This document shows positions 1 to 64,000 of a DNA stretch of 64,000 nucleotides, one piece after another. Origin of the DNA: Orbicella franksi (Eukaryota). The notes beneath the pieces are model-generated. The model was not told where the DNA came from. It saw nothing but the letters and a program-made list of their open reading frames with translations, and made no database searches. The stretch covers positions 37,200,001 to 37,264,000 of the forward strand of contig OZ116699.1 in NCBI GenBank assembly GCA_964199315.1, read 5' to 3'. Every line of letters starts with the position of its first letter. Within the stretch, counting starts at the first letter, position 1. The position numbers and the translations under genes are program-made.

Positions 1-687
1 TAATATCATCTTGTTTCGTAGAAACGTTTGGTGTACGAGCGAAGGCATTCTGTCATAATTATAGTCCATCTGTGACCAATAATGAAGCAAAAATATAATC
101 GCCATGATATTTCTCCTTTGATCTATTTACGTGTGTACAGATCCAGTCCAGGCTTCCGCGGCCATGGAATACCGCGCGGATATTATGACAAGTAGTTCTT
201 TATTAAAAGAAAAACATTTGGTTCGAAACCAAACAGTTAACAATCGCATGAACTAAAACAAGTTCCAAAAATTATATTGCTAGAAATGATTGATCTTACC
301 TACTTTGGAGTATTGACCTAAAATGTACATAAAAAAAATTTAAAAAAACGTGTCAGTGTTTTCCGAGAGTAAATGGTTTGTATAGTGAACATACTGGTAT
401 AAAAACAAACCAAAATTGTTCGTATGTCCATTATCGCCTCCAATCAAACTAATTAAAAGAGTCTTGCGTGACATCGTCTCTCTGAAACGTTGGCGACAAC
501 GCTGATCACCAAAAATGTAAGTGTTTTATCAATTCAGCAATTTACGAGTTTAGACTTGTACGTACCGTTGGCGAAGTCTGATCCTATAAATGAATGGTAA
601 AATCACTTCGTTAGATTTGGCTACTTATAAAAAGGTTCCAGTAATTAAAGATATTTTAATATTTACCAGACTGAAAAAACGACTTAC

Positions 688-742
688 CTATGAAAAGGGA
701 AACTGCAGTGATCGCTAAAAGGCATGTCAGCGGATGCTTCAT
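688..742 (-). CDS. Probable signal-peptide exon of a gene (D) running off the left edge
   Basis: ATG at 742 gives MKHPLTCLLAITAVSLFI-G followed by phase-1 donor G|GTAAGT at 687. Acceptor TAG at 762-763, and an in-frame upstream exon candidate at 1343-1436. Same layout as the signal exons of genes A and B. Confidence 0.45.
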
Positions 743-3700
743 GTTTGTAGTCCAAAATGTCCTAGATAATGTGTAAACAGCAACAGTTAAATTAGTCGAC
801 AACTGAAATTAAAAGAAGATCATCCTATGACTCTCCTTACTCTGTCTCAGTTAGCATTGCATTCGAGCCTATATAAACGACACAATATAACCTTGTGTGA
901 CGTTTCCATACTGGAAAATTAACGTTAATAAAAGGTGCATGATATATGGTCCGTGGTAATCATCGATGTAAACTTAGGTTTATCACCTATGTATTCTTAA
1001 ATTTCTAGTCGTTGTCGTTAAGTTTCCTCTCGAAAGGTTGTCAGCTAAACAACTTGAACAAATCGGTTACCGTATTTTGTACCACAAATTTAAATAGTAA
1101 AAAAAAAGTAGGTTAACGTTGGGTAATTTTAAGAACACCTCGGTGTTATACAGTTGTGCCTTAATTTAGTGGCGCTTCTTCACCCTTTCAACAAGGAAGC
1201 TGACAATAAACTAACTGCAAAATCACTCGTAGAACATATTAAAACTAACATTTATATGTAATAAGCTAAGATCAGAAAGATATTATAGCCGTTGGACGGT
1301 TACAAAGCAAACGTTCAACGAAAAAAAGCCCAAACAACTTACCTTTTGAAGGAGAACACTAAGGCTTCTTTTCTTCTGTTGTTCTGATTAAATCTTATCT
1401 CACTCCAATGACTACTAGTTTGTCTAAAAACATTTCCTGCTTGGACACCATTTATGGAAATTGTTTCTATTCTAAAGCTAAGAACATAAAATGCATGTAC
1501 CAGTGTGTCTATTCAATGATTCATCGATCTCTAAAATAAACCTCATGATCAAGGCACGAATTTTATGCTAAATAGGAAACATATATGGGCATGACATACA
1601 GCCGTGACTGAATGACGTTTAACCGTCTTGTTGTATATCTCATTTTGTAGAGTGAGCTTCTTTAAATCGATGTTCCCCTGGCTTATAAAGACAGCTTTGT
1701 TTATCAATCTCCTCAGGTATTTCATTAAACACCCCAGGTGATCTTAAATATTTTGTAAACAAAACATGAATGGCGAGTTTCGTACGACCGCCTTGAAGAA
1801 GTCGGTGTAGCTTCGCATTCGCAGAAGGTGGAAAATTTCCAAAGCGTTTGGGACGATAGTTTCTCTGGCTTCAGGATTCTGGGGTTCAAGCCTATGCCAC
1901 AATGTAAAATTTCACTTTCAAATCTGTCTTTTTTTAGCTTCACTATGCAAGTAGCTTCGCTGGCTTCACAATGCTACAAATTAAATTATATCGGACTGAT
2001 TTTGCATTCTTGTTTTACTCTTGACTGATGGAACTCTGTTTTTCTCTCGAAATCAGGCAGGGATTAGGAGGCGAGAGGTTTTAGAATAGAGGAGATTGGG
2101 ACGAAGCATGGGCGCGGCGCTCGTTCAAGAATGTTTGATTAATTTTCTGATAGATTTTCGTGTAGAATAGGACAGTTTGAGCTATTTTGACAGCAATCAT
2201 TATACCAGCATTATATTATAAAGAATTTTCATCTAGGATTACATCAGAGATCCTAAAAGTAAAATAGAAATATGCTTCCTGGCTAAAAATATAAAAGCGC
2301 AAGCTTTTGGCTCTTCAACAGAACTTCCTAAAGTTCAGAAATATGCTAAGCCACATTATAATAAATGGCCAGATAACATCGCTGAATGAAGGAGAATCCA
2401 AGATCCTTAATGAATTGAAGGCTGACAGTTCAAGCATAATAATCAGTGTTCAGTTATAACTCCCATTTTTATCAAAATTGCAATGTTGCATCGTAGATTG
2501 AAATAAGAATCTATATCATCCCAGTGAAATTGGTTCAATTAGTATTTTACAGAATTAAATGCGTACCAATTTATTCAAGCATCTCAGGAAGGCAGGCATG
2601 AAAAGTATTTTTCTAAGATAAACGGTGAGACATTTGTGTTCATTCTTGTTCTCCAAAGCATTATTTTATAAAGTTCATTCCTCCCGGTGTTCGTCTGCTG
2701 CTTGATAAAATTTCTGAAGATTCCATTTTAAGATGAAGGTCTTTAAGTTCTAGGGTGCTGCAATGCATGATTGACTGGGGTTCGATTAAGAGAAAGGTAA
2801 GTCAGAAGCACTGATGCGTTATGGGGGACTGCAGGAAGAAACTACGCTAGAAGGAAATAGTGCTCGTTATAATGGCGTACCTTTTATCAAAAGGAATTCC
2901 CTTAAAGTTTAAAGTAACCGAAGAAGACTAGAAGATTGGGCGAGTGGACCTTTCAGTGAGTAAGCTTTTATGGTAGTCCATGATGTGCTCTACGAGACAA
3001 ACAAGCAAACAGATTCCCTATCTCTCAGACAATCACGGGCATGGATGTGAGATATAAATTGCCGCTCATTCCACTGGCGCGCACATGTAATATTTCCCCA
3101 CCGTCACCCCTAAGACCCACATCACCCCTCTAGGCGAGGCAAATTCGTGCTACTTTGAAGTCATTTCATAACCAAAGACTTTATTTTTAAGAGATTTTGA
3201 GCGACTTTTTAAGCGTTTTTTTTTTTTCTTTTCTAGAACTTTTAAAGCATTTTAGAACTTTCCCTTTAAAAAAATATGTAAAATCGGTGCTTAACTGGGT
3301 ATGAAAGCCTATTAATTATCATGATAATTGTAAAGTGGTGATGGAAATATAGGCTAATCAATTGACAGAACTTAATATTAAACAAGACTAGAAAAACATT
3401 ACAGCTTTAATGTCATTGGACCTACTCTTTCCTATTTTAACCCCCTTTTAACAACAATAACAATAACAATAAGGTGTAAAGGTGCTGTCTGGATGAACAA
3501 TCAAGGTGGAAGTGATTTTTGCAGCACTTGTCCCAAGTGACAAAACCCTGTGGCCCAGGTCAAACGTAGCACTTTACATAACTAATGATAAGTTCTTCCG
3601 ACTGAGTTTAGTCGATCTAAATTCTAATTAAGTTCGATGTTTGACCCAACGGCCGAGCTTTGAGTTTGGATCGACTCAAATTTCAATTTAGTTCGTATCA

Positions 3701-5084
3701 TCTGAAGTTCGACGTTTAACCTGGCGCTGAGAGTCCACGTTGGTACCAATACAAGTCTTCACCCGGGTGGTGAGATGAAATAACGTTTATGATTTTTCCA
3801 GTTACCAAGACAGTTACAAATAAAACATATTCTACTTTAAAAAAACTCTAAAATCGTAATTAGATTGCTTTATAACTGATGCTAATAAATATTTATTTGT
3901 TTGATTGTTTAGTATGTCGTAACGTAGCTTGATTTTCATCCAAATGTAAGCATTTCATCAGCTTTTAATTAAAAGATCGGAGTTCATAGTTACATTAACG
4001 AAGGTTTGTCGGAAATGAGTCAACTTAAGCTTGAAAGTCGGTCATTTTCTTCTAATCTCACCAACTTAACTAACGCATTCCTTGGCCAATATGCCGCTTC
4101 AGTTGAATGTGATCCTCTTATCCAGGGTTCGATAAACCATTGCTTTTTGCAGTTTAACTTACCGGCCACCACAAGGGCCGAAGATGGGTGTAATCAGTCT
4201 CTTTGACTTGATTAACCATAACACTGGCAGAAAATCATCAGTAAGATCTGTTCCTTTTACGATAAGAGACGTTCCAGGAACTCTTTTTGTACTTCACCAA
4301 ACTGGTTCAGGTGCCTGGTTGGTGTAGTATCGATGATGTAATCGTGTACGGCCGAAATGAATTATGGGGGATTAAAAGCACATGGTCAAGTGTCGAGTTG
4401 AATCTGTATTGCATGTACTTATTTTGGTTAAATCCGGATGTTTCACTGACTGTGAAAAATTACTGTTGGTTTACGCCGTAGTGGGTATAAACCAAGCCTT
4501 TCTTACAAAGAAAGTCAATTCACAGTATGCCCTCTTGCAATAAATGTCTTCTACGAGAGAATGCGCAGTACTGAGGTCACTGTGTTTTGTTCCTGGGCAA
4601 GACACATGACCCTCACTTTTTTGGTATCCGCACAGGTGTAAAAACGGGTAATGTTGGGTCAATTAATGCTGATGATGACCCTGCGATGGATTAACATTTC
4701 ATCCAGGGTCCCGTTGCTCCAATCAAATCTACTTTGAAAAGCCACTTCTTTGAAAAGCTGTTAGGTTGGATTCCAATCCTGAAAGAGTCAAAAAGTCTCA
4801 AACCATAATCACTATAGTCATGCCTTCGGTGGCATGATCCCGTTCAAAGGCGAAATTATACAACTTCTTTGGCTGTATGACAGATCATTCATTGTTGTCA
4901 TATTTTGCTCTAGTTTGCCATTATCCCTGTGCGCAAACCGACAAGTCATAGTGTGTCCACAGTACACACTATTGCTTCGAGGCCAAATTCAACGCCTGGT
5001 ATTGGCGACTATCTTCAGGTTGACGTACGTCAGCATGTCGTAGGAGGTCAGAAAGTGGTTTGTTTCAGAAATTCCCAATTCACC

Positions 5085-5437
5085 TCAATTTTGACTCAGC
5101 TTGATGGCCTTTTTCAGTTGATGTGGTTTAGGACGTTTTCGTAACCTATTCTTTTTCTTGACACTTTTCCTCCCGATAACTTTTCGTTTTAGGTACAGCT
5201 GAGATCGGTAAATGACGGCATTACAACATTTTGGAGAACACTTTGGAGCACACGAAGATGGACAAGGAGATGGACAGTGATTAGTATAGACTGGCTGTAG
5301 GGGGAGAGTTGGAGAGGAGTAAGCACCGCGATACTGCTGCGACAACGCAATGCAGCAGGATGGAGGGCAAACCGCTGTGCATGATGTTTGGCATTGAGGT
5401 GCACAGACCAAGGATATCTGTGCATGTTCCATACAAC
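5085..5437 (-). CDS. Terminal exon of gene A: two minicollagen/NOWA-type cysteine-rich domains
   Basis: CAPQCQTSCTAVCPPSCC and CPSPCPSSCAPKCSPKCC match CxxxCxxxCxxxCxxxCC exactly, followed by LKRKVIGRKSVKKKNRLRKRPK. Phase-1 acceptor catccatag|GT. Confidence 0.85.
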
Positions 5438-8400
5438 CTATGGATGACAATAAAAATTCATTTTAAATATTATACGCGTTTAATTATGTCCAAAGTCTCT
5501 GTTAAATTCCCAACAGCATTTTTGTTAATGATCAACTTCAGATGAAACGACGCGCTTTCAAAATGTTTTTGCACTCTGCTGTTGTATTTTGTACAGTTTT
5601 CTTTTTATTCTTATTCGGCGCGAAATTAGACAACTTCAAGCAACTTACATGGTATACCAGGCGACTTTGTTGGGTATGTTCTTGAAATCTCGATAGTTGT
5701 TGCACCAGGTGTCTTCCCTGGATTGGAAGAGGTGATGATCGGACGAAAGAAAAAAACATAAAATGAAAAATCACAACCTGTTCAATCAATTATTAAGTTA
5801 CAAATCAAAAATCGTTACGTACGTACCTACGTTAAAATGCCAATCGATGAGTGTTTCAAAAATATGTGTTGAGTAGCACGAGGCAGCCAAGGACAAAACA
5901 AAGGTCATTCTAGTTTTTGAACATTCATATTGTTGGAAGCAGGCCAATCAAATCAGACGTCACTAATGACCCCATCATTGTGCTGGTAGGTAAAGTCTGC
6001 ATGCGAGCCAAGTGGCCCATCAGGCCGGAGCTTATCCCGGTTTCTGTAGCATGAAGCGACTAGGAGTATTTCTACTCCCCCCTGGATGGGATGCTAGTCC
6101 ATCGCAGGGTTACCCTCAGCATTAAGTTCGCCGGTACCCGTTTATACACCTGGGTGGAGAGAGGCACCGTGAGAGTAAAGTGTCTTGCCCAAGAACACAA
6201 CACAATGTCCCCGGCCAGGGCTCGAACCCGGACCGCTCGATCCGGAGACGGGCGCACTAACCATGAGGCCACCGCGCCTCCCACATCATTGTGCTGACAA
6301 AGTATTATTAACTTCGATGAGACCGTAGCTTTGATTAAAGTTTAACGAACCTTTTTGCTCACTTACGTTTCGTTACGGGAATTGTACCCTTGCTGGTAGG
6401 AGACGTGTTTGTGGTTTGCGTAGATATCGTTGGCTGCGTTGGTCTCGTGGAAACAGAACTTGGAGAAGCGTTCCTTATTGTGGTTCCGGGAGTAGCTTTG
6501 GTAACTGACAGAAAATAACGTTTGGCAAAGTTGTAAAGGCATAATAAAAAAATCATTGTGACGATTAATGCTGAATTACTTATTTACTTACTTAGGGGAG
6601 CAGGGATGGAGCAGTGGTGAGAGCGCTCGCCTCCCATCAGTGTGTCCCGGATGAGATTCCCGGACCCGGCGTCATTTGTGGGTTGAGTTTGTTGTTGGTA
6701 TTCTACTGTGCTCCGAGAGGTTTTTCTCGGGGTACTCCGGTTTTCCCCTCTCCACAAAAACCAACATTTTCAAATTCCAATTCGATCCTGGAATGCTCGG
6801 GCATTTCTGAACGAGTTCTTGTGAACTAGTTGGTGCTCCATGGGTAAACAAATTACATATTTACAATTATTTTATCTTATTTTTACGTTTTGTTACTGGG
6901 CCAGTCGCTTTGTTGCTAGGCAGCGAGTTTGAAGTCCTTGTAGTTACTGCAGGGCGCATTGGCCTAGTAGCAACAGAGCTTCGAGATGTGCTTTTTGCAG
7001 TGGATCTTGAAGCCGCTTTAGTAACTAGTAAGATGTACAACGAAGTTCCAATGATAAACAGCCAGGCACGTTTTATTGAAAAAAATAAGCGTCGACCTAA
7101 TTATATTCTTGCTTACCTTTTACCGTTTTGGGGACAGTAGCTTTGCTACTAGGCAACGGTTTTTTGGTCCGTATGGTCACTGCAGGGCGCGTTGGTTTCG
7201 TGGCGACAGAACTGGGAGAGGCGCTCTTTGAAGTGGTACCGGGGGTCCCCTTAGTAGCTAAAAAAAATGACGCACATATCTACAGCTTAGTTCTGAAGAC
7301 TTTAATTGGCTTAGCGTCAACCTAAGCAGTATTTTGTCCACGTCTCGATCTTGTTTGATTACCTTTCGGCTGGACCCCTTGCTGCTAAGCGACGAGTTTG
7401 TGATCTGTATAGTTCATGCGAAAAGCGTTGCTTTTGCAGCAACAGAACTTGCAGAAACCATTATTGCAGTGGTACTGAGAGAAGCTCTCGTGACTTATTT
7501 AGAAACAAGAGCTTTATTATAAATAGCATCCTTAAGTAGGGTTATAAATGAATTAAGCGTCCATTAATTATTTCCTCACTTGCCTTTTGTTACTGGAATT
7601 GTAGCCTTGCTGCTAGGTAACCAACCCGTAGTCTTCTTAGTTTCTACAGGATTTGTTGGTCTCGTAGCCACAGAATTTGGAGAAGTGATTTTTGTCTTAG
7701 TCTTGGGCGTCGTTTTGGTTGCTATATAGTAAAGTAACAATTTATCATTATCATTTGGTGTTAATTAAAAATTAAATGAGGTATTTCAGTTTCTCTTTAC
7801 GCTTTGTTAATGGAATCGTAGCTTTACTGCAAGGCAGCCGGCTTGATGTCCGTTTCGTCTTTGGTTTTGTTGCAACAGACCGCGGTTAAGAGGGGTTCGT
7901 CCCAGCCGTGTGGCGTGTGGTTTTTGTGATTGATAATAAAACGACAAAGAAAACCCAAATACGTCACACGACAGTGACGCAATTATAAAGCAATACGTAT
8001 TCATCTTTCTAATATCTGTTTGAATACAATAATAATTTATAGATCAATTTTATGGTATTTCATATCTATGGGTTATAAAACAATGCCGTAGTTCGGAACT
8101 ATTGTAAGTTAAGTATCTTCCAATCCAATAGATTGGAGAAGCCATTTGGATCACTGATCGGTGTCGGTCGTTTTATAGGATCAACCTATTTTGTTTGCAG
8201 CATAAGAGGATGATTTTCTCTTGTTCATGGCTGGCTCATAGTTCTATATTTTATACTTACCCGTTGGTCTTTGGGTCGGCTTAGTAGCTGGTTTCTTTGT
8301 ACTGGGCAGACCCTTCCCAGGGTTCAAAGTCCTTCTTGTGGATGGTAACCTGGTCGGCCTTGCTGGTCGTTTTGTCCCTAAAGATGCAGGTTTTACTTTT

Positions 8401-11400
8401 GAAGCAAAGTATGTAATACCAAAGAACATTCAAACTTTCACTATTGGAGTTCTGGACCACTTTCTAATAGTTAACTAAGAAAGGTTTTAAACATATTATT
8501 CTAGGTAATATGGAAACGACGTTTGTTAATGTTAGAATTTCACTTACGTTTTGTTGCTGGATTCGTGCCCTTGCTGCTAGGTGACGAACTGGTTGTAGGA
8601 TTTGTTAGTTTTGTTGGCTTTGTAACAACTGGACTTGGTAAAACACTTTTTGTAGAAGCACTGCGAGATGCTGTATGGGAAAAAGAGAACCTAAATTTTG
8701 CTATTCATTCCATATAATTATGCAACCAACGTTTAGATGCGAATATAGGATTTTAATGCCACGATAAAACAAAAAGATTAATCGTTTACATGGCTAGCAA
8801 TTGTATATTTTAAGTTCAAGATCGCAACTTTGCCTGCGATTGACTTGTAAGATACGGGACAAAGAATTAGAACCCATACCTGAAGTATTCGTGTCCCCGT
8901 TTTCACATTGTATTCTCACTACATGTATTTTCCACGAACAACAGTGGGGGTATCAATGGACCTTTTTGACGATGTCAAGCTACATAAACAATTTTTCATT
9001 TTTTTTTTGTCATATATTAGCAAAACAGCCACTTCTTTCCTCTATACATGTAGATCAATTTAATTACATACATATGCTAAGTTTCATAAGAGTCAGGCCC
9101 GTACCTGGTAACAGGCAAACACACTAAATCATCATAGTCACACTAAATACCGCGGAAGAGAATTTACGCATGCAAATTGCCTCAGTCATAATTTCTTCAT
9201 GGACATTGCCTCAGTCATAGTTTGTTCTGGGTACGGCCCTGAGAATCCATTGTAGGCTCATGAAAACATGGGAACAAGCTTGCCAATTTTTACAAAGAAA
9301 TGTTTGCCAGATGGGCAAGCGCGGCTACATTCAACGACACTTACGCCTGGTAGCTTTACTTGTCCCTTTACTTGTTGGTGTTGCTGTTTTGGTCGGATGC
9401 TTGATCTGTGTGGTTTTCGTTTTTGGAGTCGTTGCTTTCGTCGTCAGAGGGGTCGTTTTAATCGGAAGGAAACATGGTTTACTTGATGTATCACTTGCTA
9501 TAAGAACAAGAAAAAAATAGTCCGTTACTCCCAATGAAAATGTTCCCACAGTGCTGATAGACACTAAATAAACAAATAAATCTTGAACGATATAATACAC
9601 ATCTGCAGCCAAGAAAAAACTAACATCAGAATCCTCCGTAGGAAAAAAAACTTGGCGACTGGTATACATTTACCCATAGTTCATAGTGCAAGAAAACACC
9701 GACAATGCCCATTAGTACGAACAGGAAAGTTCTAAAACCTTCAAACCCAGCAAGCACAGTTTTGTTAGTACAGGGAAAAATATGTGCAAACATCACAAAA
9801 CAGTGCAAAACAATATTGTGCCTAATGGGGTGTGTTAGGTTTGCGAGGTATTGTGGTAAAATGTTCAGCCGCCATCTTTTTTCCTCCGATCAACAACAAC
9901 ACACACTTTATCACCAAAGTAGAAAAACTCTTAGTTACAAAAAAATGTAATTGAGACAGAAAATTAGGTATATTCACCCAGAATAATCATCACTTTATCA
10001 TTATTAATCATGATTCTTTGGTTTTAGTCTACGGTGACTTTCCAATATTAGTTCTTCTCCCTTGAGGCACTGATTACCAACATCGTTAGCAGTATACACT
10101 CACGTTCTCCTAACTTGTAAACAAAGATGGAATTTTCAGCTCCAGCGCAGGGTTGGCTTTCACATGTCAGGTCACATGGTTTGTAGTCGGAGGTGAAACA
10201 CTGTCTTGTTGGCCCGTCTCTTTTGTATGTGCTCAGTCCGCCATCTCCAGAGTAACAATCGGCTGGTCAAGAACAAAAAACAAATCATAGATGTCTGAGA
10301 TACTTTTGGGCCTGTTTTACAAAAGGAATAAATATGTAGTATAAAATAATTCCATGTACAAAACTTAATGAACGCGAAATAGTAGTAAAGATGGGGTCTT
10401 TTCCACCGTTTTTTTGCACACTGAGTTGGCGTTTATAAGTAAAAAAAAATCAACCAAGGTACTTGTTATATCATTTAACACTGAATTCTTACCTTGCATA
10501 TCGACATATAGCGCCAAATAAATTTGTTTTTTTATGGAGAGACAGATCGGCTAGATGATTTGTGACAGAATAGTTTCACATGTTGGGGAAAGACTTTTAC
10601 GCAACATTATTGACCGACTTTTTTTAATCGTAAATCATGCGTTTTGGGATGAATAGTAGGAATCATTCTTCAAATCCATTATGCACACTTATTATGCGAT
10701 TATGTTAGTTCAGAGGGCCAATAACTTAAATAAAACAATCAGATTGCTCCATTGTCGGTCCAATATTCCCTAAGTATCGGACCGGACACTGCCTCGAATG
10801 ATCACGCAAGATCACTCTTGAAGATTTTCGGGTAGCAAAGGTCGTGTAATAAATTTCTTATTAACCAAGTTTGCTCGAGACCGTACCAGAAGAATATCGG
10901 TCTTCGGTCTGTTGTTTTTGTTTTTGTTTTTTGTTTTTTACGGATTTCCCTGCATCGGTCCATGCTGTCAACACCTCGGACCGATATTCTCCCACTACGG
11001 CCCTCGCGCTTGGTTAATAAGATATATGTATGGACTTGAACATTTTGATAAGCACATGAAATCATAACTGTTCATAATTGTTCATACCAAATTTCTCTAT
11101 ACCAAAAACTTCATAACCAAATTTCTTGCACTCTAATGCACATCTTTTGATTAAGTAGTCAAGATAACGTCGATCGTAAATCTCCTTGGCGTATTTTATG
11201 CCACTATATTTCGGTGAGGATTCATCACGGTCTGTGAACAACAGATGATGAAGAGGGCGTTGCTCCTGCCAGTTGTCTTTATAGCATCCTAGCCTCCTGT
11301 AGGCTGATGCTGAAAATAAAATAAAACACTTGTGAGACCAAATGTTGTCTTTATTTCTAACTTAATGAGTCCTAGTTGTTTTATCATGCCTGGAGACTAG

Positions 11401-11842
11401 ACCAGTACCTTCTTTTTTCAGTAGATAGAAACGTTATTTGTTTACATTTATTTGTTTTAAAACAAAGGTAATACACGTTATTTTACACCTTAAAACTTGT
11501 TGAAAGTTGTTTGTGTTTATCTCATCTCATATTTTTGTAGTTCTTTTTTTTCTGCTCAAACCCTATTAAAAGATAACAGTTTTAAACAAAAGGGACTTCC
11601 TCTATTGACGTACGCCTCTGTTTAAAGACGGTTACGCGCATTACATAATCTGTCACAGTAAACTAGCAAGCAGCTGCCATCACCACATTTCCATTTGTCT
11701 TTTTATTTTTCTGAAAAATACGTCTCAAAACTATAACCACACATAAATAAATAGCAACTACTGAAACTTAAAATGGTTGAAGGTAATTACCGTCTACGTA
11801 AATCCAAAAAATGACACAAAGAATCCTTGAAAGGCTGCACAT
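5085..11842 (-). CDS. Gene A: secreted protein of about 605 aa; signal peptide + WSC-like Cys domain + Thr/Lys/Pro/Ser mucin-like repeats + two minicollagen-type CRDs + basic tail
   Basis: Exons (minus): 11842-11791 (MCSLSRILCVIFWIYVD), 11309-11088 (ASAYRRLGCYKD..RPL..CALECKKFGYEVFGIEKF), 10262-10104 (ADCYSG..C..C..CAGAENSIFVYKL), 9497-9345, 8670-8548, 8395-8261, 7721-7584, 7257-7117, 7024-6887, 6504-6367, 5717-5649, 5437-5085. All internal exons are open, phase 1-1 and multiples of 3, with AG/GT ends (one GC donor). Confidence 0.8.
5986..6283 (-). mobile_element. Full-length tRNA-derived SINE with CORE-like central domain
   Basis: tRNA-like head (GGTGGCCTCATGG..GGTTCGAGCCC) and CORE-like TTGGGCAAGACACTTTACTCTCACGGTGCCTC. 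13-bp target duplication CATCATTGTGCTG at 5973-5985 and 6284-6296. Degenerate relatives at about 4545-4710 and 39620-39900. Confidence 0.85.
6595..6865 (+). mobile_element. tRNA-derived SINE with V-domain-like core
   Basis: Head GGATGGAGCAGTGGTGAGAGCGCTCGCC..GATTCCCGG, core GGTTTTTCTCGGGGTACTCCGGTTTTCCCCTC, and (ATTTAC)-like tail; lies in a gene A intron. Confidence 0.7.
7363..7493 (-). pseudogene. Decayed mucin-repeat exon of gene A
   Basis: Homologous to neighbouring exons (VTRASLSTTAIMVSASSVAAKA..SSLSSKG) but has an in-frame TGA at 7414-7416 and a length of 131 nt (not a multiple of 3). Confidence 0.7.
7801..7929 (-). pseudogene. Decayed mucin-repeat exon of gene A
   Basis: 129 nt, repeat-homologous (TKTTRHTAGTNPS*PRSVATKPKTKRTSSRLPCSKATIPLTK). 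The acceptor position reads AA instead of AG, and there is an in-frame TAA at 7886-7888. Confidence 0.7.
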
Positions 11843-12308
11843 TCTACGCTATAGTCTTGAACGTGACTCCTATCAAGAAAAAAAATAGTAAAGTATACCT
11901 TTAACTAAAGTTTTGTGGCAGACTCATATATAGCAGTTGTTGATTGAAGGGCACTCTAGGGATAGGAATGAAATGCGATCACTTCATTACCATGTACGTT
12001 TAGTAGAAGATCGGTCAGCCGGCCGGTTGCTTTACTTCATGCTGCAGCTACATCGTGCTGACGAGAAGCAACCAGTTCGAAACAGCTGTCAGCGGTTGCC
12101 ATTCTTGGCTTTCAGTTTGGACTCCAAGATGTCGTTGTCCCGCGTACTAATCAGCCTTGCTTCATTATTATGTTTCTATTTTTGGCTGATCGATCTTTTA
12201 CAGATCCCACGTACACCGGCAGCATTTTCGTTTGTGGTCTCCTGCATCATTTTATTTAATTTTGTTTGTTAGTTGGGTTCATGCAAGAGACGATGAAGGG
12301 AAAGTGAG

Positions 12309-12580
12309 TCAATCCCCCCGTACAGGACTTATTCCCAAAGTAATCCCTCTCAAGTTATTTGTAGATCACAACCGGGGTCAGAAATCCCAGGGGATCTAGA
12401 TATGGCTAATTTTGTGACGCGGATTTTGCCCACGTGAACCGCCTAAGCGACATCTTCCATCAAAACATCCACGCAAGGCGCGTGGTAACATGTTAAATTA
12501 CCCCCGGGAGGATTGGGTACCCCGTCTAAACATAACTTAAGAGGGACTACCTTAGGAATAAGGCCTATACAGGGGATTAA
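12309..12580. mobile_element. 272-bp MITE (same family as 25393-25664)
   Basis: Terminal inverted repeats T(C/T)AATCCCC..GGGGATTAA; internal homology and identical length to the copy at 25393. Confidence 0.7.
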
Positions 12581-14159
12581 ATGTCTTATCACTCTCTTTT
12601 GATGTGATGAAAATAGTCGCCGACTCGTGCGCTTCAGCCAAAACAATTTATACGCCAGAGGTCAGAGGCGATACTAAATCTTGCAATCAGTAGAGAAACA
12701 ACTTAAGTGGCTCTTTGCGGCTCTTTTCGGCTCTTTTGTATTCTCTCTATAGTCCTTACTCTCCCGTAAAACTTTTCTTGGATCATTCCCTGTTAGGAAT
12801 TTCTTCCTGCCTTGAACAGCGAAAATTGGAAAATCAGCTTACCAAAGTGCAAGGACTTTCAGAAAAGACAACGTACGTTTGACATGAGGATTTCCTTTGT
12901 GCGATCAAAGTTCCATCTCCGCGCGTTCTGGAGTTATTCACAGTGAATTTGGCACGTGCAAATGTGCCCTTGGCCACATTTATATGTCCTGAACTATTAC
13001 ATTACATAAAATACAAATTATTTAATAGATAACTCAAACCAAGGGACTGCCTCCCAGATATATGTCCTTAGAAAATATATTCTACTTCGTAACAGCTGGA
13101 ATTCGTCTTTTACCTCACAACATCATCTCCCTTCAATACCAAGTCACGAATGACTTTAGACAGGAACCCTAGAGGCTGCCGGCATGAATGGTCCACCACT
13201 TACATTGTTAAAGGGCCATCTAGCGCAAGTAGTTACCAATTAACCTTAGAAGAAGCTCGTACTTTAAGGATAATGGTTTAACCTTCGCTTCTGCTGTGAC
13301 AGACATGAAAAAAGTCTGTTGTTTTGTTGCTTGGTTGGTAAATGGCTAGCCGAGAGCTCTGCTTGATACTGTAGACTTACACAACACACACCAAACATGT
13401 TTTCACATGCCAACCAACCTAGAAGTAAATCAAGCAGGTACCGGAATTTCTGGAATTTGTTAGCATTTAGGTTCAGGAAAAGCACACGTTATTGAACAGT
13501 CAATCTTTTCGTGGTTTCTTAATGCTCTATACAAGATTTTCCTTCATGCCACACTTGATACAGTGTCCAGTACTATTATTTGTGCCACTTTATAATTAAA
13601 CTGTCGCCTCTATGTAATACTATCTACTTGCTAAATAAAATAGATGTCCATTATCCTTGATTCAAAATGAAAAGAGGAGGGCATGGGGGAGGCTTCTCTA
13701 ATTTAAAGTTAATTTGTTTCTTCCTTCAATGTACTTCCTCGCATCACGATTCTGAATAAGCCTAATCAGAATTCATTTACAAAACAAACAGCAAAATTGA
13801 TGTTTTAACAGTTTATTTTGTAAAACTAGTAATTAACTAATTGCTTCTGATTCACCTGGTTGTTTTCTTTAGGATTTGACATGTGGTCGTCACTCATGCA
13901 AATTACAGCTCGTCAAAAGATGAAATTAACCGTGCCATGTGCGAAATATGAGACTGTAACCTTTTTTTCTTTTTTCTTTTCATGCAATAATCCTTGATGT
14001 GATGCTATTATAAACATATGCTTTATTGAAATGGCGTGAAAAAATATTGAAGAAATATTGTTTGAGTTCTTTTTTGCAAGTTTTTGGACCAAGCGGTAGG
14101 CGAAATACATAAATGTAGTAGTTGGTTTGAGCCCAGATATTATTATACCAGTTGTTCGT

Positions 14160-14460
14160 ATAGTGTGATCGTCCTGGCTAAGGTAGTTCTGAAAAGAACT
14201 GTTGTTGGTGATTCACGTTTCGAAACTCATCTTCAGAGTCAAGTGAAATTGGTTATCAGTCGCTGGTGTTATGATGATGTCTGGTCCATTGAAATTGATT
14301 GGTCAGTTTACCCGTGACGGTATTGGTTGAAGTACTCGTTTAAAGTTTGTCTACAGTCATTCGTCGGTTCTAGTAAGTCTCAGCTTATCTATTGCTAGTC
14401 CAATTTAGTCGCTCGGTTTGTTGCGAATAATATAAGTCGTTTGTAAGGTGCTGGTAGTTG
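14160..14460. mobile_element. Retroelement terminal fragment, Penelope-like
   Basis: GTGATCGTCCTGG..GAAAAGAACTGTTGTTGGTGA..CGTTTCGA..TCATCTTCAGAGTCAAGTG resembles the ends of Penelope/GIY-YIG elements; recognised from memory, not by search. Confidence 0.45.
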
Positions 14461-16453
14461 TTAACATAGGTTAAGGGGCATTCGTTTTAAGATGGTGTAG
14501 CAAACATAACAGAGTTAGATTTTGGAACTGATGAAAAAAAAAAAAAAAGCCAAAGCCGATAATGATATGTTATAAAACACGATCAGCATGAAAAGACGAG
14601 TATCAAGCTCATCTCTCATAGTCATGGAGTTTATGACGCCAGTTTTGTCTTTGGTTTCTTTGTATGCCTTTTGATATAGACTGGTACGTGTGTGAAATGA
14701 TAATACACAATTTCTGTGTCTTGCCAAGCTCGCTTCCAGACGAGGACCACCTTCCTGATGTTCATCTTGATCAGGAACACGATGGTTTTATGGGGCGTGA
14801 TACTTAAAGGTATTATAATTGTTCTCGCCATGAAATATAGTGTTCTACACAATCATGTTTGACGTCAAAATATATCGGTAGGATTTTGAGTGTAAACACT
14901 GTCAGCGAAGCGTCAAATTGCTGGGGCCACTTGAAACTGATGCCTGGCGGTGGTCACCGGGGTAGGCAAGAATCATATCCAGGGATGGCAGCAGCAAGTA
15001 ACTAACTTTATCATTCCATGCATTTTTTTTCTTCCCTTTCATTGGCCTAGTGCCTACCACGAGACCTGCAAATAACTTCCTACAAATAATGGTCTGCTCA
15101 TGAGTAATACTGTCTAAATGTGTTTTGCTGCAAATAATATTCTGCTCGTGCGTAATTGCAAGCACGCTCTTATGTGCTTCGGGAGATAATTGATCTGCTC
15201 CCACTGACAAATCACGATATTTTGTTCAAACTCCTTCAATAATAGACCTTTCCCACATTCCACCTCAGTGCGTATGAAAAATAGCACCAGAGCGAGGTTG
15301 GGGTGGACATTTTTATACATTAGCTATATTTCTGTCCACCTGACCTCGACTTGGCGCTATTGTTTGTTGGAATGCGGGAAAGGTCTATTGGTGATTGTTA
15401 AGTTTTCTAGTGCGATAGACCCAAGTTGATGGCACAGTAACAAATAACAATACGATGAATAGATCAACACGTTTGTTTCTCCATGCTGCGAAAGATGGAG
15501 CTTTTTGAGGCCCTAATGCAGAGCCACGATATTTGTGAAGTCTCTCTCCATAAGTTTTTTCTCCGAAAATAGTCTATAGGAAGAAGATGTTTTGTTTTGG
15601 GTAGTAGAAACAAAAATGGGACTTCGTAGTCACTAACACATGCAGACCCATCCATAAATGAAGTACATTTGCAGTTCTCGTCGGTTTGTCTAGGCTTGAT
15701 AAGTGTGGGAAACTATTCTTAGTGTTTACCCTTGGTACCATTTGGTATTTCCCTTTGTTTCGCATATACACTAGCTATGCGACCCTTTCGAGTGGTATAC
15801 CTAGGAATATCCCACGAGTCACTTAGCGTATTGTCTCGCTATGCACAAGAACCTTTAGACGAGTGTGTATGACGAGAAAATACAAGTGGCAACTGGGATA
15901 TCCCATGGTGTACCACCAGAAAGTGTTACAGACTATTTTATACCATGCCATAGAAAAAAAAAAACAGTGGCAAACATAATCAATGCAGCCCACGGTATAA
16001 AGGTTGGTTGTGATAGCGTCGCGTATACAACGGCTTTCCTGTATTCTGATTGCTGTACTTTCTATGGAATCGTATAAGGATATATTACCACACACCTGAA
16101 CAAAGGAGAATGCCAAATTGTGGCAAGGGTAGAATTGAACCACAACATCAACAACAACAACAACAACAACAACAACTTTATTTGTCCCCAACTTCAACTA
16201 TTTAAGTTTAACTAAATATCAAGCCTTTAAAAATGAATACAAGTTGCACTAATAACTATAAGTTTGGTTTGTATTTTTGGACCCAAAACACATATGTCAA
16301 TAACAAAGACAATAAGGGCCTTATAAAGAAAGCGTAGCCTAAGCTCAGTAGGTGAATGGTGTTGACGGACAAAGAGTACTGTCAACAAAATTAAATCTCC
16401 ACGTGTTTTTTAGATAGTAAACTCTTTAATACAAAACTTCATGCATTTTGGTT

Positions 16454-16833
16454 CTACGTTCTAGTCATATTTTTGTGAGTAACCTCGACCTTCCAAGTAT
16501 GTAAGTGATGTCGCTTCCAGTAGTTTACCATCTGTGGGCGGTAGATAGTATAGCAACAAGCAGGTGTACAACTTGGTGCACAGATCTCTCCACATGGGAC
16601 AGCGCATTGAGCAGGTTGGGATGAGGATACTGTAGGTGATTGGAAAGAATAACTGACAGTTGGCAGTGGGACTGCAGTTGTACAGCAGCTTGGTGTACAC
16701 GCAGAGCTGCACGTCAAATTACACTCGGACGGACAAAACGAGGGTGGTACCAGCCTATGATAAATTACAGGCTGAGGATGGTAGGCTGCAACGGGATATA
16801 ACGGGGTTGATGTAGACATCTTGTCATAACAAC
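16454..16833 (-). CDS. Terminal exon of gene B: two minicollagen-type CRDs
   Basis: CPSECNLTCSSACTPSCC and CAVPCGEICAPSCTPACC, then YWKR. Phase-1 acceptor ttgttgcag|GT. Confidence 0.85.
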
Positions 16834-19800
16834 CTGCAACAAAAACCCGTATGAATAAGTCGACGTGTTTATTTCTTTGAATTGTTAGAAAGCGAAATCT
16901 CTGGATTGCCACTCTTTTATTGGTCTTCGTTCCAGTTGTTCTAACTATGGGATATGCGAGAGGTTTTGCATTGAAGAACGGTTACAGCAAAGTCGAGCTG
17001 AAAGACTTTTTTAGAAGATGTGGTTAACGGATGGAATTCCTTTCCCATCAACGCTCCTTACTTAAGACTGTTCTTCAAAGTAAGACCAGAGCTACAACCT
17101 TCAGTAGTCTCGCTTCAAAACTGCGTACAAGGTGAAAAGAAGTGATCCATATTGCTGAATGTCCTTAATATAACAGCTCAACTGATAATTTTGCCTACGC
17201 TTTACTACGAACCAAGAAAATATTTTATCTCTAAAATGTCAGTTGTACAGGCATCCAATATCAGTTAAACGTGCGACGCTGTATCGGTCTTATGACACTG
17301 AACACGGTTAAGTTTAGTTACTTTGTAGCGTAAACTACAATTTAGAAAGCAATCAGTAACTCTGACTAGAAGTACAAAAACATGAAAGAACGGCATTCAC
17401 ACCATAGCAATATAGTCGATATCTATGGCAATAAATGCAGGTATTCCTATCTATGCTCGATAGCTGTGGAAAACGGAAAGGCAGAGTTCATAATACATGT
17501 AGGCAGTTTAAAACCAATTTTTCGACAATTAAGTCTTAACAACATCACAATTACCACAATCTCCTACAGCTGGAAAAACCCTCATATTGCCAAGCTTCCG
17601 TGACTCAATTTTGTTAAACAGTGCTCCCAAATGTTTGCCTTTCTCTCTGAACTTGATAAGTACTGTGGAAACAATCTTCATTTCAAAGCCAGAACTAAAT
17701 GATTAATCCAAAACAAAAATGAGTAAACAAAACAACATTAACATTTGGCTAGCATTACAAATACTTTAGCCATGACACTTATCGGTCATGGTGCCTCAAA
17801 ACATGATCTTGATTAGGCTCTCCCAAGGAAACACAGTTGAGCTGTTGGCTGCTTGAGGATGTTAATTTTCTGACAATTATTAAAAGCGTTTTGCTAACTG
17901 CTTTGGCTACACTGTATCTCTCGTACATGTGATATGTACATGACACATATTTTATCTGTGCGAGTGAACAAAAAGCAAAAAATCCCAATGCTGAAGCATC
18001 ATTAAAGAACCCTCGAAAATTTTAAAGGAGTTATCCCGAGCCGTGCTAAGTGACACAGTTGGTGTTAGCCAGTGAGAATACGGTATGATAATTACCTAAA
18101 TCTGAGAACTTGAACTTCTTCAAACTGTTCATCATCATCATATGCTTGCAAAATCTGAAATTTAAAGTTCCAATTTGAGACGATGAGTTGAGATCTAGAA
18201 CGGTATTGAATGTAAGCAGTAATGTTAGTGTTGATGTACCTAAGTTGGTAATACAGCTGCTTGTATTGTTTGTTTGTTTGTTTGTTTCTTCGCTGAAGTT
18301 GTTCATTGTATCTTGAATCCGTGAATAAAACTGACTGGCGGACTAACTGTTCGACTGGCTGACGGACTAACTGACTGACTGGTAGACTGACTAACTCACT
18401 GACTGACTGACTGACTGACTGACTGACTAACTGACTGACTGACTGACAGGCAGACTAACAGACTGACAGACTGACTGACAGACAGACTGACTGACTAACA
18501 GACTGACAGACTCACTGACTCACTGACTCACTGACTGACTCACTCTATCCTAGAGGCTGTTTATAATCATTACTAACTCCTAATTCAATTTCCCGGCGGT
18601 AGTCCATGAACTTGGAAGATTGATAACTTTCCAAATCATCAGTGTAGGTAAATTCGTCCAAGAGGATCGTGGTCCTGTAAGAAGAACCTAACAACGTAAA
18701 TAAAAGACACGGTGATGAGCCCAATGCAGGGATAAAACGAAGCTCGCTGAGTGCCTCTTTACCTCTAAACTTGTTAAACAAGTACAAGACCATGTACACT
18801 TACCTCATGTTTTCAAACGAAAAAGAGTGGATATACAATAAAGAAAAAAGTAAATAGAAACGTTTTTACAAAGCGAGGCCCAAACCCGATTTAGATATGA
18901 AATGGATACAAATTCAAAAGGTTACCACTGAAAAATAGCACGTACGGTTTTTATCCAGGAGCGTACAAGAACCCTGTGGTAAACGTAAAGAGCACATCAC
19001 CTTACATCAAATCGCATAGCACTTATCACCTCTAGTCTCCAAAAAAATCAATTTCTCTCTCCTTCTTAAGATACTTACATTCAAGTTCCGATATACTGGA
19101 CCTGGAAGATTTGGCGATCTTTAGAAGCTTCTTCTGGATTAATGAATGACTCACAGCTTTTTGAGTTTTCTCTTTTGGCGCTGTGACTTTGGCAATGTTT
19201 CAAAAAAGAAAAAAAAAAACAATTAGCATCTAATCAAAGCAACTGTGGCAATGCTGAAGTGTTATGAAGTCCATAGATACCCTGGAAATAAAATCTATTT
19301 CGAAAGGCAGTAAAAGAGCATCAGGCAATGAAAACTATTCTAAAATATTTTAATGCACACGTATGGGGGGGAAAACCTTTCTGAAAATAGGATGGAATTA
19401 AAAACGCAGCAGTTGGTCAATGAACACTAATGAAGCCTTTACGTTGGCGGAGATGATTGTCACTTAGATGTGAAAAGAAAAGAATAAGACTTCTTTATCC
19501 CTGAGTAAACTAAAATCTCGTCAAGAAAAAGAAAAAGCAACTTCATGGCTGTGTTCAAAACTAGAAGCCTCGGCAAAGGTCTGTGATATATAAATGGTGT
19601 CAAAACCAATGTAAAAAAAACATCCATGAGGATGTAAAAAGGGAGTAACCACAGCTAAGGAAACCGTTTTCTTAATGAAATACAATGTAAGTACTTTATA
19701 TTCTCTATTGTGTCTTCAATAGATTTTTTCCTATAATCTAAATCATCCACTGTTCTTTCGTCAAGCTGAATCAGGCAATGCTAAAACTAATTTTGTATAT

Positions 19801-21248
19801 CTAATAGCAAGTACAACAAACCTGTTAGTTTAAAAACAAAAACGCTATGCTTTTCTCCGACACACAGTGCTGAAGTGTCTTGACAAAGGTCAAAGTTCAT
19901 CGTAACACAGTGTGGACTCAAGTCTGACTGGGAGAAGGTGGGTGAATGATCGTCACTTGAATGACATTCCCCTCAGATAAAAAAAAATAAACATTGTTTA
20001 CTATTAAGCTGTAACGTTACCATAGTGGAAGAGAGAGCATACAAAGCCGGCAGACCAGGCCTAAAATCAACACCATACTTCAGGCCATTGGCTATAGTAG
20101 CGCTAACGTGGGCGCCGTTAAGCAGAGGAAACCGGAAGGGGGGGGGGGTACTCAAAGAAACACATCCATGTGCAGATTGGCAGAAAAGAAGCAGGATAGA
20201 TTTGTTTATGTACCGTGTATTTAGAGCCAACCTCTGCTCCACCAGAGGAGCAGGTATGACAGGAAGAATGGTGATGATGACTTCCGGCTTGAGATGAAAG
20301 ATTTCAATTCCGTTTTAAACCCCGTCCATTTTTTATTGTAAAGGTAATTGATTTTTATAGTTTCTGCTAAAAATTGAATATCAAATAGCATCAGTCCACA
20401 CCCTACTTCAGACCGTTATGGCTCAAAAAGCAGTAACCTTCAGCTCCATGGATGAAGGTAATGTAAGAAATACCCCCTCCCCACCTCCCCTCGTGAACCA
20501 GTCACGTGCAGGTATTAGTGTACAGTAGTCGTGTATTGAATGCAAGGACAAGGCTCAGTGAATCGTTATTACCATAGTTTGTCAGTCCAAACACTGCATA
20601 TCCCTTAACTTTCGTGGCCTTTGCGCATCTACAAGCCAAGTCAGGCAGATAAGCGTTAAATTCTTGGTAAGCGTATTTTAACCCACTCCATTTGGAACTG
20701 GACGATTTACGGTCTGTGAATAAAAGATCGGATAGAGGGCGGCCTTTTTGAGTTTTTTCCTTGTAGCACCCTATCCTCTGGAAACTTACGCCAGGACATC
20801 TTTGGCCTTGAAAAAAAAACAAATTCTTAATGCAATACATAAATCCTTTATAGTTTCCATAAGTTCAGTCTTTTTCGATCCTCCAGTTTTTATTTATTTT
20901 GTAAGATAATAGATTTGAGCTAATAAAACTGATTTGGGGTGAGGTAAGCGTGAAAAACGAATAGCAAGTATTTTTTGATCAAACAAGTAATTACTTTTGG
21001 TATCAGCTTAGAGGGCTGATGTGTATATTTTTCCGGAGGATTTAACTTCCCTTCGGGAGTCCAAGCATTGCTTTTTTGAATTTGAGCTATGCCTCCCAGT
21101 ACTAGACTTTGAATCTTGGCGCACTGTTTTGTCTATGATTAAAAATGTCCCTAGAAATACGCTTACCTTGTGTCGGTGATGTGAACAAGAATAGTGAAAA
21201 GAACACTATAAGATAGTTCACTACCATAGATGTCTTCTTGCTCGTCAT
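16454..21248 (-). CDS. Gene B: secreted 418-aa protein; signal peptide + WSC-like domain + basic linker + SEA-like domain + two minicollagen-type CRDs
   Basis: Exons: 21248-21167 (MTSKKTSMVVNYLIVFFSLFLFTSPTQG), 20806-20573 (QRCPGVSFQRIGCYKE..RPL..CRCAKA..GYAVFGLTNY), 19971-19822 (GECHSS..C..C..CVGEKHSVFVFKL), 19180-19079, 18687-18578 (EFTYTDDLESYQSSKFMDYRREIE), 18154-18096 (ILQAYDDDEQFEEVQVLRF), 17694-17555 (..LFNKIESRKLGNMRV), 16833-16454. Phases 1,1,1,1,0,2,1 join into one 1257-nt ORF. Confidence 0.85.
18331..18544. repeat. (GACT)n microsatellite in a gene B intron
   Basis: About 210 bp of imperfect GACT/GACA/CACT tetramers. Confidence 0.95.
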
Positions 21249-23709
21249 GACAATAAAACTGTAAAACATAAGATTCAATTTGATATAAAATAGATATTAA
21301 TATGTGAGCTTAACTGCATGCTACGCTCACACTGATTTGACCGACCAAAGACAATGCCTTTGAGTTTCTTTGCGATGTCAGATTTACCTTTACTTTTATT
21401 TTTCTTACAGCTTTTCTTGCAATTTCGGAACTCGCTCGATGTTTGGAGCGGGACAAATCTTAAGAACAGTACTCTTCGAATTATATCTATGCTGCCAAAA
21501 ATACAGGAACATGTAACTGGGTAACTATATATGAGAGAAATTTCGAAACACCTGGATTCAGTGGTTTGTCTTGTCGGTCTATGCTCAGCAGTTCTGACAA
21601 TTAAAATTTTATGAACAACAACTTAAGGTAAAAGTGAACCCTGGAATAAAGCAACCTTTCTAACATCATATTGTTACTAATTAAGACATCCTCTGCAGAA
21701 GGCTTTAGGATTGGCAAAAAGCAAAATATTTTCAATGGACTTCTCTCTGCTGGCAGAAGGTCAGTTTGTAAATTTTTGCGAGATCTTGGTTGAACAGAAG
21801 TTCCTTTTGTCAATAACGTTTGTTGTGCAGCTAACATGTTACAACGTATCACTTCTGATTAACATTTCGTTGCCTAGTCTATAGGTTTAGAACCTCCGTA
21901 GTTAACAATCTCGCGGCTCAAGCGCAGACCTTTCTTGAAGAGTTAAGATTAATAAGGACAAGTCAAGGAAGTGAGTATTACCTTATCCTCGTGTAACGTT
22001 GAACAAAGAGCAGCTTTCGCAGTTTTTATTTTATCTCTTCGTGTCCCAGCTCAGTAAATGATCGAAAAGCTATTTGTAAGCCATCAAAATACCGCAACAG
22101 TGAACTGACAGTTGCTTTCAGCTCTAAAGATCCAAGTACCTCGTTTAGTGATCTTTTACTATTGTTTAAGTGTTCTTAGGGGAGATGTGCTATTGAACAG
22201 AGAAAGCAATCGTCGCCAGACGTTTTTTCGGTCATTAAGGGCAAACTATTCTAGCGTTCCAAAATGCACAATAGACATACCATTATGTTTTGACATCCAG
22301 GCTAATCACAGAGAAAAGCTTGTTATGAGTACCGTTAATAATACATCAGGAAGGAGGAGAAATAGTATACAAAAACATTTTCAGCCCCACAAAGTTCAGG
22401 AGGTTGAGGAATCTTGATCCTATGATTTGCTGCACGGCAAGCTTTTTTTGTTCGATGAGTTTCGTGAAGGGAACACGAATACAAATCTGAATAATTTTAT
22501 TTTGCCTTGTTGTTTATTATGTGTCCCGCAGGAGTACCTGCAACCGACATAAATACAAACCAGTTTAATTGTTCACAATTAGTTGTTATTGTTTTCAGAA
22601 AATGAAACATGACCGGTGGATTTGATTTTTCAATCTTTGGACTTGATGGGCTCCTGTTTGGGATTAGTGCCATCTATTTGGAGCAAAAATTATTTGCCTC
22701 GTTTTGATTTAAACAACTTGAGACTTAAACTTCTTCTTCAGATATAAACTTCTTTGTATTGGCTGAACCAAATAACAGTCTAAACATTTTGATCCAACAG
22801 CAGGTGAAAAATATTGTCGCAAGGGGGAACGATTCTCTCATACGTGGCTCTCATGCGTGGGTCCAATCCAATGGTAAATTTTTTTGAAATCTATTTTTAG
22901 ACAAAGGCTACTAGCAGGAAAGATGCCTGATTGGTTGAGTGTTGTGACGTGTATTTTACAGTCCGTGACAACATGGGGTCTTTTCGCTGTTGTTTTACCA
23001 TAAGGTCGCTGACCAAGAATACTTAAGTCGCGAAAAATCTAGTGGCTCCAACGAGCTATAATCATGGCCATCTTGGTGACGGGGCAAGGTGGCCATTGTG
23101 TAAAGATAGAGTGGATATACAGCGAGTTATGTGAGTTACAATGTGACACGTTTCGGGAAGAGGGACAAGGTTTTCATTTTTTCAAAATGCTTACTATTGC
23201 ATTTTGAAGACGAAAGGCTAAAGCCATGCTCACCTAAACAAATAGAAATGAAATGCCATGTGCCAAGATAAATGGTTTGGGCGGTAACAAACCAGGCAAA
23301 AACTTCAGACGGTCAGAAGTGGCAAATCTTTCAATTATAGACATTACCTAGAGTTCCATGCCTTGAAATATTACATAAGCATTATATTTATCTTGCCAAG
23401 GCTGGTTTTACACTTAAAAGTTTCTACATTATCCTTAAGAAGTATTTAACAATCTTTCAAGAAATCATCAGGTTGCGAAGTTATAATAAACGGAAAGAAC
23501 AAAAACTTGCCTCGAGTTAGGTAAAAGAGATTTGACGGACGGCGTCAACTCGAGCTTGAGCCGATAAGAATGCATTGACCTTTGGAATAATACATAGTTT
23601 AAAATCCTACTTGAAATCCCTTTCTACTATTCCTTTGCTTCGTTTTATGAGGCCTGCATTTCGCCGGAAGGTACGTGTTCAGTCAAGTTTCTTATGATTT
23701 CTTGTCCAG

Positions 23710-24125
23710 TTAATGTTTTTCCTCTTCCAGAGGCTTTTTCTTCAGAATTGATTTAATATTTGTTTTTGTCCGCTTTGAGTTGAAAAATCGGCAACATGTC
23801 GGTGAGCAACTTGGCTCACAATTAGGAGAGCAACCCGAGGCGCACTGGGAACCAGGCCAACTCATGGGCTGAGACATTGGAAACTGAGAAGAGGCAGCTG
23901 GTGCAGGGGGGTTTGTGGCTTGGACGGGGAATTGATTATTCCACTGTTGTGCTGGTGGTTGGTAGACCTGAGGGCTTGGAACGACTGCTGTTACCGGTTG
24001 AGGTGGTGTAGCAGGCATGGGTGCCGGCACAGGCTGATAAAAAGGCTGGCAACAGGAAGCTAGACACAGGGGAACACAGGTTGATGGACAGTTGCTGGGA
24101 CATTGAGTGACATCTTCGTAGCAAC
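23710..24125 (-). CDS. Terminal exon of gene C: two minicollagen-type CRDs separated by a Pro/Gln-rich spacer
   Basis: [18 protein letters not shown] and [18 protein letters not shown], then [16 protein letters not shown]. Phase-1 acceptor gcaatgcag|GT. Confidence 0.85.
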
Positions 24126-27100
24126 CTGCATTGCGAATTGAAGTTCAAGTGAAAATTGAATAAGGCTTTTAAGAACCTAACATGTATCTTAGCGCGAACG
24201 TTGCATTGTTTTCTTGAATATTTATTTTAATTACCTGCCGCAGCAATCTTTCCCTCTCCAAGTTTATCCAGCAATTTTCCGAGGAATGTGTCTGCAGCTC
24301 TGAATCGCAAGATAAAGTAAGCTTTCACTCCTTCAGGCTCCTTTGAAGAACTGAAAAAAGGTATATTATAACCGGTCATTACAAGTGCAGAATGCTCGGT
24401 AAGATAAAAATTTAAATTGTTCTTAGATTCAGATATATTCAGTCACAATAACCAGGACCGTAACAGACAAGTTATGAGTAAGGCAATGCCCATTGTTAAA
24501 TTTTCTTCCTAGTAGGTATTTAGGAGTGTTTCACTTTCCTTCTTCATAAAGAAAACCAACAAAAACGAAAAGAGACAACAACAACTTCATTTGTACTCAG
24601 CTAGAAATTAGAAATTAAATGAACAAAAATAAGTTAAAATAAAACGAGTTCATGGCTGCCAGAAATAACCCCCGGCTATAACCTTAATGGGCTAATAAGA
24701 CCCGGTAGCTATCTTTAGTGATTTAAAGTGATTATTTATTTGGGTCAAATAAGAGGAGAAAATAAGAAAAAGACATGCAAGAGCACACACACACAAAAAC
24801 AATAATTATACATACAGAGTTAGTGCAAAATAGTTGGATAATACAATGTACTAGTCACATACAGAGGTACAGATATTCAATATGTACTAATAGCTTACAA
24901 GTGCCTCGGTTTATCTCATACTGGCTACAGCTCTGATAATCCGCAGGACCTGTGCCCTACATGCATAATCTCCGTCTCGATCCAAATTACAGAATGTATT
25001 CACGCGGTAAAGTAATTTTCTTGTGTTTTCTTTCTATTTATTTTTTGAAGGATTGCCGTCTTTCGACAAATGAAGAGTTATATGTTATGTATTTTTTGTC
25101 ATCTCTCTGAGATACATACATAGAACGTACCTGAATTTACTAAAGAACGCTCCACGAAAGTCTTTATCGTCTTCGTACACATTAAGCACCTTAGCAAAAA
25201 AATAATCGGGGAATTACACATTAGATTCCTAAAAACCGAAAATCAATTCTTAAAATTAAAAACTTACAGATAATCCAGTTGCACAGTGACGAATAACAAA
25301 CAGCTGCAAACGACTAAACCGTTATTTGCGCAAACCCGCTCCCCCACCTCCTCCCCCCGCAGTTAACGAAGAGAAGACTGAGGGTAGGAGAGTTAATCCC
25401 CCTATATAGACCGTGTTCCCAAGGGAATCCCTCTAAAATTATTTTCAGATCATTGAAATTCCAGACTCTAATACTTTAATGCAGATTTTGCTCACGTGAA
25501 CAGCTCACGTGGACAGCCCAAGTGGGTTTACGCGCAGCTTCTTCCTCCACGAAAAACATCCACGAAACGCGCATGGTGACGTTATCCACGGAATAACTGG
25601 GTAGCATGTCTAAAAATAACTTGAGAGGGATTACCCTGAGGATAGGGTCTATATGGGGGATTAACACTCTAACTGTTTATTCTCTCTTCATAATAATGAT
25701 TTGCAGGCGTATTCAGATCTCACCTTAAGCTCTATATCTCTTCTGGTGGATTGATAATTTTTATTTGACACAAAAAGAAAATCGTTATCCCAAGGCAGTC
25801 CTGTCTTTATTTCAACAAGGAAATTTTTACCTGTGAAGAAATACCCATTTATGAAATTAACAGATGGTTTAGTATATTGAAACAATAGCCTCCATCTGAC
25901 GCGAAAATATGTAAAAGCCGGGTGCCATAAAAACACGGTTATTTTGGGGAGACCTCTTTTTCAATTCATAAACTTCAAAGTACTTCTGTCGGCGTCCCAA
26001 ACATTCAGTTCTATTCAATTTAATGATTTGCAATTGGTTAAAATGAAAACGTACTTAACGGGCAGATACAATCTTAGAGATATCATCATATCAATATCTA
26101 GCTGTGACTCCGTCACTTGATGCGCTTAGACCAATCAAGGGCGAGAATTTTTGGTCCATTATAAGATTAGTTGTTGGTGTTTGCACTGTAGAAGACCCTG
26201 CAATAATTTTACCATCTCTTTTGGTTACTGCGCATTTACCGAGGGAGGTTTTAACTTACATGTAAGATTCCTCAAGTCGTCGTCTTTGGGCAGAAGGGAA
26301 TTATTAGCTGCATCCCGGTGGGGTACTTTTGCAGCGGGTTTGGCAACCGGAGCCCTCGAGATTTTTGCAGCAGAGAACGTTTTTGATAATCGAGGCGGTT
26401 TAGGTGATGCCTTGATACTCAAGCTGCCCTTTGTTTTCGCTTTCCCAAGTAAGCCCTGTTGCTGGAGCATACCTGTAAGATGAAAATGTTAAACTTTGAT
26501 CTTATAACATACGAGTTTACATAGCTCTATTAGTCAGTTCCCTCTCGATCACTATCCACCCTTGCAGATGAGCCCTAAAACCACCAGCTGCAGTTTGAAA
26601 TATTTCGTTAAACTAACGAAGTCTTTACAAGAGAATGGTGTTAAATACAACACTAATTCGTAGCCTACCTTTCCTCATTTTAACAGGTCCTTCTTGCATC
26701 TGTGGTGGTGAAAAATTGCGGATCCTTTTAAGCGCAATCCCTTGAAACAAATTGAAATGGATGTAGCGTTAATATGCAGCTCAAACACATTGTTCCAACC
26801 TGCAAACGTCATGCCGTAAAATTTTACCCTAGCAAAATTAAATTCGTAATATTTTCTTTAAGCCCAGAATACGAAATAAGAAAATTCTGCGTTATATGCA
26901 GTGTTTTAAGGCCTTCTTTCTTAAACTTTGAGTGGTTACTTTAGCGCTTAATATTAGATTCAGGTCTTTGTGAGTCCGAAGCAATAAATAATTGTCATTT
27001 ATTTGTTTATTCTTTGAGAAATGTTTGTGAGCAATTTCAGTCAAGTCAAGGGAGTCATAAGTACCACAGTGGGCGTAATTTTTTCAACTCTGCTCGCAAC

Positions 27101-30100
27101 TGACTACGTTTGGCCATTGCTTATAACATGCTTGTACTTCAGTCATTTTAAAATTTAAACTCAAGGACCGTCATGGTTTTGCCTTGCACCAGCCACCAGA
27201 CTTCTTCTTTTTAAGGACAGCATTTAGATGGCATTTGGCAACGATAGTGTTCTACCGACTGAGCAAACTTTGCAAAGTACCTCCAAAACCGTGACCGACG
27301 GCTGCAGTTTGAAATATTTCTTTCAATTAACAAGGATTTTACAAGACTGTAATAGTGCTAAGTACTAGGCCACACTATTTCGTAGCCTACCTTTCCCTAT
27401 TTTGACAGGTCCATCTTGCATCTGTGGTGATGAAAAGTTGTGGATTCTTTCAATCTCGATCCCTTGAAACAAATTGAAAATGAATGTAGCGCTAATATGC
27501 AGTTCAAACACTATTGCTCCAACCTACAAACGTCATGCAGAAAACATATAACGTAGCAAGATTAAACTCGTAATTGTTTCTGTGTATAAGTCCAGAAAGC
27601 GAAATGGCCAAACATGACGAGCTTTGCCCACGAAAAAAATCTATGCAAATTAGGTTAATAATAAGCCATGGGTGTGTTGAATCCACCCATGGCTTATTAT
27701 TAACTGTAACTGAAGATCGAAGTTCGCAAGTTTTGTACGATCGAGGTGTTATTTGTCACATTTGCGGTAACACATAATGACACTAATTTAGTTACAAAGC
27801 CCATCCAGCGGCATTATTTTTCTCATGCGGTCCGCAGCTTTGTATATTGTCACGTTTCATGAAATGGCCGTAATAATATCTATTAAATGTCCTGAAATCT
27901 CAAGTTAACATATAAGACTGAGGTAAGATATTTCCAAACTTTCGTGTTCGCGGAACAAATACCGCTAGCAGACCAGCTCCCTATGGAGAAAGAAAAAAAG
28001 AGGCAGATATTATGTTAAGCACGAAGATGATTCCTTTCTCAAAATATTGAAACAACTCAAAATACGGACCTCTCAAAGAAGGCAAGAAATGCTGGGGTGC
28101 AAGCAAGTGAAATAAATAAAGCAGAAAAGGTTAGCATTATTATTCTGCTCGACAGATAACAACAGTTCAATCAAGAACTGACTACCCAAGTAAGACGGAA
28201 TTAGCTAAAGCGCGAGGTTAATATTCTGCCCGACAGATAACAACAGCTCAATAAGAACTGACTACCCAAGTAAGACAGAATAAGCTAGCGTGCGAGGTTA
28301 ATATTCTGCTCGACAGATAACAACAGCTCAGTAAGAACTGACTACCCAAGTAAGACAGAATAAGCTGGCGCGCGAGGTTAATATTCTGCTCCACAGATAA
28401 CAACAGCTCAATAAGAACTGACTACCCAAGCAAGACAGAATGAGCTAGTGTGGCAGGTTAATATTCTGCTCCACAGATAACAACAGCTCAATAAAGAACT
28501 GACTACCCAAACAAGACAGAACAAGTTAAGCCGAGTTAAGCATGCATTTAGCGCAAAGTGAATCAGATAATTCGCTTCATTGCGACATATGACAACCGTT
28601 CTCTACAGAACTCTTTTCTCTGGTTTAGGCTAGATACGTACGCAAATATGAGAGCTCTCTGATATGATATCAGCATATTTAATAATTTCAGTGCAACTTA
28701 CCACTGCAGTCTTTTCCTTGTTCCATGGCATTGTGGATCGGAGGATTGATGGCAATGCCGTGCGGAAATTTCCCGCCAAAAATAATTTAGTCCGACATGA
28801 ACAATGATCATCGAGACACAAAAACACCAAATGCATGCCTCGTTGTCTTAACCCAAGAAAACGTCATTTATTCCAAGACCTGGCTTTAAGGATTCGCACT
28901 CGTCTATACTAGCTATATAGCTAGAAAAAATAATATTGCAAGGTAAACTGCGATATCTTGACATCATTCTAACATAAGAATGTGGCTCAAACAAAACATA
29001 GAATATACTCGAAGTCGTAGTCATCAATCGAAAGTGCCGTGCGCCATGTATCCCTATTTCGCTATGCCAAAATTAAGACTAACGATATAGTAATTACTGA
29101 TTTCAATCTTGTTCGGCATTCATACATATGTTACCACAGTAGATTTCTACTGGCGGCTTTCGCCATAATTGTTCATAATTATTTTGGTACAAACCGGCTT
29201 CCCTTGACGCGACGGTGTTGGCAATGTTTCCACACAGAAAAATGTCATAAAATTATAACCATCTCCTTTAAGCCCCACAGTGAGCTATTCTGGCGGTTTA
29301 GCAAGGAAAGTACCGTAACAAAGATGCGACAAACGCATCACTGACTTCAAGCATGTTCGCAAAGGCAAAACTGCGTGACAAATAAAAGCAAGTATCGGGT
29401 CCTGTTTCATGTTACATTTCCTGGCGTGCGATGATAAGTCGTGTACAAGATTAAAAGACCTCCTGGACAGAATTTTTTTAGAGGGTAAAGCTCCTCATGT
29501 CTGAGTTATACATGAATGCTGAGTTTTTCAAGGCTTTCTAAAACTTAGAATAGTTACTTTAACCCTATTCATTTGTGTCACGTCTTCGTGAGTCAGGTAA
29601 CGAATAATTGTCATTTAGTTGTTTATTCTTTGAGAAATGCCCGTGCACAATTAGCCCGGCCAAGGAAGTGGCAAGTGGGACTATGGGCCCAATTTTCCAA
29701 CTCCGTTCGCGTTGCGACTTCGTTAAGCCGTTGTTTATCATTTTCGTCAACTTTACACTGATCACTTGCGCGTTTTACTTCAGTCAACGTTACATTTGTA
29801 CACAAGTGAGGATTTTGCCACCAGACTTCTTAACTTTTAAGTACAGCAATTAGATCACGGCGTTTGGCAATTTTCGTGCTCTTCTGACTGAGCAAACTTT
29901 GCAGTTTCAATAGACCAATTTCGATATATTAAAATTCAGCCTAACACAATAGACCTCAGCACGAGGCTCTGGGGAATAAACCCCACAAACTCTGTAGTTA
30001 TTCCCCAGAGCCTCGTAGTGAGGTTCATTGTTTTAGGGCGAATTTTAATATATCAAAATTTGTCTATTGACTACCCAACGTGATTTTGTACGCAAGTCAA

Positions 30101-33100
30101 TATCTTTTTAATTAAATTGTGTCTATTTGCGAGTCCGTTTGGAGAAGGACTTTGAAAAGAGCGTCAAGTCTTTTTTTATTTCTAAAGAAATCCTGGCACT
30201 AGCTTTCACTTCTGTAAATTATTGAAATCATCGTCTTGCTCACGCGAACAATTACTATACGCTGTATTTGTTCAACTTACAATGTGACGGGCATTATATA
30301 TATATGCATAAAAAAAGAATGACATTTTCATTAAAACATCGCGATAGAGTAGGGTTGTTTTGTGGACAGCGGCTTTTGACAAGCTAGGAACAGATGTCGA
30401 TGGTCGACGCGTAGATCAGATAGGCCAATTCTTGCATGCCAGTAGCGATAACAGAATCAAACGAAAAACTACACTAGTACGTAACCGAATTTTTCAGCCT
30501 GCCTAAAATTCCCGTGTATTGCAGTCCGAACATTATGAAATCTTGACTAAATTTTCCACAAGACATTAACTCAATCTTGAATCACCACTGCGTGAAAGCC
30601 AAAATATTCTAGAGTATTCTAGACTCGAATATGTGATTGTGACGCAATAGAATCCTAGAGTATTCAAGCCGCACACAACACGTGACGTACACCTGAAATA
30701 TTCGTGTCGAATATGGTGGAATACGCTCCGTTCATAATCGTTCGAGGATTTTCGTTAAAGTATACCACACATCTGTCGTAATCCTAGCGTATGATGGCGA
30801 ATCCTCTGTAAAAAGAACTTTATAAAAGAAGGTAACAGTTCGGGTGCATAGCATTCTCCTGGAAGCAAAATTTAGACTATGAATTCAAAGTATATGCGAT
30901 CTGCGCGTGTATACGTTTATCCTGGAATACGTGATCTTGACGCCAAAGCTATAGAATTCTAGAGTATTCAAGGCGTTTACAACCGTGACGTGGACCTGGA
31001 AAATTCTTATTGAATATGGACATACGCAGGAGCACGACCGTGTATTCGTTCGTTGACCAGAACTATTGTACTTTTTTGGTTCATGTTGTCGGCGCAGCGC
31101 ATGTGTTTTGCTTGAGTCAAGAAATTGACACGCTTTGTTGTAACTTCGAATTCCACTCATTCGGTTTTGACCGACGCTTTCGGGATAATCACTACAAAGC
31201 GATTTCTCTTTGTGTGACCCGTCTCGTCTGAAATGGTTAACACAGCACGAAACCACAAATTGGACACTACGGGATACGTAAAGTTCCGCAAAGTTAAACT
31301 GACTAGAGACACGTAAAGCTGCGCAAAGTTTGGTTAGTAAGAGGAATCAAGTTCGTTTCGGAGAAGTCTTGGTGTATTCAGTGGAGAAAGTCCCGAGACC
31401 TTCAGACAAATATCTTTTCTCTGTGGGATGAGTTTAACTCCGGAGCCCGCAGGACAACGAAACTCCTAAATAACGGCCCAATAGCTTCCTCGGTCGACTC
31501 CCTGCCATCATATCAACATTGCATTACGCTTGAACAAGAAATCACAAAATGTATTACGGAAAACACTTTAATCAGATTTTTTCCTTGAGGTTACTTTTGA
31601 AACGAAATTGACCTTGAATGTGTTTCGAAACGACTTGTAACGAAATGAGAGAAACGACCTACATCAGCATTCTGAGTGTCCGACCTTCAACAAGCACGGA
31701 TCAGCGGTTTTCCACATTAGATACCAGGTTCTCTCGGTTCTCGCGCCATTTTTTTGGCGTCCTTTTTGAAAGGTGTGAAATGTTGAAGCTTGCACCGTTC
31801 TCTTGGTCCTTTTTCACTGTTTAAAAACTCTACTTTGGCGGACAAAATTCAGTTTATCTTCACTTCTTCTCTGTGCACGATTTCAAGCAGTTTTTGGTGG
31901 CATACAGCTGATGAAAACATCGATACATACGGAGGTACGAGTCAACAACAACAGGTAAAACGTAAGCCATTGTTGTCTTCCCGGGTTGTCTTGTACGTAC
32001 GAGTAAGTTAAGCTTAAGTTTTCAGGGTAAAGTTCAGTTGTAATGTTTGCTTAAGATGTATGGAATTGCCTCTGGTTGTAAATGTTTCTTTATCAAGCAG
32101 AAGTTATACATTGGAAGTAAATGTAACCTTGATATCAAGAGGGACAGCAATGGGAATGATGGTGAATTAAACCATTAAATCAAACTACTGTGTAAAATTT
32201 ACTGATTGATTTATTATGATATTTTCCTTAGTACTGCAAGCTTGATTTGAGGTTTCCCAGTGTGGATTTACACATAAACTTAACTAACCTTTTATGCGTA
32301 TTGTATTTTAATCATTGGATGAAGTAAAATTGGTAATGCCTTACATGTATGTATAATCCCTGGCCTCCTTATTTGAAGAAAAAAAGGAAAACCTGTGAGG
32401 AAGAACCCTGGCTTACAAGATACATGTATGTATTAATGACTATTTAGGGGGCCATGGAGACTTTTTGAGATTTATTTTTGTAAGAGCTTTTGAAAAATTA
32501 TATTGGCAGGTAAATTTTGGCATTTCACTAGTCAGTCTCTGTATATTTTATATATAAACAAGGTGATTTGCATATCCGTTTTCAGAGTGCTCAGTAGTAA
32601 ACTAGAGCGTGATTCTAACAGATGACGAACTGAGCAACTGTAGATCTGACTTGACATTTTATTACTATTTAGTTTCGTAGTACACAACTTGTGTGCAGCA
32701 CTCATGAGATAAAATTGCCAAATGCGAATTTACATCATTACACTGATTTGAAATACACATGCGACCGTTGGAAATATGATAGCTACAATAAGTGAACACT
32801 TTTGCAAAAAAAAGCAAAATTGGAAATTATAGATAAACACTGTTACTATTGTGTAACAAAAGAAGCTTTAAAAGTTAAAATTTAGCATTTTTCCGGAAGA
32901 ATTTGTTTGCATGTCTACATGAAGTTATCAGTTCATTCCATTTATTCAGAGAGGCTAACTCAGGTTTACAAAGGTACTTCTCCCAGAGGCATAGGTTACA
33001 TTGATTTGAATTGGGTTATATGGGGCAGCTTGCTTTAAAATCTTTCAAGTGACTTTGAACTTTGATTTATTGTCAAAGTCACTTGGAGGCTGCCCATGTA

Positions 33101-36100
33101 ACCCCGCTTCAAATCGATGTAACCTACCCCTCTGGGAGAAGTACTTTATTATTTGTAAACCTGAGTTAGCCTCTCTGAACAAACAGAATGAACTGATTAG
33201 ATAACTTCATGTAGACATGCAAACAAATTCCTCCTGAAAAATGTTAAATGTTAAATTTTAAATTTTAAATCTTCTCTTGTATTTCAATAATAACAGAGTT
33301 TATTCCTAATTTCCAACTTTCCTTTGTTTTGTAAAAGCATTCACTTATTGTAGCTATCACATTTCCAATGGTCGCTTGTGTATTTCAAATCAGTGTAATG
33401 ATGTAAATTCCCATTTGGCAATTTTATCTGATGAGTACTGCACACAAGTTGTGTAGTACGAAACTAAATAGTAATAAAATGTCAAGTCAAATCTACATTT
33501 GATCAGTTCATCATCTGTTATTTTATATATACATTATATTAAGGTACATGTAAAACCTGTTTCATTGATGACCACTACAAATTTCAAGACAATTTGCTAT
33601 AGTAATGTGAAACTACAGTGAAACTTTGATATAATGAAGTGCCAAAGAATTGGCAAAGTATGTTCACTATAACAGGGTTTTGTATCGAGGTTCTTTTCCG
33701 TATAGTCTACTATTACTGGGGCCATGAAAATCATTCGTTATACCGAGGACCTTGTTATATAGAGGCTCGTTAAATCGAGGTTCCACTGTACTAACCATAT
33801 TCCTTCCAAAGGTAAATATTGAAAATTGAGTTTTATTACTCATTTAGGTTATTAGCCTAAGGAGGAATTTGTTTGCATGTCTACATGAAGTTACCTAATC
33901 AGTTCATTCTGTTTGTTCAGAGTGACTATTAGCCACTCATTTCAGGTTAAGAGCTGAAAACTCTCTCTTCTCTCAAAGGCATCTTAAGTATGTTTTTGCA
34001 TGCACTAGAAACCCAGGTTCTTACAGTGTAGCTTTCCAAATGTGACTGTAAAACTTTTTGGTCATCAATCCTGTCAACACTTAGTGTTGATCTCAGGTCT
34101 TGGTTTGAATTTTCAGCTCTTTGTCTTGAGGTTACCCTATATCTTTCAGAGTGTCTTGCACCCACACCATTTAGCATGGCTATCAATCTACACGTACATG
34201 CATACCAAAAATTTGGAAATAAAATGAATTATCAATTTTTTCAGGGTTTCTCTATGCGAGCATCCAAATCACTTTTTGAAAGCTAAGTCAAAGTGAGTCT
34301 GACTCAAATTTTGGACAGTAGCTAGTTTATCATCCATGTCTGTTAATTTTTATTTTGAAATATTTTTTCTCTTGGAGTGATTTTTGAATGATCACTCCAC
34401 CATTCTTTAATCCTGTTTTGGAAATGTTCTGTAACTTTTTACTGCGATTGAATATGGCAACACACAGGCAATTTTGTTTTTGTGTTTTGTGTCCAGAAAC
34501 TGAGAAACAAATTAAATTAACAAGAAACAAAGTTCACTTTGACTTGTACATGTAGCTTTCAAAATGTGATAATAATAATAATAATGATTTGGACGCCAGC
34601 ACTAAAATGTCTAGAAAAATTTGGCAATTCATTTTATTTGAAAGTCCTTGGTATAGTTTGATAGCCAGCTCTATAAGTTTTAATTTGATATGGGGTTTAC
34701 ATACAATGTCTACAGATTAAATCGGATGCACTACATCTTTTTTGTGTGAGACACCTCTAAAGGTATATGGTAATGTTAAGAGGGTTCCAATTGTTGAACC
34801 GAATAATGATGTTAGAGTGGTTTTCAATTGAGTGTCGTAAAACCAAAACCAAAACCTAAACCAATTACTTACCAATTAGAGTTCTCAGCTAATCTCGAAC
34901 TGTAGTAAAACCAAAACCAAAACCAAAGTAATTGTCTAATTACTTTCGACACTCAACTGAAAACCGCTCTAAATATGCAAAGCAGCAATTCATTAATTCA
35001 TCCCTAATTCTCTTTCGTAACATAGCAGCATCTAGTTCTAAAGCTTGCATACAAAATGTAAGTGTTTTTTTAGACTGCTTCTCAGATGGTTCCGAACTTC
35101 TGCTTTTTCGTAATATAGCAGCATCTAGTTAGAAAGTTGCATGCAAAATGTTAGAAGTGGTTTTTTAGACTTTACTTCTCAAATGCTTCATTATGCCTTT
35201 TCATAACACAGCAGCATCTAGTTATAAAGTTTGCAAAAAAAAAAAAATGTTATAGTGTTTTTTAGAGACTTTGCTTCTCAGATGGTTATGCTTTTTCATA
35301 ACAAAGCAGCATCTAGATATAAAGTAAATGCATACAAAATGTTATAGTATTTTTTTAGGTTTTGCTTCTCAGATGGTTCCTTATACTTTTTCATAACATA
35401 GGGTCTTGGCAATGTAAATTCTTCCATAGTTTGATGAAAATAAACACACACGAACAAGTAACATAAGTTTTATTATTTCAGTATTAATAAAGTATTATTT
35501 GAAATGAAATGAAGATGTCATAACGGCAGTTGTTTACTTTTTGTTGGGATAACATGCATATTGTCCTTGTAATTTTCTCTCTTTTGGGTGGGTTTTGTTA
35601 GGAATCCAAAGGAATTTAAAAGTGTGTTACACTCGGCAGTTTGAACACAGTTTGGGGGATATACAAGCTTTGGTATGGGTCCTCAGTACTTCACGTTGGC
35701 GTCAGTATTCAATCACGAATACGTTTCATACTTTACATGAGTCTCGTGTTCCAGTCGAACACCACAGAACACTTGAAGTGTGTCGTTTATAATACCATAA
35801 AACCTCACGTATACCTCAGTATTCAAACATGAACACGTTTCATACTTCGCATGAGTCTCGTGTCCCAGTCGAACACCACAGAACACTTGAAGTGTGTCGT
35901 TTAGAATACCTTAAAACCTCACGTGTGCCTCAGTATTCAAACATGAACACGTTTCATACTTCGCATGAGTCTCGTGTTCCAGTCGGACGCTTCGGAACAC
36001 TAGCGTGTTGTCTGAATAAACTACGCGGTAGCGTATATTACCTGCATAAAACCCGTTCTTGACGACGCAATACATCTTTGGCTGTGAAAAATGTGACATA

Positions 36101-37394
36101 ACTTTCGTATTCATAGCGTGCGATTCTCGAAAATTAGAGCATACTTGACGTATTCATTAGTATTCGAAGACGTTCACGTCAGAAGTGGCGTCGTGCATCG
36201 CGTGTTCCAGTCGCAAACTCTCGAACAACTGAGAGTATTCGAAAATGTTCGAGTCATAAATGATCGCTATATCTTCGAAGAACATCTAATGCAACATTAA
36301 TCTACCAAAACGTGGCCCGTATGATTTATCGAACACTTCGAGTCATTCACGAGTATTAAATTTGAATACGGAAAAACAGGCCGGATTCCTCCAGAATATT
36401 CCAGGTGTATTTCGAGTCAGCCGTAATCGAATACGTCAGAACATTGCGGCATACGCGGCGTGCGCCGATCCGTATTCGAACGAATTCGGGCCCGAATATT
36501 TGGCTTTTCGCGCAGTGCACTTTTCCCGTTAATTTTTTTTTTCAGCAAAAAGCGGTTTATAACACGTTACAAGTGGTAGCCTACCTTTCGCAATTTTCCA
36601 TGGCCCGTGTTTTGAAGAATTCTCGACAGTTGTATAATCATCCTCTGCAAATATACCGTAACGTACGTGAAACTCAAACCGATGTGATCAGTAAGGGCGG
36701 CATACAATTACCAATATTGCAGTTGAATCAAAGGCATAAGAGCTCCAAATGATCTGAGAACAGCTCATTACAACTATGTAATCGAATGCTTCACAAAATT
36801 TAAACTGTTAGCTACCTTTGTCTCCGCTTATGAAGGAAAATACTTTTTTACCTAACGGTGCACATGTACCTAAATGTTATCTTATCTAAACAACACCGTA
36901 GGTGCTCTTCTTTCGTTATTATTGTTGTTTTACACAGTTCTATTGACTACACAAACTTAGCCTGCTAAACAGGCGGATCGCGAAGCATGATACACGAGCG
37001 CGGAGCGCGATCACGAGCGCGGAGCGGTAGTCGAAAAAAAAATCCAACAAGTGGTTGCGCTCCGCGCTCGTGTATCGCGTTTCGCTCTCTGCCCGGCTAA
37101 TCCGCCTGTTCTGCAGGCTAACACAAACTTAGCCGGGTTGAACTAGATACATGCTCGTACGTACCAGTTCCTGTTATAGGATGATCGTCAGGTTTTTCCT
37201 CGCTCTTGCTTTGACTCGCAGAATCCGAGAGTTCATCTAATACAACCACTTCACCTTTATCTGACAAAATCAAACAGAAACATCACTACCTTTATCACGC
37301 CCTTAGCTGAGCCTATCTGACTTGACCATTTGCATCTGTGGTTTCAAAGTGTAAACTTACTACCTGACTGAAAAACAGGCATGAGATCTACGGG

Positions 37395-37425
<31 letters not shown>

Positions 37426-38236
37426 TATCGAATGTAAAGATCTATGATACTGGATGGAACACAGTTTCGACCAATTCAAGAGGTTACATTACTTGCAAAA
37501 AAGTTTCGGACGATTTTAATTTCGGACAAAAAAGTGTCCGAAAATAAAACCGTCCAAACTTTTTAAGCGTTCGAGATATTTACTGTAGAGTATAAAACTT
37601 GGAAGTAGCTTTAAAGCTCTTGTTTTCCATCATACCGGGCCTCATGGAGCGAATTGTAGTTGAGACACGACTTCACATAAACAGCTTGATAGCATTTGTG
37701 ATATTTTCCCGTCGGTGTATTAGTGAAAGCTCGACTGGCTGCAGTAAAAATATCATTTTCACAGATGCTGTTTCAGCCTAAATCCTGTTTTGTAGGCGTA
37801 AAATTATTTTAGCTATATTTCAGCAGTGTCCGAAATTATTGTCCAAATTTTGTCCGAAATGAGATAAAAAGTGTCCGTAAATTAAACGTCCGAAATTTCT
37901 TGCAAGTTATGTATGACAATTTTTTTTTTTTTTTTTTGTAATTGACTTTGATACAAAGAGCACTAGTATAATACTGTGTATATTTAAGCCTTATCAAACA
38001 CACAGTGGCTTAGAAGTTCAGAACATTGAATATTGCTTGTTACCTTGTCAGAAAGCATTCGCAGCCTACAGTCACTTATAATGATCGTAAGAACTACTTA
38101 CGCCCGTTAGCTGCATTATTTGAGGCCAAAGGATTCAATTCCGAACCTGCAAATTAATAATATTAAAGTAAGGGAGTGTGGAGGGAGTGTCAATAAATAA
38201 CATTTCCAATGTGGTGAACTTCAAGACGAAAAGTCA

Positions 38237-38270
<34 letters not shown>

Positions 38271-38651
38271 GATACCGGTGCGATGCTCTACCAGCTGAGC
38301 TATTGCTTAAATTGGAAAATTAACTGCGATGATCATTCTTCACTTTCATCTACAACCGCAGTTCATATATGAATTATTCCATGTAAACTTCACATCGTGG
38401 TGAAGACTGTGGAGCAAACTAACAAATAAAGAAAGATCGGCGATAAATCTCAAGCAGTTTAAGACCCAAGTACGGAGGCTAGATTTAGGCAGCATCCTAC
38501 ATGGATGTAGTGGCTGCCATCTTTGTAACTCATAATTTTAATTTCTTTTATAGGACTTTTCTGCATATTATTTTTAGATAGTTCTAGTTAGGTGTCCCCT
38601 ATTAGCAATGGAGATTCTCCAGTGCTAGATGTAATTGACACGATAATAAAG

Positions 38652-38695
<44 letters not shown>

Positions 38696-41199
38696 GTTAG
38701 CTCTCTTTGTTCAAGAACGGGATCCTTCATTCACTCGTTCCTCTAAGCTAGTTGATCACATTCTTATGCAACCGTATGATACAACTGACGCATTATGGTT
38801 GGTCAGTTCATATTTATGAACAGACACAATTTCTTATTTTAAGAGCACATTTACCAAGGCAAGTGAAATCTCCCCTCAAGTCGTCAAAATTAATATGTCC
38901 CTTCCTAGATCCATCAACTAAACGTATTTGACCAATTTGGTTTCTAAACTCTGCCACATTCCACAATCTTCTTCGCATACGTTCACGGCAATAGTCAGCG
39001 TAAGCCACGCGTTGTACTTTGCCATTCACAAGTAGTTCAGCTCGAATATTTTCCCCGTCACATCCACCACCAAGCAAAAAGTCCATGTTTGAGCCTTTGA
39101 TACGGAACTCTGGTGACATCAGGGTACCAATAGGGTAATCACCCTCCATGTAGCCAGCTTCGGCGGTGGGACTGGACCTGTTTTCAAATGTTCCTATCCA
39201 CCAATCACCTTGCACGTTAGTTTTGATGTTCGGGTCGCGTTCGTTAACATTGTCTCTGAAGGTTGGTTGGTTATCGAAAGCGTGACCAGTTCTTCTCCAT
39301 TTGGATAGCGTCTTCATGCCATTCTCAAAATCAAAATATTTACAGTTGCCTAAGAATTCAACAAGACAATATCAGATTATGTAAACTGATTCAAGATACT
39401 GCGATGACCTCGCTTCAAGCTCGTTCTGTCCTCTTGTTAAAATTGGCTTTTACCGTCACAACAGGTTAAGGAATTTGACATTTTAAACCTAATTAAAATG
39501 TTTCAGCTTTTCATTCTTATCAGCCCAGGGCATCCCTCACTGGAAAAAAATATGAGCGCTTTATAAATGGGGTCAGGAGGAGTTATCGGTGTAGCTCTCC
39601 AGCGTGCGAGCCTAGTGACTCATCAGGCCGTTTCCTTAGCATAAATATTTCCATCACTAGGAGTTTACTATTGGAGAGTGATAATAAAATATGTATTTCA
39701 CTGTACTCCTAGATGGGATAATAGTCCATCGCAGGTTACTTCTCAACATTATCTCAGGTTGCCTCAGCAACGCGCCGGTACCCATTTATACAGCAGGTCG
39801 TTGAGAGAGGGATTGTAAGAAATGAGTATCTTGCCTCAAGTCGCGTGCGGGCCCTGAACGCATAATCCGGAGTTCCCGCACATGAGGCCAACGGACCCCC
39901 CGTATTCCGTCAAAACCTGAATTTTTTTTCGAGAATTGTTTTCAGTTATAATTTATATGATCATTAGAAATTTTACAGGAACGTAATTAACTTGTCAGGG
40001 TTGGTCTTGAAAATAATTCAACCTCTTCTCGGATTTTGTTGACTGAAAAGCTCAAATAGTCCGCTAACGCGCTCCCTAGGAAATGCTCAAGCGCGAGAAT
40101 TTCCTTGGTTCGACTTACTAGTCTCCAACTTTCAAACTGATCTAATATATTCTCGTTATCAATATGGTCGTTCGTTTAAGTTTTCTATTTCCGACATTTA
40201 AAAATTTCAGTTATCTTACCCACTTTAAAATAACTCTACTTTCTATTGTTTTGGCCAGGATTCATATTTGTGCTTTACCCCGTTTTAAATTATCACGGGC
40301 TTTTCACCATGAAATATAACCCGTTGCAGACCGACATTCAATTGAGCATAATGACACGCTTGGAACATCACTTTGAATCAAAACCAGCCTAAATTAAGAA
40401 TAACATTGAAGTAGATTGTTTGTGGGTGATATCACGAATAAACACCCACCTTGCACGGAAACCAAAAACTCTGCAGACGCCAAAAGGAACGCCAGACAGA
40501 CCGCAGAGGTCCATGGAAATGATCTATATCAAAAAAATGCGAGATATCTATATTAATCAGAGCTTAACTGAAAAAAATTAAGCCTACCCTCGATTAGTAA
40601 TTCCTCTTTTATTTTCCACCGTTTTGATATTCAGTTAAAATAAAAGCGCAATATTAAGATCTAACCGGATAGCTTTTCCTTTTCATGTTAGCAACACTGT
40701 TTACTAGAATATTTATTTCCCGCGCTATGACAGAAAATCAAAACCATCTAAAAGCCACTACTTATTCTAACTTGTATTATCAGGTAGCAATTTAACCATT
40801 ATCCACTTCTATACTACCAAACCAACTGTATATACCTTAAAACAATTCAACTTGTGACTTGTTTTTAAAATAACTTGTTCTTTTTATAGCCGCAAGCCTT
40901 GTTTAAAACCTTATAGTTTAGTCTAGCCCTTGACAAGCCTGTCGGCCCAATTACGGCCCATTTATTTATGACTTTGACAAAACAACCAACCCACCTTAAG
41001 GCCATATCGCTGCGGCGTGATCGCATTGTTAACAACGCATTACATAAAAAAGTCCTTCACATTGAATATTTCACCTGTTTTTTTTAAAAGCGGGGTGTTT
41101 ATCTCGGTTTTAGAGGTGGAGACAAAATTCGTGGTCCAACCGACTAATTGACGCCGATCTTCAGACGATACACGGAAAGCATTTTTACCACCTGTCCAT
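23710..41199 (-). CDS. Gene C: secreted protein of about 527 aa; signal peptide + CBM38/GH32-accessory-like beta domain + K/P/A-rich linker + SEA-like domain + two minicollagen-type CRDs
   Basis: Exons: 41199-41192 (MDR, tentative), 40523-40450 ([25 protein letters not shown]), 39349-38855, 37260-37165, 26472-26260, 25830-25724 ([23 protein letters not shown]), 25189-25131 ([19 protein letters not shown]), 24350-24235, 24125-23710. Phases are compatible throughout. The SEA exons have the same 1-0/0-2/2-1 phases as gene B and an identical 59-nt middle exon. The join across the 10.7-kb intron (37164-26473) is inferred. Confidence 0.7.
25393..25664. mobile_element. 272-bp MITE, TTAA-bounded
   Basis: TTAATCCCCCTATATAGACC .. 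GGTCTATATGGGGGATTAA inverted termini. Confidence 0.75.
26570..29910. repeat. Old intronic tandem duplication of about 0.7 kb, second copy interrupted by about 2 kb of insertions
   Basis: 26570-26815 matches 27280-27540 and 26920-27270 matches 29540-29910 (e.g. ATTGTCATTTA.TTGTTTATTCTTTGAGAAATG, GACTGAGCAAACTTTGCA). Confidence 0.75.
28140..28530. repeat. 80-bp minisatellite, 5 copies
   Basis: ATATTCTGC recurs at 28221, 28301, 28381 and 28461; units are near-identical with no unique spacers. Confidence 0.9.
29913..30069. mobile_element. Palindromic MITE (relative at about 62432-62585)
   Basis: AATAGACCAATTTCGATATATTAAAATTC .. GAATTTTAATATATCAAAATTTGTCTATT inverted termini. Confidence 0.7.
32616..33520. 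repeat. Long imperfect palindrome with arms of about 440 bp
   Basis: Innermost pair CAAGTGACTTTGA (33046-33058) / TCAAAGTCACTTG (33073-33085) with a 14-nt loop; pairing traceable out to TAACAGATG / CATCTGTTA. Confidence 0.9.
33616..33788. mobile_element. Tc1/mariner-type MITE nested in the CACTG element
   Basis: TA|CAGTGAAAC .. GTTCCACTG|TA. Confidence 0.65.
35702..35985. repeat. 114-bp tandem repeat, about 2.5 copies
   Basis: TCAGTATTCAA at 35702, 35816 and 35930. Confidence 0.9.
36958..37120. mobile_element. 163-bp MITE with 9-bp target duplication (Mutator-like TSD length)
   Basis: TAGCCTGC..GCAGGCTA termini flanked by ACACAAACT at 36949-36957 and 37121-37129. Confidence 0.8.
38215..38395 (-). 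mobile_element. tRNA-derived SINE fragment
   Basis: GGGATTCGAACCCGTGACCTCC..CTCTACCAGCTGAGCTA is the reverse complement of tRNA A/B boxes, followed by non-tRNA body sequence. Confidence 0.65.
38855..39349 (-). CDS. Single 495-nt exon encoding a domain resembling the accessory (CBM38-like) module of bacterial GH32 fructanases; part of gene C
   Basis: [31 protein letters not shown]....[36 protein letters not shown]; phase 1-1, with acceptor ttcttag and donor G|GTAAAT. Confidence 0.75.
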
Positions 41200-41611
41200 G
41201 GTTCTGGTGTTGTATTGTATGGTCTTCTGCGTGAAAAATTCACCAGTGATCTGTGTGATCAGTGGCGTGTATATTAGCAGCCTGGAAGTCAAAACAAGGA
41301 CAATCTCTGAAACGAATCAAAGTCACCTTCTTGACTCCTCCAGTGAGGTTGCTAATAACTCTTTCTTATTACCTTTTGGTGATACGAATTTAATTTGGGA
41401 CGGGATATAAAATGCTTGAAAAAATTATCAATCGATTCCGCGATGTTCTAAATATTTGCTAAAGCGGTTCAATATTTGGTCTTTGCATAATAGATTTTCA
41501 CGCCGATCAAGCAATGATCTATGATACTGAGATTCCATAAGCTGTTACTTTTCGCGACCTTTCTGGGGAGGATTTAGAACGTGACATAATAATCCAACTC
41601 AGCACATTAGT

Positions 41612-42495
41612 CCTAAAGCCCTGGCCAAACGGACTCGCAAGAAGAAGCAAGTTGAAAACCTGGGTCTACTTGCGACTCCGTTTGGCCAGGACTTGCGTGC
41701 ACTTGCATTGACCTGCGATGACTTGCGCTCACTTTGGTCGAGATCAAATTTGCACGCAAGTCACTGACGCAAGTTTTTCACCGTTTGGACACCCAACCCA
41801 AGACAACGCAAGTTGAGTAACGCCCATTAAGCCCTGGCCAAACGAGGGCTCTACGCAAAGTTCAACGTAAACAGACTCTACGCAAGTTCAACTTGCGGCT
41901 ACTTGTCATTACTTGCGAGTACGTCTGGCCAGGACTTAAAAACCCATTTCAAGTCAGAAATATCTTGTGTTTCATTGGCTAGTAATAGGTTAATGGACGT
42001 CTTTCAACTTGCGTTGGCCTGGGTTGAGTGGCCAAACGGTGAAAAACTTGCTTCGACCTGCGTGCAAATTTGATCGCGACCAAAGTGAGCCCAAGTCGCG
42101 CAATTCAAAGCAAGTGCACGCAAAGATTGGCCACACGCAGGCTCGCAAGTAGACCCAAGTTTTCAACTTACGTCTACTTGGGAGTCCGTTTGACCAGGGT
42201 TGAACGCGTGTAATTTTTTTGCGTATTTTATTAGGTGAAAAGAGGCGAAAGCGAGACGAGTGCGAAGCGCGAGTTGCGCGCGAGGGGAACAGCGTAAAAC
42301 AAATAACGCGTGATGTCAGGAGCCATAATCGGGTCCCCGACTATGGATGTTTTTTCGCGCTCTTCCCCTCGCGCTCGCCTCGCGCTCGCCTCCGCTTCCT
42401 AAAACACGCAAAAGAATTACGCCTATTCTGCAGGCTACAAGTCTCTATGCAAGTTCAACTTGTGGTTACTTGCGATCCCGTTTGGCCAGGGCTAA
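41612..42495. mobile_element. Cluster of nested or rearranged MITEs
   Basis: Repeated AAGCCCTGGCCAAACG and its reverse complement CCGTTTGGCCAGGG at about 41615, 41680, 41830, 41925, 42185 and 42478. Confidence 0.65.
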
Positions 42496-43029
42496 GTGAT
42501 CACCATGCCATGCTCGGGGAAACAATAAACCATGGTCGCCAGTTCCTTAGGCAAGCCAAGAGCGATAGCCGCAGCAACAGATCTAGACAATTTCGAAAAC
42601 CGGGGGTAAATTTATTTTTTGACTAGGTGATGTACTTACCAGTCCGTCACGAAACGGAGCTTTTCGACCGAAGGAATTTGAAAATGTCGGCTTTGAGGCA
42701 TTGATCCCCTGATAAAAACACTGCATTCCACGAGACTGTTTTCAAAGATGTTTTTCTTGGTTTATGGTGGAACAAGGCACGAAAAACTTGTAAGTATCAA
42801 TCGGTTTTACTTAACTTTCTCATCTTTTGTATTTTGGTTTTCCATTTTGCTTTATTCAGCGGATTCTGTATTACGGTTTCAGTGAATCGCTCGTTCGTGT
42901 AATAAAGGTTAAAGTTCAGCGAATCTCAAATATTTCTCCTTGTTGCCGCCTTTTGGTAGTGAACATTGGGTTCCTACAGCACGCATAAGGACAATTTCCG
43001 CATGTTTCGTCTTTCGTTCATAATTCAAA

Positions 43030-43121
43030 GGGGATTTCCCCGTGGGGTCAGTTCCTGGGGACTCTCCCCAGGGACCTTCCCCCTACAGCTGAAACCGAAA
43101 GGTACGACTGCGTTTCGTTTC
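43030..43121 (+). promoter_or_regulatory. Three NF-kB-type sites plus ISRE/IRF motifs immediately upstream of ApoL-like gene 1
   Basis: GGGGATTTCCCC (43030-43041), GGGGACTCTCCCC (43057-43069), GGGACCTTCC (43071-43080), GAAACCGAAAG (43091-43101), TTTCGTTTC (43113-43121); ATG at 43189. Confidence 0.6.
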
Positions 43122-43188
43122 AGTGGAGCCATGATACACGAGTTCTCGAGGTGCTAAACTGTGTATCTAGGCTACGCTTTCAGTTGCA

Positions 43189-46100
43189 ATGTCGGCATTC
43201 CTGTACACTTTGTTGTGGTTAATCTTTGGACTCCCAGTAATGGTAGTGATCGCATTCTACGTCTTTAGAAATCGTATCTTCGTCGAAGGTTAGTGGGCAT
43301 CAAACTGTTATATGTAAAGCTTAAACTTAAGTTTCATTTAGTATTCAAAAAATTATTCTCCAAAGAGAATGAACTAAATAATGTTGCTTAACAACGAAAG
43401 TAGCGGATCGAAACATTTATGTTACTATCCACAATATGAACTGGGTGTTTTGTCAGCTTCAGCAATATTATGTCTGTATTTGCAGTTCACGTTTCAAAAC
43501 ACTTTTGTACTCGAATCACCTCCCCTTCAAGTGGAAGTGGAAAAACCCGTTCACTGCAAAGTATGTCACTTTTAAGGTCGGTGTAAAGATACAGCAACTC
43601 CATTTCTCTCTTAGCTAGCTCACGCTGTTGTACATGTTTGAACAAAAGGCGTACTGACCTTTCGCACTTATGATCAGAGCCTCAGGGGTTTGGGGGAACA
43701 AGGGAACATGGTCCTTTGTTTCAAGGGAACAAAGGATAATTATTTTGGGGATTAATTTGAGGGAACAACGGATTTATGCTGGTTATTGTTGATGTAAAAA
43801 GCTTGTTTTGTCCCCCATACTGTGTTGTGATATTTCAGGGGTTTTACATGAAGAGCCAACCAGTTTCATTCGTAATGACATACAAAAAAAATGAACACTT
43901 ATCATTCCAGAGGTGAATATAAGAATTGGACATTCTGATTGGTCGAAAAGCGCAGCATATAACGCTATATTCACTCCCCTAGTGCTTGGTTACTAAGCTC
44001 ATAACCTTTGCCCATCTCGGGAAGTAAACATGGCCGACAGATTCTGAATGAAATTTTCATTTATGCAAAAGACATCTTCCCAAGTCCAGGATATTTGAAA
44101 GGATGGAGACTTTTCAACTTGCATTGACTGCTGTCACCCTTGGACCCACAATCTTTTCAAGAACTCGTATTCAAGGCATTCAAGAATTATAAACACAGTG
44201 GTTATTTTGATTGCCAGGAGGTCAGATCAGTTGACCAAAATTTATTTTTCTTCAAACTAAAGCTACTCGTTTTTAGATGATGATGACAATTGTGAATGAA
44301 GTTAACAACGGTAAAACAAAGGTACTGGATGAATTTATTTTTCGTAGTGTTTCGCTCGTTCGTTTTACTGCTGAACTCAATAGGTAAATTAATTCACAAT
44401 TGATGTACATGTAAGCTTATTATTAAACTACGGCTGCATATGCATCTGTGTTTTTATGTTTTAGTGCTTTATTTTGCAGTCTTTGATATTCATCTCTGAA
44501 AATTATACTGAAACAATTATTCGCCTCAGGCTCAGTGAACATTGGTGAATATTCACCAATGTTCACTTCGCCTTTGGCCAATAATCGTTAAATATTTCCC
44601 TATCTTGCCTTATATGACTGAGAACAATACAGGAAAGCTGCTTTATCTTCTATACTTGGCAATGATTCACACAGCGTAAGGTCCGCGATGTTAAACTTCA
44701 AGTACCCTTGCAAGATTGTGAATGTTAGTTCAAATAAAATCAGCCTTTTTGGGTCACACAACTATTTAACTGCATATGTTTGGGACAGTTCATGCAAAAC
44801 CCGCTGATACTTCACAGGAATTTTGAAGAAATAGTAACACGCTCAATATTGTGGTTGTTTTTTATGTCAGGTCTGCAACAGATATTTTTTGCCCTATTTC
44901 GCTTGTAGGAATCAGTCAACTGGAAAAATTGTATAGCCCAGTTAACATGTCAGTACGCACAAACATGTTCATAAATGGAAAACTGGACAACTCCCTTTTA
45001 TCCTTTGTCTGTGCTAAATTAGTTTCAAAATTGAATCTGAATGTAACAACTCTGCAACTGTGGAATTGCCCTTCAACGTGTCTTTCTTTCATTTGTGGTT
45101 TCCAGTCTCCAGTTTTCAGATTCCGGATTCCAGTTTCCAGATTCTGTGTTTTAGGGTTGCCCACTTTAAAAAATGGAAGTCATAAAAATATTGTAGCTAT
45201 AGTGGGTATCAGCAAACACTGATAAAATTTAATGTTATCATTGAAAGCCACAAAAATATGCAACTTCTATCATTTACAATATCACCAAAGTATCTCTACA
45301 TCTGTAAGGCCAGTAATGTTTCTTTCCATTTTAAACGTTAAATTATGATTTGAAATCAAACTAGATTGTTTAATTTTCTCAAATATTTCTGAAGTTTTAC
45401 TATGAGCCAATTACTCGGGTAAAAGTTCTCAGTTCTAAATTCAATTACCCCACTACATTTAGTAGCTTCCATCAAATTGCTAGCAGAATATTCCCCAGAA
45501 TGTGATCTCTTTGAGCTATCAAAGATTCACGAATGAATGTCTCCAGAATTCTTTTGTTAGATATTTTCAATTTCAATGAAGAGTGACTTCTAAATGGTGC
45601 TTTGTGTTACTTTTATAAGATTTAATCTTGTTTTCTTGGTATATCAAGTCTGAACTTATGGTGAATATGCTATTTATTTTTCTATATGTTTATTAAAATT
45701 CTAATATGGCTCCAAGGCTTACTCTGATGACTAAAAATTGATTTTGAGGTTTGAATAAACAATTTCTTCTGTTTTAGTCCCTCCAGGTGTAAACCTGGGG
45801 GCAATTTTAGAATTTTAATCATTGTGAGAGACCCAGTGGCAGTGATTACGGTTGAGGCACAATGAACTTGAAGTAAACCCTGCAGAAATTTAGTGGTGAA
45901 AGTTTTCAAGATTGACTAGAGGAGCCCCTCAGAACTTCACACCATTTCCAAACAACTGTGAATGCTGGCTGACAGGTGATCAAGCAGAAAAAACCTTTGT
46001 ATTTTTGTGCCCAATCGGCAAACAGTATCTATATGGAGTCACTTTTGTGTGTTCCTCCATGGCTATTTGTGTCAGCCATAACTTCCTTTTTGCATTCTCA

Positions 46101-49100
46101 CAATGAAAACTTTCATTTTAATTTACTTCAGAGCCAAAAGCCAAAACAAGTCAGGTCATTGTGGATGTCAGCAAGAAAGATAATCCTAGATCCACCAGGA
46201 AATTGTTTGCTTTGAGCAATCAAGGGTATTGCAAATACTGACTTGTTTATCAGCAAGTTGATTTTAGCTTTGTCCAATCATGATTTTGATTTTATTGAGT
46301 GCAATTTTTCTACACAACGTGCATAATTTATTTGATGTGTGGCTTATAGCAAAGTCAACCGAGTATTCAACCAAAACCATCCAGTGAAAACTGTATACAT
46401 AGTGATGCTTGTAAAACGACAATCTGTGTTACTCAACCCTTAAGACGCTGCCAAAAATATAGTCTGCACTTACATGTAACTCCCTTTTCTATAGCATGAA
46501 AAGACTACGTAGGACTACATATTTCCCACCGGATGGGATTTTTACAAAGGGTGACACCCGGTATTTTATATGTAACATATCAACAAAGAAATGTGAAATT
46601 TAATAATTGTAATGTTGATCTGAACAGTAAATATTGCACTTTGCATCTGTCATTGTGAAGAAAAAGTTTAAAAAAAGTTTAAAATATGACCATAGTTCTT
46701 TATGTGCCAGATAACATCTTTGAGATTATTCTTTGTGTAGACACTTAACTCTGTCACTAAAATACAGCAGGTTTAATCAAGCTACTAGAGCTGAAAATGG
46801 TTAGTGAATGTTCATCATGAAACAACCAATAGATACTTTTGAAGGGTTATTTTCAGTTGCTGGCAGAATCATGCCTGTGAAGCAATCCCAGGAGAAACTG
46901 ATGGAGGGACTTCATTTCACAGTGAGGTCTGAAACTCCACCTGCCAGAGAGAAAGCAACCCCAAATCATGGGGGGTACTCCCTATAATGGTCTATACAGT
47001 GAGCTCCACCCAAAACGGTTACCTTTTTCAGGCTTCAGGTATATAAAAGGGAAGAGATTTCACGAGTTGAGGTACATGACATGGAAATCTCTCATTTTAT
47101 TAAATCATTTTAAAGGTGCTTAAATTAAAATATTTCCAACAGACACACATTATGGCTGTACCATTTCATTTATTAGGTACTACATGAAAGTGACTAGAAG
47201 ACTTGCTTTTTTGGCAATTTATTCATAATATGGGCCAGTTATGAAAGTATGTGAAAGGGGTAGCTTCTTTCAATTAAAGGTATACAAAAGGGGTATTTTT
47301 TCTGTCAATTATTATACAAAAGTGTAAGGGGTTGGACCTCAGGGCGGAGCCTGCCCATATAGAACTTTGCAGAGTATCCTGCCCCCTGACCCCAAAATAA
47401 TTAAGTCACCAACAAAATGATATATTTGTAGATGTGGTAGCTTGTCCAAAATTATGAAATACAGGCATTTTCCTCTAATGTGGACACCAAAGAGATGGAG
47501 CTTAGTGTCTGTTGTGGAGGTGTTTGAATTAGAGGTAGAGACATGAGTTCTGGTTTCTGTTGGACCAAGTACATTAGGGGTGGGCCGGTCAACAGGTGCA
47601 TTGGATCTGGTAAAGTTCACAAATTCTACCTTACATCAAATAATAAAATTAAATTAAATTGGCTATTGCCAACAGGTGGTGAACTAGTTGTTTAGAGGTG
47701 AACAACCCAATGACAAATAAGCCCAGCAAGTCAAACAACTCATCTTTTCCTGCTAAAAAAAATTGTAGAAATTATCAGAAGTCTTGTGGTCTGATATTTG
47801 ATGCACATTTATTTTACTTTGAATTAAATTTATACTAGCTAATTAGGGTGCATTGCAGATCATTGCATGTTAACTTGGTGATTCAGGCTTGAAAGATGTT
47901 TCTATCTTGAATTTGTTGTTATTTAACAAGTTGACGTCAGTTTTTTATGCATCTGTCCTCTTGTTGATGATAAATTGCATCATAACATTGTCAAAGTGGC
48001 CATGGAACCACGAGCCGCAGGCAAGTGGTTCCACTGTAAACTTTGACAATGTTATGATGAAATTTATCATCAATAAGAGGACAGACGCATATAAAAATGA
48101 CATCAATTTGTTTTTTACAATAACAAGACCCCAAAATGGTCAAATGCAGGGAATAAATGAGGGGGAAAGATGCTGCAGACTTGCCATAAACAAAGATAAG
48201 TGAATTTTATTCAAAATTACACGTGCATTGTCAATAGCTTTTCTTGCTTTTTGATTGGCTACTTTAAAAAGTCCCTAAAAATTTCATTTGTTAAAAAGTT
48301 GATAGTTTGACAGCTGAAAGTTGAACTTGAAAGCTTGCCTAAATTATGATTTTATCCGTCTGTACTCTTGTTGATGATAAAAATGAGCCAATCAGCATGC
48401 GAGAAATTAGACAGTTATTGTAAAAACTGTGTTTGCCCCTGGAGTCAATCAATTTCTTATGAAAGTACAAGAATATGTTATGATAGAAAGGCACTCAGTT
48501 GTACGTAATGGCAAATATAATTATACATTGTACATGGTTTTATGTATCTGTCTGAGCAATTTCGCGAAAACATGCCTACCTAAGGCTCTTTCTTGGACTC
48601 AGGGGGCTCAGGAGCCCAGCTGACCACCTTAAATGTAGGGGAGCTTCTGTTAAGGCCCAAAAGAGGAGATGGTCAAGGGAGCAGTCCAAAACGGGGGGGA
48701 GGGTGTCTTCTTGTAACACACACAGGCATTCACTTCAAGCTATTGATGTAACTTTTCATTGCTAAATATCATTAATTTTGACTGTTTCGCTGGGCACTTT
48801 ACCCAGTTGTGAAACGCTGTTTGAGGAATCTATGCTGAGACAGTACACTGCTTACTAGAGGAACCTGTCCTGTTGATGGATGACAGGCCAATCTCCTCCC
48901 AGTGGGGTGGTCAAGGAACTTGAGGTCTTAAGTTCTTGCAGGCATGTTTTATAAAATACAGTCAGCTATATGTGCCTTGAGAGGTTTCTATCTACTTCGC
49001 TCAGCCAGCCGCTTACTTTGAATGGAACAGAGAAGAAAAAAATTGAACGAAAAAATGTTTCTAAAGTTATGCATGCAGACATCTCGTCTTAAAATTTACA

Positions 49101-51268
49101 ATGTTGTCAATGTTATATAAATTTCGTAACGACACGAAATCGTTTTGATTGCTACAATTATCGCTTCTGATAGTAATACTACTTCACAAAACGTCATCAT
49201 TAGTCTTGGATGACTGAAATTCTGCCTTCAGAATATTGAGCTGATGTGATATTTGGCTTTTTCTGGAACTTAGCTCGATTACCATGCAGCCGCTGTTCGA
49301 GAAAGGAGCCCGCGCTCCTCCTTGCGTGAGCGGCGGAAAGTGATTGTGATCCCGGTAAAACAGAATAGAAATAATAGGCATTGTTGAGCAGAATATTAGC
49401 AATGTATAATAATATTAAAAACCAGATGCCTAGGTGTGGATGCAGTATGCCAAAGTGACCGATAAACAAGCCACTATCTACGATGCCCGCGGCTTTGATC
49501 GTTGAAACGAAACTTTTCCCAGCGAATCATAGTACAGGTATCTTTCTTGCTGACACGCGAGATGATTTCCCTCGTTTTCATCGCTCTAAAATAAGTTACA
49601 AAAAGGAAAATTAAAATAATATTTCTGCCGTAGGAACGAAACTGCAATGGCCGTGTAAAGAATTCGCTTATTGGGAAGAATAGTACAAATAATTTTTCTG
49701 CCAGCATTCGCAGAGCGAAATGGCCGGAAGAGATTCAGTTGTCAGGGGCTCTCCCAGCCATTCATGAAAACTTTTACTGCTACAATTTGTTACCAGGTGC
49801 ACTTCGTTCTGCCCGAACATACTGCTCCTAGCTCTCCGAGGATGAATTAATTGGCCCGTTAACAGACAATGGAGTCTTGAAAATTCTTTTTGTCATTTTA
49901 GAATTTTGAGATAAAAAAGGTTGGTTATATACAAGGGGACATAAGGAGTGGTCGATTTAGTGGAAGAATTTCTTTTCTAGGGTTTTTCCGAACTTTGTTT
50001 CAGTTTCTTGTTTCTATCTTTGTTTTTTCAAGAATTTATTTGGATGGTGAACTGCTTACAGTTAATTTCAGGAGATCCTGCCTTACACGCTTTCCCCCTC
50101 ACTTCCTTGATTTCTAATGATCTAACCCTAAGCATGTCTAGTGGGCGTATGTGTTTGTTGTTGTTTGGCCGTTTATGAATATTTTAATTTGTGTCTAATA
50201 TTAGGGGACGAGGATGGAGAGGATATCGTCGATCAGGCCGAAATGGAACGAATGGTACAAGAAGTCAATGCCGTCGCAGAGAATGTCCAGGAAATGAACG
50301 TTGCGGTAGAAAGTACGATTAAAAATCTACGTTCCACCGCTGATTATCTCGACCAGGTGTGGAAAGATTCCAAAATTGCCTCTGCTGCTGGAAATGGTGC
50401 TGGAATCTTAGGCGGCTTGCTGACGGTGGGTGGAGGATTTGCCACAGTCATGACAGCTGGTGTAGCTGCACCTTTGTTAATGGCGGGAACAGCAATTGGA
50501 GCGGCCGGAGCTTGCACAAGCCTTGGTGCAAATATTGTAGAAGCCTGTATCAATTCTTCTCTTATCCGGGAGGCAGATGGTGCCGTGGAAAATGCTAACC
50601 GTGCAATAAATAACGTTAGGGAAAAAATTCGCCTGTTGAAAAATGGTAAAAGTCAGTTTCGATTGGTGTTTCTTGCCGGTCTTGCTGCCAGAATGCTTGG
50701 TCCAAACCATCTGGCTGTTACCTTTATACAGAGTCTTCTTCGTCCTGATCTGCGTTCCAAAGTTCTTTCTGAAGCTGGAACGCGAGGCGTTTCTCAACTA
50801 GCATTGAGACTTGGTGTGACAGGGGCCACAACTACAGCAACTAGAGGAATCGTTGAAACCGGATCCAGAGAGGTTCTTAACATCGGCGTGACCACGGGTG
50901 TCAGAAGAGCTGGAAAAACTGGAGCTGTGACTGTTCAGAAAATTAGTAAGCGGATAACAACCAGAGTGTCCAAGAAAGTGGGAACAAAAGCTGGAACTAG
51001 AGCGCTTAGTAAAGCTGGTTCGAAGACAGCGTCTAATGCTGGCAACGTTGCTGTGAAAGAGGGATCCAATGCTGTGGGAAAAGTCGGTACAAAGGTTGGA
51101 GCCAAGGTAGCGGGCGAAATCATTATGGGAGTGAGTGCAGCGTTTCTAATCCTTGATGCCCTGGAGCTGACTTTCACTGTCAGAGATATAGTCAACAACA
51201 AAGGTTCAGATGCGGCCCAATGCCTTAGAGATAAGGCAGATGAATTGGAGGAACAATTGCGTGTGTAA
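43189..51268 (+). CDS. Apolipoprotein-L-like protein 1 (about 387 aa) with an N-terminal hydrophobic anchor exon
   Basis: Exon 43189-43288 (MSAFLYTLLWLIFGLPVMVVIAFYVFRNRIFVE, phase-1 donor G|GTTAGT) joins in frame to exon 50205-51268 (LRSTADYLDQVWKDSKIASAAG..GILGGLLTVGGG..TAGVAAPLLMAGTAIGAAG..VSAAFLILDALEL..LRDKADELE), an ApoL-family pattern. The ApoL exon is secure; the join across 6.9 kb is inferred. Confidence 0.8.
47920..48115. mobile_element. Hairpin-type dispersed repeat
   Basis: Arms ..CTGTCCTCTTGTTGATGATAAATTGCATCATAACATTGTCAAAGT / ACTTTGACAATGTTATGATGAAATTTATCATCAATAAGAGGACAG.. Confidence 0.7.
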
Positions 51269-51749
51269 TTTGTAGTACGAGACTGTCCTATTGCGAAATT
51301 TTGTATTTCAGAAAGCTTGTTTTTCAGACATAGCTGTCACAAGATGCTTTGCACTTGTAGATTAAGAAAATGGGCTTTAAATATTACGGTATTAGTGTCA
51401 TACCTTTCTGGAAAGGTCTATTATCGTAAAATCAAACTTGTGTCAAACTTGTGTCAAACTTGTCTGCCCCAAGTGTCGCTGCATTAATCCCAGGCAAGCT
51501 TGCTTGTTCTATCTTTTCCTTATTTTTTTCTTAATTCTTTTGTGGGCGGTTGGACTTAAACTTAGAATGGGAAAAGAAGTTAGGCCTTGCGGGGACTTAC
51601 GTCTTTTTTTATACCTACCCGACCTGGAAAGTTGGCAAATTTGTAAGCAAACGTTACTATAAAAACAACATAATGCTAATTGATTTTAAACTTCAGAGGG
51701 ATATATGTTGAGAACTATGCTTTTGTAGCTACTCAACTGAGGCGTGTTT

Positions 51750-52080
51750 AGCCCGGGCCGGGGGGGGGGGGGGATTCCCATATAAAAGGACTGGGGTGCT
51801 CGTCATACCTTTTAGGGATGAAAAACGCGGTTTTAGTACCTCATAGGTTGTTCAGCCTCAAAAGGTCCTCAGCGGTAGTTTTTATGATACCTTTCAGGGT
51901 ATTGAGCCGAAAAAATATGACAGCAGATAATGTGTTGTTTTAGAAATGGTATCCCTTAGAGATGAAAACAATTTTAAACCACACCCACAAAGCAGGATCT
52001 TGGTACCTCTTAGGAGTTGTTTGAAAAATGTCCGACGAGCACCCCCCGTCCTTTTTATGTGGGAGTCTTTCCCCAGGGGT
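51750..52080. mobile_element. MITE with G-rich/C-rich inverted ends
   Basis: GGGGATTCCCATATAAAAGGAC.GGGGTGCTCG .. CGAGCACCCCCCGTCCTTTTTATGTGGGAGTC. Confidence 0.65.
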
Positions 52081-53709
52081 ATTTACCACCCTGAATTATT
52101 TAGTTTTCGACGATCTTTGCGCTTAAAGAAAAGCGTATGTTAAGTCTCGTGATCGCACACGTCACTTCGATTACTCGGATGACCAAGTGATAAATTTTTG
52201 TTCTCTCCATCTTAGGACATCGTGTCCATGTCCTGACATTTGTCGTTATAAATGTGCTTTTAAATTATGATTCTTCAATTGCTAACAAGTTCATTACTAG
52301 AAGAACCTAAGGAAAGACAATTCCAGATCATGTATTCTCTATATGTCTCAATTAGTTTTATGATTCTGGGCGTTGGCTTCTGTTTACAATTTGGTAGAAC
52401 AGCTTAGACTTAGGATGTGATTACACCGTTTGTCGAAACGACTTAACTTAGACAAAGTTACTTGTAATATTCAAATTAAGTACGTGTCAGTAGTTGTCTC
52501 ATTGGATGATTCTAACTACAAGTACAGCAATAGTGTCACAATGTATGAAAATGATCTTGTAATTCTCTAGTTGTAATGAAAGATATCTCAATATATGCAC
52601 ATGTAATTACACCTTCAAACGTACATATAAGGGAGCAATACTGTAAAAGCGAGATTTTTGGCAGGAGGCTTAACGGATAGTTTGTAAATCGTCCATATGG
52701 CTTATTTTTATTTTTTGTAGTAGTCATTAAATTGAAACAAATAAGTAAACGAAATGTAACTGATCAAGTGAATAACTGAAGGTGGCAGTAAATTTTTGAC
52801 TGGTATTTGGTGATTTCTTTGTAAGACGCAATAACAGAATTGAAGATGTCTGTCAGTCTTTTTGCATCACAGTCTTTTGCATGCGTAACACATTATAACA
52901 TGCTTTTTATTGCTTCAGTACCACTTATATAATAATTTTGAACAAAATTAAACTTGACAATTACTATTACGTTTCCATCCGAGAAAAAGTGTGTTTCATA
53001 CTGATGATAGCGCCCCATTGTTAGCCCTGTTTTTAGTACTATCCAGTGGATAGCCTAGTTCATTGGACACTGGTATTACCCAATTATGCATCGAGAAAAT
53101 GAAATTTGGGTCACAAGGCTGGAACCATATATTGTAAATGAGAAACACGTCTGTGTTTGAGTGACAGAGCACGTATCATCCATGTCACAGAGCAGTAAAC
53201 AGTTGAAACTCTTCAAGGAAACCAAACTACTGTAATAACGACTTACTCTCAGAATATCACTTGATGAATGGCTGATCTGAATGGCCTTGTTTGAATGATG
53301 TTTCGTAAGACTTTCGCTTTCGACCAAACACTGAGACTGAATTCGCAGAAAATGAGTTCAACTACTAGTCGTCCTAGCTGGGTAGAAGAGCCGCCTAGTC
53401 TTCTGTTGTCAATCCTCATTTCTCGTTAAGGTAGCATACAGACTGATTGTTTGGCAGGTTTCTATTATCATATTTAAATTAAGGGAAGGAAAGACTTTTA
53501 ATTTGCATTTGAACTATATCGAAGTACACAAAGATGCGTAATTAATACATCAAGATGCGGAAACGAAATTCCGATTTCTGCGAAAAGACCCTAAACAAGC
53601 AATGTCTTCTCCACATTGGGGAAGTAATTAGCAACAAGAGAGAGTATTAGTTGGACGAATATTAATGAGTTATCACACACAATGGGTCTCTTGCATCTCT
53701 TGGTTGTTT

Positions 53710-54153
53710 CTAGTAGTGTTGTAAGTAATTACTGAGGGAATTTCCAGTACGAAGATGAGCTTCGTAAGCCTCCAGCCAAATCAAACCTTTCATAGTCACT
53801 TGGTATAGCGTGTTGTCATCTGTCCACTCTGCTGGCTTGTAATGGCAAATTTGCGTGCAGCCATCTTTACTTTTCCAGGTGTGGTCGTCATTGCTGGGTG
53901 AATCCATTTCAATTCCTCTGCTTTTCCTCAAGCAGTAGGGAGGGTAGCTGACCACCATTTGAGGGCAGGAGCTGGGATAGTCACTGGGAAGGTAAACCCT
54001 CAAGGTGTACTGTGTGTTGTTGGTACATGTTACTCTGATTTCAACTCTAGTGTCACCAGTAGGGTTGATCCAAGTCACACGGTCTCGAAAATACCGCTCA
54101 AGCAAATCTTTCTCGAATGTAAGCCTTTTCTGCTGACTTACTGACCAAGGCAT
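53710..54153 (-). CDS. Intronless non-canonical ubiquitin-conjugating-enzyme (E2/UBC-fold)-like protein 1, 147 aa
   Basis: Complete ORF. KRLTFEK helix 1, YTLRVYLPSDYPSSCP (cf. E2 FPxDYPxxPP), and HTW..DG..QIC..EW..NTLYQV (cf. HPN..G.IC..W..T..V). Confidence 0.8.
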   Translation of the reverse strand: MPWSVSQQKRLTFEKDLLERYFRDRVTWINPTGDTRVEIRVTCTNNTQYTLRVYLPSDYPSSCPQMVVSYPPYCLRKSRGIEMDSPSNDDHTWKSKDGCTQICHYKPAEWTDDNTLYQVTMKGLIWLEAYEAHLRTGNSLSNYLQHY

Positions 54154-54238
54154 GATAAGAACAATTTACGTTACTGAAGTCTGGGAGGGACGCAAGAAAG
54201 TGCAACAGTTCTGACGAAAAATATTTGAAGTTTCAAAC

Positions 54239-54251
54239 AGTTTCAGTTTCC
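54239..54251 (-). promoter_or_regulatory. Consensus ISRE upstream of E2-like 1
   Basis: AGTTTCAGTTTCC, about 85-100 bp 5' of the ATG at 54153. Confidence 0.5.
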
Positions 54252-54723
54252 GTCACAAAATCTTAGCTTTTAGAAGATGATTCATACAATTCAGGTTTCC
54301 GGTAGAGAGGCGATTAATGGTCTTTAAAAGACACATTTTACCTTCTCCCTCCCCAGTTGCCGGTGTGCGTCTAAAGATAACAATTTAATTGTGTCTAATT
54401 TATTTTCGTAATGGAAACCAGTGGCGGATCTTACTTTGGGTAAAAAAGGGAAAAATCACAGAAGGGAGAAAAGCCGGCTGGGCAAGCAAAACAAAGCCAT
54501 CACGCCCTTTCTAACCCCCCCGCCGCCCCCAGCTCAAGGTCTGGATCCGACCAAGACCTCTGCTGTCTTCAGCAAAAGAGGAGGGTTCTGCGGTCGAGAA
54601 TGAAAAAAAAAAGTCTGTATTGATTTGAAAGGTTATTGTTTACGAAGATCTTTGAAAACCAAAACTGAAACCTCCACGTCCATGAAGGCAGTACGGAATC
54701 GTTATTTGTTTTGTTTTGTTTTG

Positions 54724-54754
<31 letters not shown>

Positions 54755-56470
54755 TTAGCCATACTTCACTACTAACCTAAATATTTAATACGGGTTTTCC
54801 GAGAATTTTCGATTCTCGGAAATCAATAAACATTTGGGAAAACACCTGTCTTGAATAAATAATGAACATATTAGAACATGATAATTGTTTATAAATTCAA
54901 AAGCAAATTCAAAGCAGAACTCACGAAGGTAGTGCTGTGTGAAAGAAAACCCGAATTTGTACGATACACAGACACAGCAGTGTGCGGTTTTTTATACCTC
55001 CAATAGCAAGTAAAGAGACTGAGACAACAAAACACGGCAAAAAGCTGCTTCAGTGGAAGTTAACCGCATTTCAGGTAAAAGTATCGCCAAACTCTGTTTC
55101 AAATCGATTCAAAAGTCAGACATTCTGGCCCAAGATCTCCTTCCTTCAATCAAGCTTGATTTTGTCAGGTAAGTTACTGTTTTCCTTTGCGTCCTGAAAT
55201 AGTGATAATAACGCAAAACACGTAACTAAGAACAACCCGACCTCGTGTTTGCTAGTCGAACGACACCGTCTCTCCGTAAGCGGTACTCAGATAAAACAGT
55301 GGGAACAGTTATTTTTTCCTGTTTATATGGCCGTAGCTTGCTCCAACAAGCTGAAAGTGACAAAGCGTTTTTTTGTCAGTCAGGCAATTTATTACTGATT
55401 AAAACTCAACATGTTTCTAGCTTCTCAGCTAACAAAGGAACGTTTATAGCCCTTTACGATACCACATGACCCCTAAAGCTTGATCGCGTGTCGAGAAAAA
55501 ATCAGATCTATGATTGCATCTCTGATTAAATTTCGACCAATGTGTAGCCTTTGAGAAATGATGGAAATTGCGCAAATGTAAGATTAGATACAGAAAGCAA
55601 GTGTGAAAAATTCACAGAATAGATATGTACAAACAAAACGACAAACAAGAGATATGCTAATTATAGGAAAGTAGTCTGTCCATTGTTTGCAGTCTAGCTA
55701 TGAAAGAATCACGTCAGTCAGTCATCAGAACTTTCAATTTGTGATACATTTTAATACTCTTTTGTGTTCGAGACGATCAGTTTAGCGTGATCGCCGGTGG
55801 ATCGTTTGTGTAGTTTACTCTGATCGGATGCTATCGCCACGTTGTTTATATGTAGTTTATTCTGAAACAATACTATCTCTCCTCTGAGGAAATGACACAA
55901 AAAGCCACTTTGATTTGATCTGTCAATCGTGTAGCCACCAATCAGATGTGAGATGAAACCGCAAGAAAAACAAGGGAATCATTTCTGTAAATCAGTCACG
56001 AAAACACGCTGCGATCCCGTTTTCTCCTTCCAAAAATGGCTCTTACATGTACCCTGTAGTTTTCTCATTTCTAATTTAACCTTTAGTTTTACGCAGGTAA
56101 AGTAAAAATTTAAGTTTAACTGTTTAAGAGAATGTGAGGCTCAAAACTACACACGATTCAAAACCATAACAAAGTCGTTTTTTCAGCGGAAGACAATATC
56201 CTGCAATATTTAAGGTCGTCCCACAAGAAGGGACTAGCTCTGCGACTTGTCCCTGCAAGAAGCCGGGGAACAAGTCCCTTAGAGTGAACTATAGCGGCCA
56301 TTTTCATTTTCGCAAACTGGTTTGAATTGAAGGGACAAGTCCACGCGAATTGTCTCTCAAAATCCCTCGTGGGTCTAGTCCCGGGGACTTGTCCCTTCGT
56401 GTGTGCCGAACCTTATGCTTTTTCATTAATGATAATTGTTAGCATTACATTTTTACGCTTCAGTGTGTCT

Positions 56471-56480
56471 TTTCAGTTTC
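56471..56480 (+). promoter_or_regulatory. ISRE-like motif upstream of ApoL-like 2
   Basis: TTTCAGTTTC(G), about 160 bp 5' of the ATG at 56638. Confidence 0.45.
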
Positions 56481-56637
56481 GATAATGGATCGTATAGCTA
56501 CATTTACATGTAGCAGTAGTCGCGGAATCTAAAAACTTCGCACTCATGTAATGACCATCATTGATTTTTTTGTTTATTCCAGACGTAAACAAACAGTGTC
56601 TTTCTTTTTTTTTCTTTTTTTTTTTGCGGAGACCAGT

Positions 56638-57606
56638 ATGACGTTTTCCAATCGAAGCAGTTTATCTACGGCACAAAAGCAAGAACTTGAGGAAGAATTA
56701 AAAGGGTTTGCAACAAAGGTGGAAGATATGAACCTTGCCAAACAGAAGGCCATTAAACACCTTTACGGCACGGCTGATTATCTCGATAAGGTGTGGCGAG
56801 ATTGTAAAATAGCGTCCATCACAGGAAACAGCGCTGGGATATTGGGAGGCCTGTTAACCATTGGAGGCGGAATCGCGACAGTTTTGACAGCGGGTGCTGC
56901 CTCACCCTTACTGATAGTCGGGATTTCACTTGGAGCTGCTGGTGCTGGCACAAATCTAGGAACAGCGGCTACAGAGGCTGCCATCAACTCTGCTAAGCTA
57001 CAAGAAGCAGAGAAAGCTTTACAAGGTGCCGATGAATTGACGAAGAAAGTAAAGGAACAAATTCATGAATGGAAAGAAATGAAAGATGTATTGCGCTTAT
57101 GTTTTCTTGCTCGGCTAGCTGTTCAGTTGTTTGGGCAGAGTCACATTGTTGTTCAGCTGATACAAAGTGTGCTTGTAAGCGTAGGTATAAGCGCAGATAT
57201 TATTTTCAAAATTTGTGTTGAAGCTGCAATTAAGACCGCCTCGGAGGTAGCCGCTAAGGCTGGTGCGGGGGCAGCAACCATAACCGCTGTTGAAACTGCA
57301 GCTGGTGCGCTACTTAACAACGCGCCTAAAATTCTGGGTTGTGCCACAGAAGGAGCAACAGCTGGAGTAAAAGGAGGCGCAAGTACCATTGGAAAGGCTG
57401 GGGCAAAGATGGGTGCAAAAGCTGCTGGAGGAGTGATTATTGGTGTTAGTTCTGTGTTTTTAGTGTGGGATGCTGTGGATCTGGGCTTCAACATCAGAGA
57501 TTTGGTTGAAGACAAAAGGTGCAAAGCAGCACCTTATTTGAGAGAAAAGGCGAAGGAACTCGAAGCATCACTTGCCCAAGACATCACCACCACTACAAAG
57601 AAGTAA
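56638..57606 (+). CDS. Apolipoprotein-L-like protein 2 (about 322 aa)
   Basis: Paralog of 50205-51268 (HLYGTADYLDKVWRDCKIASITGNSAGILGGLLTIGGG..TAGAASPLL..VSSVFLVWDAVDL..LREKAKELE). The ORF-track ATG at 56551 precedes a polypyrimidine tract with AG at 56635-56636, so the start is likely 56638 or an upstream exon. Confidence 0.85.
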   Translation: MTFSNRSSLSTAQKQELEEELKGFATKVEDMNLAKQKAIKHLYGTADYLDKVWRDCKIASITGNSAGILGGLLTIGGGIATVLTAGAASPLLIVGISLGAAGAGTNLGTAATEAAINSAKLQEAEKALQGADELTKKVKEQIHEWKEMKDVLRLCFLARLAVQLFGQSHIVVQLIQSVLVSVGISADIIFKICVEAAIKTASEVAAKAGAGAATITAVETAAGALLNNAPKILGCATEGATAGVKGGASTIGKAGAKMGAKAAGGVIIGVSSVFLVWDAVDLGFNIRDLVEDKRCKAAPYLREKAKELEASLAQDITTTTKK

Positions 57607-58421
57607 ATTATTCCTGATGAGAAGTTAAATTAGTTTGTCATTGCTGTGGACAGTACTAAAAGAGTTATATTTTATGTAATAAACTTTTGTAGTGTTAATT
57701 CATCGCGGTCTAAATAAAACTGGCTCCCTATTAATAAATTTAAATATCTTATTTACGTGGTTTGCTTGTTGTTGTAACCCCTGCCACATGCATGATTTTG
57801 TGTTTGACATGGTGTCAAGTTTGAATACGTAAGCACAGTGAAGGGCCCAATTTTTTGCTCCCAAAAGTAAAACCAAGCATGCATTTAAAGTTGAAAATAT
57901 TATTTCATCTCGCGGAGGCCTGAAGCAGTAACAAAAATTCCGCAATGAGGATTTCCGCCATTTTATTCTACACTTGTAGATGGAAGAAGTAGCTACAGCT
58001 GCTAGTAGAGAGAGTCGAGAAGAGTACTCGAATGTGCCCAGCAAGACGCATAGACTCGCCATATATGAAAATGACGAATTCATGCCGTTGTTTTGTACGG
58101 AGAGTCTTAAAACGCCGCTCGATGGATCCCAGGTCTCACTTAAATACACAAGCCTTGAGCCAAGAACTGAGTAAAAGCAAAAATCAGTAAGCTAAACAAA
58201 ACATTGTCGGTTTTCGTTAAGATTCCTTTCATACTTGACATAGTTTGACTCACGATCTGTTGTATCTTATAACTAATTTCATTTGCTTTTAATACACATT
58301 TATACCATATATTTATAAATATTCATTGATTTCCGTTTTGAAGAGTTTACTTCATTCACAATGTTTTACGAACCTTTCTACTGTATTTTTCCTTTCAGTT
58401 TCAGCCCACAATTAATTTCCT

Positions 58422-59511
58422 TGACGTGACGTTACGCTTTAAGAGAGCGCAAAGGAGAGGTAATAAATACGACAAACGTCCCACATGGGAACAATAACAA
58501 CTCCATGTTTAATTCTACACGGCTGGCACAAAATGTCACGTGACTTAATGCATGACGTCACACTTTTCCTTTTCTCCAGAAAGACAAACTGAACTGAGTG
58601 AACTTTTGACATACAAGTTTTCCAAGATGAACTTCAAACTTTGTAATAAGGAGTTACTGAAAACTAAATAATGGTCTGTTAACTCAGTTGAACTTGAACT
58701 TTGCCCGATAACAATGAAACAACTTAGGCAGACGGAAATGTTTAAGTCTATATTTAACCGTAGCAAATTCCTGTAAATACTGTGGGTAGACTTGAACCTC
58801 GTCCGACCCCGGTCGCAACTACTGGTTTAACTGGGAGTTATGGTTGCTCCTGACTTTCGGAAACTGTTGCAGGTTCTGTTTGTTTGGGCCGAACAACACA
58901 GTTGGCTTGGACTGGTTGACCTGTTGTCTGGGTTCTTTTTGGTGCACCCTGAGGGATGATGTGGTTCAACTGAACTAGTTTCAAATGGTTCAATGGTTCG
59001 GACGTTTTTTCTGTGCAGTCTACCATCTTCTGTTCTGCAGACTTCGTAAGAACGAGCGTCAACTTGGTCTTAAAAGTACTCGTTCCTTAAACCATTCCCG
59101 CTCCCTATATTTATCACCTCTCAGACGGCGTTTGGATTTTGCTCTCTTCGGTGATGGCATTTTCAGCCTTGCCATTGCTCTTGGCATAGCTAGGTGAACT
59201 TGTAATGACTTCAAACCCGAAGCGTGCTGCGAATACCTTGAATTCTTGAAAATTTAATGGCATGTTGTCGCTGATTAGCTGGTTTGGGATTCATTGCTCG
59301 GACTGAAAACTGTTTACGGAGTATTTTGGCATGATCCCCTTTACGGTCTTGATTTCTATTCTATTTACTTCAAAGTAACTTGAACAGTAGTCAACCACAC
59401 AGAGGTAATCTGTACCATCAAGTGTGAAAACATCTGCGCCAATCTTTTGCCAAGGTCGATCCAGCAACCTCATGACAGATGAAAAGTTCCCTTGCTTTGA
59501 CGGGTAGAATG

Positions 59512-59544
<33 letters not shown>

Positions 59545-60260
59545 CTTTATTTCGTGCCCAGAAAAATTTTACAATAAAAATAAATACATGCAATGTGAAA
59601 AAATAACAATGAAAAACAGAGCACAGCCACTTAGAAAAAGCTAAGGCTAATCGAGCTAAGTGGCTGGGCCAAGCGGAAAAAATATTGCAATAAAGTTACA
59701 GAATACATGAAAAAAAAAAAAAAAAAACATGATTTCATTCACACACACACACAGACACAGACACAGACACACATACAGAGAACGAAAAAGAAAAAAATGA
59801 ATGTGCACACAAAAAAATGAAAAATTAAAGTACATCGCTCTTCGAATTGTGGTCAGTTAGGTCAGCATTCAGTCCTGGCCTATACACGGTCTCTCTTTTC
59901 CCATCGGAGGCAACTTTGAATCCCTGTGTGGGTTCCATGCATTTTCCCATTTATTCTTGTGCGCAGACCCAAGGGAGTGACACAGCGCTGACCCTGGAAG
60001 ATTAGATCATCTAGTCCTGATAGCTTATCTCTAACTAGAAAATACGTATGGAGACGTGAGGACTTCTCTCTTCGTGTCAGAACATCCACTGATGATGGTT
60101 TCCCTCAGTTGTCGAACAGTGTCATCTTCAACTGTTTCTGCTTGACCGATAAGAAAGGCCATGCTTAACCACTTGATGCTTCTGCATGTCCACAACGAAT
60201 TGGAAAATGGCGTAGACATGGTAGAGGTTGTCAATCTGTTTGTGGGAGACAACCACCCAG
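58422..60260 (-). mobile_element. Decayed Gypsy/Ty3 LTR retrotransposon (3' pol/integrase remnant, PPT, short 3' LTR)
   Basis: Frameshifted integrase pieces (HGTHTGIQSCLR, PWQKIGADVFTLDGTDYLCVVDYCSSYFEV, LISDN..ITSSP...SNGKAE, TRSGR). Polypurine tract GGAGAAAAGGAAAAG (58563-58577) abuts TGTGACG..CA (58562 to about 58422). Interrupted by a (CAA)n-tailed insertion at about 59514-59850. Confidence 0.8.
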
Positions 60261-60899
60261 GTGTCTGTGTTTGTCTCTAAGGTAACTCAGACAGAGTAAG
60301 ATTTCCACGAGCTTACTATTACTTTGACAGGTGAAACATTTGTCCGTTTCAAGATAGGAGAACATTCCAATGGGTTCTCCGAACTTTACTTTTAAAATAG
60401 CCTACCGCCACCCCTCCCCTTGTCTCTCAAGGTTTGGTTTGCTAAGGTCATTCAGAATCAGCTTACACCCGCTTTCAGTGTTACGTGCATAGGCGACATC
60501 TTTCGACCGTTGTGCTCACATGCCATTTTTGACTTAAGCCCAGGTTACATAGCATGTTAAAAGATGGCAAGTCGAAAGATTTCGCCTATGCACGTAACAC
60601 TGAAAGCGGGTGTAGTACCTCCTATCAGAGATTATAAAGCGCAAAAATTTGCGCTTGGCTTATAAAGATGTTGAAACTAAATAGAGCCAATTTTTTACAA
60701 TGTTACCCTGAGAGAAACTTTTTTTTTCCTCTGCCAAGTTTTGTTTGATAGGAGGCGTTTTAGCCTGATTTTTTATGCATTGGATACATATATCACCTAG
60801 CTCGATCATTACACACCCTTTACGTTACGCATTGAAGAATAATTTTGACCCTGTTGCTATGGTTTCCGCGTAATGCCGTACACGCAGGTGCTATTTTGT

Positions 60900-60934
60900 T
60901 TCCGGGAAATTAGTTTTCCGTGGAAACCAAAACC
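60900..60934 (+). promoter_or_regulatory. GAS (STAT) element plus IRF-like motif upstream of E2-like 2
   Basis: TTCCGGGAA (60900-60908) and GGAAACCAAAACC (60922-60934), 135-170 bp 5' of the ATG at 61068. Confidence 0.4.
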
Positions 60935-60956
60935 AGTACAAGAGCTCTCGTATCAC

Positions 60957-61060
60957 CGTCGCTCTCACCGAAGCGTTCAGTATTGTGTTCTCCGTCGCTC
61001 TCACCGAAGCGTTCAGTATTGTGTTCTCCGTCGCTCTCACCGAGGCGTTCAGTACTATAT
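60957..61060. repeat. 36-bp tandem repeat x3 directly 5' of E2-like 2
   Basis: CGTCGCTCTCACCGAAGCGTTCAGTATTGTGTTCTC at 60957 and 60993, and a variant at 61029. Confidence 0.9.
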
Positions 61061-61067
61061 TCGCATC

Positions 61068-61514
61068 ATGCCTTGGTCAGCATCTCAACAAACGAGGCTT
61101 GGATACGAGAAACAGTTGCTTGAGCAGTATTTTCGCGGAAACCGTGCGACTTGGATCGATCCTACTGGTAACACCAGAGTTGAAATTAGAGTAACATGCT
61201 CCAGTAACAGAGAGTACACCTTGAGGATTTATATTCCAGTCGACTTCCCTAATGCATGCCCTCAAATGGTCGTTTGCAACCCTTCCCATTGCTTGGTGAA
61301 ACGTAACGGGACCGTGATGAATTTTCCAAACGATGACGACCACACTTGGGGAAGCAAAGATGGCTGCACGCAGATTTGTCATTACAAGCCAGCAGAGTGG
61401 ACAGATGACAACACGCTATACCAAGTGACCATGAAAGGTTTGATTTGGCTGGAGGCTTACGAGGCTCATCTCCGTACTGGAAATTCTCTCAGTAATTACT
61501 TACAACACTACTAG
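61068..61514 (+). CDS. Intronless non-canonical E2/UBC-fold-like protein 2, 148 aa
   Basis: Paralog of 53710-54153, starting at the homologous MPWS; the last 53 aa are identical. Confidence 0.8.
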   Translation: MPWSASQQTRLGYEKQLLEQYFRGNRATWIDPTGNTRVEIRVTCSSNREYTLRIYIPVDFPNACPQMVVCNPSHCLVKRNGTVMNFPNDDDHTWGSKDGCTQICHYKPAEWTDDNTLYQVTMKGLIWLEAYEAHLRTGNSLSNYLQHY

Positions 61515-63825
61515 ACCCAGAGGACAATCGCAACATTTAAAATTGGATGACAAAGTAGCGAAATGATCTGTGAAACTTTCACCTGGTTGGAACAGTTAGA
61601 AATTGCTTGGCATACCGTATAATATTATCATTCTGTAATATCCAGGAAAGCAGTTGTTTAGTTTTATTAGGTTATAAGCTTTGTAAAAGGCTTAGAAAAG
61701 TGCGGTTGTATTTCTGTATCACTACTGTTCTATGCACTTTCAGTCCCATGTTAATTAATATGGTACAAAGAATTGAAAGTTCCTGCTTTTCTTGGAAACA
61801 CCATCTGAGACCCAGTTGATATATCGCATCAAAGTAAACACGAAATAGAGTAAATTTCTTTTATCCCTTTGAAACGTTTACTGAGACTATGTACGATGAA
61901 TAAAATCCATTAACTGTCTCAAAAAGGCTCGGATTTGCAGAGAAATGGCGAAAAAAAAGGGTGGTATTTCAGACGAAGTAATATTACAATGGCATGCAGG
62001 GGAGTGGAGTTGGGGCCGGGGACGCTTTAGTGATCAAATTTAAAATGACTACCGATGGTAAAACGTTAGACATTATTACGGCCAACTCTAGCCCTCGTGT
62101 GACGGGAAAGCCCTAACCAAGTATTTTACTTCCCTACAAGACGAAATAGATAGTATCAGAATTGATACATAGCCCACCCACCCCCTCCCCTCTCCCCAAC
62201 CGGGAAAGTTTCGTCCAAATGAAAGACCTAAATTCAGAAAATAAAAATAAATGTCTGGATCAAACTCGAATATCGTATTGTTGTTTGCGTATCGATAGGT
62301 TTTTTACATCCTTCCTAGGTTTTATATCTTTATACAAGAACAACAGTCTGATAAGCAGACTGGGAAACTTCGAGCACGTGTGCTAAATTTTTGTAAATAT
62401 TAGTCCGAACAGATTGAGAAAAATCAAAAGAATAGGCCACTTTCGATATATTAAAATTCAGCTAGATAATGAGGTTTAGAGGACACAAACAAAATATATG
62501 AATAAACATGTCGTTAAATTTCCTTTGTTTTTGTCCCCTAGGCCTTACTGCCAAGCTGAATTTTAATATATCGAAAACAGTATATTGTCACATTTTTTTA
62601 GTGTAAATTTCCCAGAAAGATCGCGGCTTCGTTAAGATCAACTTGCGTATGCATCGTTGTCTAAGAAATGCGATGTTCATAAAAAGTGCTTTAGAAAATA
62701 GCAGAAGTCAATTTTTCTGTGACAAATAAAATTCATCATTAATATCAGAAAACTGTCACGCCGTAGTCAAAAGCGGAAAGCATTAAGCAATCCATGATTG
62801 CATGCGAAGGCATTGGTGTTTCAAGATTTCAATTCATCGCTTTGTATCGGTAGACCAGTATACGTACCTGGAGGAAAGGCCATGTTTGACTGTTGGTGAA
62901 AGCATTTCTCGCCCGGATAATTTTATTTTTCAGCTTTTTCTCAATGAAAGTGTTGTGAGTGGAATAACACACCAGCCGCAGTATAGTATACCCTGAATTT
63001 CAGTCGTGAGTCATCGCCTCAGTATTTCGTCAATGATTATTTTATCCTGCATCAAAACGCAGAAAGATGAATATTTTAATGTTACATATAAGATTTTTCT
63101 TCGGTTCTTCTATGAATGCCGTCGCTCGGGGCAAAAGTTTCTTTCTATAATATAACTAGAGTATCAGGAAGAAAACTTGATTTGACCTGAAAAAAATTCA
63201 ATTTCTGTTACACAGTTGACCTCCTATTTCACAGGTTAATCTGTTTCACGCAAACTGTTGACCGTAACTATATGTATCCAAGTCTCTTTTAATCCCGATC
63301 TTCAAAATAATTAAGCTAACAGCAGAGGAGAGGTCTTTTTACGATGAGGTAATGCAGACGACACATGGTTTCCGAGAATAAGCTTTCGGGGAAGTCCCTA
63401 AATTTGCCCTGACATGTGCCGAATATGTGCTGTCACTGTGCTGTGTCTCTGCATAAATAAGTAGGGGTTTCCCAGTCTGAATTCCAAGAATCTACACTTT
63501 CTTAAGACACACTTTTCTATTTCTGTCGTGTGTATCGACAGGATCTGACTTAGGTCACGTGCTTTCCGAGAATGAAAGGCCTAAATTTTGCCTTGACGAG
63601 AGCTGAATATTTTAAGTGCTAACCAATGACATGTTTCCGCATAACAATTAGGGGGTTCCCCCTTCTGAATTCCGAGAATCGACATTTCAAGGAAACGCTT
63701 AGGTTGCATTTCTGTCCTGTGTATCGACAGGATTGAGCTTCAATTTGTGAGTCTTCTCTATATACAGAATAATAAGGCAACCAAAAGTACATTGAATCAA
63801 AATCTTTATAAAACGAAATTCGATT

Positions 63826-63955
63826 ATGAAGTGTAGTAAAGCAATCTCCAAGGAGAAACTACGGATCATTGCAGGAGCAGTCGTGTTGGTAATAACTGTT
63901 TTGGCTGTGTCTCTTGTCGTCATATTTGAGATTCGTAAATCTCCTGATGAGGAAG
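63826..63955 (+). CDS. First coding exon of a type-II membrane-anchored protein continuing beyond the window
   Basis: MKCSKAISKEKLRIIAGAVVLVITVLAVSLVVIFEIRKSPDEE followed by phase-1 donor G|GTAGGT. Confidence 0.55.
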
Positions 63956-64000
63956 GTAGGTACATATATGCAGCAGTGGTAAACATATAACTTAGTAAAT

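What the first reader, a model, noticed from the sequence alone, without database searches (positions are those of the whole stretch)
5085..41199. Tandem cluster of three modular secreted genes, each capped by a double minicollagen-type CRD exon but lacking collagen
Seen: A, B and C are head-to-tail on the minus strand. All end in a phase-1 exon beginning xGT-TGY (C/G-C) that encodes two perfect CxxxCxxxCxxxCxxxCC motifs; no Gly-X-Y repeats occur. Established: this CRD is the disulfide-polymerising module of nematocyst minicollagens and NOWA. Inference: a family that uses the CRD pair as a cross-linking tag to attach glycan-binding or mucin modules to the cnidocyst capsule/tubule or another disulfide-linked matrix such as mucus or skeletal organic matrix.
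Basis: partly seen in the sequence, partly recalled or inferred. Interest (0 to 1): 0.8.

Follow-up and report, generated by a model that had tools for sequence, protein, structure and literature searches.

The report
Coral lectin/mucin genes with minicollagen-type tags
Three neighbouring coral genes encode secreted proteins that join sugar-binding-type or mucin-like modules to a pair of the small cysteine-rich cross-linking units known from stinging-capsule proteins; the design resembles known capsule proteins such as NOWA, but these genes are unnamed and unstudied.

Summary
Six perfect CX3CX3CX3CX3CC motifs lie in three pairs on the minus strand. Each pair sits in a last coding exon that opens AG|GT-TGY in phase 1. 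No collagen triplet run occurs anywhere in the window.

- **Gene C (618 aa):** signal peptide, CBM/MAM-like jelly roll, linker, SEA-like domain, two CRDs. Spliced transcript contigs and a 97.6% identical transcript-derived protein confirm it.
- **Gene B (413 aa):** signal peptide, divergent WSC, Lys-rich linker, SEA, two CRDs. Two RNA joints from this species' group support it. So do a full-length Oculina model and a fully spliced Pocillopora transcript.
- **Gene A (606 aa):** signal peptide, WSC, about eight Thr/Pro/Ser-rich exons, two CRDs. It remains a prediction.

The gene order C-B-A is conserved in Stylophora. In the PDB, the CRD profile matches only NOWA and minicollagen CRDs.

These are collagen-free, CRD-tagged matrix proteins built on the logic of NOWA, Cnidoin and CPP-1. 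Most likely they are disulfide-linked into cnidocysts, but cell type and location were not testable here. All orthologues are named "uncharacterized", and no paper cites them.

Earlier, unchecked notes of this scan list further collagen-free CRD genes elsewhere in this genome. Verdict: a new variant of a known kind, of moderate interest.

The parts
5085..5437 (-). Gene A last coding exon: junction Cys, CRD1 (5405-5352), 25-residue linker, CRD2 (5276-5223), 45-residue basic tail (17 K/R, no D/E), stop at 5087-5085
   Evidence: Near-identical ORFs occur in public contigs (P0001-P0003).
5649..9497 (-). Gene A mucin-like region. Eight predicted phase 1-1 exons: 9497-9345, 8670-8548, 8395-8261, 7721-7584 (GC donor), 7257-7117, 7024-6887, 6504-6367, 5717-5649. 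Composition is T 24%, P 14%, S 14%, K 13%. A degenerate copy with an in-frame stop lies at 7930-7802.
   Evidence: The Oculina RefSeq model P0020 joins such exons to the 5717-type exon and the CRD exon. No transcript from this species was obtained.
10104..11309 (-). Gene A WSC-like domain in two exons (11309-11088 and 10262-10104), with 8 Cys
   Evidence: Pfam WSC is weak (15.7 bits against a cut-off of 27.8). It is 41% identical to the B domain and conserved in Stylophora and Oculina.
11791..11842 (-). Gene A predicted first exon: start codon and a short hydrophobic signal-like peptide, phase 1 donor
   Evidence: Prediction only.
16454..16833 (-). Gene B last coding exon: CRD1 (16735-16682), linker, CRD2 (16606-16553), basic/His tail, stop at 16456-16454
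   Evidence: It is 79% identical in the related coral contig L013.
17555..18687 (-). Gene B SEA domain in three exons (18687-18578, 18154-18096, 17694-17555), with intron phases 1|0|2|1
   Evidence: Orthologues P0013, P0098 and P0105 pass the Pfam SEA cut-off (34-36 bits against 26.4). The exon junctions reproduce P0169.
19079..19186 (-). Gene B Lys-rich linker exon, phase 1-1
   Evidence: An RNA joint 19822>19186 is seen in run X2. The acceptor, frame and donor are conserved in Stylophora and L013. The exon is present in P0105, P0169 and transcript L017.
19822..20806 (-). Gene B WSC-like domain in two exons (20806-20573 and 19971-19822)
   Evidence: An RNA joint 20573>19971 is seen in X2. The Atlas gives TM 0.92 to a cnidarian cluster in which 82% of members carry PF01822, and all ten best feature hits carry WSC. 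PDB 7pz2 matches at E 1.1e-3. Pfam itself finds no WSC in P0105.
21167..21227 (-). Gene B first coding exon (signal-like peptide). In-frame upstream ATGs lie at 21248 and 21269.
   Evidence: It aligns to the N-terminus of Oculina P0169 and is 85% identical in L013.
23544..24125 (-). Gene C last exon: CRD1 (24102-24049), 68-residue Pro/Gln-rich linker, CRD2 (23844-23791), basic tail, stop at 23712-23710, then 3' UTR
24235..25830 (-). Gene C SEA-like domain in three exons (25830-25724, 25189-25131, 24350-24235), with the same phases 1|0|2|1 as in B
   Evidence: hhalign against the B-type SEA gives probability 94.8%, E 5.6e-8. The mouse SEA structure 1ivz is a weak match (E 0.49). Pfam SEA is not detected in P0031.
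26260..38146 (-). Gene C linker exons: 38146-38102, 37260-37165, 36644-36585, 27462-27391, 26740-26669 (the last two are 72-nt duplicates) and 26472-26260. A 9.1 kb intron separates 36585 from 27462.
   Evidence: Spliced alignment of transcript contigs L003 and L004. The refined model is 603/618 identical to P0031.
38855..39349 (-). Gene C N-terminal beta-sandwich domain, a CBM/MAM-like jelly roll
   Evidence: The AlphaFold model has pLDDT 84.9. Foldseek PDB best hits are CBM61, CBM35, CBM4, cleaved-adhesin and MAM domains. Sequence relatives occur in cnidarian and bacterial proteins, including GH32 enzymes. No Pfam family matches.
40450..41155 (-). Gene C exons 1 and 2: 5' UTR from about 41155, ATG at 41026, exon 1 ending at 40995, exon 2 at 40523-40450 (signal peptide)

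Best explanation
This is a conserved tandem cluster of three paralogous genes in a stony coral close to Orbicella. Each gene encodes a secreted, collagen-free modular protein.

**Common design.** Each protein ends in the same 3' cassette: CRD, a Pro-rich linker, CRD, then a basic tail. The heads differ:
- C: CBM/MAM-like jelly roll plus an SEA-like domain.
- B: divergent WSC plus a Lys-rich linker plus SEA.
- A: divergent WSC plus a mucin-like Thr/Pro/Ser array.

**How the genes arose.** Domain borders sit on phase-1 introns. The SEA of B and C shares the same internal intron phases. The genes therefore arose by duplication and exon shuffling around a shared SEA-CRD or CRD cassette.

**Proposed mechanism (inferred, not shown).**
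- The proteins enter the secretory pathway.
- The two CRDs exchange disulfides with CRDs of minicollagens, NOWA and related proteins.
- This ties the lectin-like or glycosylated head covalently into the cnidocyst wall or tubule matrix. There the head can bind or present glycans, for example the glycosaminoglycan scaffold of the tubule.
- None of the six CRDs has the Val/Ile-4 plus Pro-14 signature that switches to the multivalent C-CRD fold. On that rule, two monovalent N-type CRDs would make each molecule a bivalent link or decoration, not a network node.

**Shown:** gene structures of C and B, domain identities, synteny, and CRD identity. **Inferred:** cross-linking, cnidocyst location, glycan binding, and the full gene A transcript.
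For: **CRDs**
- Six CRDs lie in three phase-1 last coding exons.
- The CRD profile hits only NOWA and minicollagen CRDs in the PDB.

**Gene C**
- Transcript contigs L003 and L004 align as 13 GT-AG exons.
- The model is 603/618 identical to the transcript-derived protein P0031.
- Full-length orthologues sit on 2-3 kb transcript contigs in Pocillopora, Acropora and Montipora.

**Gene B**
- RNA joints WSC1>WSC2 and WSC2>linker fall exactly at the predicted sites.
- The model is 67% identical end to end to Oculina LOC144644454.
- The Pocillopora transcript contig L017 carries WSC, linker, SEA and CRD2 in one molecule.
- All eight exons are intact and 79-94% identical in the related contig L013, which is about 72-76% identical in DNA overall.

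**Domains**
- SEA.
- WSC-like.
- Jelly roll.

**Relationships**
- The A and B WSC domains are 41% identical. The B and C SEA domains are 28% identical with the same intron phases.
- The order C-B-A is the same on Stylophora scaffold LSMT01000053.

**Literature**
- CRDs integrate NOWA, Cnidoin and CPP-1 into the capsule by disulfide exchange, and Cnidoin has two C-terminal CRDs (PMC6910907).
- The position 4/14 rule and CRD valency come from PMC4863159.
- Lectin-type and WSC domains occur in capsule proteomes (PMC5566210).
Against: - There is no expression or localisation evidence for any cell type.
- The accession numbers of the orthologues appear in no searchable paper. They are also absent from the held supplements of the Stylophora cell atlas.
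- No minicollagen-type propeptide is evident after the signal peptides (read from the sequences, not tested).
- The RNA libraries that hold A and B also hold their introns, so they show little beyond two joints. A polyA run of the same species label gave no reads on B.
- RefSeq splits the B-type gene in Stylophora and Pocillopora, and the A-type gene in Oculina, into two models each.
- WSC and the SEA of C do not reach Pfam thresholds.
- The full architecture was found only in stony corals. It is not part of the pan-cnidarian capsule toolkit.
Confidence: 0.55

Rival explanations
1. The proteins have the same architecture but work outside the cnidocyst. They would be secreted to the surface or into mucus, where the CRD pairs polymerise them into a disulfide-linked glycocalyx, mucus gel or larval/settlement coat. 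The CRD would then be used as a general extracellular cross-linker.
For: - SEA domains and Thr/Pro/Ser-rich arrays are typical of mucins (established knowledge). Gene A is 52% T+P+S over 345 residues.
- No minicollagen-like propeptide was seen.
- Gene C orthologues are abundant in ordinary adult coral transcriptome assemblies.
- An Acropora SEA-domain, coral-specific secreted gene is expressed in scattered oral ectoderm cells of unknown type (PMC2629781). Its identity with this family is untested.
Against: - In the papers read here, this CRD is described only in nematocyst proteins (PMC4863159, PMC6910907, PMC12549020).
- The only structural matches of the CRD profile are NOWA and minicollagen.
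- Scattered oral ectodermal cells are also the pattern of cnidoblast genes in the same paper.
Confidence: 0.25
2. The proteins belong to the skeletal organic matrix. Calicoblasts would secrete them, and they would be cross-linked into the matrix that templates aragonite.
For: - The full architecture was recovered only from stony corals.
- Acidic or mucin-like and lectin-like proteins are known in coral skeleton proteomes (established knowledge).
Against: - The proteins are basic rather than acidic: the tails are K/R-rich and the A repeat region is 13% Lys.
- The 90% identity cluster that holds the Acropora millepora orthologue carries only 'uncharacterized' names and no skeletal-matrix protein name.
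- Nothing links the CRD to skeleton.
Confidence: 0.07
3. Gene A, and possibly the 5' part of B, is not one functional gene. The WSC exons and the mucin-CRD exons would be separate or decaying units, and the 606-aa product would be an artefact of chaining symmetric phase-1 exons.
For: - All A introns are phase 1, so any subset of exons stays in frame.
- One repeat copy has a stop, and one has a GC donor.
- No A-type gene is called at the orthologous place in Stylophora.
- RefSeq splits the Oculina A locus into 96-aa and 232-aa models. Its second WSC exon is interrupted by about 350 bp.
- The Pocillopora B-type transcript contig carries a frameshift and a premature stop.
Against: - Every chosen A exon is open, with good splice signals.
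- The A WSC exons are 70-83% identical at protein level in Stylophora and Oculina.
- The A CRD exon is 89-97% identical in three related coral contigs.
- B is intact here and in Oculina.
Confidence: 0.15

Closest known systems
NOWA (nematocyst outer wall antigen, Hydra)
   Same: It is a secreted, collagen-free protein with lectin-type module(s) at the N-terminal side and minicollagen-type CRDs at the C-terminus. It is incorporated into the capsule wall polymer through disulfides. NOWA CRDs are the best PDB matches to the CRDs here.
   Different: NOWA has an SCP domain, a C-type lectin domain and eight CRDs (my recollection of Engel et al. 2002; cited in PMC6134521). The genes here have WSC, SEA or a CBM-like jelly roll and only two CRDs separated by a linker. 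No sequence homology outside the CRDs was found.
Cnidoin and CPP-1 (Hydra capsule wall proteins)
   Same: Both are non-collagen cores carrying terminal CRDs that cross-link spontaneously. Cnidoin has two C-terminal CRDs (PMC6910907).
   Different: Their cores are a silk-like elastomer or polyproline, and CRDs flank both ends. Here both CRDs are C-terminal and the cores are folded lectin-like domains or a mucin-like array.
Minicollagens
   Same: They share the same CX3CX3CX3CX3CC unit, Pro-rich sequence next to the CRDs, and a basic C-terminal end.
   Different: There is no Gly-X-Y helix here at all and no N-terminal CRD. Folded domains stand in place of the collagen rod.
SEA-domain mucins (e.g. 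MUC1/MUC16 type)
   Same: An SEA module sits next to Ser/Thr/Pro-rich sequence in an extracellular protein. B-type orthologues pass the Pfam SEA cut-off.
   Different: There is no transmembrane segment and no G/SVVV autocleavage motif (read from the B and C sequences). The C-terminus is a CRD pair instead of a membrane anchor.
Uncharacterized RefSeq proteins of stony corals
   Same: They are direct orthologues with the same architectures. Examples are Stylophora LOC111323849 and LOC111323842, Pocillopora LOC113678264 and LOC113678254, Oculina LOC144644454 and LOC144638991, Acropora LOC114961759, and Orbicella LOC110045005.
   Different: None has a name, a described function or a literature mention. 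Several are truncated or split models. Acroporid C-type proteins carry 3-4 CRDs instead of 2.

Membership tests
Minicollagen | Terminal CRDs with the pattern CX3CX3CX3CX3CC | tested here: met
   There are six perfect copies. A profile of them hits minicollagen 1zpx and NOWA 2hm3-6 and nothing else in the PDB.
Minicollagen | Central collagen helix of about 12-16 Gly-X-Y repeats (PMC4863159) | tested here: not met
   The longest Gly-X-Y run in A, B and C is 2. No run of 5 or more exists in any frame of the window.
Minicollagen | CRDs at both the N- and the C-terminus, with an N-terminal propeptide | tested here: not met
   Both CRDs are C-terminal. The N-termini continue from the signal-like peptide straight into WSC or jelly-roll domains.
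CRD-tagged non-collagen cnidocyst proteins (NOWA / Cnidoin / CPP-1 kind) | Secreted non-collagen core plus one or more minicollagen-type CRDs | tested here: met
   The models of A, B and C have hydrophobic N-termini and C-terminal CRD pairs. The signal peptide is judged from the sequence only.
CRD-tagged non-collagen cnidocyst proteins (NOWA / Cnidoin / CPP-1 kind) | Expression in cnidoblasts and disulfide-dependent incorporation into the capsule | not testable with these tools
   No cell-type or proteome data could be reached.
NOWA proper | SCP domain, C-type lectin domain and an eightfold CRD repeat | tested here: not met
   Pfam finds no SCP or C-type lectin domain in P0031, P0105, P0013 or the window exons. 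Only two CRDs are present.
SEA domain (PF01390) | Match to the Pfam model above its gathering score | tested here: met
   B-type proteins P0013, P0098, P0105, P0104 and P0110 score 34-39 bits against a cut-off of 26.4. The C-type protein shows no Pfam hit, but hhalign against the B SEA gives 94.8% probability, and the intron phases are identical.
SEA domain (PF01390) | G/SVVV autoproteolysis motif of cleaving SEA domains | tested here: not met
   The motif is not present in the B or C sequences (read from the models). Many SEA domains lack it, so this does not exclude membership.
WSC domain (PF01822) | Match to the Pfam model above its gathering score | tested here: not met
   The first WSC exon of A alone scores 15.7 bits against 27.8. 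The full B-type domain in P0105 gives no hit at E 0.1.
WSC domain (PF01822) | WSC fold and eight-cysteine framework | tested here: inconclusive
   There are eight Cys in A and in B. The Atlas gives TM 0.92 to a cnidarian cluster with PF01822 in 82% of members, and 0.56-0.60 to fungal, chordate and arthropod WSC proteins. PDB 7pz2 matches at E 1.1e-3 over 78 residues. I recall 7pz2 as the yeast Wsc1 domain; this is from memory. The domain is best called a divergent WSC.
Carbohydrate-binding jelly roll (CBM / MAM-like) | Beta-sandwich fold similar to solved CBMs | tested here: met
   The model has pLDDT 84.9. Foldseek gives E 1e-4 to 1e-3 with TM up to 0.64 to CBM61, CBM35, CBM4, CBM16, cleaved-adhesin and MAM domains.
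Carbohydrate-binding jelly roll (CBM / MAM-like) | Demonstrated sugar binding or a conserved ligand site | not tested
   No ligand-site comparison was made. Identity to the solved CBMs is only 9-15%.
Mucin-like protein | Tandem Pro/Thr/Ser-rich repeats | tested here: met
   The region is 345 residues long with T 24%, P 14% and S 14%, in about eight units of about 45 residues, each unit one exon.
Mucin-like protein | Dense O-glycosylation | not testable with these tools
   This needs biochemistry.

The most novel reading that the evidence does not exclude
The minicollagen CRD may have escaped the stinging capsule in stony corals. On this reading, the cluster encodes a coral-specific, disulfide-polymerised extracellular coat: surface glycocalyx, mucus gel, larval settlement glue, or the adhesive threads of spirocysts. 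The CRD pair would serve as a general polymerisation tag for lectin and mucin modules. The CRD would then no longer be a marker for nematocyst wall proteins.
Probability: 0.2. Interest if true: 0.7.

Novelty: new variant of a known kind. Interest (0 to 1): 0.45.

Why it matters
CRDs are the covalent "snap fasteners" of the cnidocyst, one of the toughest protein structures known. They are also being used as cross-linker modules in biomaterials.

The cluster shows that stony corals attach lectin-like (WSC, CBM-like), SEA and mucin-like modules to a CRD pair. This widens the list of cargo that can be wired into such polymers. It also gives a clean example of exon shuffling on phase-1 introns.

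It supplies named, testable candidates for cnidocyst-glycan interactions in corals: Stylophora XP_022783025 and XP_022783015, Pocillopora LOC113678264 and LOC113678254, and Oculina LOC144644454. All are currently annotated as "uncharacterized".

If the proteins turn out to act outside cnidocysts, that would change how CRD-bearing genes are read in cnidarian genomes.

Tried and rejected
1. **Pfam on single exons.** This gave almost nothing because the domains are split over exons. It was solved by finding full-length orthologues.
2. **Hand-built splicing of B's SEA exons.** The first attempt gave phase conflicts. The orthologues P0013 and P0169 showed the correct acceptors.
3. **First greedy refinement of gene C.** It failed and was redone with prefix scoring.
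4. **Read laying on B.** The metatranscriptome contigs cover introns as well as exons. Only two joints were informative, and the raw-read run gave no reads on B. Nothing was learned about the SEA-to-CRD junctions in this species.
5. **Metagenome scan with the CRD alignment.** It returned only unspliced genomic coral contigs. These were useful for conservation but not for splicing.
6. **Word-indexed protein searches with P0013 and P0105.** Each found only two proteins.
7. **Reading B as two genes, as in RefSeq for Stylophora and Pocillopora.** I rejected this for three reasons:
   - The linker exon's donor and frame are conserved, while the read-through tail is not.
   - The Pocillopora meandrina and Oculina models and transcript L017 join all parts.
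   - An SEA-CRD protein without a signal peptide makes no sense.
8. **The 406-bp gap between contig L001 and the window (4156-4561).** I tested it as a 3' UTR intron. It has no GT-AG ends, so it is an indel.
9. **Literature and supplement searches.** Searches for the accession numbers and for SEA or WSC together with minicollagen found nothing specific.
10. **Sequence search of the jelly-roll domain against the PDB.** It gave only chance hits. The fold search was needed.


Full report
**Observation**

A six-frame scan finds exactly six matches to C-x3-C-x3-C-x3-C-x3-CC in the window. All are on the minus strand, in three pairs:
- A: 5405-5352 and 5276-5223.
- B: 16735-16682 and 16606-16553.
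- C: 24102-24049 and 23844-23791.

Each pair lies in one open exon that follows a pyrimidine tract and an AG, and begins GT-TGT or GT-TGC. The exon starts are 5437, 16833 and 24125. The stops are at 5087-5085, 16456-16454 and 23712-23710. In the spliced models the preceding intron is phase 1 in all three genes. The junction codon is Cys in A and Gly in B and C. No run of five or more Gly-X-Y triplets exists in any frame of the window.

**Is the motif the minicollagen CRD?**

A profile of the six 24-residue segments was searched against all PDB chain sequences. It hits four sequences and nothing else: three NOWA CRD constructs (2hm3, 2hm4/5, 2hm6; E 0.0016-0.02) and the minicollagen CRD 1zpx (E 0.033). 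For an 18-residue motif this is as specific as can be expected.

Tursch et al. (PMC4863159) report that Val/Ile at position 4 plus Pro at position 14 switch the N-CRD fold to the multivalent C-CRD fold, with a conserved Pro at position 11. None of the six CRDs here has that pair. CRD2 of all three genes, and CRD1 of C, have Pro11 without Pro14. By that rule they look N-type, that is monovalent. This is an inference from sequence, not a test.

**Gene C**

A profile of the three terminal exons was scored against 1.84 billion representative proteins and gave 29 hits. One hit, P0015 (567 aa), is a full-length protein on a 2.6 kb Logan contig. It clusters with Pocillopora LOC113678264 and LOC131789989.

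A search with P0015 found these orthologues:
- Stylophora LOC111323849, Acropora and Montipora orthologues.
- Two 616-618 aa proteins from 2.1-2.4 kb contigs, P0031 and P0032.
- Orbicella faveolata LOC110045005, which sits in the 90% identity cluster of P0031.

The transcript contigs that encode P0032 (L003, L004) align to the window as 13 blocks from 41155 to 23544 at 83-96% identity. A GT-AG model refined against P0031 gives 618 aa with one stop, 603/618 identical to P0031. The CRD exon of C is therefore spliced to the upstream modules. The window probably comes from a coral very close to Orbicella.

**Domains of C**

- *N-terminal domain (exon 39349-38855).* It has no Pfam match. It has clear sequence relatives in cnidarian multi-repeat proteins and in bacterial proteins, including GH32 enzymes.
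- *Its fold.* An AlphaFold model from a 34-sequence alignment has pLDDT 84.9. It is a beta-sandwich whose best solved matches are carbohydrate-binding modules (CBM61, CBM35, CBM4, CBM16), cleaved-adhesin domains and MAM domains, with TM up to 0.64. The Atlas places it near GH32-associated and DUF4980-type jelly rolls.
- *Domain before the CRDs.* It is not called SEA by Pfam. It aligns to the B-type SEA by profile-profile comparison (probability 94.8%, E 5.6e-8). It is encoded by three exons with the same phases (1|0|2|1) as the SEA of B.

**Gene B**

Orthologue P0013 (Stylophora LOC111323842) and P0098 (Pocillopora LOC113678254) contain SEA plus two CRDs and pass the Pfam SEA cut-off. Longer models carry WSC-like, Lys-rich linker, SEA and CRD2 in one chain:
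- P0105 (Pocillopora meandrina, 424 aa).
- P0104.
- P0169 (Oculina LOC144644454, 426 aa).

The window model has 8 exons and 413 aa with a single stop. It is 67% identical to P0169 from signal peptide to tail.

Reads and contigs of four RNA runs were laid on 15900-21600. They gave two joints, in run X2, that coincide with the predicted introns: 20573>19971 and 19822>19186. The ends are CT..AC on the plus strand, which is GT..AG on the minus strand. The same libraries also cover introns, so they say nothing about the other junctions. A polyA raw-read run gave no reads on B.

The linker exon (19186-19079) was not foreseen. Its acceptor region, frame and GTAAGT/GTACGT donor are conserved in Stylophora and in contig L013. 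The read-through tail is not conserved.

A Pocillopora transcript contig (L017, 1301 nt) contains WSC, linker, SEA, CRD2 and 3' UTR in one spliced molecule. It carries one frameshift and one premature stop.

In L013, a related coral contig about 72-76% identical in DNA, all eight B exons are intact and 79-94% identical in protein.

**The WSC question**

Pfam does not reach its cut-off: 15.7 bits against 27.8 for the first A exon, and no hit in P0105. The case for a divergent WSC rests on:
- Eight cysteines in the domain.
- All ten best family-bearing Atlas feature hits being WSC.
- TM 0.92 to a cnidarian cluster in which 82% of members carry PF01822.
- TM 0.56-0.60 to WSC proteins of fungi, chordates and arthropods.
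- The only PDB sequence hit being 7pz2, at E 1.1e-3. I recall 7pz2 as the yeast Wsc1 sensor domain; this is from memory.

I call it a divergent WSC.

**Gene A**

Chaining the best phase-1 exons gives 12 exons and 606 aa:
- A short signal-like exon.
- Two WSC exons, 41% identical to those of B.
- Eight Thr/Pro/Ser/Lys-rich exons of about 45 residues.
- The CRD exon.

One repeat copy (7930-7802) has a stop. One chosen exon has a GC donor.

Support is indirect:
- The Oculina model P0020 joins repeat exons to the 5717-type exon and the CRD exon, with the same Cys-Cys junction.
- The WSC and CRD exons are conserved in Stylophora and Oculina.
- The CRD exon is 89-97% identical in three related contigs.

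Against this:
- Every intron is phase 1, so an open frame proves little.
- RefSeq splits the Oculina locus in two, and its second WSC exon is interrupted.
- No A-type gene is called at the orthologous place in the Stylophora annotation.
- RNA libraries hold 29-43% of the A region, but the same libraries hold introns of B.

A remains a prediction.

**Cluster and evolution**

On Stylophora scaffold LSMT01000053 the order is C, then WSC-linker-SEA-CRD (B), then WSC ... CRD (A). A fourth, inverted gene with WSC, SEA and CRD follows. In Pocillopora the B and C orthologues share one 221 kb contig.

B shares its head with A and its SEA-CRD end with C. This is what another first-stage note (s1-198484) called a chimera. 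The simplest reading is an ancestral WSC-SEA-CRD gene whose copies exchanged heads or middles on phase-1 introns. Acroporid C-type proteins have three or four CRDs, so the number of CRDs is itself variable.

**Function**

What is established concerns the CRD, not these proteins:
- CRDs integrate minicollagens, NOWA, Cnidoin and CPP-1 into the capsule polymer by disulfide exchange.
- They work as transferable cross-linkers on unrelated proteins.
- Cnidoin carries two C-terminal CRDs (PMC4863159, PMC6910907).

Lectin-type domains, including WSC, are found in capsule proteomes (PMC5566210). In Nematostella, about a third of matrisome genes (176 of 551) are expressed in the cnidocyte lineage (PMC12549020).

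On this basis the most likely role is a NOWA-like one. A lectin-like or glycosylated head would be tied covalently into the cnidocyst wall or tubule. I give this 0.55.

I could not test cell type:
- The orthologues' accession numbers occur in no searchable paper.
- They do not occur in the held supplements of the Stylophora atlas or of a cnidocyte preprint.
- No paper links SEA or WSC with minicollagen-type CRDs.

One lead is untested. In Acropora millepora a coral-specific secreted SEA-domain unigene (C014-E10) is co-expressed with two other unknown secreted genes. Expression is in scattered oral ectodermal cells of planulae and polyps (PMC2629781). This pattern resembles that of the cnidoblast genes in the same paper.

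**Rivals**

- *Extracellular coat or mucus (0.25).* It fits the mucin-like features and the lack of a visible propeptide.
- *Skeletal matrix (0.07).* The basic composition and the absence of any skeletal-protein name in the Acropora millepora cluster count against it.
- *Gene A is not a single functional gene (0.15).* This possibility is not exclusive of the others.

**Novelty**

The principle of CRDs as cross-linking tags on non-collagen proteins is known. The architectures (WSC, SEA or jelly roll, or a mucin array, followed by a C-terminal CRD pair), their tandem cluster and its conservation across stony corals are not described in anything I could search. All database entries are "uncharacterized", and one fragment is mislabelled keratin-associated protein-like.

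Other first-stage notes of this scan report further collagen-free CRD genes elsewhere in this genome (s1-198443, s1-214227). They are unchecked, but they suggest a larger repertoire. I class the finding as a new variant of a known kind, with interest 0.45.

Noticed in passing
window 18257-18551: A long GTCA/GTCAGT-type microsatellite lies in the intron between the first and second SEA exons of gene B. It creates spurious 'SVSQ' open frames on the minus strand. Read laying skipped it as a repeat.
   Followed up: no
window 27462-27391 and 26740-26669: Two adjacent 72-nt exons of gene C are duplicates of each other. Their products differ at a few residues. Both are present in the transcript-derived protein P0031.
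   Followed up: partly
window 7930-7802 and 7584: Gene A holds a degenerate mucin-repeat copy with an in-frame stop. The next repeat exon ends in a GC instead of a GT donor (AG|GCAAGT).
   Followed up: partly
window 4156-4561: A 406-bp stretch downstream of gene A is absent from a 98.8% identical public contig (L001). There are no GT-AG ends, so it is an insertion/deletion polymorphism and not a 3' UTR intron.
   Followed up: yes
L005 17858-22159 (Stylophora scaffold LSMT01000053): A fourth, inverted paralogue with WSC, SEA (weak Pfam) and CRD lies next to the A orthologue in Stylophora. The window ends before the corresponding place.
   Followed up: partly
L017 (Pocillopora transcript contig, ERR9592155): The only fully spliced B-type transcript contig found has a one-base frameshift in the second WSC exon. 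It also has a TGA in place of the Trp codon before the first CRD. This may be an assembly error or a defective allele.
   Followed up: no
L018 7232-7749 (Oculina patagonica CM126648.1): In Oculina the second WSC exon of the A orthologue is interrupted by about 350 bp. RefSeq splits the locus into 96-aa and 232-aa models. The locus neighbours a TPR/CHAT gene, not B or C.
   Followed up: partly
P0034, P0035, P0011 (Acropora, Montipora): Acroporid orthologues of gene C carry three or four CRDs instead of two. A Montipora fragment of the same protein is named 'keratin-associated protein 12-1-like' by automatic annotation.
   Followed up: no
P0009, P0017, P0012, P0019, P0027: The CRD profile also recovered unnamed proteins with 5-9 CRDs. 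Two of them have an N-terminal Cys-rich domain that looks like a SUEL/rhamnose-binding lectin. Pfam found nothing in them.
   Followed up: no
P0033, P0036, P0038, P0039 and others: The jelly-roll domain of gene C belongs to an unnamed domain family. It is repeated up to four times in Stylophora proteins, one of them with ShK domains. It is also found at about 45-50% identity in bacterial proteins and inside actinobacterial GH32 enzymes.
   Followed up: partly
window 43030-61514: ApoL-like and E2-like open frames lie upstream of gene C (long plus-strand ORFs at 50132-51265 and 56533-57603, E2-like ORFs at 53713-54165 and 60849-61511). They are the subject of other first-stage notes and were not examined here.
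   Followed up: no

Follow-up and report, generated by a model that had tools for sequence, protein, structure and literature searches.

Within a 64,000-nucleotide stretch of Orbicella franksi DNA (GCA_964199315.1, contig OZ116699.1, positions 37,200,001 to 37,264,000 of the forward strand; hereafter the window), two genes of the ApoL family alternate with two genes encoding a small E2-like protein (E2L) in the order ApoL1(+), E2L1(-), ApoL2(+), E2L2(+). This is the arrangement proposed in an earlier note made from the sequence alone, and all four open reading frames lie on the strands claimed there. Both families are duplicated, as the note also held, with 39% identity between ApoL1 and ApoL2 and 76% identity between E2L1 and E2L2, and all four genes are under purifying selection (dN/dS 0.13-0.29). 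Three gene models have been corrected in the course of the analysis, namely the 5' exon of ApoL1 and the start codons of ApoL2 and E2L2. No published description of an ApoL-E2L pairing was found in the literature.

ApoL1 comprises two coding exons. Exon 1 (43189..43288, + strand) encodes MSAFLYTLLWLIFGLPVMVVIAFYVFRNRIFVE, an N-terminal membrane anchor, and is followed by a GT donor at 43289; it joins, via a phase-1 intron, exon 2 at 50205 (50205..51268, + strand; AG acceptor at 50203-50204), which carries the ApoL domain, for a full product of 387 aa. This splice is predicted from the reading frame and from conservation in Oculina, where coding exon 1 and its donor are kept within the NCBI gene model 14354-16901 of L001, and the placement of exon 1 explains why the cluster delimited earlier begins at 43030, in the ApoL1 promoter. 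ApoL1 and its syntenic counterpart in Oculina share 71-74% identity (dN/dS 0.25). ApoL2 (56638..57606, + strand) is a single-exon gene for a 322-aa protein that has an ApoL domain and is devoid of the N-terminal anchor; its start lies at 56638 rather than 56551, as indicated by orthologues and by a polyA RNA contig spanning 56634-57728 with zero mismatches, a depth of 69, and no splice joints. The orthologues of ApoL2 are 86-97% identical to it (dN/dS 0.26-0.29).

Both proteins exceed the cut-off of the Pfam ApoL family (PF05461; 55.1 bits for ApoL1 and 71.6 bits for ApoL2 vs. 25.9), and among the ApoL homologues listed, all carry this domain. A Kyte-Doolittle scan, which is a crude method, places three hydrophobic segments in each protein, in addition to the anchor at residues 1-28 of ApoL1. 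The coral proteins resemble vertebrate APOL1-6, which are interferon-inducible, in the above-threshold domain match, in glycine-rich hydrophobic hairpin segments, and in promoters with kB or ISRE motifs; they differ in that the match is confined to positions 44-173 of the 298-position Pfam profile, its N-terminal half, and in possessing a long Gly/Ala/Thr/Lys-rich middle region. Taken from their sequences, ApoL1 and ApoL2 are in part established as membrane-inserting proteins, probably of the pore-former type.

E2L1 (53710..54153, - strand; 147 aa) and its paralogue E2L2 (61068..61514, + strand; 148 aa) are single-exon genes for a bacterial-type stand-alone E2 with a UBC fold and, as numbered in E2L1, a Cys103-His104 pair. 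The start of E2L2 is placed at 61068 rather than 60873, in keeping with an RNA depth of 6.9 before 61000 and 78-120 after it (vs. an intergenic background of 2-10), with no splice joints. Transcription is thereby documented for ApoL2 and E2L2, while the evidence for E2L1 is its presence in RNA-library contigs (14 RNA-labelled runs from 8 studies). Relative to the Oculina orthologues, dN/dS is 0.15 for E2L1 and 0.13 for E2L2. Between ApoL2 and E2L2 lies a repeat- or transposon-derived stretch (59400..60600, no strand assigned) marked by spikes in RNA depth, numerous loose ends (60463-60508), and repeats that are skipped (59503-59805); a Pfam search with the ORF at 59291-59593 gave no match. In a syntenic locus (L019), the spacer between ApoL2 and E2L is only 1.4 kb and this repeat stretch is absent.

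For the E2Ls, Pfam searches returned sub-threshold matches only, all within the UBC-like clan (RWD, UQ_con, and Prok-E2_E), with UQ_con (PF00179) scoring 14.3 and 17.1 bits for the two E2Ls vs. a cut-off of 27, and the AlphaFold2 model (pLDDT 92.4) adopts a UBC fold with E2s as the top PDB matches. The HPN triad is absent, its place being taken by D-H-T-(W/Y/L) with a nearly invariant His and neither Pro nor Asn; the Cys-His pair is kept, Cys103 occurring in 30 of 31 sequences and His104 being invariant. With canonical E2s (Ubc9, UbcH5, UbcH7, and UBE2L6), E2L shares the UBC fold (Foldseek TM 0.5-0.6, VIA Z 9-10.6), a YPxxxP-type motif, a Cys approximately 12 residues past a conserved His, and a Trp 7 residues past that Cys, whereas it departs from them in carrying a ~17-residue insertion before the His and in having bacterial proteins as its nearest sequence relatives. 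From the alignment pattern, rather than from coordinates, we infer that C103 occupies the catalytic-Cys position of E2s, and E2L may be regarded as a putative thioester-forming conjugating or processing enzyme. The top VIA structural match is 8yjy_B, a stand-alone E2 from CBASS (Z 11.0 over 127 residues, model residues 5-146), although the separation is small, with UEV domains and canonical E2s just behind at Z 10-11.

The comparison with bacterial E2-based defence, offered in the earlier note as an analogy, turned out to be closer than that, as E2L is a true homologue of E2s encoded in bacterial operons. A profile search with E2L gathered a family of 482 representatives; E2L aligns over its full length with the bacterial protein P0268 (42% identity, E 3e-38), the coral E2L profile matches the Cryosericum cluster at E 1.4e-20, and tblastn gives 29-42% identity. 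The bacterial homologues share an ICHY motif and are found in the context JAB-E2-63/66-aa ORF-ThiF E1 in Caldisericota, Opitutales, and Acidobacteriota genomes, as well as on other bacterial-type metagenome contigs (e.g., Ca. Cryosericum hinesii, L003-L005; Opitutales, L011; Acidobacteriota, L012/L013; metagenome, L083-L095). E2L has the same Cys-His pair and YP..xP motif as these operon E2s. Moreover, three JAB genes flank E2L in Exaiptasia (L002), with 40% identity to the JAB of the matching bacterial operon and the same layout of a JAB domain and a C-terminal UBC-like domain, and at eight metagenome E2L loci the array is bordered by a JAB gene, six of these loci being coral-like (E2L 58-65% identical to E2L1) and two more distant.

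In contrast to the bacterial operons, the coral E2s have expanded into tandem arrays, promoters are eukaryotic (with polyA transcripts for ApoL2 and E2L2), neither an E1 nor a small ORF turned up near coral E2Ls at the loci examined, and the E2Ls of the window adjoin ApoL rather than JAB. Within the 64-kb window there is no cognate bacterial-type E1, small ORF, or JAB; tblastn for the ThiF-type E1 and the small ORF gave no match in the window or any cnidarian locus examined, and the ESM Atlas yielded no cnidarian cluster for the operon E1, which is a weak negative. The JAB partners of scleractinians have lost the catalytic, metal-binding motif. It is partly shown that E2L is an anthozoan-wide intronless family whose ancestor is the stand-alone E2 encoded in bacterial JAB-E2-small ORF-E1 operons, and anthozoans seem to have acquired this bacterial-type E2 together with its JAB partner. 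Known cnidarian and known bacterial sequences separate cleanly in trees; because organism labels are missing for most of the 482-member family, the trees support but do not prove that the family had one origin in Cnidaria.

The bacterial operons are related to ubiquitin-like conjugation systems of the Bil/CBASS type, and two such systems invite closer comparison. SmE2, from the E2-CBASS of Serratia marcescens (8yjy/8hsb), is a 157-aa protein with a single catalytic Cys (C101) in a loop past the last strand, and it targets, without an E1, the C-terminus of CdnG, the CD-NTase that partners it (PMC12948482). E2L is similar in size and likewise has a single putative catalytic Cys in a loop past the last strand, but its identity to SmE2 is just 16%; some E2L-family members, P0066 among them, are annotated with PF26395 (E2-CBASS). 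At the E2L loci examined, in a screen aimed at ApoL, JAB, E1, and E2, no neighbouring CD-NTase gene was noted. The second system, the bacterial ISG15-like BilABCD, has the order Ubl-E2-DUB-E1 and a proposed role in defence (10.1101/2023.09.26.559546). As in type I/II Bil, an E2, a JAB deubiquitinase, and an E1 occur together in the bacterial relatives of E2L, for which a role in defence is likewise proposed, although there the order is JAB-E2-small ORF-E1 and the small ORF (63-66 aa) ends in DGFF.. with no conserved glycine tail, unlike in Bil. Searching the PDB with the E2L profile at E <= 10 retrieved no BilB chain.

Immune-type cis motifs near the gene starts, another element of the earlier note, are indeed commoner than in shuffled sequence, and one per promoter is kept across species. 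The kB consensus GGGRNWYYCC occurs 21 times in the window vs. 2.56 +/- 1.81 times in shuffles (approximately 8-fold), although enrichment in proximal promoters is mostly due to ApoL1 and a neighbour gene at 63826, and the promoter motif matches are short and were partly picked after the fact. The proximal promoter of ApoL1 (43030..43121, + strand) contains, 70-160 bp before the ATG, the kB palindrome GGGGATTTCCCC together with two more kB-like and two ISRE/IRF-like sites; the first kB site and one ISRE-like site are kept in Oculina. Approximately 90 bp upstream of the E2L1 ATG lies the ISRE GAAACTGAAAC (54241..54252, - strand), which is kept in L017 and Oculina and is degenerate in L087, whose E2L1 is frameshifted. 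ApoL2 is preceded, approximately 165 bp upstream of the start of its RNA contig, by an ISRE-like tandem (56302..56320, - strand; CCATTTTCATTTTCG on the + strand) that is kept in L010, L017, and L087 and is invariant across four species. Lastly, E2L2 has the GAS-type palindrome TTTCCGGGAAAT (60898..60910, + strand) approximately 100 bp upstream of its transcript start, followed by the ISRE-like GGAAACCAAAAC; the window, L019, L021, L022, and L023 do not differ in the GAS columns, and Oculina has TTCCACGAA, in which two central bases differ. With a kB, ISRE, or GAS motif conserved in each promoter, immune induction of the four genes is plausible.

Microsynteny, suggested in the earlier note as a check, showed that ApoL-E2L linkage recurs in Oculina patagonica and several related corals. 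The Oculina locus is colinear with the window (ApoL1, E2L1, an ApoL2 remnant, E2L2, and an extra E2L), and L017, L019, L087, and L010 are syntenic as well. Partners have been lost independently of each other: Oculina retains three E2Ls and only a 240-bp remnant of ApoL2; L010 keeps ApoL2, with E2L1 deleted and E2L2 truncated; and in L087 a frameshifted E2L1 lies between ApoL1 and ApoL2 matches that run off the contig ends. At approximately 60 other cnidarian E2L loci, screened for ApoL, JAB, E1, and E2, the genes form head-to-tail homotypic arrays or are JAB-linked, the JAB gene deriving from the same bacterial operon as the E2, and ApoL is present at none of them, so that a general ApoL-E2 pairing is not borne out.

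The further proposal that an ApoL-E2L pair duplicated as a unit fares no better. The ApoL1 clade takes in Acropora and Desmophyllum and leaves out ApoL2, a topology by which the ApoL1/ApoL2 split predates that between Acropora and the robust corals, and dS is ~2.1 between ApoL1 and ApoL2 vs. 0.50 between E2L1 and E2L2. As the ApoL paralogues are ancient and the E2L paralogues young, the two genes of the pair did not duplicate together; likewise, the two units differ in orientation and have no sequence in common outside the coding regions. Base differences between E2L1 and E2L2 amount to 4% over the last 48 codons and 23% over the first 100 codons, and partial gene conversion could have left this pair looking younger than its true age. 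All seven ApoL-linked E2Ls belong to one clade of 11 rows (SH-aLRT 95) that branches from within the array E2Ls, a pattern consistent with one insertion event. With a window-Oculina divergence of dS 0.53-0.64, the ApoL-E2L adjacency is real and, by dS, tens of millions of years old, and it has more the look of a juxtaposition that happened once than of a conserved functional pair.

Taken together, the locus is best read, with a probability of roughly 0.6, not as a two-gene cassette that has been duplicated but as a lineage-restricted cluster, in a stony coral of the robust clade, whose four genes perhaps belong to one inducible defence programme. Under the most likely model, an old pair of ApoL paralogues would have been in place first, and one copy of a small E2-like gene would then have inserted between the two and undergone local duplication. 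All four genes would be transcribed separately, each from its own promoter with its conserved kB, ISRE, or GAS motif, as members of a single NF-kB/IRF/STAT-type programme. ApoL would serve as a membrane-damaging effector and E2L, if catalytic, as a thioester-forming conjugating or processing enzyme, direct coupling between the two being unlikely.

The foremost alternative, to which we assign a distinctly smaller share of the probability, is that two fast-turnover multigene families became interleaved by chance, with no shared regulation and with coincidental motifs. The multi-copy, birth-and-death character of both families, the repeats and transposon fragments between the genes, and the modest motif enrichment at E2L1, ApoL2, and E2L2 (one site each) are all consistent with such neutral neighbours, but these single sites are conserved islands within otherwise diverged promoters, kB motifs exceed expectation in the window by the margin given above, and the coding regions are under purifying selection.

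It is improbable that ApoL and E2L act jointly, E2L modifying ApoL or marking its targets, with selection keeping adjacency and co-induction. An adjacency that is older than the Oculina split and recurs in L017, L019, and L087 would suit such a coupling, as would conserved immune-type motifs in all four promoters; ApoL2 and E2L2 also show rough co-variation across four runs, both being well covered in run X1 and near zero in X22 and X23, and in two further assemblies ApoL1-type and E2L proteins come from contigs of equal length (684351 and 673044), which is a lead only. Nevertheless, the linkage traces to one clade and hence to a single event, outside which none of the ~60 E2L loci has an ApoL and the conserved neighbour of the family is JAB; the partners were lost independently (ApoL2 in Oculina, the E2Ls in L010, and E2L1 in L087), and the ApoL and E2L duplications differ greatly in age. 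The conjugated ends of ubiquitin-like modifiers carry a C-terminal glycine, unlike the C-termini of the coral ApoLs (…EEQLRV and …TTTTKK).

Least probable of all is that E2L is no enzyme but either the cargo of a transposon or an RWD/UEV-like adaptor without catalytic activity, for although its top Pfam scores are to the non-catalytic RWD (whose cut-off some family members reach), TSG101 UEV domains match at Z 10.5-11, the distant member P0275 adjoins a tyrosine-recombinase-like gene on two contigs (and, at the corresponding position, a truncated uncharacterised ORF on a third), and the intronless E2L copies have similarity that stops exactly at the CDS borders, the Cys-His pair is kept from bacteria to corals, the bacterial homologues reside in operons with an E1, and the copies in the window lack terminal repeats and transposase and hold orthologous positions that are stable across species.

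A bolder reading, which we consider improbable, is that anthozoans captured a JAB-E2 module from a bacterial, defence-type operon for ubiquitin-like conjugation, amplified the E2, and placed copies of it under NF-kB/IRF/STAT-type control, and that in one stony-coral lineage a copy came to lie among ApoL pore-former genes as part of a co-induced pair, an E1-independent E2L covalently modifying or processing ApoL or its target membranes or microbes. If true, an animal would here mirror the way in which bacteria couple an E2 regulator with a membrane effector.

Bacterial anti-phage relatives exist for several animal innate-immune modules, among them cGAS-STING, viperin, gasdermins, and TIR domains. 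The locus adds a candidate to such bacterial-derived modules in the form of a stand-alone E2 whose JAB partner is still adjacent in sea anemones and corals. In corals, this E2 has multiplied and is under purifying selection; it is transcribed (E2L2) and lies downstream of ISRE or GAS sites that are conserved. Should E2L prove catalytic, it would offer a tractable animal system in which to study how eukaryotes rewire E1-poor bacterial conjugation enzymes.

The ORF scan recovered all four genes in the order given by an earlier note, namely ApoL1 (50141-51268, plus strand), E2L1 (53710-54153, minus strand), ApoL2 (56551-57606, plus strand), and E2L2 (60873-61514, plus strand), the ApoLs being pore-former-like and the E2Ls small and E2-like. 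The assignment of the former to the ApoL family is sound (Pfam ApoL matches of 55.1 and 71.6 bits for ApoL1 and ApoL2, respectively, against a curated cut-off of 25.9), and both families are duplicated, with 39% identity between ApoL1 and ApoL2 and 76% between E2L1 and E2L2, whose final 50 residues are identical. Two starts were revised, that of ApoL2 to 56638 by comparison with orthologues and that of E2L2 to 61068. Alignment of window positions 42950-43350 to the Oculina patagonica locus further revealed a conserved coding exon on the plus strand at 43189-43288, encoding MSAFLYTLLWLIFGLPVMVVIAFYVFRNRIFVE and followed by a GT donor, the Oculina counterpart of which falls within an annotated ApoL gene model. 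ApoL1 is thus predicted to comprise two exons, the first joining in phase 1 to a putative acceptor AG at 50203-50204; the predicted spliced product has 387 aa and a membrane anchor at its N-terminus. Given the position of this exon, the left edge of the feature originally noted (43030) corresponds to the ApoL1 promoter. The 5′ leader of E2L2 (60930-61040) contains three copies of a 36-bp unit (CCGTCGCTCTCACCGAAGCGTTCAGTA..) that occurs twice in loci L021-L023 and once in both L019, a locus syntenic with the window, and Oculina; the repetition of this unit accounts for a spurious upstream extension of the E2L2 ORF (RRSHRSVQYCVL x3). A gene starting at 63826 was considered as a third ApoL and ruled out, its orthologue being a 1593-aa Oculina membrane protein with an EGF-like motif, while the ORF at 59291-59593 appears integrase-like by eye yet has no Pfam match, and no integrase identity is claimed for it.

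ApoL2 and E2L2 are transcribed. In the polyA RNA run X1, a 1102-nt contig corresponds to 56634-57728 with zero mismatches at a depth of 69, and depth rises from 6.9 over 60800-60999 to 78-120 from 61000 on, across E2L2, compared with an intergenic background of 2-10 and with no splice joints. E2L1 is present in RNA-library contigs, 0.56-0.91 of the sampled words of its stretch being found in contigs of 14 RNA-labelled runs from 8 studies. All four genes are under purifying selection, Nei-Gojobori comparison with orthologues yielding dN/dS values of 0.13-0.15 in the E2L genes and 0.25-0.29 in the ApoL genes.

The proposal of immune-type motifs near each start also holds, in that every proximal promoter carries a conserved sequence match to a kB, ISRE, or GAS motif. 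The ApoL1 promoter contains GGGGATTTCCCC, two further kB-like sites, and two ISRE-like sites, all within 92 bp; conservation in Oculina extends to the first kB site and one of the ISRE-like sites. Upstream of E2L1, GAAACTGAAAC lies approximately 90 bp from the ATG and is conserved in Oculina and in L017, a locus from the same species and neighbourhood as the window; ApoL2 is preceded by an ISRE-like tandem, invariant in four species, approximately 165 bp upstream of the RNA contig start; and the E2L2 promoter bears a GAS palindrome that reads TTTCCGGGAAAT without change in five sequences and has the variant TTCNNNGAA in Oculina. Across the window, the kB consensus GGGRNWYYCC occurs 21 times, compared with 2.56 +/- 1.81 in shuffles (an approximately 8-fold excess), and the 43-64 kb interval contains 9 of the 13 distinct sites. 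In naive 1-kb upstream windows, motifs are weakly enriched (P 0.04-0.4), a consequence of the 7-kb distance to the ApoL1 promoter; with corrected starts, kB, ISRE, and GAS motifs are enriched in five proximal promoters (P 0.003-0.02), the signal coming mostly from ApoL1 and the gene at 63826. Within 63370-63955, exon 1 (63826-63955) of this last gene, which encodes a membrane-anchored protein, is preceded by a promoter module in tandem duplicate, with three kB sites and six TTCNNNGAA sites (four of TTCCNRGAA type). The probability that all four are members of an inducible programme of the NF-kB/IRF/STAT type is estimated at about 0.5.

The suggestion that an ApoL-E2L pair was duplicated as a unit must be abandoned, as the ApoL split is ancient, the E2L split is young, the orientations differ, and no flanks are shared. 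The ApoL tree places sequences of Acropora digitifera and Desmophyllum inside an ApoL1 clade (52 rows, support 100) from which that of ApoL2 (19 rows, support 99) is excluded, so the ApoL1/ApoL2 split predates the deepest stony-coral divergence; dS between the two is saturated at 2.1, compared with 0.50 between E2L1 and E2L2, which fall in one young clade. The first pair is oriented plus/minus and the second plus/plus, and when 49.0-55.5 kb is compared with 55.5-62.5 kb by dot-plot, the coding regions alone match. As E2L1 and E2L2 differ at 4% of bases in the last 48 codons versus 23% in the first 100, some gene conversion is possible.

By microsynteny, the ApoL-E2L linkage is not general, being kept in Oculina and related corals, with no ApoL at any other E2L locus examined. 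By nucleotide comparison, the Oculina locus is colinear with window positions 38.8-61.8 kb, and carries, in this order, ApoL1, E2L1, a 3′ ApoL2 remnant of 240 bp, E2L2, and an additional E2L. Among the other syntenic loci, ApoL2 of L019 is followed after 1.4 kb by an E2L; in L087, the E2L1 lying between ApoL1 and ApoL2 matches, each of which is cut off at a contig edge, is frameshifted; and L010 retains an intact ApoL2, with E2L1 deleted and E2L2 cut to approximately 50 codons. Either partner has therefore been lost independently. When 83 E2L copies were placed in a tree and marked by genomic context, the ApoL-linked copies (7 of 7) fall within a single 11-row clade (SH-aLRT 95) nested among array copies, the other four rows of which lie on contigs too short to show context; the linkage thus originates in a single clade. 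Taken together, the one ApoL-linked clade, the lack of ApoL at the other loci examined, and the varied losses indicate that the linkage is one historical event preserved through synteny, in which neither partner is indispensable. That the E2L and ApoL proteins act upon one another is considered very unlikely. In two further assemblies, equal contig sizes were also observed for the ApoL1-type protein P0442 and the E2L P0007 (684351) and for the ApoL1-type P0458 and the E2L P0008 (673044), each probably representing one contig, as well as for ApoL1 and ApoL2 types (255204 and 2180548), which probably share contigs.

The E2L family is large in hexacorals, with 167 matches in a word-based search, including Oculina, Montipora, Acropora, and Exaiptasia. 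Across an alignment of 31 members, a YP..xP-type motif and Trp110 are invariant, His91 is almost invariant, and a Cys103-His104 pair is present, its Cys in 30 of 31 and its His in all; that E2L forms a thioester on Cys103 is considered somewhat more probable than not. Pfam matches of E2L1 and E2L2 to the UBC-like clan (RWD, UQ_con, Prok-E2_E, Med15_C) are all sub-threshold, and a profile search against PDB sequences yielded nothing beyond RWD/UEV-level matches. The confident AlphaFold2 model (pLDDT 92.4, pTM 0.87) matched E2 enzymes only among PDB structures (Foldseek, TM 0.5-0.6), while VIA-align ranked the stand-alone E2 of E2-CBASS (8yjy_B) first (Z 11.0), with UEV domains and canonical E2s close behind. 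Among AlphaFold DB clusters, the top three matches are unnamed proteins, followed by “UBC core domain-containing” annotations; to judge by their accession blocks, the top three are probably cnidarian (Paramuricea-type accessions) and the remainder probably bacterial. A mostly bacterial ESM Atlas cluster of E2-CBASS-like proteins is auto-named “Apolipo L3 family protein,” a name that may stem from a coral gene model fusing ApoL and E2L; such a model could hint that the two are linked in a further species, for example Desmophyllum.

Profile searching across 1.84 billion representatives returned 482 E2L relatives; most are without an organism label, and the placeable ones are bacterial. The closest bacterial E2, P0268, is 42% identical to E2L1 over its full length (E 3e-38), the cluster of the homologue P0364 includes Ca. 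Cryosericum hinesii, and genomes of Opitutales and Acidobacteriota encode the E2 as well. The E2s placed in this way all lie in an operon of the same kind, in which a JAB protein ending in a UBC-like domain is followed by the E2, an ORF of 63-66 aa, and a ThiF-type E1; PADLOC models name its parts JAB, E2, and E1-E2. The small, conserved ORF between E2 and E1 (L003:8429-8626, L006:10461-10649, L011:5413-5613) has LVFDP.TGEL and ...DGFF motifs near its C-terminus and no Pfam match; it occupies the position expected of a ubiquitin-like protein, but is very short and has no glycine tail. A bacterial-type homologue 36% identical to E2L1 lies on a viral or proviral contig (L096:5001-5438; IMG/VR UViG_3300033402_000389). 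The divergent E2L-like P0275 adjoins a tyrosine-recombinase-like gene with a faint Phage_integrase match (L014:4359-6438, L015:806-2885), and at L016:3-1205 it is accompanied only by a truncated uncharacterised ORF at the recombinase position, with a ZZ-kinase gene downstream; P0275 may be mobile-element cargo. Known cnidarian E2s are separated from known bacterial E2s in the trees (SH-aLRT 94 and 98).

E2L is homologous to bacterial E2s, and the same is true of the JAB found elsewhere in the family. In Exaiptasia diaphana (LJWW01000458.1; L002:4154-12298), three JAB-domain genes surround an E2L gene (10001-10447); their products have an intact motif (HIGEWHSHH...S..D) and a C-terminal UBC-like domain, share 40% identity with the JAB encoded in the P0268 operon, and find their nearest ESM Atlas clusters exclusively among bacteria. 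Of 66 metagenome loci of cnidarian type (GC 0.35-0.45), most consist of E2L genes arrayed head to tail at intervals of 1.5-2.3 kb, and eight (six coral-like and two more distant) have a JAB gene at the array edge; at each of the assembled loci L008 and L009, 6-8 E2L copies are packed into 20 kb. One stony-coral JAB at such an edge, on a coral metagenome contig (L039:1305-2324), has lost the metal-binding motif, with GNWSTKALEDDG in place of the GEWHSHH..S..D of bacteria and Exaiptasia, and retains the C-terminal UBC-like part; from its sequence, it may be a pseudo-enzyme. By the account that fits best, an anthozoan ancestor would have acquired neighbouring JAB and E2 genes from a bacterial operon, given that the genes are intronless, their GC is coral-like, ApoL2 and E2L2 have polyA transcripts, and the Oculina scaffold that carries them is chromosome-scale; with most family members lacking an organism label, this transfer is an inference. 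By tblastn, none of the JAB, E1, or small ORF of the bacterial operon is present in the 64-kb window, and a cognate E1 was found neither there nor in the examined cnidarian loci or the Atlas. E2L may therefore be charged by a host E1 or, alternatively, may act independently of E1, as does the E2-CBASS enzyme, which acts without E1 on the C-terminus of its partner (PMC12948482).

A full-text literature search, incomplete in coverage, returned no description of coral ApoL-E2 linkage or of a cnidarian bacterial-type E2 or JAB, a negative that is not proof of novelty for the ApoL-E2L pairing or the cnidarian E2/JAB; a coral paper mentioning an ApoL-domain protein handled it as lipid transport (PMC11196755). 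The ApoL genes are ordinary for corals, and the unusual part of the locus is the E2L/JAB module.

What the first reader, a model, noticed from the sequence alone, without database searches (positions are those of the whole stretch)
43030..43121. Compact enhanceosome-like element: three kB sites and two IRF sites in 92 bp
Seen: GGGGATTTCCCC, GGGGACTCTCCCC, GGGACCTTCC, GAAACCGAAAG and TTTCGTTTC packed 70-160 bp upstream of the ApoL1 ATG, as a GC-rich island in AT-rich DNA and not inside a repeat I recognise. Established: adjacent NF-kB and IRF sites define vertebrate IFN-beta/chemokine-type promoters. Inference: an ancient NF-kB/IRF composite promoter in an animal lineage that lacks interferon.
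Basis: partly seen in the sequence, partly recalled or inferred. Interest (0 to 1): 0.7.

Follow-up and report, generated by a model that had tools for sequence, protein, structure and literature searches.

The report
Coral ApoL promoter with NF-kB sites
A single-copy stretch just upstream of the start of a coral apolipoprotein-L-like gene carries three NF-kB-type sites and a few IRF-type sites that are partly kept in other corals, so it is probably an ordinary immune-type promoter, not an interferon-style enhanceosome.

Summary
The stretch is single-copy in the 497-Mb genome and is not a tandem repeat. Eleven spliced transcript contigs show that the exon starting at 43189 joins the ApoL-domain exon at 50205. 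Seven of them start at 43167/8, so the element lies about -45 to -135 from the likely start site: it is the proximal promoter of an Orbicella ApoL-like gene (the O. faveolata LOC110045069 model sits in its 90% cluster).

The three kB words have the same G3-4...C4-6 form as sites shown to bind sea-anemone NF-kB. At least one strict kB word survives in every Orbicella-type copy compared. A distant coral whose introns no longer align keeps two kB words, the IRF-type words on either side and a core word, CTGTGTATC.

The IRF part is weak here. Only GAAACCGAAA is canonical, and it is lost in three closer relatives, including an expressed haplotype. There is no ATF/AP-1 site and spacing is not fixed, so "enhanceosome" does not fit. 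No kB or IRF-core word was found in the Acropora digitifera homologue.

Binding and inducibility are untested. Verdict: a plausible NF-kB (perhaps also IRF) responsive promoter, a new member of a known kind, of moderate interest.

The parts
43004..43019 (-). GAAA-repeat (GTTTCGTCTTTCGTTC on +).
   Evidence: It aligns to the canonical core GAAAGCGAAA in L016 and GAAAACGAAA in L052, in the same place 12-14 bp 5' of the first kB word. It is changed in L134 and lost in L002.
43030..43041 (.). kB1, GGGGATTTCCCC
   Evidence: Identical in L134 and L002. L016/L052 have GGGGGCATTTCCC. One half-site is lost in L014.
43044..43055 (+). Degenerate fourth unit GGGGTCAGTTCC. It does not fit GGGRNNYYCC.
   Evidence: With the other three words it makes four 13-14 bp G-run...C-run units in a row, which hints at origin by local duplication. 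TRF does not call it.
43057..43069 (+). kB2, GGGGACTCTCCCC
   Evidence: L002 has GGGGACTTTCC and L014 has GGGGACTTCCCC. It is broken in L134 (CGGG-CTCTCCCC).
43071..43083 (+). kB3, GGGACCTTCCCCC
   Evidence: Kept in L134 and L002. L014 has AGGACCTTCCCC.
43065..43074 (.). TCCCCAGGGA, a perfect COE/EBF-type palindrome formed by the junction of kB2 and kB3 (the rival reading).
43091..43101 (+). GAAACCGAAAG, the only canonical IRF-E/ISRE core in the element.
   Evidence: Its homologue in L016 is AGCTGAAAACCGAAAC. It is lost in L134 (GAGGCCGAAAG), L002 and L014.
43113..43121 (-). TTTCGTTTC (GAAACGAAA on the minus strand). The spacing is non-canonical. It forms an inverted repeat with the 43089-43101 word.
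   Evidence: Intact in L134, one base deleted in L002, absent in L014 and L016.
43159..43167 (+). CTGTGTATC, a conserved core-promoter word. The inferred main start site is about 43165.
   Evidence: Seven transcript contigs start at 43167/8. The word occurs 3 times in the window against 0.34 expected, always in sense 5' of a gene. At 54971-54963(-) it lies about 25 nt after a TATAAAAA box. It is kept in L002, L016 and L052.
43189..43288 (+). Coding part of exon 1 (ATG, hydrophobic N-terminal helix). The GT donor is at 43289.
   Evidence: Orthologous exon 1 is found in L002, L014 and L016, and an equivalent exon in A. digitifera.
50205..51268 (+). Exon 2: the ApoL domain (PF05461) and the stop codon.
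   Evidence: Pfam E = 1e-14. The 43288-to-50205 splice is present in 11 transcript contigs and in protein P0067, the O. faveolata model XP_020606320.1.

Best explanation
The stretch 43000-43170 is the TATA-less proximal promoter of an apolipoprotein-L-domain gene. The gene has exon 1 at 43189-43288 and exon 2 at 50205-51268. The O. faveolata model LOC110045069 sits in the same 90% protein cluster.

Three p50-type kB words lie about -135 to -82 from the inferred start site near 43165. I infer that the coral's single NF-kB protein binds them and raises transcription of this putative membrane-active effector on immune stimulation. This is the same way three kB sites drive the Nematostella TRAF3 promoter.

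GAAA-repeat, IRF-type words flank the kB cluster. They were canonical in the ancestor shared with a distant coral. In this lineage they are eroding, and only GAAACCGAAA remains canonical in this allele. IRF input is therefore possible but secondary.

The sites behave like a loose 'billboard' with turnover in copy number and spacing, not like a fixed enhanceosome.

Shown: the motifs, single-copy status, promoter position, the splice, partial conservation, and presence of the factor genes. Inferred: binding, inducibility and co-operation.
For: Motifs and rarity.

Single copy, no tandem repeat.

Gene and splice. Transcript 5' ends fall at 43167/8 (seven contigs), 43187, 43117/8 (two contigs, plus one raw read starting at 43119), 43089 and 42879-82.

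Form of the sites: the kB words resemble the three Nematostella TRAF3 sites that bind Nv-NF-kB in gel shifts and are needed for reporter activation (GGGAAAGCCCCC, GGGAAACCCCCC, GGGGAACTCCCC; PMC10329013). NF-kB site preference is reported as highly similar among Capsaspora, sponge, Nematostella and Exaiptasia NF-kBs (PMC13042239).

Conservation: L002 keeps three kB words, L134 keeps two and L014 keeps one strict word. For L016, with 70% ApoL identity, blastn aligns only the exons. A 41-column block covering the IRF-type word and kB1 still aligns with local score 18. Shuffles gave mean 8.3, sd 1.1, and 0 of 1000 reached 18. A second block covers GAAACCGAAA and a third covers CTGTGTATC.

Factors present: one RHD gene and eight IRF domains.

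Locus context: GAAACTGAAA occurs 5 times in the window against 0.41 expected.
Against: No binding, chromatin or induction data exist for this gene. No paper in the library mentions it.

Against close relatives the kB cluster is no better conserved than the intron: 0.94/0.94/0.79 against 0.95/0.89/0.77. The IRF core is worse, at 0.82/0.73/0.45.

The L134 haplotype or sister species lacks kB2 and the IRF core, yet it is the allele of transcripts L003-L009. Those two sites are therefore not needed for expression as such.

Some transcript ends lie inside or upstream of the element (43117, 43089, 42879), so the start site is not sharply defined. Raw reads were too few to settle it: two reads.

A triple kB cluster somewhere in 497 Mb is expected by chance.

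The A. digitifera homologue shows no such words.

IRF knock-downs had no measurable effect on cGAMP-induced genes in Nematostella (PMC8713801).
Confidence: 0.55

Rival explanations
1. It is a real promoter, but the G-run/C-run words are read by another factor. The junctions between adjacent units form CCCNNGGG palindromes of the COE/EBF type, or they could act as generic G/C boxes. The kB resemblance would then be a by-product.
For: There is a perfect TCCCCAGGGA at 43065-43074 and a CCCGTGGG at 43039. L016 also has TCCCGGGGGC between its two units.
Against: L014 keeps GGGGACTTCCCC, but its two flanking palindromes are lost. kB1 is conserved as a G4-N4-C4 unit on its own in three of the four other copies. 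Substitutions in kB2 fall in the central bases and spare the G and C runs in L002 and L014.
Confidence: 0.15
2. The motif cluster is a chance or neutrally drifting product of local duplication inside a promoter and has no regulatory role of its own.
For: About five non-repetitive triple clusters exist genome-wide, roughly the chance number. Conservation against close relatives is at the neutral level. Four 13-14 bp units in a row suggest slippage or duplication. An allele without kB2 and the IRF core is expressed.
Against: The cluster sits within 140 bp of the start site of a gene whose vertebrate relatives are interferon- and TNF-induced (my own knowledge). The kB and IRF-type blocks survive in L016/L052, where the introns are unalignable. 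The word types match experimentally bound cnidarian sites.
Confidence: 0.2
3. The stretch acts as RNA: a structured 5' leader of the longer transcripts that start at 42879-43089.
For: RNA fold of 43020-43130 gives -51.4 kcal/mol, z = -4.7. Contig L010 carries the whole element. The AA>GG change in L134 would keep G-U pairs.
Against: The fold follows from palindromic kB words and the inverted IRF-type repeat, which are also what dimeric DNA-binding proteins prefer. Most transcript contigs start downstream of the element. The only Rfam match is far below threshold (mir-939, 27 against 84 bits). Insertions of 24-90 bp in relatives break the helices.
Confidence: 0.03
4. It is part of a transposable element or other dispersed repeat that happens to carry kB-like words.
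For: Upstream DNA at 41700-42800 holds inverted repeats and pieces with raised contig depth.
Against: The 201-bp query 42990-43190 matches only itself in the genome. Synteny with L002 starts exactly at 43000 and runs through the gene.
Confidence: 0.02

Closest known systems
Nematostella vectensis TRAF3 promoter (three NF-kB sites; PMC10329013)
   Same: It is a cnidarian immune-related gene with three kB words of G3-4...C4-6 form near the start site. There, Nv-NF-kB binds all three, and reporter activation needs them.
   Different: Those sites are spread over about 1000 bp; here they sit within 54 bp. No IRF-type words are described there. Here nothing has been tested at the bench.
Vertebrate MHC class I 'enhancer A + ISRE' module and similar kB+ISRE promoters such as CXCL10 (my own knowledge, not checked here)
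   Same: p50-type kB words (H-2K type GGGGATTCCCC) sit next to an ISRE about 100-200 bp upstream of the start site. The layout is loose, and input from NF-kB and IRF is additive.
   Different: It is a different gene in a different phylum. Here the ISRE part is degenerate and polymorphic, and there is no interferon/JAK-STAT loop.
IFN-beta enhanceosome (PRDIV-III-I-II)
   Same: IRF-type GAAA repeats lie beside a kB site.
   Different: The enhanceosome has an ATF-2/c-Jun site, four tightly overlapping IRF sites and one kB site, with invariant spacing over about 55 bp. Here there is no ATF/AP-1 word, there are three kB words, the IRF spacing is irregular, and insertions are tolerated between the parts.
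Human APOL1/APOL3/APOL6 genes (my own knowledge: induced by interferon and TNF through IRF, STAT and NF-kB)
   Same: The product has the same protein domain (PF05461), and the predicted classes of regulator are the same.
   Different: Orthology of the regulatory DNA is not shown and is unlikely. The likeness may be convergent.

Membership tests
NF-kB-responsive promoter (kB-site cluster) | One or more matches to GGGRNNYYCC | tested here: met
   Three non-overlapping loci in 54 bp. 0 of 300 shuffles of the window gave three in 60 bp.
NF-kB-responsive promoter (kB-site cluster) | Lies in the promoter or enhancer of a transcribed gene | tested here: met
   Eleven spliced transcript contigs. Seven start at 43167/8, which is 44-138 bp 3' of the words.
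NF-kB-responsive promoter (kB-site cluster) | The organism has an NF-kB protein | tested here: met
   One RHD gene on C10. O. faveolata NF-kB is described in the literature (PMC13042239).
NF-kB-responsive promoter (kB-site cluster) | Sites kept in orthologous promoters | tested here: met
   Strict kB words kept: L002 3/3, L134 2/3, L014 1/3. L016 and L052 have two each. Against close relatives, identity is not above the intron level.
NF-kB-responsive promoter (kB-site cluster) | Bound by NF-kB, and NF-kB-dependent induction | not testable with these tools
   Needs EMSA/PBM, ChIP, a reporter assay, or challenge RNA-seq.
ISRE / IRF-E element | GAAANNGAAA core (two GAAA words 6 bp apart) | tested here: inconclusive
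   Met by 43091-43100 only. 43113-43121 has a 1-nt spacer. 43004-43019 has 3-nt and 1-nt spacers.
ISRE / IRF-E element | Kept in orthologous promoters | tested here: inconclusive
   Lost in L134, L002 and L014. Canonical cores stand at the homologous places in L016 and L052.
ISRE / IRF-E element | IRF proteins present and binding | not testable with these tools
   Eight IRF DNA-binding domains are in the genome. Binding was not tested.
IFN-beta-type enhanceosome | ATF-2/c-Jun, IRF and NF-kB sites that abut one another | tested here: not met
   No AP-1, CRE or ATF word in 42950-43200.
IFN-beta-type enhanceosome | Invariant spacing and near-perfect conservation of the whole unit | tested here: not met
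   There are 24-30 bp insertions in L002 and L014 and about 90 bp in L016 between the kB and IRF parts. kB copy number varies from 1 to 3.
Dispersed repeat / transposable element | Many copies in the genome | tested here: not met
   Only the self-match in 497 Mb. No tandem array.

The most novel reading that the evidence does not exclude
ApoL-type membrane-active effector genes were already under joint NF-kB and IRF control in stony corals, as an 'interferon-stimulated-gene-like' promoter module working without interferon. The module is old enough to be shared by coral lineages whose introns no longer align, and it spreads by duplication: L016 and L052 carry a second copy next to the main ApoL exon. 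The deep, expressed haplotype that lacks kB2 and the IRF core would then be a natural regulatory variant of an immune gene.
Probability: 0.15. Interest if true: 0.65.

Novelty: new member of a known kind. Interest (0 to 1): 0.4.

Why it matters
Very few direct NF-kB targets are known in cnidarians. Nematostella TRAF3 is the only one I found with bench evidence, and no IRF target has been shown.

This is a compact, single-copy, naturally polymorphic promoter in front of a likely pore-forming effector, in an endangered reef builder. Probes, reporters and allele-specific expression could all be applied to it at once, so it is a convenient test case.

It would also show whether the vertebrate habit of putting ApoL genes under inflammatory control has a counterpart in an animal without interferon. 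If it fails those tests, it is just one more motif cluster.

Tried and rejected
- Raw RNA reads (the only read-laying run) gave two reads on exon 1, too few to fix the start site. Two of the three raw-read runs laid nothing.
- The 375-aa protein forms (P0001, P0071, P0072) looked like evidence for a start site inside the intron. Their contigs look like unspliced genomic DNA instead: all carry the same 849 nt of intron upstream.
- ApoL paralogs on C14 gave no recognisable exon 1, and no kB word and IRF core close together.
- Two other non-repetitive triple-kB loci (C7, C8) sit near a GPCR fragment and a 593-aa ORF without Pfam hits, which was not informative.
Only L134 is homologous.
- L015, L053 and the upstream part of L052 gave no exon 1 within 10 kb.
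- MAFFT alignments of L016 were unstable. Pairwise local alignment with shuffles was used instead.
- Rfam gave only a sub-threshold mir-939 match.
- Literature searches found nothing on this gene or on cnidarian ApoL regulation.
- Species names for L002, L014 and L016 could not be obtained. L016's species is not Oculina patagonica (78% identity).

Full report
**The observation.**
- GGGGATTTCCCC, 43030-43041
- GGGGACTCTCCCC, 43057-43069
- GGGACCTTCC, 43071-43080, running on as CCC to 43083
- GAAACCGAAAG, 43091-43101
- TTTCGTTTC, 43113-43121

The ATG at 43189 places the element 68-159 bp upstream. One is a further GAAA-repeat at 43004-43019 (GTTTCGTCTTTCGTTC). The other is a degenerate G4...CC unit at 43044-43055, which makes four 13-14 bp units in a row. 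The GC rise is modest: 0.47-0.51 against 0.30-0.41 nearby, and 41500-42600 is just as GC-rich.

**Chance.**
- GGGRNNYYCC matches 25 times in the window against 4.5 expected.
- No shuffle of the window out of 300 produced three kB loci within 60 bp.
- Across the whole 497-Mb genome, three same-strand kB words with gaps of 30 bp or less match 85 times against 53 for the reversed control. Almost all are minisatellites, and about five are non-repetitive, this one among them.

A cluster of this kind somewhere in the genome is therefore roughly what chance allows. The weight lies in where it sits and whether it is kept. The 201 bp around it match nothing else in the genome, and TRF finds no array. 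It is not a repeat.

**The gene.**
- The 375-aa ORF at 50141-51268 carries an ApoL domain (PF05461, E = 1e-14).
- Its 90% cluster includes O. faveolata LOC110045069.
- Isoform X2 and several transcript-derived proteins begin with residues encoded at 43240-43288.
- Eleven transcript contigs (L003-L013) align as 43xxx-43289 joined to 50203-51xxx.

This proves the splice from the GT at 43289 to the AG at 50204. Exon 1 from the ATG at 43189 encodes a hydrophobic N-terminal helix. The A. digitifera homologue has an equivalent first exon.

**The start site.**
- Seven contigs begin at 43167/8 and one at 43187.
- Two begin at 43117/8, one of them joined to an Illumina adapter.
- One adapter-joined contig begins at 43089 and one at 42879-82.
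- The raw reads gave only two reads, the first starting at 43119.

Immediately 5' of the common end lies CTGTGTATC (43159-43167). This word occurs three times in the window against 0.34 expected, each time in sense before a gene. At 54971-54963 on the minus strand it follows a TATAAAAA box by about 25 nt. It is conserved in L002, L016 and L052.

I infer a main start near 43165, with minor upstream starts. On that numbering:
- kB1-3 lie at -135 to -82.
- The canonical IRF core lies at -74 to -64.
- TTTCGTTTC lies at -52 to -44.
- The upstream GAAA-repeat lies at -161 to -146.

No TATA, AP-1 or CRE word is present.

**Conservation, near relatives.**

| Locus | ApoL identity | kB words | IRF words |
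|---|---|---|---|
| L134 (second Orbicella haplotype or sister species; DNA 94.7% identical) | not measured | kB1 and kB3 kept; kB2 lost | GAAACCGAAA core lost |
| L002 | 91% | all three kept; kB2 becomes GGGGACTTTCC | both lost |
| L014 | 84% | GGGGACTTCCCC kept, plus half of each of the others | none |

L134 is the allele of transcripts L003-L009. L002 also carries a 24-30 bp insertion after kB3.

Region by region, the kB cluster is 0.94/0.94/0.79 identical against 0.95/0.89/0.77 for the intron. The IRF core is 0.82/0.73/0.45. At this distance there is no signal of constraint for the IRF words and at most a slight one for the kB words.

**Conservation, far relative.** L016 has 70% ApoL identity and is not Oculina. 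Outside the exons, blastn aligns nothing co-linear with the window. Upstream of its exon 1 it has, in the same order:
- a canonical TTTCGCTTTCG;
- 12 bp later, GGGGGCATTTCCC and GGGGGCTTTCCC;
- further on, AGCTGAAAACCGAAAC;
- then CTGTGTATC.

The block from the IRF-type word through kB1 aligns to 43002-43040 with local score 18. Shuffles gave mean 8.3 and sd 1.1, and 0 of 1000 reached 18. The same module occurs again 500-700 bp before the main ApoL exon in L016 and in L052 from the same sample. The module has therefore been duplicated.

In 212 kb of coral DNA I counted 47 kB loci and 62 GAAANNGAAA loci. About two chance pairs within 60 bp are expected. Apart from the ApoL promoters there is one.

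The A. digitifera homologue has neither word type in its 400 bp. L015 and L053 gave no exon 1.

**Trans factors and precedent.**
- The genome has one Rel-homology gene and eight IRF DNA-binding domains.
- In Nematostella, three kB sites of the same form in the TRAF3 promoter bind Nv-NF-kB and are required for reporter activation (PMC10329013).
- NF-kB site preference is reported to be highly similar among Capsaspora, sponge and sea-anemone NF-kBs (PMC13042239).
- Promoters of poly(I:C)-induced Nematostella genes hold motifs of the STAT, IRF, NF-kB and ETS types (PMC8476169).
- Single IRF knock-downs had no measurable effect on cGAMP responses (PMC8713801).
- I found nothing on this gene or on ApoL regulation in cnidarians.

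**Reading.** The element is the proximal promoter of an ApoL-like gene, and this part is near certain. The most likely mechanism is NF-kB binding to a homotypic cluster of p50-type sites, giving inducible transcription. IRF-type sites were part of the ancestral module and are decaying in the Orbicella lineage. The layout is flexible, so 'enhanceosome' does not fit: there is no ATF site, spacing is not fixed and copy number varies. The nearest vertebrate analogue is a kB-plus-ISRE promoter such as MHC class I enhancer A/ISRE (my own knowledge), not IFN-beta.

**Rivals.**
- Another factor reads the CCCNNGGG junctions; there is a perfect COE/EBF-type TCCCCAGGGA at 43065.
- The cluster is neutral drift from a locally duplicated motif.
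- The stretch acts as a 5' leader hairpin (z = -4.7), which the palindromic words themselves explain.
- A transposable-element origin is excluded.

**Verdict.** This is a new member of a known kind, of moderate interest, with a cheap natural experiment available in the two expressed haplotypes.

Noticed in passing
43159-43167 (+), 54971-54963 (-), 63717-63725 (+); L002:3315, L052:9469 and 9479: CTGTGTATC occurs three times in the window against 0.34 expected, always in sense just 5' of a gene. Once it lies about 25 nt after a TATAAAAA box, and once it sits at the common 5' end of seven transcript contigs. It is a candidate initiator-type core-promoter word in these corals.
   Followed up: partly
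L016:9180-9440 and L052:9289-9480: In a distant coral the whole module (IRF core, two kB words, a second IRF-type word, CTGTGTATC) is present a second time, 500-700 bp before the main ApoL exon. In L016 this is in addition to the copy before exon 1. The promoter has been duplicated.
   Followed up: partly
L134:7333-7933 (minus strand) against window 42800-43400: A second Orbicella haplotype or sister species differs by 5.3% here. It lacks kB2 and the GAAACCGAAA core, and it is the allele seen in transcripts L003-L009 and in the NCBI model (Leu instead of Phe in exon 1). Runs labelled as several different organisms hold the window's own version in full. This may be an old polymorphism at an immune-type gene.
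   Followed up: partly
L002:3346-3444: Exon 1 of the closest other species has an in-frame TAG in place of TGG before Met18, plus a 3-nt deletion. The N-terminal hydrophobic helix may be lost there. The NCBI O. faveolata model also starts at Met18, although the upstream ATG is open in all transcripts seen.
   Followed up: no
54241-54254 (-); also 7784, 49998, 56471, 58393: GAAACTGAAA occurs five times in the window against 0.41 expected. The copy at 54241 is a full ISRE consensus (GGAAACTGAAACTG) about 90 bp before the ATG of the 147-aa RWD/E2-like ORF. Another lies about 160 bp before the ATG of the second ApoL gene (56638).
   Followed up: partly
63330-63730: A promoter piece of about 190 bp is duplicated in tandem. 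Each copy holds a kB-like word (GGGGTTTCCC, GGGGGTTCCCCC) followed by TCTGAATTCC. It lies 5' of a gene with a membrane-anchor first exon (ATG 63828) and calcium-binding-EGF-like repeats further on (L180:2235-3140).
   Followed up: partly
46972-47037: The alternative first exon of isoform X1 (MVYTVSSTQNGYLFQAS) lies where a kB-like word (GGGGTACTCC at 46972) recurs at 6729 in the window. This looks like exonisation of a dispersed repeat.
   Followed up: no
L016:5745-5835: An insertion of about 90 bp between the kB pair and the second IRF-type word is flanked by the direct repeat AGCTGAAAA, like a small transposon with a target-site duplication. A piece of it matches window 49269-49321 in reverse.
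   Followed up: no
L003:1-22, L010:1-20, L011:1-23: Logan transcript contigs begin with Illumina adapter sequence. The junctions mark real fragment ends, but they are not proof of a transcription start.
   Followed up: yes
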